From: Ferroglobus placidus DSM 10642
GTDB taxonomy: Archaea > Halobacteriota > Archaeoglobi > Archaeoglobales > Archaeoglobaceae
DNA: 32,000 nucleotides
Direction of reading: 5' to 3'
Assembly (NCBI RefSeq): GCF_000025505.1
Contig: NC_013849.1
Span: 450,001 to 482,000, forward strand
Shown here: piece by piece, positions 1 through 32,000 of the stretch
Numbering within the stretch: the stretch's first letter is position 1
Layout of the letters: the number at the start of each line of letters is the position of its first letter
Notes under the pieces: model-generated
The model's input: only the letters and a program-made list of their open reading frames with translations
The model's database searches: none
What the model was told of the DNA's origin: nothing
Made by a program: the position numbers and the translations under genes

Positions 1-657
1 CTTCCTGAGGATGAGAGGGAGCTTGCAGCCCTCTATGACAGACTCCTCATAAGGTACACGGTGGGATACATCAAAGATGATGCAAGCTTTGAGGAGATGC
101 TGAAAGGGGGTGAAGAGTACACTCCAAAGACCAGAATAACGATGGATGAGCTGAAGGTGATGCAGGGACAGGTTGCCGGGATAGACATCTCACGGGTGAT
201 ACCATCAATTGTGCAGCTGAGGAAATCCCTGAGGGAGAGCGGGATCGTGGTGAGTGACAGGCGCTTCAAGCAGTCCATATCCGTCATAAAGGCTCATGCA
301 TTCTTCAGTGGCAGAAGTGCTGCAACGATAGACGATCTCAGGGTTCTGCAGCACATCATGTGGGACACTCCCGAGCAGATAAGGGCTGTGAGGGCGGTGA
401 TCATGGACGCAGTCGATCCGTTTGCAAGGAAGGTGATGGAGTACAGGGACATAATCAGCGATTACTCATCCAGACTGCAGGGCAGGATAGATGCGGCGGA
501 GATACAGGAGATAATGGCTAAGCTTAAGGTTGTTGAGAACGAAATCAAGGAGTTGAGCAGGATGGCTGTGAGCAGCGGGAGGGATACTGCTGAGCTGGAT
601 GAAATCCTTGACGAGATACAGTCGCTGAAGATGAGCATGCTGGACAAGATGTTCTGA
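1..657 (+). CDS. MoxR-family AAA+ ATPase, RavA-like, C-terminal part (5' end lies upstream of the window)
   Basis: The 61..657 ORF frame stays open back to base 1 (LPEDERELAALYDRLLIRYTVGYIKDDASFEEML). The segment VVSDRRFKQSISVIKAHAFFSGRSAATIDDL resembles, from memory, the conserved post-AAA region of E. coli RavA (..SDRRW.K....L.A.AFFSGRSA..). A VWA gene follows directly, as in ravA-viaA pairs. Confidence 0.8.
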   Translation, partial: LPEDERELAALYDRLLIRYTVGYIKDDASFEEMLKGGEEYTPKTRITMDELKVMQGQVAGIDISRVIPSIVQLRKSLRESGIVVSDRRFKQSISVIKAHAFFSGRSAATIDDLRVLQHIMWDTPEQIRAVRAVIMDAVDPFARKVMEYRDIISDYSSRLQGRIDAAEIQEIMAKLKVVENEIKELSRMAVSSGRDTAELDEILDEIQSLKMSMLDKMF

Positions 658-754
658 TAGGAGTGTATTACCTCAAAGCGAGCTTCAGGAGCGAAGAGGA
701 GGCAGAGATGGCTGTCTTGGCGAGTTATCTGAGTTATCTTAATGAGGTGGTGGA

Positions 755-2164
755 ATGCTCGAAGATCTCCTCAAAATCTACGAGAAAGTACCATACACCG
801 TGAAAAAGGACAGGCTTGACGACATGCTTTTCGGCAGGCACAGGGACAGGATTGTTGAGAAGGTGAAGGATAAGGTTAAGGAAGCAATACCCCAGTTTCC
901 TCCATTAGTCACAGACACGTTCAACATTTTTCACAAGCCAGACCCGCAGTTTCTGGATGATAGCCAGATAGCTCCGGAGTTCAGGGTAAACAAGAGGGTG
1001 CTTGAGAAGATTATGAACACAGACACCTTCAGCGAGCTGAAGGAGACAACAACCCTTGACGATGTGAATTCTGCGATAGCCACAGCAATTCTCACGGAGA
1101 GGCTGTACGAGGAGCTTAAGAGTAAACTTGGGGAGATAAAGGAGCACACCGAGAAAATCCAGCAGCTGAGGAATCAGCTGCCAGGCAAGAGCGGAGAGGA
1201 TGTCAAGCAAGCACTCCAGCAGATCGAGGAGCACAGCAGGGCTTTACAAGGCATTGTAACACAGGGTGCTGTCAGCGTTGCTGTGAGAAAAGCCCAGGAG
1301 GAGTTTGAGAAGGTGCAGAATGCAATGGTAGCTCTTGGATTTGGAAATGAGCCGGGAAAACCAGTACAGGTTGACCCTGAGACAGCAATAAAGCTTGCCT
1401 CTGAGCTGAAAAGCAATGAACGGCTAAAAAAGATGGTGGAGCTGCTGGGGAAGATGCGGAACCTGCTGAAATCAACCGCCAAGGCCAAGCCGAGAAAGAG
1501 CATGCTTGAGCTGCACAGCATTACATCCGGCAGGGAAATCGAAAGATTGCTCCCATCAGAGATTCTGAAGCTCAGAAAATACAGGGTGGTGTTCCTCAGG
1601 GACTACTATGAGGGAAGGCTCTTACACTACGATTTGAAGAGGAGGGAGAAAGAGAGTAAGGGCCCGATAGTGATTGCTCTTGATCTGTCGGGATCGATGT
1701 CCGGAGCAAAGGAGCAGTGGGCCAAGGCAGTCTCGCTTGCCACAATAGATATTGCAGTGAAGGAGAGGCGCCCATGGGCCATTATAGCCTTCGACGCAGG
1801 GATAAAGGATGTTAAGGTGTTCAGAAAACAGCCGAAGCCCGAGGATGTTCTGGGGATAATGAGAATAGGAGCAAGCGGTGGGACAAACTTTGAAAAGCCC
1901 CTGAAAGAGGCAATGAAAATTGTTGAGGATTGCAGGGAATTCACAAAGGCAGACATCCTCTTCATCTCAGATGGTGACTGTAAGGTTGGGTGGGAATTCC
2001 TTGAGGAGTTTACAAGGTTCAAAAGGCGGAGAAATGTCCGGGTTACGGGTGTGCTGATAAGCGGAATACCACGGATTATGAGGATGTTCTGCGATGAGGT
2101 GTTTGCTCTGAAGGAAAGGCTTGACGATAAAGCTGCAGAGGCAATATTTCAGAGGCTTGTTTGA
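755..2164 (+). CDS. von Willebrand factor A domain protein, ViaA-like partner of the upstream AAA+ ATPase
   Basis: 469 aa. The C-terminal VWA fold has MIDAS residues (IALDLSGSMSG ... SGGTNF ... LFISDGD) after a long helical N-terminal region. Start follows the cassette gaggtggtggaATG at 744-757. Confidence 0.85.
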   Translation: MLEDLLKIYEKVPYTVKKDRLDDMLFGRHRDRIVEKVKDKVKEAIPQFPPLVTDTFNIFHKPDPQFLDDSQIAPEFRVNKRVLEKIMNTDTFSELKETTTLDDVNSAIATAILTERLYEELKSKLGEIKEHTEKIQQLRNQLPGKSGEDVKQALQQIEEHSRALQGIVTQGAVSVAVRKAQEEFEKVQNAMVALGFGNEPGKPVQVDPETAIKLASELKSNERLKKMVELLGKMRNLLKSTAKAKPRKSMLELHSITSGREIERLLPSEILKLRKYRVVFLRDYYEGRLLHYDLKRREKESKGPIVIALDLSGSMSGAKEQWAKAVSLATIDIAVKERRPWAIIAFDAGIKDVKVFRKQPKPEDVLGIMRIGASGGTNFEKPLKEAMKIVEDCREFTKADILFISDGDCKVGWEFLEEFTRFKRRRNVRVTGVLISGIPRIMRMFCDEVFALKERLDDKAAEAIFQRLV

Positions 2165-2257
2165 TTCACAGATCAAACTTCAACCATTCTGCACCACTGC
2201 CGGTCATAAGCCCCAAGTTTTTTATCAGATTTTCGGATTTTTTGAGGAGGGTTCTGT

Positions 2258-2698
2258 GTGAGGAAAAAGGATGTATGTGTGGGGGTGGTAGACGGAGAAA
2301 AGGCCAGAGAGTACAAGCCAACCCTGCACCCCTTCGTAAGCATTTACCGCAAACACGGTGATGACTTAGTACAGGAATTCGTTTATACCTCCGACGGATG
2401 GGTTCCCACATGGAGACTGCCGACGAGGGAGAACCTAAGGAAAATTGAGGACGGTGAGGATGTTGATGCAGTCTTCACAGTTCTCATAAGAGAGGGGAGT
2501 TTGATCAAGAGGGTGATAAAGCACAGAGGTAGAACAGTAACAAAGCTGTTCATATTCACGCGATTCGGTCTATTGGAGCAGGAGTACGAGTACAGGATGG
2601 GAACTTGCGTGATCGGCAAGAAAAGCGGGAGTTACTTTGCTCTGAAAACAGGATTGAGGGTTGAAGAGAGAGATCATGTTTTTTGGACGCAAGAGTGA
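2258..2698 (+). CDS. hypothetical protein (146 aa)
   Basis: Long ORF with a GTG start 7 nt after gaggagg (2244-2250). No recognisable motif. Confidence 0.55.
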   Translation: MRKKDVCVGVVDGEKAREYKPTLHPFVSIYRKHGDDLVQEFVYTSDGWVPTWRLPTRENLRKIEDGEDVDAVFTVLIREGSLIKRVIKHRGRTVTKLFIFTRFGLLEQEYEYRMGTCVIGKKSGSYFALKTGLRVEERDHVFWTQE

Positions 2699-2712
2699 GT
2701 GGAGGTGAGAAC

Positions 2713-3174
2713 ATGCTTGGGTGGTTGATAGGCAAAGGGGAGAGCAAAGCCAGGGGGAAAGAGAGAGGGAAGAAGAATAGGAAGAGGGAGCTGGGGAAAA
2801 TAAAGTTCAACAAAATTCTGGACAGGATCTCTGCTGAGGTGCAGGAACTGCGGGACGAGTGGATGGATGTGGTGGAGGACTGTGACGAAGACAGAGAGGA
2901 AGAGGAGTGGGAGGAACTCCTTAAGAAGATAAAGGAGATCGAGGAAAAGTACAGCGAGAAGACTGGATTCAACATAAGGGTAAAGGTGAACAGAGAGGGG
3001 AATGCCATGTCAATCTGGATCAACGACCTGCGGTTTGACTACGAGTTCGTGGACATACTCGAAGAGTACGAAGAGAAAGAAGAGGTAGAGGTAGAGGATG
3101 GAGGGGCTTTGACAGGAGAGGTGAAGAGGGAACAGACTGAAGTCCTCCCGTCTCGCGATGTGATGTACGTCTGA
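2713..3174 (+). CDS. hypothetical highly charged protein (basic N-terminus, Glu-rich helical body)
   Basis: Same frame as track ORF 2683..3174. ATG 2713 is preferred because ggaggtga (2701-2708) precedes it and the upstream gene stops at 2698. Sequence runs KGESKARGKERGKKNRKRE, then EDCDEDREEEEWEELLKKIKEIEEKY. Confidence 0.6.
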   Translation: MLGWLIGKGESKARGKERGKKNRKRELGKIKFNKILDRISAEVQELRDEWMDVVEDCDEDREEEEWEELLKKIKEIEEKYSEKTGFNIRVKVNREGNAMSIWINDLRFDYEFVDILEEYEEKEEVEVEDGGALTGEVKREQTEVLPSRDVMYV

Positions 3175-3233
3175 TTTTTGGCTCGTTTTTGGTTTTAACC
3201 CGTTTTTTGGCATTTTCCGAACTGGGTGATTTT

Positions 3234-3563
3234 ATGGAGGATGTAGTGGTTAGAAGATATGAGAATTTTGAGAATTATTACGACCTGGTAGAGCTGCCAG
3301 GCGGGTCGCACATACCAGTTCCAATTGCCATCCAGCTTGTTGGAATAAAAGAGGTGGCAAAGATTCCGGTGAGCCGGAAGGTGAGAAATGATAACTTCTT
3401 TTACTGTCTGGAGTGCGACGAGCACTCTTTCTTCAAGTGCTGGGAGCACTACGAACCAGAGATCGATGTGGAGGAGGATCTGAAACTCAAGGAAGCAGTA
3501 TTTGTCTCCCTCATCAGGAACGGCAAGCACAGAAAGTGCAGATACATCATTTCCATTTACTGA
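3234..3563 (+). CDS. hypothetical protein (109 aa), possible Cys/His metal site
   Basis: Same frame as track ORF 3189..3563. The first ATG is at 3234, after a GT-rich spacer. Contains CLECDEHSFFKCWEH. Confidence 0.55.
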   Translation: MEDVVVRRYENFENYYDLVELPGGSHIPVPIAIQLVGIKEVAKIPVSRKVRNDNFFYCLECDEHSFFKCWEHYEPEIDVEEDLKLKEAVFVSLIRNGKHRKCRYIISIY

Positions 3564-3602
3564 TTGGTTTTTTGGCTCTTTTCTGGATTGGAGGTGATTT
3601 AA

Positions 3603-4871
3603 ATGTCTGTATCCGAGGAGGTTGGTTCAACCTATTATGAGGTGGACCACGACGAGCTCCTTGAGGATATCATAGATGCTTACGAAACGAGGGAGCCCCT
3701 GTACATCTGGGGCAGGACGGGGATTGGTAAATCGTATACTGTGAGGGAAGCTGCCAGAAGGCTTGCAGAGAAGTTCGGAAGGAAATACTCTGAAAGGCCG
3801 GAGGATGCGGACAGCGAGCACTTTGTGCTGGTAGATAGAAGGCTGGCGCAGATGGAGCCCACAGACCTGCTGGGGGTGCTGTACAAGGACAACGGAGTTT
3901 CGAAGTGGCACTACCCTGACTGGTTAGTGAGGCTGACAAAGCAGTGGGAAGAACAGCAGGGAGTCGAGGTAAAAGGGATACTCTTCTTTGACGAACTCAA
4001 CCTCGCTTCGCAGATAATACAAAATGCAGCATATAGCATAATAAATGAGAGAAGGATCCACGAGCTTGAGCTTGCAGATGGAGTGACAGTAATTGCTGCG
4101 GGCAATGTTGCCGAGGATAAAGCATACACCTTCGATCTGGCAGACCCGCTGAAAACGAGGTTCACCCACGTAACCCTGAAAATACCCGTTTTCAAGGATG
4201 AAGAGTCAAGGAAGGGCTGGTACTACTGGGCTGCTGAGAAAGGCATTGATGGAAGAATTCTTGCCTTCCTGAGCTTCAGACCCGATTTACTGTTCAGATA
4301 CATTGAGAACGACAGAACCTTCCCAACTCCGAGAGGCTGGGAGAAGGCATCGAGGCTGATGAAGAGGAAGTCCAATGAAGAGGCGTGGAGAGCTGTTGCC
4401 AAGGCATGCGGCTATGCTGCAGGGCTCCAGTTCAAGGAGTTCATGGAGCTCAGCGCAGACATAGACATTGATGAGGTTCTGAAGAAGCCTGAAATGTTCC
4501 TGGACTTCGACATATCTGTGAGATTCTCGGTTATAGCCTCCCTATCACACCTCTACACACAGAAGCCCGACAGGTATGCTGAGAGGATGATGAAGTTAGC
4601 GGCACATCTCTTCACGGGCATCTACGACGACAGAAAGCTGAACGAGTACATCAGGCTGGCAGAGAAGTATGCAGGGACGGCGAAAGAGAGTGAGGATGAG
4701 ATGGAGAAAATCAGAAGAAAGATGAGGGAGATGGAGGGTGAAAGACAGGCGGAGCTTGCAGCCCTTATCCTTTCAAGCATGAAGGATGTGAATAGGGAGA
4801 AGTTCTCAGAAGTGCTGTTCAAGTCAAAGTACTCCACAGCAGTCGTGGACCTCGTTTACTACACAATCTGA
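3603..4871 (+). CDS. MoxR-like AAA+ ATPase (AAA_5 type)
   Basis: 422 aa with Walker A GRTGIGKS, Walker B ILFFDELN and a sensor-like VIAAGN. Start context is ggaggtgatttaaATG. A DUF2201-type peptidase/VWA gene lies two genes downstream. Confidence 0.9.
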   Translation: MSVSEEVGSTYYEVDHDELLEDIIDAYETREPLYIWGRTGIGKSYTVREAARRLAEKFGRKYSERPEDADSEHFVLVDRRLAQMEPTDLLGVLYKDNGVSKWHYPDWLVRLTKQWEEQQGVEVKGILFFDELNLASQIIQNAAYSIINERRIHELELADGVTVIAAGNVAEDKAYTFDLADPLKTRFTHVTLKIPVFKDEESRKGWYYWAAEKGIDGRILAFLSFRPDLLFRYIENDRTFPTPRGWEKASRLMKRKSNEEAWRAVAKACGYAAGLQFKEFMELSADIDIDEVLKKPEMFLDFDISVRFSVIASLSHLYTQKPDRYAERMMKLAAHLFTGIYDDRKLNEYIRLAEKYAGTAKESEDEMEKIRRKMREMEGERQAELAALILSSMKDVNREKFSEVLFKSKYSTAVVDLVYYTI

Positions 4872-4903
4872 TTTTTTGAATTTTGAATTACCGGGTGGTG
4901 TTA

Positions 4904-5317
4904 ATGTCCCTCTTTGACCAGATTGTTGAGATTAACAGAAAAATGTTTGCCGAGGGAAACAGCCATCCCGCGCATGTAATCCTTGTCAGGGATGATGAGC
5001 CTCTGGGGCTTATAGTTCTGCCCTTCATCGACAGCTTCATAAAGCAGCTAATTTTCGGCGTTGTCATCCCGCAGATAGTCAGAGCGCATGCCCCCGAGGC
5101 GTGCATCTTTGTCCTGCCATCAACAATGAAGGAGTTTGTTCATGACAGGGTTGAGGTCGAGGATGTGGTGATGGTGCAGGAAGTGGATGCAATCAAGATC
5201 AGGACAGTGATAATCAAAAAAGGAGAGATTGTTGAGCCTGAAGAAGAGAATGTACAGGCAAACCTCCTTGAGCCGGTCAGAGAGGCCATGAAGTCTGTGT
5301 GGGAAGAGATAATCTGA
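4904..5317 (+). CDS. hypothetical protein (137 aa)
   Basis: Same frame as track ORF 4883..5317. ATG 4904 follows gggtggtg. No recognisable motif. Confidence 0.55.
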   Translation: MSLFDQIVEINRKMFAEGNSHPAHVILVRDDEPLGLIVLPFIDSFIKQLIFGVVIPQIVRAHAPEACIFVLPSTMKEFVHDRVEVEDVVMVQEVDAIKIRTVIIKKGEIVEPEEENVQANLLEPVREAMKSVWEEII

Positions 5318-5339
5318 TGCGGGTGAGGGAGGGATAGTG

Positions 5340-5825
5340 ATGTGGGCCGTCCACGCAGGTCCATGGTGGGAACCAAAGATTCTCAGGGTTTTCAAAAACA
5401 GGGAGGATGCTGAGAAGGGAAGGGTAGTTCTTGCATACGAGCTTGCTCGGAAAAGAGCGATAGATCCCCTCGACGAGATAGGGAGCTGTCTGGACGATCT
5501 CGGAGTGCTTGAGCTCGAAGCGGAAAAACCACCCTCCGATGAGGAGGTGCTGGGCATTCTGAAGGATACCACAACCTCTGCTTTCGAGGAGGGGCTTGCT
5601 GGTGCATTGAATAACATGCGCACCCTGCTCGATGCAGTGGCAGAGCTATACGATCCAGACGCAATTCTGCAGAAGATTGCAGAGGGTGTGAAAAAGTACA
5701 GGGGGAATTCGAAGCACATCCCGATTACCAGCAAAGCTCTCGACGACTTCATTTTTGAGGTTGCAGACGCACTCGGAATTTCGGAGGAAAGGGTGAAGAA
5801 GGTGCTGCTTCCCGCAATTCTGTAG
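5340..5825 (+). CDS. hypothetical acidic protein with conserved C-terminal tail (..GISEERVKKVLLPAIL)
   Basis: ORF with a GTG-ATG start at 5337/5340 after gagggaggg. The C-terminal ~55 aa resemble those of the 10085 and 10552 proteins (DAILQKIAEGVKK / DDILHAVAEGLKA). Ends in the shared tail motif. Confidence 0.7.
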   Translation: MWAVHAGPWWEPKILRVFKNREDAEKGRVVLAYELARKRAIDPLDEIGSCLDDLGVLELEAEKPPSDEEVLGILKDTTTSAFEEGLAGALNNMRTLLDAVAELYDPDAILQKIAEGVKKYRGNSKHIPITSKALDDFIFEVADALGISEERVKKVLLPAIL

Positions 5826-5918
5826 GACTGCTGAGAACTCTTTTCTGAATCGAGAAGGTGTTAGGCTTGTTACTCTGTAGTTGTGTTTTGCGTTTGGATT
5901 TGTTTGGGAGGTGGTAAG

Positions 5919-7325
5919 GTGCACGAGCAAGACATGTTCAAACTACCTCCAAGAGAGAGGGTGAAGAAGGCAAGGGTAAAACTCCTGAGAGAGAAGCCGT
6001 TTTTCGGCTATGCTTTGATGCACATCCCTTTGGTGGCAAAGGATGATCCAAAGCCTAAGGGCCCGAAGATCGTCTACAACCCCGATTTTGTAGAGAAGCT
6101 TGACGACGATGAGCTCCAGGCAGTTCTCTGCCACGAACTGCTCCATTATCTGTTGATGCACACCAAAAGATCAAAGGAGATGCGCAGAAAAGAGAGAGAG
6201 GGGACGCTCAATGAATACGACAGGAGGAGGAACATTGCTGAAGACATTGTGGTGAATGCCCTCCTCACAAAGAATGGATTTAAGCTCCCGGAATCGAAGG
6301 TGATAATCAGCGGTAATGAGATAAAGGTGAGGCAGGGTGCAATTGTTCCTCAGCTTGACTACAGAACCGGCAAACTGGTTGTGAGGATGAGGGATGCAGA
6401 GGGCAAGTTATACGAGATATTTGACCCAGAGCAGAAGTCAGCTGAGGAGGTTTACTGGGAAATAAAGGACTTTGCCGTGGGCGATGATGGTAGCGATGAG
6501 GATGACACAATGTACTTCTCGGATGATGAGAGCTACGACGACAGCGAGGAGAGTAGAAGTAGAAGTGGTGGTGGTAGCAGCAGCAGAGGTGACCGTGGCA
6601 GAAAAGACAGAGAAAGTAAAGGAAAAGGAAAAGGGGAAGTTAAGGATAAAGATAGAAAGGACACGGAAGCTGGGAGTGATGGCGGCAATGACGGCAGTGA
6701 CAGCAGAGTTAAATCTCCCGCACAACTGCTGAGCGAGGCTTACAACTACGCCAAAATGCAGGGCAAGGATCCGGCAGGGTTTGACAGGCTGGTTGAGAAG
6801 GCTTTGAAACCAAAGATCAACTGGAAGGCACTGTTAAGGCAGCACGTATCCAAGATGGTACCCCACGACTACAGCTTCCTCAAGCCGAGCAGGAAGAGCC
6901 CGCCGAACATTATCCTGCCCGGGATTGTTAAGGGAGAGAGCATTGAGGGCATTGTTGCTGTTGATACATCCGGATCGATAAGCGATGAAGAGCTTTCCCA
7001 GTTTTTATCGGAGATAAGATGGATCGCCAGAAACTACCCATCAATCAACATAACGCTTGTGAGCTGCGATGCAGCAATCCATACAGAGGAGCAGATAAGG
7101 AGCAGATACGAGCTTGATAAGTTCAAGCCGAAGGGTGGAGGGGGAACTGACTTCAGACCCGTGTTTGAGCTTGCAGCAAAGAAGAGGGCAAGGCTGGTCA
7201 TATACTTCACAGACGGCTACGGCTCATTCCCCGAGAGAAAGCCAAGATTTTCAACAATCTGGGTTGTGTCCGAGCAGGGAGCTCCGGAATCTCATTTCCC
7301 GTTCGGCAAAGTCATCAAGATGTGA
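5919..7325 (+). CDS. putative metallopeptidase (HExxH) plus VWA-like domain protein, DUF2201-type partner of MoxR ATPase
   Basis: HExxH in LCHELLHYLLMH. The C-terminal VWA-like region has AVDTSGSIS ... GGGGTDF ... IYFTDGYG. A ~75-aa Asp/Ser/Gly/Lys-rich low-complexity insert sits between the domains. GTG 5919 occupies the exact cassette position (gaggtggtaagGTG, 5908-5921). Confidence 0.85.
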   Translation: MHEQDMFKLPPRERVKKARVKLLREKPFFGYALMHIPLVAKDDPKPKGPKIVYNPDFVEKLDDDELQAVLCHELLHYLLMHTKRSKEMRRKEREGTLNEYDRRRNIAEDIVVNALLTKNGFKLPESKVIISGNEIKVRQGAIVPQLDYRTGKLVVRMRDAEGKLYEIFDPEQKSAEEVYWEIKDFAVGDDGSDEDDTMYFSDDESYDDSEESRSRSGGGSSSRGDRGRKDRESKGKGKGEVKDKDRKDTEAGSDGGNDGSDSRVKSPAQLLSEAYNYAKMQGKDPAGFDRLVEKALKPKINWKALLRQHVSKMVPHDYSFLKPSRKSPPNIILPGIVKGESIEGIVAVDTSGSISDEELSQFLSEIRWIARNYPSINITLVSCDAAIHTEEQIRSRYELDKFKPKGGGGTDFRPVFELAAKKRARLVIYFTDGYGSFPERKPRFSTIWVVSEQGAPESHFPFGKVIKM

Positions 7326-7331
7326 GGTACC

Positions 7332-7886
7332 ATGACAGACTGGGTTCAATTCTCATTAAAAATGCTGGAGAGAACCTGGAAAGAGAACTACAAAAGAATC
7401 TCAGTCACATGGGTCTACGAGTCTGCAGTCCCGGACGAGATCGGAAAAATAACGTACGTAGAGATATGTGAAAGAGAGATAAACAGCCAAAAAGACCTTC
7501 AGAGATGGCAAGAGAGGTTGCAGATGTATCCTTTAGAGCTAGTATCTTTTCTTGATGAAAATGAAGATATGAGGAACTTCAAAGATATACTCGACGATCT
7601 GAAGAGATGCGAAAGATTTAGAATTGATGCCTGTATTAAGATTGTCAAAAAAGTCAAAGAAAGGCTGTATCTCGCCACACTACTTGGAGATAGTTATTTG
7701 CTTAAACTGCTCCCTGAAGGCAGAAAACAATTAGTATTTGACGTCTTTCCAGACAGAAAATATCAATGGGTCAGGCTACACTCGGACTCCGAAGACGATA
7801 TCTTCACCGACACAGTTCTTATAAAAGATAAAAGAGAGATGTTATTCGAATGTAGTATCGCTGTTTTTGTAATTTATGTTTATTAA
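7332..7886 (+). CDS. hypothetical protein (184 aa), low-GC block
   Basis: Long ORF with ATG 7 nt after the upstream stop. AT-rich codon usage differs from the flanking genes. No shared tail. Confidence 0.6.
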   Translation: MTDWVQFSLKMLERTWKENYKRISVTWVYESAVPDEIGKITYVEICEREINSQKDLQRWQERLQMYPLELVSFLDENEDMRNFKDILDDLKRCERFRIDACIKIVKKVKERLYLATLLGDSYLLKLLPEGRKQLVFDVFPDRKYQWVRLHSDSEDDIFTDTVLIKDKREMLFECSIAVFVIYVY

Positions 7887-7903
7887 AGAGGAGGTGATGT
7901 GTG

Positions 7904-8962
7904 ATGGTGGTTGAAAATTTTGAAATAAAAAATCCCTATGCTTCTAGAATTCTCGATAAACTTCCGACATGGATCAAGTCTGCCAAACCAAAGTATCTTG
8001 TCCTAAGTGGTGTTTCACCATATCTTGACGAGTTCAGAGCGTACCTTTTAGATCAAATACACAGCATATATGGCATTTCCTTTGACCTCACAAGCGACAA
8101 AATATACCACAAAGGCGAGGAAATTTCACCAGAGCTATTTCTATACTTCTCGGAAGAGAGTCCGAAGGAAGGTCTTTTCTACCTCGACCTATTGGTTTTC
8201 AGAGCTATAGCTCTTAACCACTTTGGAAAAATAATTGAAAGACATGACATTGATGCCAGCGAGGACTACATCGCCAGTGGATACAAGCTCTTTCCGCCGG
8301 TCTCTGATTTTCTCAAGATGCTTGACGTAAGCTGCACCGACATCATTGATAGCATCGATAGTAGCTCTCTCGACAACCTGCCAGCGATAGGCACGGAACA
8401 CGAGAGCCTACTGAGTGCGTTTGGATTCAGAGGACTTAACATCTGGGGAACAATTCCCATAGCAAGCTACAAAACGGAGAAGAAGGAGAACTTGCTACTC
8501 GTTTACAACACTCCACTACATCTGCCGGTACACAACACAGCATATCTTGAAAACATAAATCCAAAGAAAAAAGCAGACTCATACTTTGCAGAGAGGCTTG
8601 CTCCAGCATTCGATTTCTGGATTCCAGATAAGTCTGAAGTCGAAAGATTTGCTTTGATGGACATTGAAGGCTACAAGCTCACAGTTCTAAGGACGATAGT
8701 CTACATACTCGGATATCCTACAGTGAGAGTCAGCATTTGCGATGAAACAGTAGAAGCAAAGATCAGAATCGGAAAGTACGGAGATCCAGTGCTTGAGATT
8801 GACGACGTGTGCGACCACGACTACAAGTGGGTCATTATACCAACAGAGAATGCAAGAGAAGCTGCAAGAGTTCTTGATGAAATACTAACATACAACTTTG
8901 GGATCAGTGAAATCAGGAGAACTTCGAATCCTAAAGCAGTCTTTGCAACCTATGAAATTTAA
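7904..8962 (+). CDS. hypothetical protein (352 aa), low-GC block
   Basis: Long ORF with start gaggaggtgatgtGTGATG (GTG 7901 or ATG 7904). No recognisable motif and no shared tail. Confidence 0.65.
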   Translation: MVVENFEIKNPYASRILDKLPTWIKSAKPKYLVLSGVSPYLDEFRAYLLDQIHSIYGISFDLTSDKIYHKGEEISPELFLYFSEESPKEGLFYLDLLVFRAIALNHFGKIIERHDIDASEDYIASGYKLFPPVSDFLKMLDVSCTDIIDSIDSSSLDNLPAIGTEHESLLSAFGFRGLNIWGTIPIASYKTEKKENLLLVYNTPLHLPVHNTAYLENINPKKKADSYFAERLAPAFDFWIPDKSEVERFALMDIEGYKLTVLRTIVYILGYPTVRVSICDETVEAKIRIGKYGDPVLEIDDVCDHDYKWVIIPTENAREAARVLDEILTYNFGISEIRRTSNPKAVFATYEI

Positions 8963-9030
8963 TCTTTTTAACATTAGTTCATTATTTAAGCTTTTGAGGT
9001 TAAAGTTGTGGTGGAAAAAGAGGTGGTGGG

Positions 9031-9510
9031 ATGGTAAAGTGCTATGTGTGCTGGAAAAGATTTGGTAGCAATGAAGAGTTCTTCAAACATGCCGTAGAAG
9101 AGCACGGTAGTATAGAGGAAGCCATCTACGAGATAGAGGAGATACGCGGAGAGCCCACCGAAGCCCTTAATGTTCCTGGCTTCATAGAAGCCGAATATGA
9201 CTCAGAGGTTCTGAGAGTCAAGAAGCTGCGAGGTGTTGCAGACAACAGATATTTCATTGACGTACACGACTGCCACGGCAGATTGCATTTCGGAGTTGTC
9301 AAGGATGACTGGAAAAAGATCGGTGATGGTTGGTTTTCTGTCCCAGGACTTCTCTACAGAAAAGACATTGAGAAAGAGCTTGAAAAGATCTGCTGGATGG
9401 TCCTGGAAGATAGAGGTGGAGCAATAAACATCTCGGGGAAGTATTACCTCGACGACGAACACATAGGAAGAATACTCTTCCTCACGGGAGTTTGCGGTTT
9501 AGAGGGATGA
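9031..9510 (+). CDS. C2H2 zinc-finger protein (159 aa)
   Basis: N-terminal CYVCWKRFGSNEEFFKHAVEEH fits C-x2-C-x12-H-x4-H. Start context is gaggtggtgggATG. Confidence 0.65.
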   Translation: MVKCYVCWKRFGSNEEFFKHAVEEHGSIEEAIYEIEEIRGEPTEALNVPGFIEAEYDSEVLRVKKLRGVADNRYFIDVHDCHGRLHFGVVKDDWKKIGDGWFSVPGLLYRKDIEKELEKICWMVLEDRGGAINISGKYYLDDEHIGRILFLTGVCGLEG

Positions 9511-9548
9511 GTGAAGAGGGAAAGAGCATGAATGTTGAGAACTTTTGT

Positions 9549-9740
9549 AACATAAATTTTGGAATAAACCCAAAAATAACGGGATTTTTCGGGTCACATT
9601 CCTATAATTTGTGGGATAAACTGAGGTAATAAAAAACGCAGAGAGCCTCTTTTATTACATAAATTTTGGGATAAGCGTGAAAAAGCCCGGGATTTTTTGG
9701 CTGTATTCACATATTTTTTGGAATAAAAGGAGGTGGGATT
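9549..9740. repeat. imperfect ~107-bp tandem duplication carrying four copies of an 18-19 bp AT-rich box (CATAAATTTTGGRATAAR)
   Basis: Boxes lie at 9551-9568, 9602-9620, 9658-9675 and 9710-9727, spaced 51-56 bp apart. A second shared element, gggatttttYgg, lies at 9581-9593 and 9689-9702. A 9-bp inverted repeat is at 9626-9634 / 9650-9658. Confidence 0.75.
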
Positions 9741-10040
9741 GTGGATGAAAAGAGTAGGGATAGAATATCATGCCTGCTGCTGGTTAAAAACATGGTTCTG
9801 GCGCTGGTAATCGCCCTTGCAATCCCTCCCTTCAGCTTCGTCCTCTTTGGGGAACTTCTTGCAATGCTGGCCCTCAACATCTTCGCCATCCCGCTGCACT
9901 TCCTCGGGCTGATCCATCCCAACCTCTCGTGGTGGATGTGGTGTGTAGTTATCGCATCGTGGATCACCGACATTTCCGCGGCTGCAGTGTTTGGAGATGT
10001 GGGGTTTGGGGTGCACATACGTATCGGAGAGCCCTCTTAA
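9741..10040 (+). CDS. putative small membrane protein (99 aa, 2-3 hydrophobic helices)
   Basis: GTG start after aaggaggtggg. Hydrophobic segments include LALVIALAIPPFSFVLFGELLAMLALNIFAI and WWMWCVVIASWI. Overlapping antisense ORFs make the call less certain. Confidence 0.45.
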   Translation: MDEKSRDRISCLLLVKNMVLALVIALAIPPFSFVLFGELLAMLALNIFAIPLHFLGLIHPNLSWWMWCVVIASWITDISAAAVFGDVGFGVHIRIGEPS

Positions 10041-10084
10041 TTTGTTGTGGTTTTGGTGTTTGTTGAAATCTAGAGGTGGTGTGC

Positions 10085-10537
10085 ATGGGGAGTGTGACTA
10101 ATACAGCGATCTGTCCGGTATGCGGGGAGGAGTACTGGTACGATTATGATACAAGAACCGGAACCACCACAAAGCTCTCATCCTGTGCATGCGACCGTGA
10201 GATAGAATGCATGAGAGAATTCATCAGGATGAAAGGGCTAAAGGATGAGTTCAGGGAGTTCATGAGGGAGAGGGAGAAGGAATACTGGCATGACTGGATT
10301 GTTGAGAGGGGTGAAGTGGCGTATGATGTACAGGAGTTTCTTGAATCTCTCAAAGAGCGCATTGAAAGTATACAGGAGTTCCTGGGCACAGACGACATAC
10401 TGCACGCTGTGGCGGAGGGATTGAAGGCGGTGGGATGTGGCCCGCAGGAACTGGATAAGGTCGTGAGGGAGCTTGCAGAACTTCTTGGAGGAAGTGGAGA
10501 GGCGGTCAGGAAAAAGATGCTGGCTGCACTGCTTTAG
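10085..10537 (+). CDS. zinc-ribbon protein with conserved C-terminal module and tail (..AVRKKMLAALL)
   Basis: ATG 10085 follows gaggtggtgtgc. N-terminal CPVCGEEYWYDYD...SSCAC. The C-terminal ~50 aa are paralogous to the next gene. Confidence 0.75.
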   Translation: MGSVTNTAICPVCGEEYWYDYDTRTGTTTKLSSCACDREIECMREFIRMKGLKDEFREFMREREKEYWHDWIVERGEVAYDVQEFLESLKERIESIQEFLGTDDILHAVAEGLKAVGCGPQELDKVVRELAELLGGSGEAVRKKMLAALL

Positions 10538-10551
10538 CACTGGGTGGTAGT

Positions 10552-10806
10552 TTGCCAATTCTTCCTCTCCATCCCTTCGCCTTGGGACTCTATGCTGACC
10601 TCTCAGCCTGGCTGAAAAGTGTTGAAGAGCATGTTGACGAGCTCCTTTCTGAAGGAGGCGATGAGTTGCTGGAAATCGTGGCGGAGAGCTTGAAGGAGAC
10701 AGGGTGCGACCCGGAGGAGCTGGATGAAACTGTGAGGGGGCTTGCAGAGCTGCTCGGTGAAAATGAGGAAGTAGTCAGAAGGAAAATCCTTGAGAAGATT
10801 CTGTAG
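10552..10806 (+). CDS. small protein, paralog of the C-terminal module of the upstream gene, with tail (..VVRRKILEKIL)
   Basis: TTG start sits exactly at the cassette position (gggtggtagtTTG, 10542-10554). LEIVAESLKETGCDPEELDETVRGLAELLGENEEVVRRKILEKIL aligns with LHAVAEGLKAVGCGPQELDKVVRELAELLGGSGEAVRKKMLAALL. Confidence 0.7.
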   Translation: MPILPLHPFALGLYADLSAWLKSVEEHVDELLSEGGDELLEIVAESLKETGCDPEELDETVRGLAELLGENEEVVRRKILEKIL

Positions 10807-10861
10807 TTTGCCTCTTGCCTTTGTTTTTGGTTTTTGGTTGGTTTTAAAGAGAGGTGGTAGT
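10807..10861 (+). promoter_or_regulatory. representative G+T-rich intergenic spacer plus conserved RBS cassette
   Basis: tttgcctcttgcctttgtttttggtttttggttggttttaaagagaggtggtagt is nearly devoid of A and C until the cassette. About 20 analogous spacers occur in the window (see findings). Confidence 0.5.
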
Positions 10862-11245
10862 ATGGTTGTTGAGGAGGTTAGGGAAATTCAGCTGATGCTG
10901 GAGTGTTTTTGCGGGATTCCGAGCGAGGATGAGGTTGAAGAGATCAATGAGATACAGAGTGCAAAGGTGAGGAGATTTCTCAGAAAGTACGGCTGGGGAT
11001 ATGGCGTGAACATCAACCTGAACGAGTACCACCCTGAACCTGTTTTCAGGGTTCAGAGAGAGGATGAGGCAGGAGGATGCGATGCCCTGATCCCGCCCGA
11101 TGCTGATATGGAGAAGCTGGAAGAGCTCAAGAGAGCAATAATCTTCTGGAACGAGAACTCTCTAAATGAGGCTGGCAGGAAGATGCTTGACAGGGTGTTT
11201 GACCTGCTCGATGAGCTTGGGGCGGTTGAGCTTAACTGGTACTGA
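10862..11245 (+). CDS. hypothetical acidic protein (127 aa)
   Basis: Same frame as track ORF 10790..11245. ATG 10862 is preceded by the canonical cassette gaggtggtagtATG (10851-10864). Confidence 0.65.
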   Translation: MVVEEVREIQLMLECFCGIPSEDEVEEINEIQSAKVRRFLRKYGWGYGVNINLNEYHPEPVFRVQREDEAGGCDALIPPDADMEKLEELKRAIIFWNENSLNEAGRKMLDRVFDLLDELGAVELNWY

Positions 11246-11286
11246 GTTTTGAGTTTTTGGTTTTTAAGGTGTGAGGAGGTGGTAGT

Positions 11287-11541
11287 ATGACTTTGGTGGG
11301 AGAAGAGAGAGTTAGGAAGTTTGTGATTGTGCAGTTCTATGACAGCGAGATGGAAGACACACCATTCCTCGTTGAAACAGATCTGACTGAGGAGGAGCTT
11401 TCAGAGCAGGTTGAGGAGATCATAAAGAGATATGAGGAAGAGGAGTTCTACGACTGGTCGTATGATGATATTGTGGAGGAGCTTAAGAAAAGGGGCGTGA
11501 TCAGAGTTATCCCCGCTGACTTCTACAGAATCTACGCCTGA
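11287..11541 (+). CDS. small acidic protein (84 aa), tandem paralog family
   Basis: Cassette gaggtggtagtATG at 11276-11289. WSYDDIVEELKKRGVIRVIPADFYRIYA aligns with the next gene. Confidence 0.7.
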   Translation: MTLVGEERVRKFVIVQFYDSEMEDTPFLVETDLTEEELSEQVEEIIKRYEEEEFYDWSYDDIVEELKKRGVIRVIPADFYRIYA

Positions 11542-11612
11542 TTTCTTGTAATTGGTCTTCTGGCTTTTTGGGTTTTTGATTTTTGATTGATTGGAAGTGA
11601 GGATGTGGTAGA

Positions 11613-11858
11613 ATGGGCGAAGATGAGAAGAAAATGGTGGTTTTGCGCCTCTATGATGAGAATTTACACAGTATCTATGTCGTAAAGACGGTCTTGACTG
11701 AGAAGGAACTTTCTAAGCTCGTCAGGGAGGTTGTTGATGAGATCTTTGAAACCAATTGGTGTTATGAGGACATCATCGAAGAGCTGGAGAAGAGAGGGGC
11801 TATTGAGAGGGTTAATGCTGATTTCTGCGAGATTTATGTCCCGCTTTTTGATTTTTGA
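11613..11858 (+). CDS. small acidic protein (81 aa), tandem paralog of 11287..11541
   Basis: Cassette gatgtggtagaATG at 11602-11615. WCYEDIIEELEKRGAIERVNADFCEIYV aligns with the previous gene. Confidence 0.7.
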   Translation: MGEDEKKMVVLRLYDENLHSIYVVKTVLTEKELSKLVREVVDEIFETNWCYEDIIEELEKRGAIERVNADFCEIYVPLFDF

Positions 11859-11892
11859 TTGAGGCAGTGGTTTATGGGCGGGGGGATTTGTA

Positions 11893-12621
11893 ATGGGGAA
11901 GCTCTCTAAAAAATGCCCAAAATGCGGATCAAAGGAAGTTGTAACCATGCATCCCACCGATGGCAAGGCTGTTGAGGATCTCGAAAGACTGTCTGAAAGC
12001 AGCTACTGGCAGGATCTTGTGTACATACAGTGCAGAAACTGCGGATATTACCTGGACAGCAAAAAACCAGCTCCTGCATCCGCAACATTCTGCAGCGAGT
12101 GCTTCTGCTTCGGTTACACCAAACTGTATCAGGACTTCGTCACCTACAGCGGATTCGATGAGGAGGTTGATAACTCATCAGATCTCGTAAGAGTCTACTG
12201 TCCTGCATGCGATGGTGAGGAGCTGGTAAAGGTTGATCTCAGCACAGAGTTTTCAGAAATTCTGTCTGAGCTTGGTGATCTGGCAGATGAGGAAGGGATT
12301 AGCCTGACACAGAGCATAGAGTGGGCAGATGATGAGAGCACTGCCAGGGAGTACTCAATAGCAGCCCTGATCTTTACCGCTGCAGGGAAGGGCATTATCA
12401 GAACAAAGCACCACACCTCCACACGGCATGTGAATGAAAATACGGAAAAAGCGAGGGAGCTGCTTGAAAAGGCAATAAGGGTGGATGCAAGGGCTGTAAT
12501 TAATGTGGTTAAGCTCCTGTCAAAGACGCGGGCCTGGAGAGATGCGAAGGTGAGGGACGTTGCAGTGTGGGTGGATGCAGTGATCAGAAATCACCCTGAA
12601 GTCCTTGCAGACCTCATGTAA
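11893..12621 (+). CDS. double zinc-ribbon protein, AAGKG family (242 aa)
   Basis: Cys pairs CPKCGSKE...CRNCGYY and CSECFCF...CPACDGEE. The motif YSIAALIFTAAGKG is shared with the 15445 and 29631 proteins. Confidence 0.7.
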   Translation: MGKLSKKCPKCGSKEVVTMHPTDGKAVEDLERLSESSYWQDLVYIQCRNCGYYLDSKKPAPASATFCSECFCFGYTKLYQDFVTYSGFDEEVDNSSDLVRVYCPACDGEELVKVDLSTEFSEILSELGDLADEEGISLTQSIEWADDESTAREYSIAALIFTAAGKGIIRTKHHTSTRHVNENTEKARELLEKAIRVDARAVINVVKLLSKTRAWRDAKVRDVAVWVDAVIRNHPEVLADLM

Positions 12622-12700
12622 ACCTTGACAATGCTTTTATTAATTAAAGAAGGAAGAGAACACGGTTTTTGGATTTTAAGGCAGATAGTTGGGTGAGAAA

Positions 12701-13303
12701 ATGTCATGGGAGACGCTTGTTGTGGGATCTTTAGCCTTCAAATCCGGAACTCCTGAAGAGATCAAGTTACAGATTCTTGAGGAGCTCGAAGAGGTGCTGG
12801 AAACAACGATAGAGTATGATGCAAGGTGGCAGGAGTGGAAATTTGAGGACGTTAACTGGACATCACACGTCTCTGAAGAAAAAATAAGGAAGGTTTACAA
12901 TAAATGGAGGCCTTTCTTCACCAGATTTTCAGTATCGCTGTACTACCTATCTGAAGCAGATTACAGCGAGCACGATGAGGCTGAAGATCAGGATGCAAAG
13001 GCAATTCTGGAGGGAATTGTAGATTCTCTCCTGAGAGGGGAGAATGACGGAGATTTGGGTGAGGAGGAAAATAGCGTGGGCGAGGTGCTCGAACTCCTTA
13101 CAAAGTTTGTGAGGGGGGTGAAGGACAGAGATGTAGTGCGTGAGGTGCTTACACCAAAAATTGACAGAATAGCAGAAGTCATTGCAGAGAGAGGAGGGAT
13201 TGAGAGGGAAAAGATGCCTGTGGTTCTGGAACTTATTGGTGTTCTGGAGGAAATGAACATTCCGGCGGAGGGGCTCAAGAAAACCCTGCTTGAGGCCGCG
13301 TAA
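12701..13303 (+). CDS. hypothetical acidic protein with tail-like C-terminus (..GLKKTLLEAA)
   Basis: Same frame as track ORF 12689..13303. ATG 12701 follows gggtgag. An AT-rich TATA-like stretch, cttttattaattaaag, lies about 55 nt upstream. Confidence 0.65.
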   Translation: MSWETLVVGSLAFKSGTPEEIKLQILEELEEVLETTIEYDARWQEWKFEDVNWTSHVSEEKIRKVYNKWRPFFTRFSVSLYYLSEADYSEHDEAEDQDAKAILEGIVDSLLRGENDGDLGEEENSVGEVLELLTKFVRGVKDRDVVREVLTPKIDRIAEVIAERGGIEREKMPVVLELIGVLEEMNIPAEGLKKTLLEAA

Positions 13304-13338
13304 GCTTTTGGATGTTGTAATGCAGGAGGGGAAGTGAG

Positions 13339-14586
13339 ATGCTAATTTATGAGACTGACAGCATGGCTGTAAGGCAAACCGGAGATATTCTGGAGATAGA
13401 AATTAGGAGAGAGCTTGATGGAGGGGAGTTCCGGCAGCTTTGCGAGGCTGTAGATCTGGCAAGTGGTTTAGATTTCATAAAGCTCAGGTACGGCAGTAGC
13501 GAAACTGGATATATCCTCTCTGTGGAGAACAGGAGGACAAAGTCAGCTGGAGTGATCCTGATTCCGAACAGCCCCGTGCGGATGACAGTTAACCTGAAAA
13601 CCGTTGAAGTTGAGAGCGATCCGGAAATATACGGAAGGTTCACAATGCTCATAAAGAAGTTTGGGAACTACCGCCTGCCCTTGCCCGACGCAATCAGGGT
13701 TGAGGATGCGGGCAGGATTGTGTTCAGAGAGTACCATGGCCCCCTCTTCGACGCAAAACTTTACGAGGCCGTGCTTGATGTTGAGAATGGGGAGATAGAG
13801 TACAGGATACAGGGTAGCGGCAAGGCCCAGCCCCCGTTATCCCCGCTATACGTTGTGAAAGATACTACAAGGAAGGGAAAGAGGTATCTGGTGTTCAAAG
13901 ATGCGCTCCACCCCTTCGACACCGTATATTACAGCATCCTCAGGGATGAAATACGGTATGAGAATGACTACGGCAACAGGGTTGCGGAGTTCTGGAGGAG
14001 AGTGAGGGATGCAGGGTTTAAACTGCTTGGCGCGGACATGCAGGAGAAGGTACTGGAGAAGCTGAAAACAGAGAGCATTGATGACGTGCTTGAGTGGTAC
14101 AAAAAGCAGCATGATAAAATGCATGCTACCCTTAAGAGAAACGAAGAGGTGAGAGAGTTATTTGAGAGACTCATAACTGACTGCTATCTTGAAACCAGCT
14201 CCTGCACAGTTGCAGTTCTTCCAACAGACTACAGAACCATGCTGCTGATCCATGGCAGCGAGTGTGAGGTTCTGGTGAAGGAATATGCAGATGACTGGAC
14301 AAAAAGGAGAGACACATACAAGGTTCTGCGAAGAATTATGGATGGGAGAGTGGAGGATGCAGTAAGAGAGGCTGAGAGCTGCGCCGTAAAACTTGACAGT
14401 ATGGCCGCAGGAGAGAGACTTGTGGAAGAGTTCAAGAGGATCAGGAAAGGACGGTATACTGTGTACTTCATCCATGATGGGAGAATGATGCATGGGTGGG
14501 ATGACAGGCACAAAAAACTGCCCGATCTTCTGCTACCCAAACTCCCGATGTCAATCAGACAGGCCGTGCTGGCTGCCATGCTCTGA
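13339..14586 (+). CDS. hypothetical protein (415 aa) with tail (..SIRQAVLAAML)
   Basis: Long ORF. ATG follows ggaggggaagtgag. No recognisable domain. Confidence 0.7.
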   Translation: MLIYETDSMAVRQTGDILEIEIRRELDGGEFRQLCEAVDLASGLDFIKLRYGSSETGYILSVENRRTKSAGVILIPNSPVRMTVNLKTVEVESDPEIYGRFTMLIKKFGNYRLPLPDAIRVEDAGRIVFREYHGPLFDAKLYEAVLDVENGEIEYRIQGSGKAQPPLSPLYVVKDTTRKGKRYLVFKDALHPFDTVYYSILRDEIRYENDYGNRVAEFWRRVRDAGFKLLGADMQEKVLEKLKTESIDDVLEWYKKQHDKMHATLKRNEEVRELFERLITDCYLETSSCTVAVLPTDYRTMLLIHGSECEVLVKEYADDWTKRRDTYKVLRRIMDGRVEDAVREAESCAVKLDSMAAGERLVEEFKRIRKGRYTVYFIHDGRMMHGWDDRHKKLPDLLLPKLPMSIRQAVLAAML

Positions 14587-14644
14587 ATTTGATTGGGCTG
14601 GATTGGACTGGTAGATTGATAGTTTATAATTTTGAGTTTTTGAG

Positions 14645-15298
14645 GTGGTTGGTGTGTTTAGTGCAAACTCCCCCGTGTTTAGCGCAAACCCCTCTCAGAG
14701 AGATTACGTAAAGATCTGCAAACCAGCGTTCTTCTCTAACAGCATACCCGAGAACAACCTGCTTTTCAGCCTCCTCCTGGATGGTAGCAGTGACAGCAGC
14801 AATCATTCAACCGAGAGAGCTGAAGAGTACGGAGAGAGATTCTGGAGGCTTGCGGGAGAGAGGCATACGCTGATCTGCTACGATATTGGAGATCGCTTAA
14901 TCCTGGAACGCGTGGAGGAATGCCACCACGACGACTCAATTCTCGACGAGCTATATGCTGCTGCCAGCATTCTCTCCGAAGCCGGGTTGAAGAGGAAGCA
15001 GGAGTTCTTTGAGAGGATTGGGGGAGAGAAGGTTAGAGAATTTATTGCGAAGCACTCCGACTACTTCATTGAGATCTTTGAATCCGAGGATGACGAGGTT
15101 ATGGGAGTGGCCACGACAATCATCAACTCTCCGGCTCCTGTGCTCTGCCAGCTTCTGCACGTTCTGACGGATGCAGAGGATGGAGAGAAGTGCGAAGCTG
15201 CTGCGAGGGTTGTTTCTGCTCTCGGTGGAGAAAGGCTTGTGGCTGTTCTGGGAAGCGACTTCACGCTGAGGAGAAGACTTCTTCCGTATCTGATCTGA
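14645..15298 (+). CDS. hypothetical protein with tail (..LRRRLLPYLI); start uncertain
   Basis: The ORF has only GTG candidates (14645, 14654) after gaggtgg. Its first ~15 codons are a 21-bp tandem DNA repeat, so the true start may be further downstream. The C-terminal half looks like a normal acidic helical protein. Confidence 0.55.
   Translation: MVGVFSANSPVFSANPSQRDYVKICKPAFFSNSIPENNLLFSLLLDGSSDSSNHSTERAEEYGERFWRLAGERHTLICYDIGDRLILERVEECHHDDSILDELYAAASILSEAGLKRKQEFFERIGGEKVREFIAKHSDYFIEIFESEDDEVMGVATTIINSPAPVLCQLLHVLTDAEDGEKCEAAARVVSALGGERLVAVLGSDFTLRRRLLPYLI
14654..14695. repeat. 21-bp direct tandem repeat x2 (gtgtttagYgcaaac + C-rich spacer)
   Basis: gtgtttagtgcaaac at 14654-14668 and gtgtttagcgcaaac at 14675-14689, each followed by a C-run. 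A TATA-like tttataat at 14623-14630 lies about 25 bp upstream. Confidence 0.7.
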
Positions 15299-15322
15299 TT
15301 TTTGAAGTAGTAGGTGATTTGC

Positions 15323-15457
15323 ATGCTGGTAATGAGCATGCTTAAAGGATTGCACGTCGTGAAGAGCGAGGAGCTAGATTGGCTCACAACTTTTGAGAAT
15401 TATCTGTGGGATCGAGAAGATGAAAAGCCAGGAGTTGAGAGAGGATGTCCGAATTAA
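15323..15457 (+). CDS. possible small ORF (44 aa)
   Basis: ATG is preceded by taggtga. It encodes MLVMSMLKGLHVVKSEELDWLTTFENYLWDREDEKPGVERGCPN and overlaps the next start by 13 nt. It is below the ORF-track size cutoff. Confidence 0.3.
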   Translation: MLVMSMLKGLHVVKSEELDWLTTFENYLWDREDEKPGVERGCPN

Positions 15458-15894
15458 CAGAGGTGCAGTTCTGCAAGAACTGCTTGAGCTGCAGGTATAT
15501 AGTCAGGGGGAGAAGCTGGGAGGGCTATTACGAGTGGGAGCGTCTCGGCTTCATTGATCAGCGCTCGTATGAAGATGGCATGATGGAAGCGGTTTGCAGC
15601 AGGTGTGGTGGTGAAGAGTTCATAGTTGTGTGGACATCGGAGAACATTGAGGGGATTATTGAATCGGCCCTGCAGAGATACCGGTTAGATAGCAAAGACC
15701 ACTTCGAGGATGTTGCTCTTGCAGCGGTTCTCCTGGCCTCTGCAGGAAAAGGAGGGGCAGAGCTACGACAGTACGATTTTCTCAGCGATCTGTGGGTCGG
15801 AGAGGATTTCGAGGATTTTGAAGACCTGCTTTCCAGAGCCCCGAAACAGCAGCTGGAGAGAGCGAAAAGGGCTCTCCTGGGCATTCTCCTGTAA
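15445..15894 (+). CDS. zinc-ribbon protein, AAGKG family, with tail (..AKRALLGILL)
   Basis: CKNCLSC...CSRCGGEEF plus ALAAVLLASAGKG, paralogous to 11893..12621. Confidence 0.7.
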   Translation: MSELTEVQFCKNCLSCRYIVRGRSWEGYYEWERLGFIDQRSYEDGMMEAVCSRCGGEEFIVVWTSENIEGIIESALQRYRLDSKDHFEDVALAAVLLASAGKGGAELRQYDFLSDLWVGEDFEDFEDLLSRAPKQQLERAKRALLGILL

Positions 15895-15955
15895 TCTATC
15901 CTGAGTTTCGCTGGTTTTTTGGAATTTTAACCTTTGATTGGTGAGGTGGTAGTAT

Positions 15956-16033
15956 ATGATGTGGTGGTGGAATACAGTCTGGTACTGGTGGTTTATAACT
16001 GCGAGATGGACGATGCTGCTGATGGGTAGATGA
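15956..16033 (+). CDS. candidate Trp-rich micropeptide (25 aa: MMWWWNTVWYWWFITARWTMLLMGR)
   Basis: A perfect cassette, gaggtggtagtatATG (15943-15958), precedes it. Both sides carry GT-rich spacers, like the neighbouring genes. 7 of 25 residues are Trp. Confidence 0.35.
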   Translation: MMWWWNTVWYWWFITARWTMLLMGR

Positions 16034-16090
16034 GTTTTTGGATTTTGTTTGATTTTGATTGGTTTGGTTAAGTTATGTGGAGGTGGTAGA
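16034..16090 (+). promoter_or_regulatory. G+T-rich intergenic spacer plus RBS cassette
   Basis: gtttttggattttgtttgattttgattggtttggttaagttatgtggaggtggtaga. Confidence 0.5.
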
Positions 16091-16378
16091 ATGGGCAACC
16101 TGTATTTTGTTACTGAAGATGGGGAGGTTTATGATGACAGTAAAGACATCCCCGAAGGGAAGCCGAGCATAATGGTTCACGGCTGGAGGGATCTTGAGAA
16201 GGTTCTGCACAAGCTTGAGAGCGGGGAGGACTTCCTGGAAATTGCGAGCAGGATGTGTTCAATGTGTGGTGGCTTTGCCGAGAATGGGGATTGCAGATGC
16301 GGAAACTTCACACCTCAGCTCATCTTCGATGATAGGGGCTGCGTGATCAGATACACCTACGTTGAACTTCTATGCTAG
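16091..16378 (+). CDS. hypothetical Cys-containing protein (95 aa)
   Basis: Same frame as track ORF 16049..16378. Cassette gaggtggtagaATG at 16080-16093. Contains CSMCGGFAENGDCRCG. Confidence 0.65.
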   Translation: MGNLYFVTEDGEVYDDSKDIPEGKPSIMVHGWRDLEKVLHKLESGEDFLEIASRMCSMCGGFAENGDCRCGNFTPQLIFDDRGCVIRYTYVELLC

Positions 16379-16532
16379 GGATTAGATGCACGACATCCTC
16401 TCTAGAAGAGCAATTTTCTCTTCTACCTATAACTATAAAATTCTTCGAAAACTGTACCAAAATTCGAGTTTTGAACCAAAACGGCTATTAAAACAGAGAT
16501 ACAAGTAAAATTAAAGATAAGGAGGTGATAAA

Positions 16533-17024
16533 GTGAAAAGTAAAAACATACTGGCCTTATTGGTTGCAATGGTTGTGATTGGTGCGATTGGAGCGGTAAG
16601 TGCTGTAAGCAATACAGGTACCAATACAGGTGCCAAAGATATGCAACAGAACGTGCAAGCAGAAGTGCAGGAACCAAGTTATACTGCATCAATCAAAGCT
16701 CCACAGCTCAATCAAAAGCAGGAAGTTGGCGAGACGCAAGAAGCCAAAATGCTTGAAGGTTACGCAAAGATTACACCAAAGGATGCTGAAGCTGCCGCAC
16801 TTGCAAAAGTTCCCGGAAAGGTTGTTAAAGTCTCACTCGACAACGAAAACGGAAATGTAGTGTATTCAGTCGAAATAGCAACTGGTACAGGAATAAAAGA
16901 TGTCAAAGTCGATGCCGGGAATGGGCATGTACTGTACATCGACATAGGTAACGATCACGAAAGCGGTAAGAACACTGGACAAGAAAGTGCACTTGAACAA
17001 GAAAGCACTACAGAAGTAGAATAA
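16533..17024 (+). CDS. PepSY-domain protein with N-terminal signal/anchor
   Basis: GTG follows aaggaggtga. N-terminal hydrophobic LALLVAMVVIGAIGAVSAV. The PepSY-like core is ITPKDAEAAALAKVPGKVVKVSLDNENGNVVYSVEIATGTGIKDVKVDAGNGHVLYID. Confidence 0.8.
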   Translation: MKSKNILALLVAMVVIGAIGAVSAVSNTGTNTGAKDMQQNVQAEVQEPSYTASIKAPQLNQKQEVGETQEAKMLEGYAKITPKDAEAAALAKVPGKVVKVSLDNENGNVVYSVEIATGTGIKDVKVDAGNGHVLYIDIGNDHESGKNTGQESALEQESTTEVE

Positions 17025-17059
17025 TTCAACTCTGAATTAAACCTAAACTTTTAATTCCC

Positions 17060-17071
17060 TTTTCTTTTTTT
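17060..17071 (+). terminator. oligo-T tract (ttttcttttttt), archaeal-type terminator candidate
   Basis: T-run 36 nt after the PepSY stop codon. Archaeal RNA polymerase terminates at oligo-T stretches. Confidence 0.4.
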
Positions 17072-17101
17072 GTATTATTTAAAGAATTGTGAGGTGAAAA
17101 A

Positions 17102-17371
17102 ATGGAGGTTCTTGATCTTGACGAAATAATAAGAGTTCTTTCAAGTTTCCTTGCTCTTTTTATATTTGCCATTTCAGCAATAGCCTATACCCGGGAGCGA
17201 AGAAGAAAACTCCTTATTGTCTCCGCAGCATTTTTCTTCTATGCACTAAAGGGCCTTCTCAAAATTTCAGACATCTTCCTCCCCCAGAAAGGTAATTTCA
17301 TTGAGGTTACGGCGAATCTGCTCGATTTCGTGATACTGCTCCTGTTCTTCCTTGCAATGGTAAAAAAATAG
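17102..17371 (+). CDS. small integral membrane protein (89 aa, ~3 TM)
   Basis: gaggtgaaaaaATG start. Hydrophobic helices include VLSSFLALFIFAISAIAY, LLIVSAAFFFYAL and LLDFVILLLFFLAMV. Confidence 0.7.
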   Translation: MEVLDLDEIIRVLSSFLALFIFAISAIAYTRERRRKLLIVSAAFFFYALKGLLKISDIFLPQKGNFIEVTANLLDFVILLLFFLAMVKK

Positions 17372-17378
17372 GTGAAGC

Positions 17379-17903
17379 ATGGAGATCGAGCTTGATACAA
17401 GAAGAAAAATCTATGAATTAATAGTAAAGTCTCCCGGAATTCATTTTAGAGAGATTGAAAGAAGACTTGGCATGGCTGTTGGAAGTTTGCAGTATCATCT
17501 TCATTTCCTTGAGAAGAAAAATTTAATAAAAGTCGAGCAGGATGGAGAATACCTTCGCTACTTCCCAGTGGAAAGTCCATTAAGTCAGAATGACAAAAAG
17601 ATACTGTCTTTTCTTAGACGAAAAACATCAAGACGCATCCTAATATTTCTCTTGAACAAACCCGGTGCGAATAACAAAGACATTTCCAGAGGAATTGGTC
17701 TCTCACCTTCCACTATCTCATGGCACCTGAACAAACTTGTGGAAGCTGAAATTGTCGAGAGGAAGAGAGAAGGAAGAGAGAGTTTTTTTAAGGTGAAAGA
17801 TCCTGAAAGAGTTGTGAAACTCATGATAACCTACAAAGAAAGTTTTCTCGATAAGCTTGTTGACGGTTTTGTAGAGATTTGGGAGCATTCAGAACTGGAT
17901 TGA
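17379..17903 (+). CDS. transcriptional regulator with two winged helix-turn-helix (ArsR-like) domains
   Basis: IYELIVKSPGIHFREIERRLGMAVGSLQYHLHFLEKKNLIKV and LLNKPGANNKDISRGIGLSPSTISWHLNKLVEAEIVERKREGRESFFKV are typical wHTH patterns. Confidence 0.8.
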   Translation: MEIELDTRRKIYELIVKSPGIHFREIERRLGMAVGSLQYHLHFLEKKNLIKVEQDGEYLRYFPVESPLSQNDKKILSFLRRKTSRRILIFLLNKPGANNKDISRGIGLSPSTISWHLNKLVEAEIVERKREGRESFFKVKDPERVVKLMITYKESFLDKLVDGFVEIWEHSELD

Positions 17904-18188
17904 GGGCAAGTTAAAGAGCTGCTTGAAGCTATAGTAACATTCATCGGAACCTACAAAATCACGCAGCCAGTAAGTGAGTTCCACTTCACCGGAACTGGCA
18001 TAAGCAGGTTCTCCGACTATCTGGTCCTAGACAGGCATATAGAAATCGATGGAGAACTGCTCAAGGTGGTTGCAGTTGTTAGGAACAGAGTTGGCAGCCA
18101 CGAGAGAGGGATCATCTCAAGTGCTGCACCGTTTGACTTTCTGGTTTTTGTACTTCCTGGTGAGGTGATGTTATGTCTTTATCCATAA
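17904..18188 (+). pseudogene. start-less open frame (95 codons) directly in frame after the TGA of the wHTH gene; possible 3' remnant of a disrupted gene
   Basis: I translated it by hand and found no stop from 17904 to 18186. It has no ATG and no early GTG/TTG. It encodes GQVKELLEAIVTFIGTYKITQPVSEFHFTGTGISRFSDYLVLDRHIEIDGELLKVVAVVRNRVGSHERGIISSAAPFDF... GC content rises at 17904. Confidence 0.25.
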
Positions 18189-18289
18189 AGGTTGTGCTGG
18201 GGGATTTTCTGGACGAAAACTGGAAACTTGACCTGGATCTGTCAGGTGCTGATGAAGAAATAAGAAAGATCATTCGCATACGGGGCTGA
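18173..18289 (+). CDS. possible small ORF (38 aa)
   Basis: ggtgaggtgatgttATG start. It encodes MSLSIKVVLGDFLDENWKLDLDLSGADEEIRKIIRIRG and is followed by a typical GT-rich spacer (tgacttttggttggtttt...). Confidence 0.4.
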   Translation: MSLSIKVVLGDFLDENWKLDLDLSGADEEIRKIIRIRG

Positions 18290-18344
18290 CTTTTGGTTGG
18301 TTTTACCCGGTTTTTTGCCTGTTTAACCAAAAGAGGTGTTTTAA
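18290..18344 (+). promoter_or_regulatory. G+T-rich intergenic spacer upstream of the GHKL ATPase gene
   Basis: cttttggttggttttacccggttttttgcctgtttaaccaaaagaggtgttttaa. Confidence 0.5.
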
Positions 18345-20882
18345 ATGATGGAGGTAAGGTTGGATTCCGGTTCCTGTTCTGAGAGGATTAGCTGGAATTT
18401 TGAGCTCAACGTGATAAAGGAGTACCTCAGCAGGTTCTACTACTCGGATTTTGCATGCATCCGAGAGTATGTGGCGAACGCAATAGCTGCCCAGCATGCT
18501 GCAGGAGTAAAAGATGCGATTCATGTTGAAATAACTCCCGGGAAAATTGTTGTGGAGGACAGGGGCATAGGGATAAGCAGGCAGAAGTTCGAAGAGGTTT
18601 TCATGTGGTTCGGGAGGAGCAGCAATGCGGAGCTTGAGGGTGTGCAGGGCAGGCTCGGTTTAGGGGCCAAGTCATTCATGATGCTGACAGGAGATACAGG
18701 GAAAGTTGTGATGAAAACAAAGTCGAGGGAGACTGGAGAGTCCTACACAGCAGTTCTCACAGCGACGGGAGCGGAGATAGTGGAGAGTGAGGGAAAGGAG
18801 GAATTTGGTACGAGGTTCGAAATCTACCCAGAGACTCCTCTGAGCCCTGAGAAGCTATCTGACTTCTACAGCAAAGTTGCTATGCACTTCGACTTCTCCA
18901 GGATTCCGGTGCATGTTAAGGTGTATGCGGACGAGCCCTTCAGGGTGGTCAAAACAGGAAGAGAGATCAGTGTTGAGTGGGTTGAGGTCGAGGATGATGG
19001 ATATAGGTGGAAGTGGTGGTTTGCAAGGAGTATTGAGGCTGTTTTCGGAATCCAGAACCACCAGATAGAGATCATTGAGGACAATGCAGTCTATGAGCTC
19101 GGAGTAATGAAGGGCAAGCAGAGAAACTATGGAGTAGTGGTTGTTGGTGATGTCAGAGTAGACAAAACATTCGAGGACAACCTCTTCATCAGGATAAAGG
19201 CGGAGGATGGCCGAAAAATAGAGATGCTTGGTGTGGAGGTGAGAGTTCCAGAACCATTACCAAACAGAGATGAGTACAAGGGCCTTGATGATTTTCTGAT
19301 GTTTGTCGGACTGCAGTACAGGATAAGGAAGTTCATAGAGAAAGGATACGACAGATTCCTCAACTCCAGCGTCTTGGACATTATTCGGCATGCCCGCCTG
19401 AAGGAGCTTGAGAAAGAGATGCGCCACATCAAAGATGCCGCCAGGAGCTGGAGAACATACGATGAGAGAGCTCTTGCAGCAATTGAGAACGCCCTCCCCG
19501 GATTTGCAAGGCTTGAGAAAACAGTTCGGATTTTGCTCACAGAACTGCCGGCATACGGCAGGTGGGGCTATCTGGTTAGGAACAGGAGGAGGGCCGTTGA
19601 AGTTGCAACCGTCATAAGGTATGCTCAGGGTGGGGAGCAGGTAGGGTATCTCACAAAGAGGCCGGATGCAAGAAAGGAGAGAGTGCTGGATGAGAAGGAC
19701 ATCTACGCAGTCTACACTGAAGATCCGGAGATAATCGCTTTCCTTGAGAGAAATGGAGTGAAGGAGCTGAAGGTGAAGGACGAGAGGAGGAGAGTGAAGA
19801 TCTACGAGCATGTATGGGGTGAGTTCGAGGGAGGAAATCCGGAATACGTGGAGATTGACAACCTTGTTTACAGGTGGAGTAGCGAATGGAACGAAAGTGG
19901 TAAGATAATCATATTCACCACAAAGGTGAGCGATCTCAAGGGCAAATACCTCCCGCCCTGCTTAGTTGTAACCGGTGGTAAGAAGCTGTACAGTGAACTC
20001 AAGGAGGTGTTCGGCGACTTCCTGATGACGTACGATGAGTGGGAGGAGATGGTCAGAGAGACTACGGTGATTACGGATGGCCAGAAGGTTATGGCCCTCA
20101 GCGATCTCGATGAGCTTGAGCCCGGTGAGAGGGGCTACCTTGTTGAGACCGCTTATCCGGAGTTGATCCCTGCCCTCAGGAAGGTCAGCGGGATCTACAC
20201 GTTTGTAGATGTGACGGACTACACGATCGCACGAAACCTCTTTAATGCCAAAAAGCTGGAGAAGGTGTTTGGAGAATGGACCAGATATGCATACGAGTGG
20301 GATCTTAACTTCATGGCTGGAAAGATTGGTAGAGAGGCTGCAGAGGCGATACACCTCCTCCTCAAACACGGGAAAGACTACTCCTGCATTGATAAAGAGC
20401 TGGTTGAGATAGCATGCAGGCATGCAGGAGTTAAAGGCAAGACAATGGAGGAGCTGAAGGAGGTTGCAAAACCAGTGGTGGAAAGGATAGTGGAGAAGTA
20501 CGGAACGCTCAGGCTCGGCAGAAAGTTCCCGGTTGAGGCAATCTTGTACAGAGGGTCAGTGGGCGGGTTTGACGGGATCACGGCAGGAATAAAGCTTGCA
20601 AACCCGCTCATCCCAACATTCACATACGAAATGGCAGGAAAAGCGGGTGAAGAGGGGCTGAAGCTGAAGAGGCTCCAGAGCATGCTTGGCATATTCGGAG
20701 CGCTTGTATGGTATGTCGAGAAGGGAGGGACGCTGGATAAGCCGGATGGAGAGAAAATGATGGCGGAAGAGGTTGTGAGGAAGCTCCTGCCAGCATTTGT
20801 ACGGTCAGACAATGACTGGAAACAGTTAGTGAAAATTGCACCGAGAGTGTCAAAGAAACTGGCACTGGCAGCCCTGCTCTGA
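18345..20882 (+). CDS. GHKL-superfamily (Hsp90/MORC-like) ATPase, 845 aa, with tail (..VSKKLALAALL)
   Basis: Bergerat-fold motifs are present in order: N-box IREYVANAIAAQHA, G1 VVEDRGIGISRQKFEEVF, G2 GRLGLGAKSFMML, then VVMKTKS. The ~650-aa C-terminal region has no recognisable domain. Confidence 0.85.
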   Translation: MMEVRLDSGSCSERISWNFELNVIKEYLSRFYYSDFACIREYVANAIAAQHAAGVKDAIHVEITPGKIVVEDRGIGISRQKFEEVFMWFGRSSNAELEGVQGRLGLGAKSFMMLTGDTGKVVMKTKSRETGESYTAVLTATGAEIVESEGKEEFGTRFEIYPETPLSPEKLSDFYSKVAMHFDFSRIPVHVKVYADEPFRVVKTGREISVEWVEVEDDGYRWKWWFARSIEAVFGIQNHQIEIIEDNAVYELGVMKGKQRNYGVVVVGDVRVDKTFEDNLFIRIKAEDGRKIEMLGVEVRVPEPLPNRDEYKGLDDFLMFVGLQYRIRKFIEKGYDRFLNSSVLDIIRHARLKELEKEMRHIKDAARSWRTYDERALAAIENALPGFARLEKTVRILLTELPAYGRWGYLVRNRRRAVEVATVIRYAQGGEQVGYLTKRPDARKERVLDEKDIYAVYTEDPEIIAFLERNGVKELKVKDERRRVKIYEHVWGEFEGGNPEYVEIDNLVYRWSSEWNESGKIIIFTTKVSDLKGKYLPPCLVVTGGKKLYSELKEVFGDFLMTYDEWEEMVRETTVITDGQKVMALSDLDELEPGERGYLVETAYPELIPALRKVSGIYTFVDVTDYTIARNLFNAKKLEKVFGEWTRYAYEWDLNFMAGKIGREAAEAIHLLLKHGKDYSCIDKELVEIACRHAGVKGKTMEELKEVAKPVVERIVEKYGTLRLGRKFPVEAILYRGSVGGFDGITAGIKLANPLIPTFTYEMAGKAGEEGLKLKRLQSMLGIFGALVWYVEKGGTLDKPDGEKMMAEEVVRKLLPAFVRSDNDWKQLVKIAPRVSKKLALAALL

Positions 20883-20937
20883 CTTTTTCGGGTTTTTTGC
20901 TGAGTTAGGGGTTCAGTTGGATTTGGAGGTGGTTAGA

Positions 20938-21759
20938 TTGGTCGGATTGATTGTGAAAAAGGTAGAGGATGTGAGAATAGACTGTGCTGAGTGGGAAAAA
21001 TCCTATACAGTCTCCGGCAGAGTGCTTGCAGGTGATGGGGGTGAAACCAGTGAATGGGTGTGGAAGGAGTTTGATGATGCTCTGCACAAGGCCATTGACA
21101 GAATAAACTCCTCCCACCCGTCTCACTTCAGCGGTTACAGCCACTCTCTGGCTGGTAATGTGATCATCACCCTGAACTCTGTCCTCAAAGATCACGAACT
21201 CAGAGTGCTGTCCCGAGAGCTCGGGGCACCGATACGGTTCCGAAAACACTACAGGGCTTCAGGAAACAAGAGTTGGAGGGGCTGGAAGCTGAATGCTGAA
21301 GCATTCATCAGTTTTGCGGCCAGAGGAAATGAAGATACTGCAGAGATCAGCGTTAAATTCTGGGAAGAGTTTTCGACATCTGCCTACGATTACACAATAG
21401 AGCCGCAGATCCACGTGAGGAACTTCTACCGCACAATCACCCGGGAAAGAGCAGCGGACTACATGAAGGATCTGGAGAGGCTGAAACTCCTGAACAAAGC
21501 CGAATTCAAGGAGTGTGAGGTCATAGCTGTCACAAAAAAGAGTGGAAGGTATCTGGTTCTCAAGGAGCTTTTCGAGGACAGCAATGACAGGCTGTACATC
21601 TTCAGAGTTGAGGGAAGAGTAGGAAAGGTGGGAGCCAGGTACTACGTGGATGTTGCAGGAAAAACGCTATGGACTCCGGGCAAAAAACTCCTGTCCAGGG
21701 ATTTTGTAGCAGAACCTCCTCTGGAGGTTAAGAAGGAGTTGCTCATGCTTTCTATTTAG
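20938..21759 (+). CDS. hypothetical protein (273 aa) with tail (..EVKKELLMLSI)
   Basis: Same frame as track ORF 20836..21759, but that start overlaps the GHKL gene. TTG 20938 sits at the cassette position (gaggtggttagaTTG, 20926-20940). Confidence 0.65.
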   Translation: MVGLIVKKVEDVRIDCAEWEKSYTVSGRVLAGDGGETSEWVWKEFDDALHKAIDRINSSHPSHFSGYSHSLAGNVIITLNSVLKDHELRVLSRELGAPIRFRKHYRASGNKSWRGWKLNAEAFISFAARGNEDTAEISVKFWEEFSTSAYDYTIEPQIHVRNFYRTITRERAADYMKDLERLKLLNKAEFKECEVIAVTKKSGRYLVLKELFEDSNDRLYIFRVEGRVGKVGARYYVDVAGKTLWTPGKKLLSRDFVAEPPLEVKKELLMLSI

Positions 21760-21781
21760 CCGCGGGTGAGGGGGTGGTGTT

Positions 21782-22192
21782 GTGGTCTGCGAGAGAAGGG
21801 ATGATTCCTGCCCGTACCACAGCAATGGGATGTGCAACTTCGAAAAAGCCCCAAAGCCAAAAACAATCGCAATCGACCTGGACGGGACAATTCTCGAATA
21901 CGATGGGTGGAAGGGACACAGTCACTTCGGAAAACCTCTGCCCGGAGCAAGGGAGGCTCTGCAAAAGCTGAAGGAAGAGGGCTTCGTGATAATAATTTGG
22001 ACAACAAGGGGAGACAGGGAAAAGGTTGCAAGGTATCTTAAGGAACAGGGCATACCCTTCGACTACATAAACGAGAATCCCTACCAGCCCCCGGATTCAA
22101 GCAACAAGATATACGCTGACTACTATGTTGATGACAGGGCCGTGGAATTCAAAGGAGACTGGCAGGAGGTCTTGAAGAAGGTTTTGCGGTAA
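21782..22192 (+). CDS. HAD-superfamily phosphatase/nucleotidase-like protein
   Basis: Motif I IAIDLDGTILEY, a small cap, IIIWTTRGD, and the C-terminal acidic motif YYVDDRA. GTG 21782 follows gagggggtgg. An internal ATG 16 codons downstream is an alternative start. Confidence 0.75.
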   Translation: MVCERRDDSCPYHSNGMCNFEKAPKPKTIAIDLDGTILEYDGWKGHSHFGKPLPGAREALQKLKEEGFVIIIWTTRGDREKVARYLKEQGIPFDYINENPYQPPDSSNKIYADYYVDDRAVEFKGDWQEVLKKVLR

Positions 22193-22239
22193 TATTGTTG
22201 GTTTTTTGGTTTGTGGAGAGGGTTAGGAGGTGAGAAGAA

Positions 22240-22719
22240 ATGGAGGATGAAACAGTTGCAAAGATTGTGAAAGGATACAAGATCGAAGGCGGATTTAGAG
22301 TGCAATCGATAAATCTTGGCGACCGCAGAAAAGCCACAAGTAGTGTTTTTGCAAAAATCGTAGAGGACATTGACATGAGCAAAGCTAACGGATATGCGTT
22401 TATTGGAAACTTCTTGAACACGCACAAGGAAATGGATTTACCAAATGGGACTCTTCTGCTTGTTGTTAGAGGAGAAGGAAGCTGGAATCATCCACGCTCA
22501 CAGGCATACCTGATACAAATTAAGAATTCTAAACCAGTGGTCTTAATTAGTGAAAACTGGAAAAACAAGCTAACAATTAGAGATAAAGCTAAAGAAATCA
22601 TCGATGAGCTAAAGGGAGTGGATGTAAAGCTTGCTGAAGCAAAGAGATTGATAATAAAAGCAATTGAGCTTGTTGGGAAAGAAAAAGTACTTGAGATTAT
22701 AGAAAAGGAGGTGACGTGA
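22240..22719 (+). CDS. hypothetical protein (159 aa), low-GC block
   Basis: aggaggtgagaagaaATG start. AT-rich codons. No recognisable motif and no tail. Confidence 0.6.
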   Translation: MEDETVAKIVKGYKIEGGFRVQSINLGDRRKATSSVFAKIVEDIDMSKANGYAFIGNFLNTHKEMDLPNGTLLLVVRGEGSWNHPRSQAYLIQIKNSKPVVLISENWKNKLTIRDKAKEIIDELKGVDVKLAEAKRLIIKAIELVGKEKVLEIIEKEVT

Positions 22720-22720
22720 G

Positions 22721-22858
22721 ATGCGATTTCCGGGAGTAGGTGGGCATAAAAACGAATTCTTTGTCTGGGATAGAGAAACAAAAGCCATATATGGGTTTAT
22801 TTGCGAGCCAAACGACAGCAGATACTCAAAGTTGCAAAAGAACGGTCGGGAGGTGTGA
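22721..22858 (+). CDS. possible small ORF (45 aa)
   Basis: ATG 22721 follows aaggaggtga (22706-22715), 2 nt after the upstream stop. Its stop lies 3 nt before the next ATG, whose RBS (gggaggtg) is inside this ORF. It encodes MRFPGVGGHKNEFFVWDRETKAIYGFICEPNDSRYSKLQKNGREV. Confidence 0.45.
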   Translation: MRFPGVGGHKNEFFVWDRETKAIYGFICEPNDSRYSKLQKNGREV

Positions 22859-22861
22859 ATC

Positions 22862-23161
22862 ATGAAGAGCGTGGATGATATTATAAAAGAGTTTAATGAC
22901 GCTATAGAGCATCTTAGACTTTGTCGTGACGACGAGGAGTATAGAGTGCTTATGGGTTGTGGGGATTGGGACTACTATCTACCACACTACGAGGGAATTG
23001 TTGACTGGCTCAAAGAACACAAAGATGAATTTACTGTGGGAGAAATAATAGAGTGTGGCAGTGAAGACTTCGGTATAACGAGCATTTTGCTTTGTAAGGA
23101 TTCAGAGTGTGTTGTGTATCAGTTTGAAGACGGCATTTGTATTAACACCATACCATATTAA
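22862..23161 (+). CDS. hypothetical protein (99 aa), low-GC block
   Basis: ORF with gggaggtgtgaatcATG start. No recognisable motif. Confidence 0.6.
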   Translation: MKSVDDIIKEFNDAIEHLRLCRDDEEYRVLMGCGDWDYYLPHYEGIVDWLKEHKDEFTVGEIIECGSEDFGITSILLCKDSECVVYQFEDGICINTIPY

Positions 23162-23206
23162 GATCTTTTGGCCAGATATATCATTCTGCTTCAAGTTGCT
23201 TCAAAT

Positions 23207-23221
23207 CGAAAGATTTATATA
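23207..23221 (+). promoter_or_regulatory. archaeal BRE/TATA promoter candidate (cgaaaga-tttatata)
   Basis: tttatata at 23214-23221 matches the archaeal TATA consensus, with a purine-rich BRE-like cgaaaga immediately upstream. It lies ~38 nt before ATG 23259, leaving room for a short leader containing gaggtga. Confidence 0.5.
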
Positions 23222-23258
23222 CCTTGAGTTTTATAGATTGTATTGAGGTGATGAAAAG

Positions 23259-23519
23259 ATGTGTTATGTGAAAGGTAGCAAAATAGTGCCATGCGAAAAA
23301 AGCAAACGCAACAAAGCCTTGTGTGCCAGAATAACGCAAAAACTTCAGACAGGCAAAACGTACAAAATAGATTCAGGAGACTTTGATCCATACTACTACA
23401 CTGTGGAGAGCATCGAGGAAGACAGTATAAAAGTCTCAATGACTTTAATACATCCGGACGTTGCCTACAGACACAATATTTGCAACGCCAGAGCTCATGG
23501 TACTATTAAACTTATCTAA
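23259..23519 (+). CDS. hypothetical protein (86 aa), low-GC block
   Basis: ORF follows gaggtgatgaaaag. No recognisable motif. Confidence 0.55.
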   Translation: MCYVKGSKIVPCEKSKRNKALCARITQKLQTGKTYKIDSGDFDPYYYTVESIEEDSIKVSMTLIHPDVAYRHNICNARAHGTIKLI

Positions 23520-23563
23520 TTTTTCGTTTACCTCTGCCCAGAATACTTATAGAGGTGACAGAA

Positions 23564-23701
23564 ATGGCTGAAGAGGTAATTGTCAGAATCCCTAAACAGC
23601 TCATACAACAACTCAGGGAGTTATTCCCCGAGCTCGGAGACGAGAGTGACGCAACAGTTGTCAGAATAGCATTACGCAAGCTGATTCTTGAAAAATCTTA
23701 A
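23564..23701 (+). CDS. ribbon-helix-helix (CopG/Arc-like) DNA-binding protein, 45 aa
   Basis: Not in the ORF track because it is under 60 aa. agaggtgacagaaATG start. MAEEVIVRIPKQLIQQLRELFPELGDESDATVVRIALRKLILEKS has the beta-strand (VIVRIP), helix, G, helix pattern of RHH proteins. Confidence 0.6.
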   Translation: MAEEVIVRIPKQLIQQLRELFPELGDESDATVVRIALRKLILEKS

Positions 23702-23739
23702 TTTTTATTGATTGTTGGATCTTAATTTTTATTGTTGGA
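23697..23739. repeat. tandem direct repeat cttaatttttattg(attg)ttgga x2
   Basis: Copies at 23697-23719 and 23721-23739 span the RHH stop codon and the spacer before the next gene. Confidence 0.7.
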
Positions 23740-23763
23740 GAAATTATAGTAGGAGGGGATACT

Positions 23764-24738
23764 ATGTCTGAGTCCAAATTCTGGTTGATAAGTGGTTTTC
23801 ACGGTAACCGGGATTTTTCGCAGCAGATAGGCGGCCCCGTGATTGATATCCCGCACTGCGATTATTATGCGGTCTATGAGGAGTACACCATGAACTTAAC
23901 AGACCTGTGCAGGCCTGATCCTGATTTAAGCGAGACTGAAGCGGCTGAAATGTTTGCAGAGCTTGCAAACGCTTATCTTGATGAGGTGACTGAGAAGCTG
24001 AAACTTCTCGTAGAATACCTGTACGATGACGTGTTCTTCATTGTGAGTAACCGCGACTATCCCAGCATGCTGGTAGTAGATATATATGCTGTAGCTCCCG
24101 TCGAACCAGAAGACTACTTACGACAGGAATACGATTATTTTATAGATGCAGAAACACTTGTCAAGATTGCGAAGGCTTATGACAGGCTGAACAACGAGGA
24201 GGAAGCTATAAAGGCGGTTCTTGGTAACATATCTGAGGAGGAGCTGGAGAGATGGATAGGCTTTGACTGGCAGGACGTGCTGGATGCGGCAGAACGCCAC
24301 GAAAACGCAATGAAGGAGCTCGAAGATTTCAGGAGGAGGTGCAGGGTTGAAAAGGGCTATCTTGTGGATGTGGATGTTACAGGGCTGTACACCCTTCACC
24401 AAGGAGAATACAGGGATGAGAACATTGTTCTGTTCAGACCAAGAGAGGATAGCAGCCTGAGATACATAATGGACAGGAAGACGCTTCGAATCTGGAGCAT
24501 CCAGCACTCTCCTCTTTTTGAACACAGACCGGTTCTGCACCTCTGCAGGTACATTGAGGCCTGTTTGAAGTCAGAGGCAGAGGCAGATGCCGAAAAGGAG
24601 GCCAGGAAAAGAGAGGCGCTTGAGGCTCTCTTCAACTCGCTTGGAGAGCCGATCGATCTCGCAGGACGAGAAGAGCAGTTTGCAGAGTGCCTCATTGGAA
24701 TTGGACTGAAAAAGGAGGCCTTAGCGCTCACGCTGTGA
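23764..24738 (+). CDS. hypothetical acidic protein (324 aa) with tail (..GLKKEALALTL)
   Basis: taggaggggatactATG start. Long ORF with no recognisable domain. Confidence 0.7.
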   Translation: MSESKFWLISGFHGNRDFSQQIGGPVIDIPHCDYYAVYEEYTMNLTDLCRPDPDLSETEAAEMFAELANAYLDEVTEKLKLLVEYLYDDVFFIVSNRDYPSMLVVDIYAVAPVEPEDYLRQEYDYFIDAETLVKIAKAYDRLNNEEEAIKAVLGNISEEELERWIGFDWQDVLDAAERHENAMKELEDFRRRCRVEKGYLVDVDVTGLYTLHQGEYRDENIVLFRPREDSSLRYIMDRKTLRIWSIQHSPLFEHRPVLHLCRYIEACLKSEAEADAEKEARKREALEALFNSLGEPIDLAGREEQFAECLIGIGLKKEALALTL

Positions 24739-24813
24739 GGGGTGAGTACTGTCTTCGAGTTCTCGCATACTGTTTGATTTGGGTTTTTGAACTTGATTTA
24801 AGGAGGTGGGAAA

Positions 24814-25449
24814 GTGGGTTATACGGTGGATATTATCGAATGCTCTCTTACTGCAAAATCTGTAGAGGAGGCGAAGAAGATCATCGAAGAGTTCGAGCGA
24901 GAAGGTGTGTTTGAGATCGATGAGGAGGGACACATAAGGCCCACTGACTGGTCTTTCAACTGGAGTAGTGACGAATACCTGTTCTTTGCTGCTTTAAGCA
25001 GGGTTGCAGAAGGATATATAGCGTTCAGAGGAGAGAACGGAGAAATCTGGAAGATTGAGCTGAAAGATGGAGAAATCATAGACTACACTGCAGAAATCGT
25101 TTACAGAAAGACCGGTTCAGCCAGGATCCATGAGGACTTTTTCAAGAAAAAGATGGTGGCCAATGAGAGATATGTTGCTGCTGTAACAGAGTTTGATACG
25201 GTAATTGCATACGACAGGAAACACAGGCAATGGCTGAACATCCGGCTCTACGGATCTCTGGCAGATCTTGAGATTCTTGAGGCCATTATCCGCGGGGAGG
25301 ATCTGAGTTTGCAGAGCGAGGAGCAGTGGAGCACAAAGGCTTGGCTTGACCGCGAAACTATTGAGGAATTTGCCCGAAAAGTTCTGAGCTCAGACATTGA
25401 CCAAAAAATAAAAAATGAGGTAAAGAAGGAATTGCTAACCTTACTTTAG
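24814..25449 (+). CDS. hypothetical protein (211 aa) with tail (..EVKKELLTLL)
   Basis: GTG start follows aaggaggtgggaaa. A GT-rich spacer lies upstream (ctgtttgatttgggtttttgaacttgattt). Confidence 0.7.
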   Translation: MGYTVDIIECSLTAKSVEEAKKIIEEFEREGVFEIDEEGHIRPTDWSFNWSSDEYLFFAALSRVAEGYIAFRGENGEIWKIELKDGEIIDYTAEIVYRKTGSARIHEDFFKKKMVANERYVAAVTEFDTVIAYDRKHRQWLNIRLYGSLADLEILEAIIRGEDLSLQSEEQWSTKAWLDRETIEEFARKVLSSDIDQKIKNEVKKELLTLL

Positions 25450-25521
25450 AGCAACCTTTTCTTAGCTTTGATGCAGATTGTGATCTCCGAGTTAGGCAGG
25501 AAGCTTTCGCCCCTCTTAACC

Positions 25522-26652
25522 TCAATCTTCCTGGTCTTTGTTATCGTGATGTTGCCAGCATTCACAGTGATCTTTATCTCGTAACTCCCCTGCATAGCAG
25601 CAGCAGTTCAGTTTAGTTTCATGGTCTTTGTTATCGTGATCTCTCCGGCATTTGCCGTGATCCTCATCTCGTAACTCCCCTGCATAGCAGCAGCAGTTCG
25701 ATTTCCCTCCTAAAGGATGCGGACAAATGGGTTTGCAGGGTTCGCCAGGTTTGCAGGGTGGACAGGGTATTTCAGGTGGACAAGGTTCGCCAAGTGAGCA
25801 ATGAATCCTTTTTACGGTCACGGTAACGGTGTCTTCAGCTGTCTGTCCTGCTGTATCAACTGCAACAGCTCTGATTGTGTGCGTTCCAACCGTGAGAGCT
25901 ATTGTTGTATCGTATGGAGAATGACGGTCTTTTCCAATGGGGTGGCCATCAGCATAGAACTCAACTCTCCAGATTCCTTTATCATCGCTTGCATCAGCCA
26001 CAATTTTCATCCTACAGGCGTTTGAGTGGGTTATACAGACGTATCCATCATGTGGGGAGGTTATCTTGACTGTTGGTGGGTTGTCTGGGGCTGGAGTCGG
26101 AGTCGGTGTTGGAGTTGGTGTAGGTGTTGGAGTTGGAGTAGGAGCAGGCGTCGGAGTCGGTGACGGGGTAGGAGTGGGTGTTGGAGTCGTTGACGGGGTA
26201 GGAGTAGCTGGAGAAGCTTCAACTTTCACGGGTTTGCTTTCAGCCACAGTTGCTTTTGTGGGCCCGTAAACCAGGCTGAACGTCAGCATTCCTCCCCTCT
26301 TAAGCAGACTCGATGGTATAACTATCTGGTCTCCAGGATCAAACCTCAGCCTGTCCTTAACATCCTCTACGATAAGCCCCGGATCGGTTGCAGGAATTGT
26401 CTGGAGTACTGTTCCGTCAGCTGTCATAATGGTAAGGGAAAGATCGCTGTACTTTATCGAATCTCCGCCAGTATGCCTTACGATTATGGCCTTCGATGTG
26501 TCTGAGGGTTCGATGAAAGAAATGGCTGCAGCAGGGTTTTTCTCAGCCGCCAGACCGGCATGTGCGGCAACGGCTGCAGTACCGACAGCACCAGCCACTG
26601 CTAGAAAGATTAGAATAATTAGAGGGATTGCTCCGGATTCACTCCTCTCCAT
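25522..26652 (-). CDS. secreted/surface protein: pilin-like signal, Pro-Thr linker, Ig-like domain, Cys/His/Asp-rich C-terminal repeats
   Basis: This is the only minus-strand gene. N-terminal MERSESGAIPLIILIFLAVAGAVGTAAVA resembles an archaeal class III (type IV pilin-like) signal. It has a (TP)n linker and an Ig-like segment, VKITSPHDGY...WRVEFYADGHPIG...THTIRAVAVDTAGQTAEDTVTVTV. The C-terminal NCCCYAGELRDxDHxxCxxxHDNKDxE occurs twice. The RBS on the minus strand is aaggtggtagtATG (26650-26663). Confidence 0.8.
   Translation of the reverse strand: MERSESGAIPLIILIFLAVAGAVGTAAVAAHAGLAAEKNPAAAISFIEPSDTSKAIIVRHTGGDSIKYSDLSLTIMTADGTVLQTIPATDPGLIVEDVKDRLRFDPGDQIVIPSSLLKRGGMLTFSLVYGPTKATVAESKPVKVEASPATPTPSTTPTPTPTPSPTPTPAPTPTPTPTPTPTPTPTPAPDNPPTVKITSPHDGYVCITHSNACRMKIVADASDDKGIWRVEFYADGHPIGKDRHSPYDTTIALTVGTHTIRAVAVDTAGQTAEDTVTVTVKRIHCSLGEPCPPEIPCPPCKPGEPCKPICPHPLGGKSNCCCYAGELRDEDHGKCRRDHDNKDHETKLNCCCYAGELRDKDHCECWQHHDNKDQED
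25533..25712. repeat. 90-bp tandem repeat x2 inside the minus-strand gene (encodes the CCCY..DH..C..HDNKD module)
   Basis: ggtctttgttatcgtgat starts at both 25533 and 25623, and ctcgtaactcccctgcatagcagcagcagtt is identical in both copies. Confidence 0.85.
26085..26212. repeat. low-complexity ggWgtYgg microsatellite-like tract encoding the (Thr-Pro)n linker
   Basis: Runs of ggagtcgg / ggtgttgg / ggagttgg on the + strand correspond to PTPTPTP on the minus strand. Confidence 0.8.
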
Positions 26653-26787
26653 ACTACCACCTTCTTGTTACTACTACCATAAGAATAATACACTAAAAAC
26701 ATAAAATATTTATGGTTTCCCGGATTCTTGCGTTTGTGGATGTGGGTTTTTGTTTGTTGTGTGCTGGACAGATGGTAGGTGGTATAT

Positions 26788-27828
26788 ATGGAGACTGCAG
26801 GCAGGTTGAAAGCAGGGCTCGTGGACAGGAGTAAGAACGCTAGAGGAGGTGAAAGTGAAGGAATAGGTGTGAATGAGAACAGAAAGAGTGGAAGGAGCAA
26901 GAGCGTGAATGATGGTGGGGGATGGAGTGGAGAAGACGGTACATGCCCGGAGTGCGGAAGCCCGAGACTTGTCACGGACCACAGTCGCGGAGAGGTTTTC
27001 TGCCAGGACTGCGGGATTGTTGTTGAAGATGCTCGCCTTGACTACGGCCCGGAGTGGAGGTCATATGACAGTGAGCGTGGAATGCAGAGGGCAAGGGCAG
27101 GGCCTCCAGTTGTGCTCACTCTCCATGACAAGGGGTTTACCACAACAATAGGGAACGATAGAGACAGCCACGGCAATCCACTCTCCCCCAAAACAAGAAT
27201 CCAGTTTACCAGACTGAGAAAGTGGCAGAGCAAAATCAGAACAAACAGCTCTGCAGAGAGGAATCTTGTACGATCACTGATGGAGCTTGAGAGAATCACG
27301 TCTTCCCTTGGGCTGCCTAAAAGCATAACGGAGAGGGCGGCACTCATCTACAGAAGGGTAGTCAGTAATAACCTGACGAGGGGGAGGTGTATAGACAGCA
27401 TTGTTGCCGCTGCAGTGTACGCAGCATGCAGGGAGGCAGGACTGCCGAGGACGCTGGATGAAGTTGCAGCCCACTCCAGTGTGGATAAAAGGTCTGTTGG
27501 AAGAGCGTACAGATTCCTTGCAAGAACGCTCGGGCTGAAGCCTGCTCCAATCACCTCTACAGACTACGTGCCGAAGATCTGCGCAGCACTTGGAGTGAGC
27601 GGGGAGGTGCAGGAGAGGGCTCTGGAAATCGTAAATGAGGCTGAGAAAAGCATGGTTAGCAGAAGTCCAGCAGGTGTGGCTGCGGCTGCAGTTTACATTG
27701 CATCAATCCTGCTTGGAGAGAGGAGAACGCAGAGGGAAGTGGCAGGAGTTGCAGGAGTCACAGAAGTCACGATAAGGAACTGCTACAAGATGATAACTGA
27801 CAGACTGGGAATAGAGCTGCTCCTTTAG
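26788..27828 (+). CDS. tfb: transcription initiation factor B (TFIIB homolog) with ~50-aa Gly/Ser/Asn-rich N-terminal extension
   Basis: Zn-ribbon CPECGSPRLVTDHSRGEVFCQDCGIVVED, B-linker region GPEWRSY, and two cyclin-like repeats (ERAALIYRRVV...SIVAAAVYAACREAGLPRTLDEVA; AGVAAAAVYIASILLGERRTQREVAGVAGVTEVTIRNCYK). ATG 26788 follows aggtggtatat (cassette). Confidence 0.92.
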   Translation: METAGRLKAGLVDRSKNARGGESEGIGVNENRKSGRSKSVNDGGGWSGEDGTCPECGSPRLVTDHSRGEVFCQDCGIVVEDARLDYGPEWRSYDSERGMQRARAGPPVVLTLHDKGFTTTIGNDRDSHGNPLSPKTRIQFTRLRKWQSKIRTNSSAERNLVRSLMELERITSSLGLPKSITERAALIYRRVVSNNLTRGRCIDSIVAAAVYAACREAGLPRTLDEVAAHSSVDKRSVGRAYRFLARTLGLKPAPITSTDYVPKICAALGVSGEVQERALEIVNEAEKSMVSRSPAGVAAAAVYIASILLGERRTQREVAGVAGVTEVTIRNCYKMITDRLGIELLL

Positions 27829-27837
27829 TGTGGTCTT

Positions 27838-28194
27838 ATGTCCGTCCTGAAGGATGTTTTAAGCAGAGAGTCTTGTTCAACTCCCTTTCCTGAACCTGAA
27901 CCCGAGCATGAGCATGGATGTGAGAAGTCTGAGACCGGTGAGAAGTCTGAGACCACTCTCAAATGCCCTTTTTGCGAATACAGAGCTAGCAATCTAGCAA
28001 AACTCAAAAGCCACATCCTGAGGCACGACCTCAGCATCTGCCCTGTGTGCGGTAAGAAGTTCAAGAGATTGCTAAGCCACGTTGCAGGGATGAGGGATGA
28101 AAAGCACCAGGAGCTCTACGCTCTGATAGGGCACTATGGCAAAGGCAACAGAGATCGGTTGAGAGAGCTGAGGGGCAGGTTTCTGGAAAAGTAG
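27838..28194 (+). CDS. C2H2 zinc-finger protein (118 aa)
   Basis: LKCPFCEYRASNLAKLKSHILRH is a classical C2H2 finger, and a second CPVCGKKFKRLLSHVAGMRDEKH follows. The N-terminus has PEPEPEHEH and a tandem EKSETG/EKSETT (18-bp DNA repeat at 27922-27954). Confidence 0.7.
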   Translation: MSVLKDVLSRESCSTPFPEPEPEHEHGCEKSETGEKSETTLKCPFCEYRASNLAKLKSHILRHDLSICPVCGKKFKRLLSHVAGMRDEKHQELYALIGHYGKGNRDRLRELRGRFLEK

Positions 28195-28234
28195 TGCTGC
28201 TTTTTATTAACCCTTTATGAAGGGGGTGGTTGTT

Positions 28235-28663
28235 ATGGATGAGAAAACGAAAAAGATTCAGGCTGTGGTGGAGGCGGTTACCGAGAAGTACGGTGGTGGT
28301 GTGAAGCTGGAGGGCACATTCTACAACCTCGCAGAGGGGCTGGAACTCCCCGAGAAGGGCGAGGAGATTGTAGCCACAATTCTCGGAAAAACCATCATAT
28401 ACTGGGAGAGAGTTAAGGGAGATGAGATGGAGAAGAGTGAGCAGGAGACAGGGTCAGAAGGCGAGAAAGGACTGGAGCTTCCGGATATAGAAGTTCCCGG
28501 GAGCGTGAGGGCTGTAGCCGACACATTTCTCGCGGTGCTGAAGCACATAGATGAGAGGGTGCCGAACATGTCCACCAAAGACAAGATAATCGTGACAAGC
28601 GTGATTTTCAAGGAGATCATGGAGACGAAGAGAGCAAAAATAAGGAGAAAGGGTGAAGAGTGA
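28235..28663 (+). CDS. hypothetical acidic protein (142 aa)
   Basis: Same frame as track ORF 28217..28663. The second ATG (28235) is preceded by gggggtgg. No recognisable motif. Confidence 0.6.
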   Translation: MDEKTKKIQAVVEAVTEKYGGGVKLEGTFYNLAEGLELPEKGEEIVATILGKTIIYWERVKGDEMEKSEQETGSEGEKGLELPDIEVPGSVRAVADTFLAVLKHIDERVPNMSTKDKIIVTSVIFKEIMETKRAKIRRKGEE

Positions 28664-28690
28664 TAGTTCAGCTCAAATTTCTGAGGCTTT

Positions 28691-29608
28691 ATGAGGGACG
28701 AGTTGGACGAGCTCGTTCACCAGGCTTTCCGTGAGGCATGCAGTGGAGAGGGCTGCAGCATTGAGAAAGGGGATGGCAGGTTCGTGGTCAGGCACGACAC
28801 GGATGTTCTCTCTGTACGCTGGCCGGAAATAGAAATTCTTAACACCGGGCTCAAAACAATGCGCGTTCTCGTGAAAGCATTACACCTGCTGCAGATCCGC
28901 TGCGAGGGCACCTTGAACTTCCTTCTGAAGCTGTACGACCGTGCAGTCATGCAGTGCCTGCCTGTTGTGGAGGGGGCAGTCATCGACCTGGAAAAGAGGA
29001 GGGCGGAAGTGTCTGGAGGGAAGCAACCTGGTCAGACAGAGCTTGTGGATATGCTGAACAGGCTGAACGATTTTTTCCTGAACGCTGCAGCAAAGTACGG
29101 GCAGATCACCGCAAATACTCTGTACAGCTGCATCCTGGACACACACCTCCTGACAGATCCCGAAGACTTATCATCTCCCATTTCATTTCCCGGCTTCAGA
29201 GACCTGGAGAGCATCATGGCCGCTGCAACAGCAGTTGCGGGGAAGAGGCTGTGGTTTGTGAAGTTTCAGAACAGCATTCTTGCAAAGGTGCTGGCAAAAT
29301 CCCTGCCCCTGCATCCTCTCTCTGAGAGCGCAATGTGCCTCCTCATCACACCAGACGGAGTTTCAAGGCTGGACGTGGCAAAAACACCGCATTATGCAGC
29401 GGCAAATCTTGTCGGAGTGCTCTGGGATGTTGCGCGGAATGAGAGAAGAGTGAAGTACAGCTGGAGGAACGAAAAATCCGCAAAGCTGCTCAAGGAGTTC
29501 ATTGAAAGGGCGAGGACTGTGGAGGTTGCGGGCAGGGATCAGATAATTGGCAGGTTTGTCGAGAGTCTGCCTGAAAAGGCAAGGAAATCACTTCTAACTC
29601 TTATCTGA
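28691..29608 (+). CDS. hypothetical protein (305 aa) with tail (..EKARKSLLTLI)
   Basis: Long ORF with no recognisable domain. Followed by tgaggttttttta. Confidence 0.65.
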   Translation: MRDELDELVHQAFREACSGEGCSIEKGDGRFVVRHDTDVLSVRWPEIEILNTGLKTMRVLVKALHLLQIRCEGTLNFLLKLYDRAVMQCLPVVEGAVIDLEKRRAEVSGGKQPGQTELVDMLNRLNDFFLNAAAKYGQITANTLYSCILDTHLLTDPEDLSSPISFPGFRDLESIMAAATAVAGKRLWFVKFQNSILAKVLAKSLPLHPLSESAMCLLITPDGVSRLDVAKTPHYAAANLVGVLWDVARNERRVKYSWRNEKSAKLLKEFIERARTVEVAGRDQIIGRFVESLPEKARKSLLTLI

Positions 29609-29630
29609 GGTTTTTTTACGGGTAATATTC

Positions 29631-30101
29631 ATGGAGGTGGCAGGATTGAGAACGGTTGTAGCTGAATTCTGCGCGGAGTGTCTGGAGTCAACCCTGAAAC
29701 AGTCTTTTTTCACGGATGAGAAGGAGTGCAGCGAGTGCCTGTCCAAAGTTTACTTCAAAGCCCGCATTCCGCAGGAAATAGCTGAGGAGATCCGGAGACT
29801 TCATGACTTGCACCAGCTTGAATACGGCCCGCTCACAATTCTTTACGCTGCAGCCGGACTGGTGAGGCTTGAGTACGCCGATGCAGAGCCAGAGCCAATG
29901 AGTGAGGAGGAGGTTCTTGAGAGGATAGAGGAAGGGATAAGAGGTGTAGAGGGATATGCGTATGACATACGTAACTTTGTCGATATCATAGAGGTTATAG
30001 AGCATGCAGAGTCCGAAGCAAAAATAGATAAGGACAGGCTCAGAAAACTCCTGAAAGTTGTTCAGAGACTGAAGAAGGTTGTTCTGGCGGAGATATTGTA
30101 A
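29631..30101 (+). CDS. zinc-ribbon protein related to the AAGKG family, with tail (..RLKKVVLAEIL)
   Basis: CAECLES...CSECLSK, then LTILYAAAGLVRLEY. The start is ATG 29631, or in-frame TTG 29646, which sits at the cassette position (gaggtggcaggaTTG). Confidence 0.65.
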   Translation: MEVAGLRTVVAEFCAECLESTLKQSFFTDEKECSECLSKVYFKARIPQEIAEEIRRLHDLHQLEYGPLTILYAAAGLVRLEYADAEPEPMSEEEVLERIEEGIRGVEGYAYDIRNFVDIIEVIEHAESEAKIDKDRLRKLLKVVQRLKKVVLAEIL

Positions 30102-30144
30102 TTTGGTTTTTGTAGTTTTTTGTTCTGCTCGGGAGTGAGTGAGC

Positions 30145-30594
30145 ATGCGCTGTGCTGAGGTGATAAAAGAGGCTGAAGAAGGCAACACTGAAGTGGTGCT
30201 GGAGCTGGAAGACATCTTCGAATCTTCGAATTTGTCTCATGAATTTGACAGAAAAGTCCAGGAGAACATCGAATACATTTTGAGGAGGAATTGCCTGTGG
30301 AGGGAGGGGCTGAGGACTGCTGTCCTAATCTGCAAAATCGCTCCAGACCCTGATGACACATTTTTTGGATATTTTCAGGTCTTTGATGGTACCGAGCTCG
30401 TTGCGAGAGGAGAGTTCGGCGGCACATTCGTCGTTCTGGACGAGAGAGCTTTTGAGAAACCGGATGTGGAGGGCATCGAGATCGTAGAGCTAACAATTTC
30501 GCTGCCACCGGTGGATGCAAAAAAGCTCTTTCTCCTTGACATCTCTGATCTGGGTGCTGAAGAAAAAGCTAAGCTTCTCTCCTGGGTTTTGTAG
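30145..30594 (+). CDS. hypothetical acidic protein (149 aa) with tail (..EEKAKLLSWVL)
   Basis: Same frame as track ORF 30139..30594. ATG 30145 follows gggagtgagtgagc. A GT-rich spacer lies upstream. Confidence 0.65.
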   Translation: MRCAEVIKEAEEGNTEVVLELEDIFESSNLSHEFDRKVQENIEYILRRNCLWREGLRTAVLICKIAPDPDDTFFGYFQVFDGTELVARGEFGGTFVVLDERAFEKPDVEGIEIVELTISLPPVDAKKLFLLDISDLGAEEKAKLLSWVL

Positions 30595-30621
30595 TTTTTG
30601 GTTTTTTCTCGGGGTGAGATT

Positions 30622-31383
30622 ATGAGTGTGAGCGCGGGTATGAGCGAGAGTGTGAGTGTGGTGGAAAGGATGATGGATAAGCTTCAGCTGCTGAATGATC
30701 TCTGGAAAAGGGTTAAAGTGCTGCCAGAAATCACAGAACTCGCCAATAAAGTAGTGATAGCTGAATTCGGTGTTGAGGAACACTCATCCCCCTTCAGTTA
30801 CGCAGGATATAATATAAGGGCAATTCTGGATGATGTGAGGAAAGAGTTGTTCAGATTTGTTGCAGATCTGCTTGTTGAGGACACGAATGTCAGAGTGGAC
30901 TTCGCTGACCTGTATGACCGCTTTAAAGACTTCGATGCGGTAGAGGTGGCCAGATACATTGAGGAGAAGTACCTTCGCCAGGCAGATGAGCTGGCATACA
31001 GAGAAATCGTAAGCAGGGCAAGAGCTCTTCTGCCGGCACATAATGTAAGCCTGGAGAAGATCCTGAAAGGGAGAAAACTTGTCCTGCAGTACTACCTTCA
31101 CTGGAGTTACGGAAAACCATACATACACGACTTTCTTGAGGCCGCATCAGCCCTCGAAAAGCTGGCAAAGATCGTTCTCTGGAGAGTTAAGCCATCCACA
31201 GCCAGGGGGCACGCAATTTACAACGCATACTGGAACGACACAACTGATGAGGAGGTTTTGCAGAAGAAGGAGCTTGGCGGCCCGATCGAGGCTGTGAAGG
31301 TACACAAGAACGGGAACATCTACTTCTGGTTTAAGAGCGAGGAGGATGCAAAAAAGGTTGCGGAGGTGCTCCTGAGTGAGTGA
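30622..31383 (+). CDS. hypothetical protein (253 aa) with tail-like end (..DAKKVAEVLLSE)
   Basis: Same frame as track ORF 30598..31383. ATG 30622 follows ggggtgagatt. No recognisable domain. Confidence 0.65.
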   Translation: MSVSAGMSESVSVVERMMDKLQLLNDLWKRVKVLPEITELANKVVIAEFGVEEHSSPFSYAGYNIRAILDDVRKELFRFVADLLVEDTNVRVDFADLYDRFKDFDAVEVARYIEEKYLRQADELAYREIVSRARALLPAHNVSLEKILKGRKLVLQYYLHWSYGKPYIHDFLEAASALEKLAKIVLWRVKPSTARGHAIYNAYWNDTTDEEVLQKKELGGPIEAVKVHKNGNIYFWFKSEEDAKKVAEVLLSE

Positions 31384-31567
31384 ACCTGAACCTGAATATG
31401 AATTTGAGGCCATGTGGCGAAGGGAGATGCAGGAGTGGTCAAAGATTATCGAGGAGCTGGATAAAAGGTCGTTCGAGCAGGTAATAACAATAAATTCCGG
31501 AATCATCAAAGAACTGGTCTCACACTCCACAAAAATTAAAAAGCGGTTGATAGAAGTAGTACTGTAG
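31376..31567 (+). CDS. small acidic protein (63 aa) with tail (..KIKKRLIEVVL)
   Basis: GTG 31376 lies 7 nt after ggaggtg (31362-31368) and overlaps the upstream stop (GTGAGTGA). ATG 31412 is an alternative start. Confidence 0.55.
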   Translation: MSEPEPEYEFEAMWRREMQEWSKIIEELDKRSFEQVITINSGIIKELVSHSTKIKKRLIEVVL

Positions 31568-31594
31568 ATTTAACACAATTCGAGGTGTTTTTCC

Positions 31595-31948
31595 ATGACA
31601 GCTGTGCCATCTGGTGCCGCAGCTGCAGCCGCTGGGGGGGCGGCAGCAAGAGCAGCAGCAAGTGCGCAGAAGTTCACTTTTGGCTTTCTCATCTTTGAGC
31701 CTGAGGAATTTCTGAAGCTCGTGAAAACTGCAAGAGAAACAGATGGCAGGGCAGTCGTCATTCTTGTAAAAAAACGAAAGGGAGTGGTTAACAGAAAAGA
31801 TGAGTACATCTACGCCGCCAAATACGCTGATTTCACAATCCTGACCAGAAGCGAAACACCTCTAGCACTGCCGTCAAAAACCGAGCTGATTGTGAGCAGA
31901 GACATAGTACTGCCGGTAGCAGTCATGCACGCTTTGAAGATGCTTTGA
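31595..31948 (+). CDS. hypothetical protein (117 aa), Ala-rich N-terminus, weak tail (..VMHALKML)
   Basis: ORF with start context gaggtgtttttccATG. N-terminal SGAAAAAAGGAAARAAASA is low complexity. Confidence 0.55.
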   Translation: MTAVPSGAAAAAAGGAAARAAASAQKFTFGFLIFEPEEFLKLVKTARETDGRAVVILVKKRKGVVNRKDEYIYAAKYADFTILTRSETPLALPSKTELIVSRDIVLPVAVMHALKML

Positions 31949-31952
31949 GAGC

Positions 31953-32000
31953 ATGCGCCGCCCGGTCTGCGAGCTTTGCGGGATTCCCGGAGATCTGACA
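31953..32000 (+). CDS. start of a further ORF (MRRPVCELCGIPGDLT...), truncated by the window end
   Basis: ATG lies 5 nt after the previous stop, and a CxxC pair is present. Only 16 codons are visible. Confidence 0.3.
   Translation, partial: MRRPVCELCGIPGDLT

Follow-up and report, generated by a model that had tools for sequence, protein, structure and literature searches.

Why do so many otherwise dissimilar proteins of one archaeal gene island end in the same short peptide? The window analysed here, a stretch of 32,000 nucleotides from Ferroglobus placidus DSM 10642 that spans about Ferp_0514-0562, lies within a one-strand island of >40 kb. This island is a variable gene array with pilin-like and T2SSF genes at its flanks; its conserved core comprises two pairs of MoxR AAA+ and VWA proteins plus an Hsp90-like GHKL ATPase, and relatives of the island were found only in Archaeoglobales metagenomes. 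A preliminary description had taken the peptide to be a common docking, loading or export tag, an interpretation that our analyses partly support. All 15 C-termini that it had called clear were present where it had placed them, with gene calls of public assemblies concurring, and they are given here together with two of its weaker cases:

5340..5825, + strand: tail carrier, ends VKKVLLPAIL
10085..10537, + strand: tail carrier, ends VRKKMLAALL
10552..10806, + strand: tail carrier, ends VRRKILEKIL; paralogous to the C-terminal 70 aa of 10085-10537
11893..12621, + strand: variant-tail carrier without basic pair, ends HPEVLADLM; orthologues HPELLANCI
12701..13303, + strand: carrier, tail one residue short, ends LKKTLLEAA; below the PSSM threshold
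13339..14586, + strand: tail carrier of 415 aa (Ferp_0534), ends IRQAVLAAML; orthologues RGRILASLV, LTNLTLELI
14645..15298, + strand: tail carrier, ends LRRRLLPYLI; orthologues LKTLILPVIA, LKSLILPIVL, SQLLLPYII
15445..15894, + strand: tail carrier, ends AKRALLGILL
18345..20882, + strand: Hsp90-like GHKL ATPase of 845 aa (Pfam HATPase_c_3), tail carrier, ends SKKLALAALL
20938..21759, + strand: tail carrier, ends VKKELLMLSI; orthologue VRKKILELLV
23764..24738, + strand: tail carrier, ends LKKEALALTL; orthologues YRKEALTLAL, CKKEALLFLS
24814..25449, + strand: tail carrier, ends VKKELLTLL; family expanded to 5 tailed paralogues in one related island (L037)
28691..29608, + strand: carrier, tail one residue short, ends ARKSLLTLI; orthologues AKVALLGEIA, ARASLLGEIV
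29631..30101, + strand: tail carrier, ends LKKVVLAEIL; orthologues LKKTILVSIL, LKKAILVGAL
30145..30594, + strand: tail carrier, ends EKAKLLSWVL; just above the PSSM threshold
31376..31567, + strand: tail carrier of 63 aa, ends IKKRLIEVVL; orthologues LKKRLLWIMA, LKKRLLGIMV
31595-31948: weak tail case

The GHKL ATPase aside, these carriers had no match to known families. Comparison of the carriers with one another revealed about 11 independent families, so that calling them unrelated was somewhat overstated: 5340-5825, 10085-10537 and 10552-10806 have a common 70-aa C-terminal region (E=6e-17 and 1e-6), and 11893-12621 and 15445-15894 are weak paralogues. Similarity over the 70 aa is confined to those three paralogues, and an iterated HMM search did not spread it to other families. 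Orthologues decided between two of the weaker cases, backing 11893-12621 and removing 30622-31383, which an orthologue with a different end shows not to be a tail; the sole detected relative of 12701-13303 is without the tail. The low-GC blocks lack tails, as had been noted before.

Aligned from the C-terminus, the tails follow (P)-x2-3-h-[KR]-[KR]-x-h-L-x-x-h-[LIVA]-COOH in a register that is fixed relative to the chain end, the stretch from the first basic residue to the terminus being 9 residues long in 12/15 tails and 8 in the remaining 3. Leu at -5 is almost invariant, hydrophobic residues occupy -2 and -1, Ala is frequent at the hydrophobic positions while Phe and Trp are rare, and Pro, absent from the pattern first described, stands at -12 or -13 in 26/44 tails pooled across islands. 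The strict expression [KR][KR].[LIVM][LIVMA]..[LIVMA][LIVM] matched 8 times in 9,253 window residues, in 7 cases precisely at the end of a protein. Scored with a leave-one-out PSSM built on the 10 C-terminal residues, its threshold set at the score reached by 0.5% of 45,800 internal positions, 13/47 window genes passed against 0.24 expected (binomial p about 1e-19), while non-gene ORFs passed in 0/28 cases (+ strand) and 2/121 cases (- strand). When the last 40 residues were shuffled, matches averaged 0.39 and reached at most 4 in 1000 shuffles, compared with the 15 observed. Among flanking and host-like genes, a small control of 85 that are Archaeoglobales genes and not the F. placidus proteome, only one passed, and this was a doubtful antisense ORF. 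As far as sampled, the tail is thus restricted to the island, and its absence from flanks and host-like genes favours a selected tag over a compositional habit. Tail codons vary among genes (CTG/CTT/CTC/TTG/TTA, AAG/AAA, AGG/AGA), so the DNA is not conserved and selection acts on the peptide, as originally proposed.

Homologous genes of relatives also keep the tail, with orthologues retaining it down to 32% identity; this holds for GHKL and for about 12 other families. Full-length GHKL relatives at 32-61% identity carry it in 15/15 cases, whereas among 147 more distant GHKL proteins it is missing but for 2 matches, of which one is a fragment. Independent islands, none of them used in training the PSSM, bear tails on many unrelated genes, up to about half of the total (L010 12/22, L037 10/20, L038 13/26, L039 8/32, L008 5/29, L013 3/5), and the most divergent one, L036, has the whole core and just 2-4 tails. 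Each island has its own tail dialect. Compact 15-kb islands possess tails without the basic pair and in the same register, and the MAG INS_M23_B45 holds both L013, with basic-pair tails, and a compact island, L015, without them. Two dialects in one genome fit island-encoded readers. Terminal residues are mixed in L037, with 2 A among 10-11 tails, which indicates that position -1 tolerates A as well as L/I/V in some islands.

The strongest observation came from the last residue itself. Syntenic sister islands L010 and L038 share 20 reciprocal-best pairs at 69% identity, and in 15 of these pairs the L038 protein ends in L/I/V/M; for 10 of the 15 the L010 counterpart ends in A/S. The same L/I/V/M to A/S change affects 40/1206 internal positions (3.3%), giving p=4e-12 for the terminal excess. 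One altered pocket in one reader would explain ten parallel changes more simply than other models do.

In AlphaFold2 models of two carriers, the tail is a confident helix (pLDDT 85-88) that continues from the preceding helices with no flexible linker, and may thus lie against the body of its own protein. In the 10085..10537 model, six helices come after a small beta unit, and the tail is helix 138-149. GHKL (model pLDDT 84; Foldseek against PDB hits Hsp90 at E=1e-14) ends in three short helices, 807-818, 822-831 and 833-844, the last being the tail and starting at the invariant P833. The short amphipathic helix foreseen in the preliminary description is modelled in both carriers as a 12-residue terminal helix, but it is only weakly amphipathic, with a mean hydrophobic moment of 0.22 compared to 0.48 for the E. 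coli MinD membrane-targeting helix. Likewise, GHKL is a carrier as described, but since it is tailed itself and has an Hsp90-like fold, it belongs to the tagged set and is not an obvious receptor.

The reading that we favour, at a probability of roughly one half, sees in the tail an address tag recognised by a single common reader. A C-terminal helix of 10-13 residues, often Pro-initiated, would offer its hydrophobic stripe and very end (the last side chain and the free carboxylate) to one common partner, and otherwise unrelated island proteins would be grouped as one client set, which suggests an undescribed kind of address signal. The identity of the reader is more tentative. It is possible that it is island-encoded, as one of the VWA/MoxR modules below, and a host factor differing between hosts could also be the putative reader.

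61..657, + strand: 3' part of bpMoxR (RavA-like) AAA+ ATPase, Pfam AAA_lid_8; gene start upstream of the window
755..2164, + strand: VWA (CoxE-like) partner of bpMoxR, Pfam VWA_2/VWA_CoxE; ends AIFQRLV
3603..4871, + strand: second MoxR-type AAA+ ATPase (MoxR2), Pfam AAA_5
4904..5317, + strand: conserved acidic protein, 137-144 aa, between MoxR2 and DUF2201; no known family; ends SVWEEII
5919..7325, + strand: DUF2201_N zinc metallopeptidase (HELLH) fused to a VWA-like domain (Pfam); candidate reader

These modules are the leading candidates as their MIDAS motifs are intact in alignment, both in the CoxE-like VWA (DLSGS..T..D) and in the VWA-like domain of DUF2201 (DTSGS..T..D). MoxR2 is kept beside DUF2201 in all related islands. 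At MIDAS sites, the sixth metal ligand is a carboxylate from the ligand (PMC9976466). The terminal carboxylate of the tail might complete metal coordination in this way, with the Leu stripe in a groove adjacent to the MIDAS, after which remodelling, assembly or loading of the tagged protein would fall to the attached MoxR ring. A precedent for such a pair acting on several client proteins is found in Acidianus two-tailed virus (ATV), where MoxR p618 and VWA p892 form a chaperone pair binding several virion proteins (PMC4124505); two p618-binding ATV proteins, p387 and p653, have the common C-terminus N[DN]TVKLS. In the core proteins compared, DUF2201, MoxR2 and GHKL, nothing peculiar to L010 stood out as a convincing compensating change.

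Several core proteins have related ends that the preliminary description had missed. The full-length bpMoxR gene (bpMoxR/AAA_5 domains) ends LKMSMLDKMF, a tail-like hh..hh C-terminus kept in orthologues, and the core MoxR, VWA and 144-aa partner all end in a conserved hh..hh-COOH. DUF2201, also conserved core, is without a tail and ends FPFGKVIKM, and DUF6744 and the small proteins 2258-2698 and 2683-3174 are without one too. The hh..hh-COOH ends are equally compatible with mutual association and with a receptor-ligand relation, and we consider it unlikely, if the best of the alternatives, that tails and their preceding helices bundle with one another, or with Hsp90-like C-terminal dimerisation helices, into a hetero-oligomer that has no separate receptor. 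The last helices of Hsp90 are its dimer interface; the three short helices of GHKL and its own hh..hh-COOH end, the modelled tail helix that lacks a linker, and the place of Leu -5 at the exact centre of a 9-residue segment, as on the dyad of an antiparallel pair, would all suit such packing. Yet ten genes would hardly be expected to exchange their last residue from L to A in concert if their helices packed against one another in a network, and one reader accounts for this switch more simply. A helix bundle also needs no exact chain end, and compact islands lose the basic pair and retain the register.

An exact register and a non-polar end (..LAALL, ..ALLALA) that resembles the ssrA end ..ALAA also recall a C-terminal degron, marking island proteins for an AAA+ protease and making them short-lived or timed. 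The protease could be the island MoxR with the DUF2201 zinc peptidase, as a MoxR gene lies within two genes of the peptidase-VWA fusion, whose HExxH is intact, and directly adjoins it in compact islands, or it could be host PAN-proteasome, Lon or Cdc48; archaeal PAN unfolds ssrA-tagged substrates. We find this slightly more doubtful again, as predictions show the tail ordered and helical instead of exposed and disordered, a motif of 10-13 residues with Pro and basic pair exceeds known C-degron needs, chaperone-like core proteins carry related ends, and it is not obvious why about a third of the island proteins should be destabilised.

A provirus or particle island whose tails load proteins into a capsid or shell, on the model of encapsulin cargo peptides, BMC encapsulation peptides or phage scaffold and capsid-targeting sequences, appears improbable. 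The hydrophobic spacing (LLxxIL) is like that of BMC encapsulation peptides, 815 phage records contain homologues of DUF2201, the N-domain of GHKL is similar to the halovirus HGTV-1 'HSP90 chaperone' and to rIIA-like phage proteins, and the island is variable, decays and sits in differing genomic contexts. In ATV, moreover, the viral MoxR is packaged and serves to remodel the virion (PMC4124505). Against this, neither the 40 window ORFs searched nor PHROGs gave any capsid, portal, terminase, encapsulin or BMC shell family, IMG/VR yielded no relative, the DNA examined around the island showed neither an integrase nor an att site, and the compact 15-kb islands are tailed yet too small for a virion module.

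Still less probable is a membrane-targeting helix of MinD/FtsA type that keeps proteins on the cytoplasmic membrane: a short helix at the C-terminus that contains Leu and basic residues would agree with it, as would the pilin-like and T2SSF genes at the island flanks, but the low hydrophobic moment, the abundance of Ala and the rarity of Phe and Trp do not, membrane binding needs no exact end, and there would be no reason for a concerted L-to-A switch that reduces hydrophobicity. That the tail has no tag function, as a structural habit or the last helix of an old module inherited by common descent, is scarcely credible despite the 70-aa region common to three carriers, since this similarity is absent from other families, register, conservation and concerted switch together require ongoing selection, and tails are gained and lost within families, the 7332-7886 protein being without one while three of its detected L010 relatives are tailed.

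Approximately 15 proteins encoded in the window end in one motif, roughly [KR]-[KR]-x-h-L-x-x-h-[LIVA]-COOH (h, hydrophobic), and we put at about 0.5 the probability that this tail is a helical address at the C-terminus which a single shared partner reads. The 15 C-termini that a preliminary description had listed as clear cases are as it gave them, with gene coordinates that match independent gene calls, and the 15 matches observed compare with a mean of 0.39 when the final 40 residues of every protein were shuffled. In its strict form, [KR][KR].[LIVM][LIVMA]..[LIVMA][LIVM], the motif has 8 matches in 9,253 residues, seven of which end exactly at a C-terminus. Scoring the last 10 residues with a position-specific scoring matrix (leave-one-out, cut off at the score reached by 0.5% of 45,800 internal positions) revealed 13 of 47 window genes above the cut-off where 0.24 were expected (p about 1e-19). 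The same cut-off was passed by 2 of 149 ORFs that are not genes (0/28 on the + strand, 2/121 on the - strand), by 0 of 17 genes in the 9 kb upstream and 1 of 12 in the 9 kb downstream of the window, and by 1 of 85 genes, flanking or host-like, pooled across several loci of Archaeoglobales, this one being a doubtful antisense ORF; the control for the tail rate is these 85 genes rather than the F. placidus proteome. On these counts a general compositional habit was rejected as far as sampled. The codons of the tail vary between genes, including at synonymous sites, so the constraint acts on the peptide, and the same variation led to rejection of a DNA-level signal, such as a promoter or terminator that extends into the 3' ends.

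A logo of 44 tails shows proline at -13 or -12 (26/44), an aliphatic residue or serine at -10, K or R at -9 (42/44) and at -8 (34/44), L/A/I/M/V at -6, leucine at -5 (42/44), L/I/V/M at -2 (37/44) and L/A/I/V at -1 (42/44). The register is fixed, such that the first basic residue lies 9 residues from the end in 12 of the 15 window tails and 8 residues in the other three. Among the weaker cases proposed earlier, 30622-31383 proved not to carry a tail, whereas that of 11893-12621 is a genuine variant which lacks the basic pair. The carriers had also been called unrelated, but 5340, 10085 and 10552 (carriers are named by start coordinate) share a 70-aa C-terminal region and two others are weak paralogues of each other, so that about 11 independent families remain.

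This 70-aa similarity is confined to the three paralogues, and an iterated HMM search of 218 proteins from all loci recruited no further protein to it, so that a shared C-terminal domain was rejected. An HTH recognition helix was rejected as well: none of the 15 carriers matches an HTH family, the variable positions are unlike those of a DNA-reading helix, and the Dodd-Egan A5/G9/V15 pattern was seen by eye in 5340, 10085 and 10552 only. AlphaFold2 predicted the tail of two carriers as a 12-residue terminal helix, at residues 833-844 of the GHKL ATPase (18345-20882), where it begins at the invariant P833 (overall pLDDT 84), and at residues 138-149 of 10085-10537 (pLDDT 82), with no low-confidence linker between the tail helix and the preceding helices in either model. 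Foldseek with the 10085-10537 model found no match, and homologue searches with 13339-14586 and 24814-25449 returned the query alone; alignments are shallow for most of the carriers.

The window spans approximately Ferp_0514 to Ferp_0562, with almost all genes on the + strand and GC skew positive throughout. Pfam, PHROGs, PADLOC and NCBIfam assigned no family to the tail carriers except the GHKL protein, nor to nearly all other genes, and PDB profile searches with three core families of no known kind gave no match. The genes with recognizable domains on which the argument turns, all by Pfam, are these.

Recognizable core genes of the window
up to 657, + strand, bpMoxR/RavA-like ATPase (PF20030 bpMoxR/AAA_5)
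755-2164, + strand, VWA protein (VWA_2), adjoining bpMoxR
3603-4871, + strand, second MoxR ATPase (AAA_5), called MoxR2
5919-7325, + strand, fusion of a DUF2201_N zinc peptidase with a VWA-like domain, forming a module with MoxR2
18345-20882, + strand, GHKL ATPase (HATPase_c_3)

Two MoxR/VWA chaperone pairs are found among these, bpMoxR/AAA_5 with VWA_2 and AAA_5 with DUF2201; the DxSxS..T..D MIDAS motif is complete in both VWA domains, and HExxH is retained in the DUF2201 protein, homologues of which occur widely in phages (815 records). The GHKL protein combines a GHKL N-domain, similar to the halovirus HGTV-1 'HSP90 chaperone' and to rIIA-like proteins of phages, with an Hsp90-like fold in its predicted model: all top 50 Foldseek matches in the PDB are Hsp90, TRAP1, GRP94 or HtpG (E=1.6e-14 to 1e-11, probability 1.0, TM 0.25-0.43). 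It has no Pfam HSP90 match and is therefore not placed in that sequence family. Bearing the tail itself, it is a member of the tagged set, and the exact C-terminal tail recurs in all 15 full-length relatives at 32-61% identity, compared with a tail-like end in 2 of 147 distant GHKL proteins, one of them a fragment. A HMMER scan of 1.84 billion representatives gave approximately three full-length GHKL clusters. In several metagenomic loci the gene is split or cut to short N-terminal fragments (L025 10179-12413; L028 7742-8440; L030, L031 and L033 at about 5350-6000), with an ABC-transporter operon as neighbour in some of these loci and tryptophan-synthesis-like genes in another.

The DNA around the GHKL relatives shows that they lie in one-strand islands of a single family, present in MAGs and metagenomes of Archaeoglobales, and no relative of them was found in IMG/VR. 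The islands share DUF6744, bpMoxR, VWA, MoxR2, DUF2201 and GHKL genes, with DUF6744 just upstream of bpMoxR wherever upstream DNA is covered (F. placidus, L012, L017 and L036). Their genomic contexts differ and they are often decayed, with the GHKL gene fragmented, so they behave as mobile or variable islands, and they decay in place; the F. placidus island itself runs past the window on both sides. The preliminary description had made conservation in relatives a test of the tail, and approximately 12 orthologous families retain it across islands.

Genes with the tail in related islands, scored by the matrix trained on the window
L010, 12 of 22
L037, 10 of 20
L038, 13 of 26
L039, 8 of 32
L008, 5 of 29
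L013, 3 of 5
L012, 3 of 17
L036, 2 of 24

Within one family the tail comes and goes. The 7332-7886 protein has none and ends in SIAVFVIYVY, and its family is present in L010 as five tandem paralogues (3257-6095), of which three to four are tailed (ends SRKELLAILA, SRKEALVALS, NKKEALLLL and SRKEALLMLA), which indicates that tails were gained or lost within the family.

Comparing islands further revealed that the tail exists in dialects. In the compact 15-kb islands (L012, L015, L016, L017 and L024) the register and hydrophobic positions are kept and the basic pair is absent, with ends such as ELLANLI, ADILTSVL and RLVLAVLV. In L010 most tails end in alanine, whereas their counterparts in L038 end in L, V or I. 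These two islands are syntenic (20 reciprocal-best pairs, 69% mean identity), and in the 15 pairs in which the L038 protein ends in L/I/V/M, the L010 protein ends in A or S in 10, compared with such a replacement at 40 of 1206 aligned internal positions (p=4e-12), a switch that rests on L010 as the sole clearly A-type island. Because ten genes changed their last residue in one direction, one selective agent presumably acted on the terminal residue, and the switch is the strongest argument for a single reader. The earlier proposal of a common tag thus gains support from orthologue conservation, from its confinement to the islands in the genes sampled, and from this concerted change. One MAG, INS_M23_B45, holds both L013, which has the basic pair, and the compact L015, which lacks it; a MAG can be chimeric, and the two dialects would fit island-encoded readers.

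Among possible readers, one of the island's own MoxR/VWA modules is the most plausible, though still tentative, candidate. At a MIDAS site the metal takes its sixth ligand from a carboxylate of the bound partner. MoxR rings work by way of the VWA protein with which they pair, the machines binding clients via a carboxylate at the MIDAS and remodelling them (PMC9976466). Since the tail carboxylate stands at a fixed distance from the leucine stripe, it is a plausible MIDAS ligand, and the putative reader would consist of a VWA MIDAS site together with a groove taking the terminal carboxylate and the leucine stripe. Its tagged client set would number 10-20 proteins, the Hsp90-like ATPase included, and such a self-contained, portable system might assemble, remodel or load one multiprotein structure, with separate islands using mutually insulated dialects (L-ending, A-ending or without the basic pair). 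A bolder and more doubtful proposal is that, with reader and 10-20 clients encoded by one island, a client-recognition code is here defined for the first time in a MoxR/VWA AAA+ machine, and that the tail is this code. Compensating changes unique to L010 in DUF2201, MoxR2 and GHKL are few, mostly conservative and none convincing. In the MoxR2 C-terminal region R354M and Q384M (L010 numbering) alter residues that are invariant in the three L-ending islands compared, and with four sequences in all they are a weak lead to a compensating pocket change. An acidic 144-aa core protein between MoxR2 and the DUF2201 region (4904-5317) was dropped as reader of the basic pair, being absent from the covered DNA of the KK-rich L010.

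Several core proteins have orthologue-conserved hh..hh-COOH ends of their own, namely bpMoxR (LKMSMLDKMF), VWA (AIFQRLV) and the 144-aa protein (SVWEEII), with the DUF2201 protein among the conserved core proteins that have no such end. This pattern may point to DUF2201 as the candidate reader or to mutual association of all the components. Such association, in which the tails bundle with one another, is the strongest of the rival explanations, and we consider it unlikely.

Next among the rivals is that the tail is a C-degron, which appears quite unlikely. As in ssrA-type C-degrons, the extreme C-terminus is non-polar, the exact end matters and AAA+ machines are encoded nearby, and positions -2 and -1 are hydrophobic or alanine in 37 and 42 of the 44 tails, respectively, in a fixed register. 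The tail differs in being longer, predicted to form an ordered helix, and gene-encoded rather than added co-translationally.

Improbable, too, is a role as packaging signal, for which two kinds of cargo peptide provide the model. The encapsulation peptides of bacterial microcompartments (BMC; PduP, PduD, EutC and CcmN) are likewise short terminal helices with hh..hh spacing that serve as a common address on several unrelated proteins of one locus, but the tail is archaeal and strictly C-terminal, its distance to the carboxylate is constant, the two models show neither a flexible linker nor a dip in pLDDT before it, and its hydrophobic moment is lower (mean 0.22, compared with 0.4-0.7 for PduP and PduD). 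No BMC-H or BMC-P shell gene turned up among 40 window ORFs, in which Pfam matched neither BMC nor EutN families. Encapsulin cargo-loading peptides are also C-terminal and approximately 10 residues long, with cargo genes adjoining the reading machinery, but theirs is an extended Gly/Ser/Leu peptide rather than a basic-leucine helical consensus, and the carriers per locus are far more numerous here; neither Pfam nor PHROGs detected an encapsulin or capsid family in the window, and no HK97-fold shell gene was detected. More broadly, the window gave no match to a capsid, shell, portal, terminase, integrase or secretion ATPase family, which speaks against packaging.

Targeting to the membrane is rather improbable, as the strong amphipathicity of MinD or FtsA is not seen (mean moment 0.22, compared with 0.48 for E. 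coli MinD, with alanine frequent at the hydrophobic positions) and the concerted switch of the last residue speaks against it. The same switch makes it very improbable indeed that the tail is passive structure without function.

Returning to a tail read by one partner, the EEVD-COOH ends of Hsp70 and Hsp90 are a further parallel, since they too are extreme C-terminal peptides, free carboxylate included, on different proteins of a chaperone system, read by a common adaptor (TPR co-chaperones), and here an Hsp90-like protein is among the carriers. EEVD is acidic and extended, whereas the tail is hydrophobic and basic, predicted helical and borne by approximately 15 proteins, and no TPR protein was detected. 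By analogy the tail resembles encapsulation peptides, cargo-loading peptides and EEVD tails in kind, and it is not assigned to any of those classes. For docking of the MIM-MIT type (ESCRT-III/Vps4) no partner was found, as no MIT, Vps4 or Snf7 family was detected among the window ORFs.

Similar in machinery are the MoxR/VWA pairs (RavA-ViaA, CbbQ-CbbO, NorQ-NorD and p618-p892 from ATV, the Acidianus two-tailed virus), the island core consisting of two such pairs with intact MIDAS. We know of no MoxR/VWA system that recognizes a linear tag common to many clients. In the MoxR-vWA ternary conflict systems of Kaur et al. 2020 (PMC7159879) a bpMoxR-vWA core similarly accompanies diverse proteins with one terminal adaptor element, but these effector-associated domains (EADs) are folded, death-like domains of approximately 80-100 aa that pair homotypically, compared with 10-13 residues for the tail, and neither Pfam nor PADLOC detected a beta-propeller or an EAD family in the window. 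In ATV the MoxR p618 and VWA p892 form a chaperone pair to which several of the virion proteins bind (PMC4124505; cited in PMC7159879 as well), and the tail of the islands is absent from ATV proteins. Two of these, p387 (48392-49555, + strand) and p653 (39432-41393, - strand; L035, NC_007409), both reported to bind p618 (PMC4124505), have in common the C-terminus N[DN]TVKLS following an acidic run (EEEEKNNTVKLS and EEEEEEGNDTVKLS, each up to the stop); they may be a second, unrelated case of MoxR clients with a common tail, or simply paralogues.

Microcompartments, encapsulins, secretion and chaperone networks are organized by short terminal address peptides. To our knowledge no such peptide is on record from genomic islands of archaea or from MoxR/VWA machines, for which few clients and recognition rules are known. 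No description of the tail was found in the searchable literature, and nothing relevant on the locus tags, on DUF2201 or on mobile elements of F. placidus. What the tail offers is a link, through one tag of 10-13 residues changed in step across genes, between approximately 15 proteins that match no known family, and hence a concrete, cheap handle on the reader and on the function of a whole archaeal gene block. If the reader were a MoxR/VWA module, substrate choice by these ATPases would become directly testable, and a thermostable tag-and-receptor pair could also result.

The island has further content beside the tailed genes. Three low-GC blocks (7332-9510, 16049-17903 and 22240-23519; GC 0.38-0.44 compared with approximately 0.49 elsewhere) appear to have entered the island at a later stage. 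Their genes carry no tail, as had been noted earlier, and among the products are a PepSY protein, a small membrane protein and a double-HTH regulator. A full-length TFB (TFIIB) homologue (26788-27828) lies inside the island with a C2H2 zinc-finger protein after it (within 26788-28194), which suggests that the island brings its own transcription factor. The tandem paralogues 11287-11541 and 11613-11858 (approximately 80 aa, E=1e-17, with an orthologue in L008) end in ADFYRIYA and DGYYEIFA, so the tail is not the sole conserved end in the island.

Immediately upstream of bpMoxR, in the DNA flanking the window, are a Cas_csx3 gene (L002 6310-6618) and the DUF6744 gene (L002 6792-7721), the C-terminal part of whose product is a long helical, coiled-coil-like segment; Cas6 and Cas4 genes stand at the far end of L010. 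In the compact islands, toxin-antitoxin-like genes (AF2212-like, UPF0175 and DUF3368) lie between the DUF2201 gene and the run of tail genes (L012 7619-8551; also in L015, L017, L024 and L025). The product of the sole long minus-strand gene of the window (25522-26652) is pilin-like, of archaeal type, and contains a Big_7 domain, and a Pilin_N+LTD gene lies just beyond the window end (L005 6588-7346, - strand), next to a T2SSF gene in F. placidus; a homologue of the former also flanks the compact island in L024 (17247-17726, - strand), and these surroundings may be a conserved insertion neighbourhood. Right after the stop codons of many tail genes are T runs (15895-15925, 29609-29625, 30102-30130 and 30595-30615; for example GGTTTTTTTAC and TTTGGTTTTTGTAGTTTTTTG), which resemble the oligo-T terminators of archaea, here placed where genes are tightly spaced.

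Follow-up and report, generated by a model that had tools for sequence, protein, structure and literature searches.

In phage T4, a capsid-targeting peptide of about 10 residues is carried by unrelated proteins and served by a dedicated prohead protease, the signal being N-terminal and cleaved. On soluble ATPases such as MinD and FtsA, a C-terminal basic-hydrophobic helix of 8-12 residues provides membrane targeting, the tails of MinD being net positive. MoxR ATPases pair with VWA proteins, as in CbbQ-CbbO and in p618/p892 of Acidianus two-tailed virus, the latter an archaeal-virus pair, and we know of no MoxR system with a shared client tag. In complement factor B, the MIDAS metal is ligated by the C-terminal carboxylate of C3b. 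The BMC encapsulation peptides (PduP, PduD, EutC, CcmN) are short helices at protein termini whose face follows the pattern hydrophobic pair, x, x, hydrophobic pair (PMC4594438, PMC11157265), and the minigluzincin proabylysin holds its own C-terminal tail in its cleft, where the last residue, V105, touches the zinc (PMC5557861).

About 20 otherwise unrelated proteins encoded by a foreign island of Ferroglobus placidus, together with their counterparts in related elements, share a short hydrophobic C-terminal helix. This tail, borne by about 40% of the proteins of a single module in a mobile element of the Archaeoglobales, appears to be a novel address tag, and no known family of targeting peptides fits it. 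As with the BMC peptides, a terminal helix would give several unrelated proteins of one locus a common address, but here the host is archaeal, the tail is strictly C-terminal, ends at the carboxylate and is shorter, and among the clients are AAA+ and GHKL ATPases instead of metabolic enzymes. The likeness to T4 lies in a peptide of about 10 residues on unrelated mobile-element proteins combined with an element-encoded protease, although the tag here is C-terminal. The minigluzincin zymogens (proabylysin and projannalysin MJ1213) likewise accommodate a hydrophobic C-terminal tail in an HExxH cleft (PMC5557861), and the HExxH region of the DUF2201 protein of this locus weakly matches MJ1213 (E 0.004); in the zymogens, however, the tail is the enzyme's own and serves latency, whereas here about 20 other proteins bear the tails and DUF2201 is tailless. 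With the MoxR-VWA chaperone pairs, including RavA-ViaA, which recruit clients through the adaptor, the locus has in common an AAA+ MoxR ATPase and a MIDAS-bearing VWA adaptor, DUF2201 differing in its additional metallopeptidase domain.

The window, i.e. the whole stretch of 32,000 nucleotides that was analysed, contains the following genes, given with the C-terminal residues of the tailed proteins (carriers):

1..657, + strand, MoxR1, RavA-like MoxR ATPase, 3' part, ends SMLDKMF-COOH (AAA_lid_8 E 4e-20)
755..2164, + strand, VWA1, ViaA-like VWA protein, ends AIFQRLV-COOH (VWA_2 and VWA_CoxE)
3603..4871, + strand, MoxR2, MoxR-type AAA+ ATPase, DUF2201 partner (AAA_5 E 7e-7)
4883..5317, + strand, 144-aa carrier absent from the preliminary description, KSVWEEII-COOH (orthologues SVWGNLI, EIWSDMI)
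5337..5825, + strand, carrier KKVLLPAIL, paralogue of 10076-10537 and 10552-10806
5883..7325, + strand, DUF2201 protein, candidate receptor/processing enzyme (DUF2201_N E 7e-31, DUF2201 E 4e-29)
10076..10537, + strand, carrier RKKMLAALL (translated C-terminus), shared C-domain of about 70 aa
10552..10806, + strand, 84-aa carrier RRKILEKIL (translated C-terminus), same C-domain
11893..12621, + strand, carrier HPEVLADLM (orthologues of 40-43% identity end HPELLANCI)
12689..13303, + strand, carrier KKTLLEAA (type-F homologue ends LRKLLLMHAL)
13339..14586, + strand, 415-aa orphan carrier RQAVLAAML (translated C-terminus), no homologue in a word-indexed search
14645..15298, + strand, carrier RRRLLPYLI (translated C-terminus)
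15445..15894, + strand, carrier KRALLGILL (translated C-terminus)
18345..20882, + strand, GHKL ATPase of 845 aa, carrier KKLALAALL (HATPase_c_3)
20836..21759, + strand, carrier KKELLMLSI, start at 20836 or 20938 (orthologue of 36% identity ends VRKKILELLV)
23764..24738, + strand, carrier KKEALALTL (orthologues end YRKEALTLAL, CRKEALILAL)
24814..25449, + strand, carrier KKELLTLL, family in 4 element types
28691..29608, + strand, carrier RKSLLTLI (type-F homologue ends ARKKLVGVLI)
29631..30101, + strand, carrier KKVVLAEIL (homologues end LKEVILAELL, IKKILLKHAV)
30139..30594, + strand, carrier KAKLLSWVL (translated C-terminus)
30598..31383, + strand, non-carrier, its KKVAEVLLSE internal in an orthologue and its family untailed (3/3)
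31376..31567, + strand, 63-aa carrier KKRLIEVVL (homologue ends KARLLRTLIS)

The preliminary description of this DNA had reported 15 such tails, and the set proves stronger than claimed: every one was found where it had been placed, all 18 quoted C-termini are exact translations, ORF starts differ by start-codon choice alone, and the RavA-like MoxR, the ViaA-like VWA protein, the 144-aa protein and a 242-aa protein (11893-12621), previously listed among the weak cases, can be added. Across the 2,496 genes called in the whole 2,196,266-bp genome of Ferroglobus placidus AEDII12DO, the strict expression first proposed for the motif matches a single gene, and it is therefore a consensus and not a rule. 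In its looser form, [KR][KR]x0-2[LIVMA][LIVM]x1-3[LIVMA][LIVMA]-COOH, the motif ends 11/42 genes at 5-32 kb of the window against 5/2,454 elsewhere, and simpler tail patterns give odds ratios of 20-61 (p 1e-11 to 1e-18). Since the patterns are about as frequent at the termini of the host proteome as internally (ratio 0.9-2), the tail is not a genome-wide compositional habit. Within the proteins that the island encodes, the motif has a frequency of 0.0025 per internal position, as against 11/50 at the terminus. A non-circular matrix of 9 positions was trained on the complete, unselected set of 43 genes from related elements of other genomes; by its score, 12 of the 50 genes in the window exceed the 99th percentile of the remaining genome. 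The low-GC blocks lack tails, as had been claimed.

Selection acts on the peptide and not on the DNA, because similarity is confined to codon positions 1 and 2: in the final 9 codons pairwise identity is 0.43 for first, 0.53 for second and 0.31 for third positions, compared with 0.31, 0.31 and 0.28 in the upstream control, and the Leu at -5 is specified by five different codons. The core of the tail is hydrophobic(-6), Leu(-5), small(-4), x, hydrophobic(-2), L/I/V(-1)-COOH, with Leu at -5 and L/I at -1 each in 14 of the 15 tails and a small residue common at -4. This strict C-terminal anchoring and the fixed positions point to stereospecific recognition rather than to bulk hydrophobicity. The dibasic pair once counted as part of the motif is lineage-specific and falls outside the universal core, types B, C and D being neutral or acidic there; the net charge of the last 12 residues is +0.9 to +2.3 in types A, E and F and -0.7 to -1.9 in types B, C and D, where Glu directly precedes the hydrophobic core. 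Aromatic residues are rare (0-8%), and many tails are apolar throughout and not amphipathic (hydrophobic moment 0.35-0.7). The tail is indeed too short for a membrane span, and the carriers are soluble, mostly acidic proteins without a transmembrane segment or any hydrophobic stretch of 19 residues.

Among relatives, orthologues of 30-55% identity retain the tail, and whether a family is tailed stays constant through six diverged element types: the GHKL (5/5), 24814 (4/4), 29631 (3/3) and 23764 (3/3) families are tailed, and the DUF2201 (0/8), 2258 (0/3) and 30598 (0/3) families are not. Orthologues keep it while the residues ahead drift; in P0009, for example, it persists although the final 110 residues can no longer be aligned, and in the last 60 residues of the GHKL family the sole invariant column is the Leu at -5, all full-length relatives being tailed (KKIALSTLL, GLLTLAVLI, AKELALSFL, VKRIAVAALI, GPKLLAILI, NTKMLVNLL). 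Orthologues of 24814..25449 at 31-37% identity end KKEIVLELI, KTVTVSLL and EKKILAGTI. The assertion that the carriers are mutually unrelated is mostly borne out, these being non-homologous soluble proteins, and fails for three of the 15, which are paralogues: 5337-5825, 10076-10537 and 10552-10806 have the C-terminal domain of about 70 aa in common (BLASTP E 1e-16 and 4e-6), so that the 15 amount to about 13 independent families. Four carriers share a longer helix-turn-helix C-domain, and in the others no domain-level similarity was found beyond the tail.

The tag always accompanies DUF2201, the sole family present in all six element types, which usually adjoins a MoxR ATPase. In DUF2201 an acidic linker joins a metallopeptidase-like N-terminal domain with HExxH to a VWA domain of integrin-I/VWA ligand-binding fold (Foldseek prob 1.0) with the MIDAS motif DTSGS; H84, H88, H93, D361, T362, S363 and S365 are invariant and E85 nearly so. 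The linker has a strongly acidic run in the five element types with basic residues in their tails and none in type B, whose tails are devoid of them, a covariation that amounts to one contrast between two clades. Within 10 kb directly downstream of DUF2201, 35/72 genes are tailed versus 17/105 elsewhere in the same loci, as counted in five relatives whose loci are related and so not independent. Distant MoxR-DUF2201 pairs on Archaeoglobales chromosomes have neighbours without tails, and near the AAA+/DUF2201 pair of Thermus phage phiFa 2/28 ends are tails, which is no enrichment; the pair therefore needs no such tails in general. MoxR2 ends DLVYYTI in the window and LIKLIRFLL in type-B elements, where it is itself tailed, an observation against the pair as the partner. 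Of the receptors formerly proposed, the GHKL ATPase, the RavA-like MoxR and the ViaA-like VWA protein look like clients because they are tailed themselves, and the MoxR2/DUF2201 pair stays a candidate.

A common docking or sorting tag is the natural reading, as had been suggested. We infer that the tail binds a protein, which protein this may be and what would follow: tentatively, and at less than an even chance, a docking tag served by MoxR2 and DUF2201. The tail would be a short linear motif, i.e. a capped helix of about 9-14 residues at the terminus, ending at the free carboxylate and docking through positions -6, -5, -2 and -1, and its common partner would most likely be the MoxR AAA+ ATPase (3603-4871) with DUF2201 (5883-7325), in which a HExxH minigluzincin-like cleft is joined to a MIDAS-bearing VWA domain. 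The hydrophobic face might enter a groove of DUF2201, the carboxylate might become a ligand of the peptidase zinc or the MIDAS metal, and basic residues at -8 and -9, if present, might contact the acidic linker, after which the ATPase would remodel, load or release the client. The conservation of HExxH..H and of the MIDAS DxSxS argues for such docking, as do the VWA fold, the strict anchoring of the tail, the constancy of tail status within families, the place of tailed genes after DUF2201, the acidic linker and the parallels with proabylysin and C3b. The tailless neighbours of other MoxR-DUF2201 pairs count against it, and a host receptor would explain the data equally well.

Should the tails bind lipid instead, in the manner of MinD and FtsA, a basic and hydrophobic terminal helix would dip into the cytoplasmic membrane and gather the module's soluble proteins at, e.g., a replication, assembly, pilus or vesicle site. 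No receptor would be required, the solubility and mostly acidic nature of the carriers would fit, several are oligomerising ATPases that would give avidity, the positive tails of types A, E and F resemble those of MinD, and genes for a type-IV-pilus-like membrane machine also lie on the island. Yet the tails of half the element types are net negative, with Glu right ahead of the core, amphipathicity is low and aromatics are few, and the Leu at -5 and exact end are conserved more tightly than lipid binding predicts, so that this reading is doubtful. Rather unlikely is a co-assembly or packaging signal, like BMC encapsulation peptides or the T4 capsid-targeting sequence, by which tails would bind a shell, a scaffold or one another to form one particle, condensate, virion or vesicle, DUF2201 perhaps serving as maturation protease. 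Short terminal helices on unrelated proteins of one locus follow encapsulation-peptide logic (PMC4594438, PMC12339742), enzymes and unknown proteins are tagged alike, the metallopeptidase is always present, and the island is virus- or plasmid-like, with a one-strand gene array, raised GC and its own TFIIB and RNase H (in type F, a Holliday-junction resolvase). The genome, however, contains no BMC shell gene, Pfam and PHROGs revealed no capsid, portal or terminase among the proteins scanned, the host encapsulin is 1.5 Mb distant, an IMG/VR search with the GHKL profile found no relative, and in the model the tail and the preceding helix appear to be separated by a short turn and by no long flexible linker.

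It is distinctly unlikely that the tails are C-terminal degrons, whose apolar residues and free carboxylate an AAA+ unfoldase would seize (PAN-proteasome, Lon or Cdc48 of the host, or MoxR and DUF2201 as a split AAA+ protease), rendering the module proteins short-lived or processed. The ends LALAALL, MLAALL, VLAAML and LLEAA are similar to ssrA YALAA, archaeal PAN binds and unfolds GFP via an ssrA tag with a KD of about 4 uM (PMC5244417), a Zn peptidase always lies beside the clients and the AAA+ MoxR2 family occurs in 5/6 element types; but the module's own AAA+ ATPases and VWA protein are tailed, host proteins do not avoid such ends (terminal/internal ratio about 1), and keeping 40% of an element's proteins unstable across six lineages is hard to explain. 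Very improbable is the absence of any shared function, the tails being the last helices of helical C-domains, convergent or derived from an ancient shuffled 3' cassette. The helix-turn-helix domain common to four carriers would agree with this, as would the AF2 model of 24814..25449 (pLDDT 76), which places the tail within a terminal helix (197-210) after helix 180-191, as the predicted second helix of a hairpin; the 25- to 130-fold enrichment over host proteome and internal positions, the lack of similarity past the tail in other carriers, and its retention where preceding residues drift or, as in P0009, cannot be aligned, tell against it. Least probable of all are PCNA-interacting tails loading many element proteins on the host sliding clamp, even though the register K/R/Q(-8), x, x, L(-5), x, x, hydrophobic(-2), hydrophobic(-1)-COOH is that of the archaeal C-terminal PIP box, the host's own boxes (QITLDRWF in a 336-aa, QKTLDAFW in a 786-aa and QVKISEFF in a 1,142-aa protein) match the tails in register and terminal position, and 13339-14586 ends QAVLAAML. 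Gln at -8 occurs in 1/15 tails only, aromatics at the two plug positions (-2/-1), present in all host PIPs, in none; host PIPs also carry Asp/Glu at -4, even the polar residue at -8 is missing in types B, C and D, and a set of twenty clamp clients with MoxR and VWA proteins among them is implausible.

Regarding individual genes, MoxR1, which starts 518 nt ahead of the window and whose type-B orthologue (79% identity) ends SMLDKMF, and VWA1, which matches NCBIfam ViaA at E 5e-21, below cut-off, and whose orthologues end AIFQKLV and EIFLKLL, are carriers that had been missed. The weak tail formerly ascribed to 30598-31383 is not one, because its orthologue (49% identity) runs on past the motif, ...VAEVLIYGRQKWRK. 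The 11893-12621 protein, formerly also a weak case, is a true carrier in view of the tails of its orthologues, one of which is truncated.

The short hydrophobic peptide that ends some 20 otherwise unrelated proteins of the window is numbered here backwards from the carboxylate, -1 being the last residue. All the C-termini quoted in a preliminary description proved correct on translation, and the 15 clear tails among them have the following composition.

Residues of the tail, counted over the 15 tails of the preliminary description
-9: Lys or Arg, 12/15
-8: Lys or Arg, 13/15
-6 and -2: hydrophobic for the most part
-5: Leu, 14/15
-4: frequently a small residue
-1: Leu or Ile, 14/15

The residue before the tail is as a rule Pro, Gly, Ser or Asp, and in the AF2 model of the 24814-25449 protein (mean pLDDT 76) the tail lies within a terminal helix (residues 197-210), which a short turn separates from helix 180-191. 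The carriers are for the most part acidic and have no transmembrane stretch. They had been taken for unrelated proteins, and BLASTP and iterated HMM searches bear this out except for the products of the genes at 5337, 10076 and 10552, which are paralogues over ~70 residues. A hidden common C-terminal domain was considered and rejected, since an HMM built on the last 45 residues and iterated gained no carrier beyond its four seed proteins. Four carriers, each confirmed by orthologues, are to be added; the last of them had been listed as a weak case, as had the 30598-31383 protein, which is not a carrier.

Carriers added to the set
1-657: RavA-like MoxR ATPase (MoxR1), C-terminus SMLDKMF
755-2164: ViaA-like VWA protein (VWA1), C-terminus AIFQRLV
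4883-5317: 144-aa protein, C-terminus SVWEEII
11893-12621: C-terminus EVLADLM

Searches of the tailed proteins against Pfam, PHROGs, PADLOC and NCBIfam found only the GHKL domain (18345-20882), so that the tagged proteins, apart from the GHKL and MoxR/VWA proteins, have no family assignment. For the 13339-14586 protein the homologue search gave the query alone, the ESM Atlas search gave no usable match, and fold searches with the 24814 model gave no convincing one (Foldseek best E 0.05; VIA-align best Z 6.1, spanning the ferredoxin-like N-domain). A 48-aa ORF at 23555-23701 ends in RKLILEKS, which differs from the tail motif in that other residues stand in place of the last two hydrophobic ones; it could be a tail in decay or a coincidence.

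Enrichment was assessed on gene calls made here with a codon-usage caller (2,496 genome-wide; the published annotation has 2,567). The strict expression proposed earlier matches one gene only, but its loose form is enriched at the locus, occurring in 11 of 42 genes of the window at 5-32 kb versus 5 of 2,454 elsewhere in the genome, with odds ratios of 20-61 for four simpler tail patterns. The tail is thus not a habit of the host, whose proteome carries these patterns no oftener at C-termini than at internal positions; within proteins of the island, an internal position bears the motif ~90 times less often than the terminus does. In a non-circular test, a 9-position matrix trained on the full set of 43 unselected genes that related elements carry in other genomes placed 12 of 50 window genes above the 99th percentile of the remaining F. 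placidus genome. The genome's top-scoring C-terminus by this matrix, KACLLAETL, belongs to a 166-aa protein encoded 2.5 kb beyond the window (genome positions 484484-484984), and the tailed set therefore reaches past it.

The supposition that selection acts on the peptide and not on the DNA is upheld by codon-position identities over the last nine codons of 0.43, 0.53 and 0.31 (positions 1, 2 and 3), the upstream control giving 0.31, 0.31 and 0.28. Explanations at the level of DNA, namely a hairpin AAGAAG...CTTCTT, a promoter or terminator inside the tail, or a repeated 3' cassette, were rejected because neither third codon positions nor the sequence past the stop show raised identity, and because five different Leu codons occur at -5.

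Relatives of the GHKL protein and of the DUF2201 protein (5883-7325; a HExxH metallopeptidase-like domain, an acidic linker and a VWA domain) were found only in Archaeoglobales genomes and hydrothermal metagenomes; a search of IMG/VR with the GHKL profile found no relative. Six diverged element types, A to F, can be distinguished, and in all of them many genes have the same kind of tail. Having or lacking the tail is a family trait across these types.

Tails in other element types, and tail status of families (the loci being related, counts are phylogenetically non-independent)
Type B tails: LLKLILAERI, GLLTLAVLI, IERLVLAVLV, LEAELLANLI, RLQLFCDIL
Type C tails: KSEILASLL, REEALLLLL, RSEMLALLF
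Type F tails: ARKKLVGVLI, IKKILLKHAV, VKRIAVAALI
Tailed families: GHKL 5/5, 24814 4/4, 29631 3/3, 23764 3/3, 28691 2/2
Untailed families: DUF2201 0/8, 2258 0/3, 30598 0/3, 21782 0/3

In the alignment of GHKL proteins (25-59% identity), Leu(-5) is the sole invariant column among the last 60 residues, and a relative whose last 110 residues cannot be aligned still ends in NTKMLVNLL; among distant GHKL proteins that have the N-domain alone in common, such ends occur in 1 of 93. Comparison of the relatives therefore reduces the universal core to hydrophobic(-6), Leu(-5), small, any residue, hydrophobic(-2) and Leu, Ile or Val(-1) with its free carboxylate. The dibasic pair, formerly regarded as a general part of the tail, is lineage-specific: over the last 12 residues the net charge is +0.9 in type A, +1.2 in E and +2.3 in F, as against -1.0 in B, -1.9 in C and -0.7 in D. 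The untailed product of 7332-7886, in the first low-GC block, is homologous to five tailed paralogues in the type-C locus L033 (31% identity over ~105 residues), so that the low-GC blocks are not wholly foreign to the element, and this protein seems to have lost its tail.

As to what travels with the tails, DUF2201 is the sole protein family present in all six element types, and a MoxR-type AAA+ ATPase (in the window MoxR2, 3603-4871) is present in five, the contig of the sixth being short. Five relatives were examined, and in these the tailed genes follow immediately on the downstream side of DUF2201; within the same loci 35 of 72 genes up to 10 kb downstream of it are tailed versus 17 of 105 elsewhere, counts that are non-independent because the loci are related. 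A MoxR-clade AAA+ ATPase adjoining a MIDAS-bearing VWA protein, the mark of a MoxR-VWA system, is found here on the evidence of AAA_5, AAA_lid_8, VWA_2, DUF2201 and a conserved DTSGS, an assignment which concerns these proteins and not the tail. The second pair, RavA-like MoxR and ViaA-like VWA, occurs in types A and B only, and both its proteins are tailed. Within DUF2201, His84, His88 and His93 are invariant and Glu85 nearly so, the HExxH region matching the minigluzincin MJ1213 weakly (E 0.004), while the C-terminal domain has an integrin-I/VWA fold with an invariant MIDAS motif, DTSGS. Its linker is strongly acidic in the five types with basic tail residues but not in type B, a charge match that, as a single contrast, is weak evidence. 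DUF2201 proteins also occur in hundreds of phage genomes (778 phage records), among them jumbo Pseudomonas phages, Bacillus phage G and cyanophages, often beside an AAA+ ATPase and in several cases wrongly annotated as HNH endonuclease.

From these comparisons we tentatively suggest that the tail may be a protein-docking tag, for which DUF2201 with its MoxR partner would be the best candidate reader. Docking is favoured by the exact anchoring at the carboxylate, by the conservation of one helix face with a nearly invariant Leu, by the sharing of one core between tails with acidic and with basic flanks, and by a tail status that stays steady within families through long divergence. A lack of any shared function is very improbable. 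DUF2201 suggests itself as reader since both its metal sites are of kinds known to accept a C-terminal carboxylate, the C-terminus of C3b reportedly serving as ligand at the MIDAS site of complement factor B. Proabylysin has its cleft occupied by its own C-terminal tail, whose Val105 touches the zinc (PMC5557861). The candidacy of DUF2201 is weakened by distant chromosomal MoxR-DUF2201 pairs, which have no tailed neighbours, and likewise by the AAA+/DUF2201 pair of Thermus phage phiFa (DUF2201 at 9425-10573 of locus L095), around which 2 of 28 genes are tailed. A complex prediction of DUF2201 with host PCNA and residues 145-211 of the 24814 protein, made without controls, scored 0.00 and speaks neither for nor against the reading.

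Other readings turn on the charge, the composition and the company of the tail. Membrane targeting of the MinD type, by an amphipathic helix of net positive charge, agrees with types A, E and F (+0.9 to +2.3) but not with the net-negative tails of B, C and D (-0.7 to -1.9), and the low amphipathicity and few aromatic residues speak against it as well, the hydrophobic moment varying between 0.35 and 1.7; we regard it as rather unlikely. Co-assembly or packaging, in the manner of microcompartment encapsulation peptides or the T4 capsid-targeting sequence, is attractive in a virus-like island, and the tails resemble BMC encapsulation peptides as short amphipathic terminal helices common to several proteins of one locus (some having a low hydrophobic moment); however, no shell or capsid gene was found, a whole-genome search for the BMC shell domain PF00936 giving 0 matches where control genomes did match, and we regard this reading as unlikely. 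Encapsulin cargo-loading peptides have an extended Gly/Ser-rich C-terminal consensus, from which the Leu-rich helices of the island differ, and the sole Linocin_M18 match lies at 1,955 kb, ~1.5 Mb from the island and not adjoining it. As to secretion, Pfam scans of ~70 island proteins, a part of the island, returned only a T2SSE/T2SSF pilus-like set and no type IV secretion coupling protein or VirB4-type ATPase.

A degradation signal is improbable: the tails resemble ssrA in being apolar, rich in Ala and Leu and placed with a free carboxylate at the extreme C-terminus, and archaeal PAN recognises ssrA tags (PMC5244417), but tags are present on ATPases of the module itself, and endings of this kind are not avoided in the host proteome. 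PCNA binding hardly deserves belief, for although the register is that of host PIP boxes, Gln is nearly absent and aromatic residues are absent; of the PIP box Q-x-x-[LIM]-x-x-[FWY]-[FWYL], with which the host's own PIPs agree, the tails have Gln(-8) in 1/15 and an aromatic at -2/-1 in 0/15. For BMC encapsulation peptides, encapsulin cargo-loading peptides and PIP boxes at least one defining feature is lacking here.

A more doubtful proposal is that the locus represents a hitherto undescribed family of viruses or plasmids of the Archaeoglobales with a protein-sorting system of its own. In it a tag of the form hydrophobic-Leu-small-x-hydrophobic-hydrophobic-COOH would be read by a MoxR AAA+ ATPase with a metallopeptidase-VWA adaptor, and the system would gather, load or mature ~20 different proteins into one assembly, be it particle, vesicle or factory. 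The principle of a short terminal address common to the proteins of one locus is known already, and underlies microcompartments, encapsulins, secretion and phage head filling. To our knowledge there is none for an archaeal mobile element, nor for MoxR-VWA machines, whose clients are mostly uncharacterised, and no account of this island or of the motif turned up in our literature searches; the tail would be without precedent among archaeal mobile elements and, for MoxR-VWA systems, without precedent as a candidate client tag. Were the more doubtful proposal true, no MoxR system would have had a known client tag before, and the tail would offer a handle on the role of the AAA+/DUF2201 pair of phage genomes. 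With ~20 clients, a defined tag of 6-9 residues, a conserved candidate reader and a cultivated hyperthermophile, the locus makes directly testable the old question of what MoxR/VWA/DUF2201 modules target in phages and archaeal elements. The tail also serves as a sequence signature of this element family, and a short heat-stable tag might be of use in archaeal protein targeting.

The window occupies bases 450,001-482,000 of a single 2,196,266-bp contig (44.1% G+C), inside the genome's largest stretch of raised GC (~390-510 kb, 47-52% G+C), which holds 9 of the twelve 10-kb windows of the genome with G+C of at least 0.475. This island is treated here as one integrated mobile element or as several combined, whether virus, plasmid or other; no attachment repeats were found to mark its borders, and no integrase match lies inside it, the closest being at 371 kb. 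Nearly all its genes share one strand. Its products include an RNase H, a DsbA-like thioredoxin, a 1,665-aa protein of nine Big_7 Ig repeats and a set resembling a type IV pilus, made up of pilins, T2SSF and a 1,028-aa fusion of a T2SSE ATPase with HTH domains, besides those of the following genes of the window.

Further island genes within the window
25522-26652 (-): the window's sole minus-strand gene, archaeal type-IV pilin N-terminus and Big_7 Ig domain
26779-27828: the island's own TFIIB
27838-28194: C2H2 zinc-finger protein, directly after TFIIB

TFIIB homologues occur again in types C and E. The product of 25522-26652 continues after Big_7 in Cys/His/Asp-rich repeats, and a paralogue just beyond the window (genome positions 482257-483318, minus strand) bears a lamin-tail domain. 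Several Archaeoglobales genomes (G003, G007, G011 and G066 among them) carry, beyond the main PCNA gene, one or two diverged copies (35-63% identity to it) that may sit on mobile elements; in F. placidus there is a single PCNA gene. Many tailed genes are directly followed by runs of five to seven T, 1-45 nt past the stops at 10806, 15894, 20882, 29608, 30101 and 30594, which are probably archaeal terminators and suggest many short transcription units and not one long operon.

Follow-up and report, generated by a model that had tools for sequence, protein, structure and literature searches.

The CbbQO Rubisco activase consists of a MoxR AAA+ ATPase (CbbQ) and a VWA/MIDAS protein (CbbO) (Tsai et al. 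2015, reviewed in PMC5437159). In that review's account, CbbQO depends on the CbbO MIDAS and on an H/KR motif at the C-terminus of the Rubisco large subunit encoded alongside it, and the red-type Rca CbbX threads the C-terminus of RbcL. The window analysed here (a stretch of 32,000 nucleotides from a heat-loving archaeon) probably belongs to a mobile gene island centred on chaperones. As in CbbQO, where the target needs a short motif at its C-terminus to be recognised, a MoxR AAA+ ATPase and a VWA/MIDAS partner are encoded beside putative targets. The analogy, which was drawn in a first-pass annotation of the window, is a genuine precedent for a MoxR–VWA pair reading the C-terminus of a co-encoded protein. 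However, CbbQO has one Rubisco target, whereas the island has many unrelated tagged proteins and only a candidate receptor. The island motif is basic or acidic, Leu-rich and hydrophobic-ending rather than H/KR, and the island contains two MoxR–VWA pairs and an Hsp90-like chaperone without Rubisco.

The MoxR-vWA-centric ternary conflict systems, with VMAP, iSTAND, FtsH and β-propeller components, were also compared (Kaur et al., eLife 2020, PMC7159879). They share with the island a MoxR–vWA core with a peptidase (an HExxH zincin fused to VWA in the island), many small lineage-specific accessory proteins, and a patchy, mobile distribution. Unlike them, the island is archaeal, and STAND, FtsH and a VWA-fused β-propeller were not detected in it. 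A C-terminal tag is not described for the ternary systems (PMC7159879), whereas the island has one. In the case of the bicaudavirus ATV, p618 (MoxR) and p892 (VWA) are extracellular tail assembly chaperones (Scheele et al. 2011, via PMC4124505). This is likewise an archaeal MoxR–VWA pair; the assembly of a multiprotein structure is ATV's, and the account in PMC4124505 describes no substrate tag, unlike the island. Viral hallmark genes, an integrase and tRNA borders were not found at the island, in contrast to ATV.

When the window ORFs were translated, all of the tails listed in the first-pass annotation were present in place, with some ORF starts off by 3-12 nt (Table 1). Three C-termini that it had ranked as weaker cases (30598-31383, 31595-31948 and 11893-12621) indeed have weaker tails, and the genes of three low-GC blocks have none, as it had stated. 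The consensus of the 15 tails is Φ-[KR][KR]-x-Φ-L-x-x-Φ-[LI]-COOH; position −5 is L in 14 of them.

Table 1 Tail carriers and other genes of the window (positions counted from its first nucleotide)
Position	Strand	Feature	Tail	Basis
1..657	+	RavA-like MoxR AAA+ ATPase	none	NCBIfam ATPase RavA PRK13531, in-window part
755..2164	+	ViaA-like VWA partner of RavA-like MoxR	none	NCBIfam RavA stimulator ViaA, E 5e-21; Pfam VWA_2
3603..4871	+	MoxR AAA+ ATPase	none	Pfam AAA_5, weak bpMoxR
5337..5825	+	tail carrier	ERVKKVLLPAIL	translation
5883..7325	+	DUF2201 protein	none	Pfam DUF2201_N + DUF2201; motifs
10076..10537	+	tail carrier, paralog of 5337-5825	AVRKKMLAALL	
10552..10806	+	tail carrier, paralog of 5337-5825	VVRRKILEKIL	
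12689..13303	+	tail carrier	GLKKTLLEAA	
13339..14586	+	tail carrier	IRQAVLAAML	
14645..15298	+	tail carrier	LRRRLLPYLI	
15445..15894	+	tail carrier	AKRALLGILL	
18345..20882	+	tail carrier; divergent Hsp90-family chaperone by predicted structure, 845 aa	VSKKLALAALL	
20836..21759	+	tail carrier	EVKKELLMLSI	
23764..24738	+	tail carrier	GLKKEALALTL	
24814..25449	+	tail carrier	EVKKELLTLL	
26779..27828	+	TFIIB/TFB paralog		Pfam TFIIB, Zn_Ribbon_TF
28691..29608	+	tail carrier	KARKSLLTLI	
29631..30101	+	tail carrier	RLKKVVLAEIL	
30139..30594	+	tail carrier	EKAKLLSWVL	
31376..31567	+	tail carrier, 63-aa protein	IKKRLIEVVL	

The C-termini of the whole genome, one 2.2-Mb archaeal contig, were scanned with regular expressions and an HMM, and the similar proteome-wide frequency that would speak for a general habit was not seen. 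A strict regex ([KR][KR]x(x)ΦΦ…Φ-COOH) matched 12 of the 44 window ORFs and 21 of 2136 ORFs (1%) in the rest of the genome (Fisher p 2.4e-13); with ORFs under 100 aa excluded, it matched 10/37 in the window (p 1.9e-11). With the core regex [LIVMF]L..[LIVMAF][LIVM]$, 9/44 were found against 0.5% (p 1.9e-11), and a generic definition of a hydrophobic C-terminus gave 17/44 against 7.7% (p 2e-8). Genes were called crudely, by a greedy ORF procedure; no plausible rate of miscalling comes near the size of the enrichment. Elsewhere in the genome, strict matches number at most three in any run of 36 consecutive genes, and none lies in the flanks of the window, at 430-450 kb and 482-500 kb of the genome. 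When an HMM was built from the 15 tails, the ten best hits in the genome were all window C-termini. The interior of the carrier proteins shows no excess of the motif (0.63% of 12-mers, background 0.51%), so its C-terminal placement is specific. Judged from sequence, the tails are selected, position-specific peptides rather than products of chance or composition.

The tails are retained in homologous genes of relatives. The five members of the 23764-24738 family, at 42–100% identity, have an invariant K-E-A-L-x-L-x-L, and orthologs of the Hsp90-like protein (ending in APRVSKKIALSTLL) and of the 20836-21759 protein (VEVRKKILELLV in G023) keep theirs. Among orthologs, the tails diverge less than the protein bodies. 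In the homologous islands of G019, G022 and G023, tails are found on 22-39% of genes against a 7.7% background. The dibasic pair turned out not to be a general feature: related islands fall into two flavours, with basic or acidic residues ahead of the hydrophobic core, and G023 has one island of each type around the same core. This division by island type fits a receptor-specific code. Two of the carriers differ in their homologs: that of 24814-25449 in the G007 island has a hydrophobic C-terminus but lacks the basic pair, and for 28691-29608, an orphan, no homologs were found outside its own genome.

The 18345-20882 protein, taken at first for a GHKL ATPase, is encoded and tailed as had been noted, and it has a Pfam HATPase_c_3 match (GHKL ATPase domain). 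When its AF2 model was searched with Foldseek, the top 50 hits were all Hsp90, TRAP1, GRP94 or HtpG (E 5e-12 to 3e-10). Its identity is thus revised: by its predicted structure, it is a divergent Hsp90-family chaperone, in which the ATPase domain is followed by Hsp90-like middle and C-terminal regions and the tail. The final Leu is invariant in the alignment, including the distant G007 homolog. No further Hsp90 is present in the host genome or its relatives. For the 13339-14586 protein, a Pfam search gave no match, and its structural neighbours, beta-propeller-like, are faint.

Two MoxR/VWA modules, also reported earlier for the locus, were identified with Pfam and NCBIfam. The window holds the C-terminal part only of the RavA-like MoxR, whose gene begins 519 bp before the window at genome position 449482 and whose ortholog in the G019 island is 77% identical. 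Its ViaA-like partner has the MIDAS motif DLSGS and orthologs at 72-79% in G019, G023 (two copies) and G006. The second MoxR (3603-4871) has intact Walker A (GRTGIGKS) and Walker B (...FFDELN) motifs. It is paired with the DUF2201 protein, in which a zincin-like metallopeptidase carrying HELLH is joined to a VWA domain whose MIDAS reads DTSGS; 5 homologs conserve the two motifs. The TFIIB/TFB paralog, which has a weak tail-like end (IELLL), is from its sequence a candidate regulator of the island.

SsrA and other C-terminal degron tags are read by AAA+ proteases (ClpXP, PAN–proteasome). The island tails, too, are short, hydrophobic-ending peptides, closing on an invariant L/I, that could engage an AAA+ pore. 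They may therefore be built-in degrons keeping the island proteins short-lived, degraded either by the PAN–20S proteasome of the host or by the island MoxR and the DUF2201 zinc-peptidase/VWA as a two-part, FtsH-like AAA+ protease, so that the system is held under threshold until induced. The conserved HExxH peptidase fused to MIDAS-VWA is likely active and adjoins the MoxR AAA+, and the 'thresholding' conflict systems of Aravind include MoxR–VWA (PMC7159879). We consider this unlikely, as neither HMM nor structure joins MoxR and DUF2201 as a protease and a coded degron on the Hsp90-like chaperone itself would be unusual. To our knowledge, archaea are without tmRNA; unlike SsrA, the tails are gene-encoded, restricted to one island and conserved within each gene family. 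A second known use of C-terminal peptides is that of eukaryotic Hsp90/Hsp70, in which MEEVD docks on TPR co-chaperones. The island likewise is chaperone-rich and has an Hsp90-family chaperone with a conserved peptide at the position of MEEVD, and the tails might dock co-chaperones or clients to it; the chaperone is tailed too, and the receptor would then be a third, common adaptor. This is quite unlikely: a Pfam search of the island proteins gave no TPR or helical-repeat adaptor, the tail is basic and hydrophobic-ending rather than an acidic EEVD carboxylate-clamp motif, and it is common to many non-chaperones.

In the shape of the tail, the earlier interpretation did not hold. AF2 predicts it to be helical, and its basic residues share a face of the helix with two hydrophobic pairs (−6/−5 and −2/−1), but the hydrophobic moment is not above genome background and the tail is not classically amphipathic. 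There is a very slim chance that the tails are membrane-binding helices, similar to MinD-type targeting sequences with basic beside hydrophobic C-terminal residues, which would tether soluble proteins to acidic archaeal lipids; the acidic flanks in paralogous islands argue against a lipid-charge rule, and apart from the tail the carriers are soluble, acidic proteins. An export role has no support either: the carriers lack a signal peptide, and the island has no secretion machinery. What stood of that interpretation were the selected, ortholog-kept tails and the chaperone modules. The chance is also slim that the tails have no protein-level function and reflect common ancestry, for example C-terminal segments of one ancestral module spread by recombination, or a mutational or compositional habit of the island. 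The island is horizontally mobile with its own composition, and three carriers (5337-5825, 10076-10537 and 10552-10806) are paralogs with a common helical C-terminal domain of ~75 aa ending in the tail. However, the lower divergence of ortholog tails appears to have largely refuted this already, the other carrier bodies are unrelated (an Hsp90-fold protein and α/β proteins among them), internal enrichment is absent, and the tail codons vary from gene to gene, consistent with the earlier claim of selection on the peptide.

We place a probability of roughly 0.35 on the reading that the C-terminal peptide of ~15 island proteins is a recognition or docking tag for the island's MoxR–VWA module(s). 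Some points count against it: the G007 island mostly lacks tails despite its MoxR, DUF2201 and GHKL-like homologs, homologs of the 3603-4871 MoxR in the paralogous island type (G019/G023) are themselves tailed (ELIRLIRFLL), which is odd for a receptor, and the tail is weakly amphipathic. It is favoured by the CbbQO precedent and by the candidate receptors: the MoxR, whose Walker motifs are intact, the VWA domains, which conserve their MIDAS, and the protein with an Hsp90-like fold. The island's putative chaperones are the RavA/ViaA-like pair, the MoxR with the zinc-peptidase-bearing VWA protein, and the divergent Hsp90-like protein. One of these modules, most likely a MoxR–VWA pair, would bind the tag, which would be gripped, along with its free carboxylate end, by either the MoxR ring or the VWA (MIDAS) domain. 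As the peptide is rare elsewhere and is kept in related genomes, it is most likely an address tag for the island's own chaperone, by which the tagged proteins would be recruited for assembly into, or remodelling within, a common multiprotein complex.

Each C-terminal tail listed in the first-pass annotation, which had proposed a common terminal peptide on at least 15 otherwise unrelated proteins of the island, is truly encoded. When the C-termini of a genome-wide crude ORF call were compared, a strict regular expression matched 12 of 44 window ORFs and 21 of 2,136 ORFs elsewhere in the genome (Fisher p≈2e-13). With a generic hydrophobic-end definition, the tail was found on 17 of 44 window ORFs compared with 7.7% of the rest (p≈2e-8). 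The enrichment was unaltered when the ORFs were limited to those of at least 100 aa, and any other run of 36 genes in this genome held at most three strict matches. A tail HMM was also scanned genome-wide, and the top ten C-termini all came from the window. The motif thus does not occur at a similar frequency across the host proteome; the window is strongly enriched. A generic thermophile habit at C-termini was rejected as the motif is not genome-wide and the genome background is low. Among internal 12-mers, the tail carriers show no enrichment of the motif (0.63% vs 0.51%), and it is therefore tied to the C-terminus and not to composition. The codons of the tails vary from gene to gene, in agreement with the earlier remark that the encoding DNA is not conserved, and a DNA repeat as their source was rejected. 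We conclude that the tag is real, selected and island-specific.

A position profile was drawn over 15 tails. Basic residues occupy positions −9/−8 in 12-13 of 15, a hydrophobic residue is found at −6 in 12 and at −2 in 13, Leu at −5 in 14, and Leu or Ile at −1 in all 15, giving the consensus Φ-[KR][KR]-x-Φ-L-x-x-Φ-[LI]-COOH (Φ, hydrophobic). The tail had been described as a short amphipathic helix. It is predicted to be helical in two AF2 models, and the hydrophobic pairs −6/−5 and −2/−1 are compatible with one helix face, so this part of the description stands; the hydrophobic moment, however, is not above genome background because the basic residues share the helical face with the hydrophobic pairs.

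In three families, homologs in relatives retain the tail, contrary to the possibility raised earlier that they would not. In the 23764-24738 family (n = 5, 42-100% identity), the K-E-A-L-x-L-x-L columns are invariant. The Hsp90-like ortholog in the relative G023 ends APRVSKKIALSTLL, with 79% identity in the tail vs 58% in the whole protein, and the final Leu is invariant when the distant homolog of G007 is included in the alignment. The ortholog of 20836-21759 ends VEVRKKILELLV. Hydrophobic C-terminal tails are present on 22-39% of genes in the G019, G023 and G022 islands vs 7.7% in the background, on 9% in the source genome's own flanks and on 2% in the distant G007 island. The tails come in two flavours, set by the charge preceding the hydrophobic core. 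Basic tails are found in the source genome and in island A of G023 (contigs C55/C115), and acidic tails with the same Φ-L-x-x-Φ-Φ core (e.g. DEIERLVLAVLV and LEAELLANLI) in G019, G022 and island B of G023 (C51). Both island types thus reside together in G023, with one flavour each; its contigs C55/C115/C92 and C51 carry paralogous islands with their own MoxR, DUF2201, ViaA-like and Hsp90-like paralogs. That the flavour changes from one co-resident island type to the other is a hint that the codes are specific to their receptors.

Three of the carriers (5337-5825, 10076-10537 and 10552-10806) are paralogs with a common helical C-terminal domain of about 75 aa (…AEGLK…ELD..VRELAELLG…), the tail forming its end. 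The bodies of the remaining carriers are unrelated, an Hsp90 fold being among them. The AF2 model of 23764-24738 (pLDDT 61), with its tail helical, had no Foldseek match in PDB at E ≤ 0.001, and 13339-14586 had only faint β-propeller-like structural neighbours in ESM Atlas (TM 0.2-0.3).

When the AF2 model of the Hsp90-like protein (pLDDT 64.5) was searched using Foldseek, the top 50 matches were all members of the Hsp90 family (human and yeast Hsp90, TRAP1, GRP94 and HtpG), with E-values of 5e-12 to 3e-10 over 550-800 aligned columns. The Hsp90 middle and C-terminal domains are present at fold level; in ESM Atlas, the feature matches of the C-terminal region were weak. Pfam HSP90 (PF00183) had no match in the source genome or in 40 relatives. 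Judged by its modelled fold, the protein is an Hsp90-family chaperone, divergent and missed by the Pfam HSP90 model. Most archaea lack Hsp90 (PMC12874294), and its occurrence in this archaeon is unusual.

Genes of the island and its borders (coordinates are window-based unless marked genome)
Feature	Position	Strand	Remarks
DUF6744 protein	genome 447546-448475		just upstream of the RavA-like gene
RavA-like MoxR AAA+	genome 449482-450657	+	NCBIfam RavA; starts 519 bp before the window
ViaA-like VWA protein	755-2164	+	MIDAS DLSGS
Second MoxR AAA+ (AAA_5/MoxR)	3603-4871	+	Walker A/B intact
DUF2201 protein	5883-7325	+	VWA fusion with an HExxH zincin-like peptidase; MIDAS DTSGS
PepSY protein	16533-17024	+	N-terminal hydrophobic segment; within low-GC block
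HTH regulator	17379-17903
Hsp90-like protein	18345-20882	+	845 aa; GHKL ATPase N-terminal domain (HATPase_c_3 at residues 38-130)
HAD-like hydrolase	21782-22192	+	truncated
Big_7 Ig-like domain + Pilin_N protein	25522-26652	−	archaeal class-III signal
TFIIB/TFB paralog	26779-27828	+
C2H2 zinc-finger protein	27838-28194	+

Many island proteins have no known domain. The MoxR, VWA and DUF2201 proteins of the source genome have no tail, while the MoxR homolog of island B has one. The island's own TFIIB/TFB paralog and C2H2 zinc-finger protein suggest island-specific transcription control. The Pilin_N protein is the sole minus-strand gene of the block, and a flanking minus-strand gene (L019:257-1318) encodes a protein with Pilin_N and a Lamin-tail domain. 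Of the 257 residues of the G023 ortholog, the HAD-like hydrolase covers 9-153 alone, and the low-GC block at 22000-24000 appears to have taken the place of its 3' part.

The source genome is a single archaeal contig of 2,196,266 bp (44.1% GC) with an archaeal SSU rRNA. The host is read as a hyperthermophilic non-methanogenic euryarchaeon, probably of the Thermococcales, because reverse gyrase is encoded and methyl-coenzyme M reductase, Cren7 and adenylylsulfate reductase (AprA) were not found in the genome. Around the window, a block of about 40 kb (about genome 448-489 kb) consists of co-directional plus-strand genes with strong positive GC skew, and includes three lower-GC stretches (window 7000-9500, 16000-18500 and 22000-24000). 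Within the GTDB family, some relatives carry homologous islands (G019, G022, G023, G007 and G006), and none was found in two searched genomes of the same genus; neither tRNA nor integrase was found at the borders. When genome contigs were searched for related loci, the Hsp90-like protein had no match and the ViaA-like VWA protein found a single distant bacterial locus (Kofleriaceae, 26%) in which tails are absent. Viral contigs scanned with the Hsp90-like and DUF2201 proteins gave no match. The sequencing runs listed with island DNA are a synthetic metagenome and subsurface or hydrothermal-vent metagenomes, with no RNA run among them. The papers found on DUF2201, MoxR and CbbQO provided context only, and none of them describes the island itself.

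The strongest precedent for the tag is CbbQO, in which the MoxR AAA+ protein CbbQ and the MIDAS-VWA protein CbbO activate Rubiscos encoded in the same clusters; the Rubisco large subunits share a C-terminal motif required for activation, and the author of a review favours binding of the activase to this C-terminus (PMC5437159). Like CbbQO, the island has MoxR-class AAA+ proteins (two) and VWA partners with intact MIDAS (ViaA-like and DUF2201). Many island proteins carry a C-terminal motif, for which target recognition is a candidate role. No Rubisco or other known enzyme was found among the island proteins scanned with Pfam/NCBIfam, and the island is not a member of CbbQO since it has no Rubisco target. 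In the MoxR-vWA ternary conflict systems (Kaur et al. 2020), the third component is VMAP, an inactive STAND, FtsH or a β-propeller fused to vWA. Unlike these, the VWA of the island is fused to a zincin (DUF2201_N) and not to a propeller. STAND and FtsH, the components searched for with Pfam, had no match among the island proteins. The island is thus not a named system of this type, as it has no STAND, FtsH or vWA-fused propeller. The first-pass annotation had also drawn analogies with ESCRT-III MIM, encapsulin cargo peptides and T4SS signals. These were rejected as the defining machinery is absent: among the island proteins, Pfam found no ESCRT-III, Snf7 or MIT domains (Vps4/CdvC docking) and no encapsulin shell (Linocin_M18), and there are no T4SS ATPases (VirB4/VirD4-type).

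Several readings of the tag were weighed. An export signal, as once suggested, is not supported because secretion machinery is absent from the island and the carriers are cytoplasmic-like. A membrane-binding helix is the least likely; the tagged proteins are soluble and acidic (pI 4.2-4.8), with no transmembrane or signal segments. Alternatively, the tail may be a coded C-degron read by a MoxR and zincin-VWA pair or by the proteasome. The HExxH and MIDAS motifs of the DUF2201 protein are conserved in five homologs. The SsrA tag is added in trans by tmRNA, whereas the island tags are gene-encoded; tmRNA is not known from archaea. The tail may also be a docking peptide read via the Hsp90-like chaperone system in the manner of MEEVD. 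Eukaryotic Hsp90 ends in the MEEVD co-chaperone peptide and the island protein ends in VSKKLALAALL instead. AlphaFold-multimer, run with an alignment of the Hsp90-like protein and the 63-aa tagged protein 31376-31567, returned no answer (score 0.00), which is evidence neither way.

By analogy with CbbQO, the tag may act through C-terminal target recognition: one or both MoxR-VWA modules would recruit a set of island proteins via the tag and remodel them, presumably into one complex. A wider reading, to which we assign a probability of roughly one in four, makes the island a self-contained archaeal proteostasis or assembly module, in which the divergent Hsp90 and two MoxR-VWA pairs would read an 'address code' at the C-termini of a dozen island proteins that have no other relationship. 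The basic and acidic Leu-core codes would prevent cross-talk between co-resident paralogous islands, and the whole would be an Hsp90-based network in a lineage otherwise without Hsp90, possibly a defence or conflict system.

If this reading is true, the island would hold a many-client sorting code in C-termini, linked to particular chaperones, which is rare in prokaryotes; the best known of the prokaryotic precedents, CbbQO-Rubisco, has one client. Substrate choice is poorly understood in most MoxR systems, and the island would also offer a tractable model of it in a MoxR-VWA machine. The island, which moves between genomes, adds an Hsp90-family chaperone to the archaea, a domain generally without Hsp90 (PMC12874294). 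Its code apparently differs from one paralogous island to another, which makes tag-receptor co-evolution testable here.
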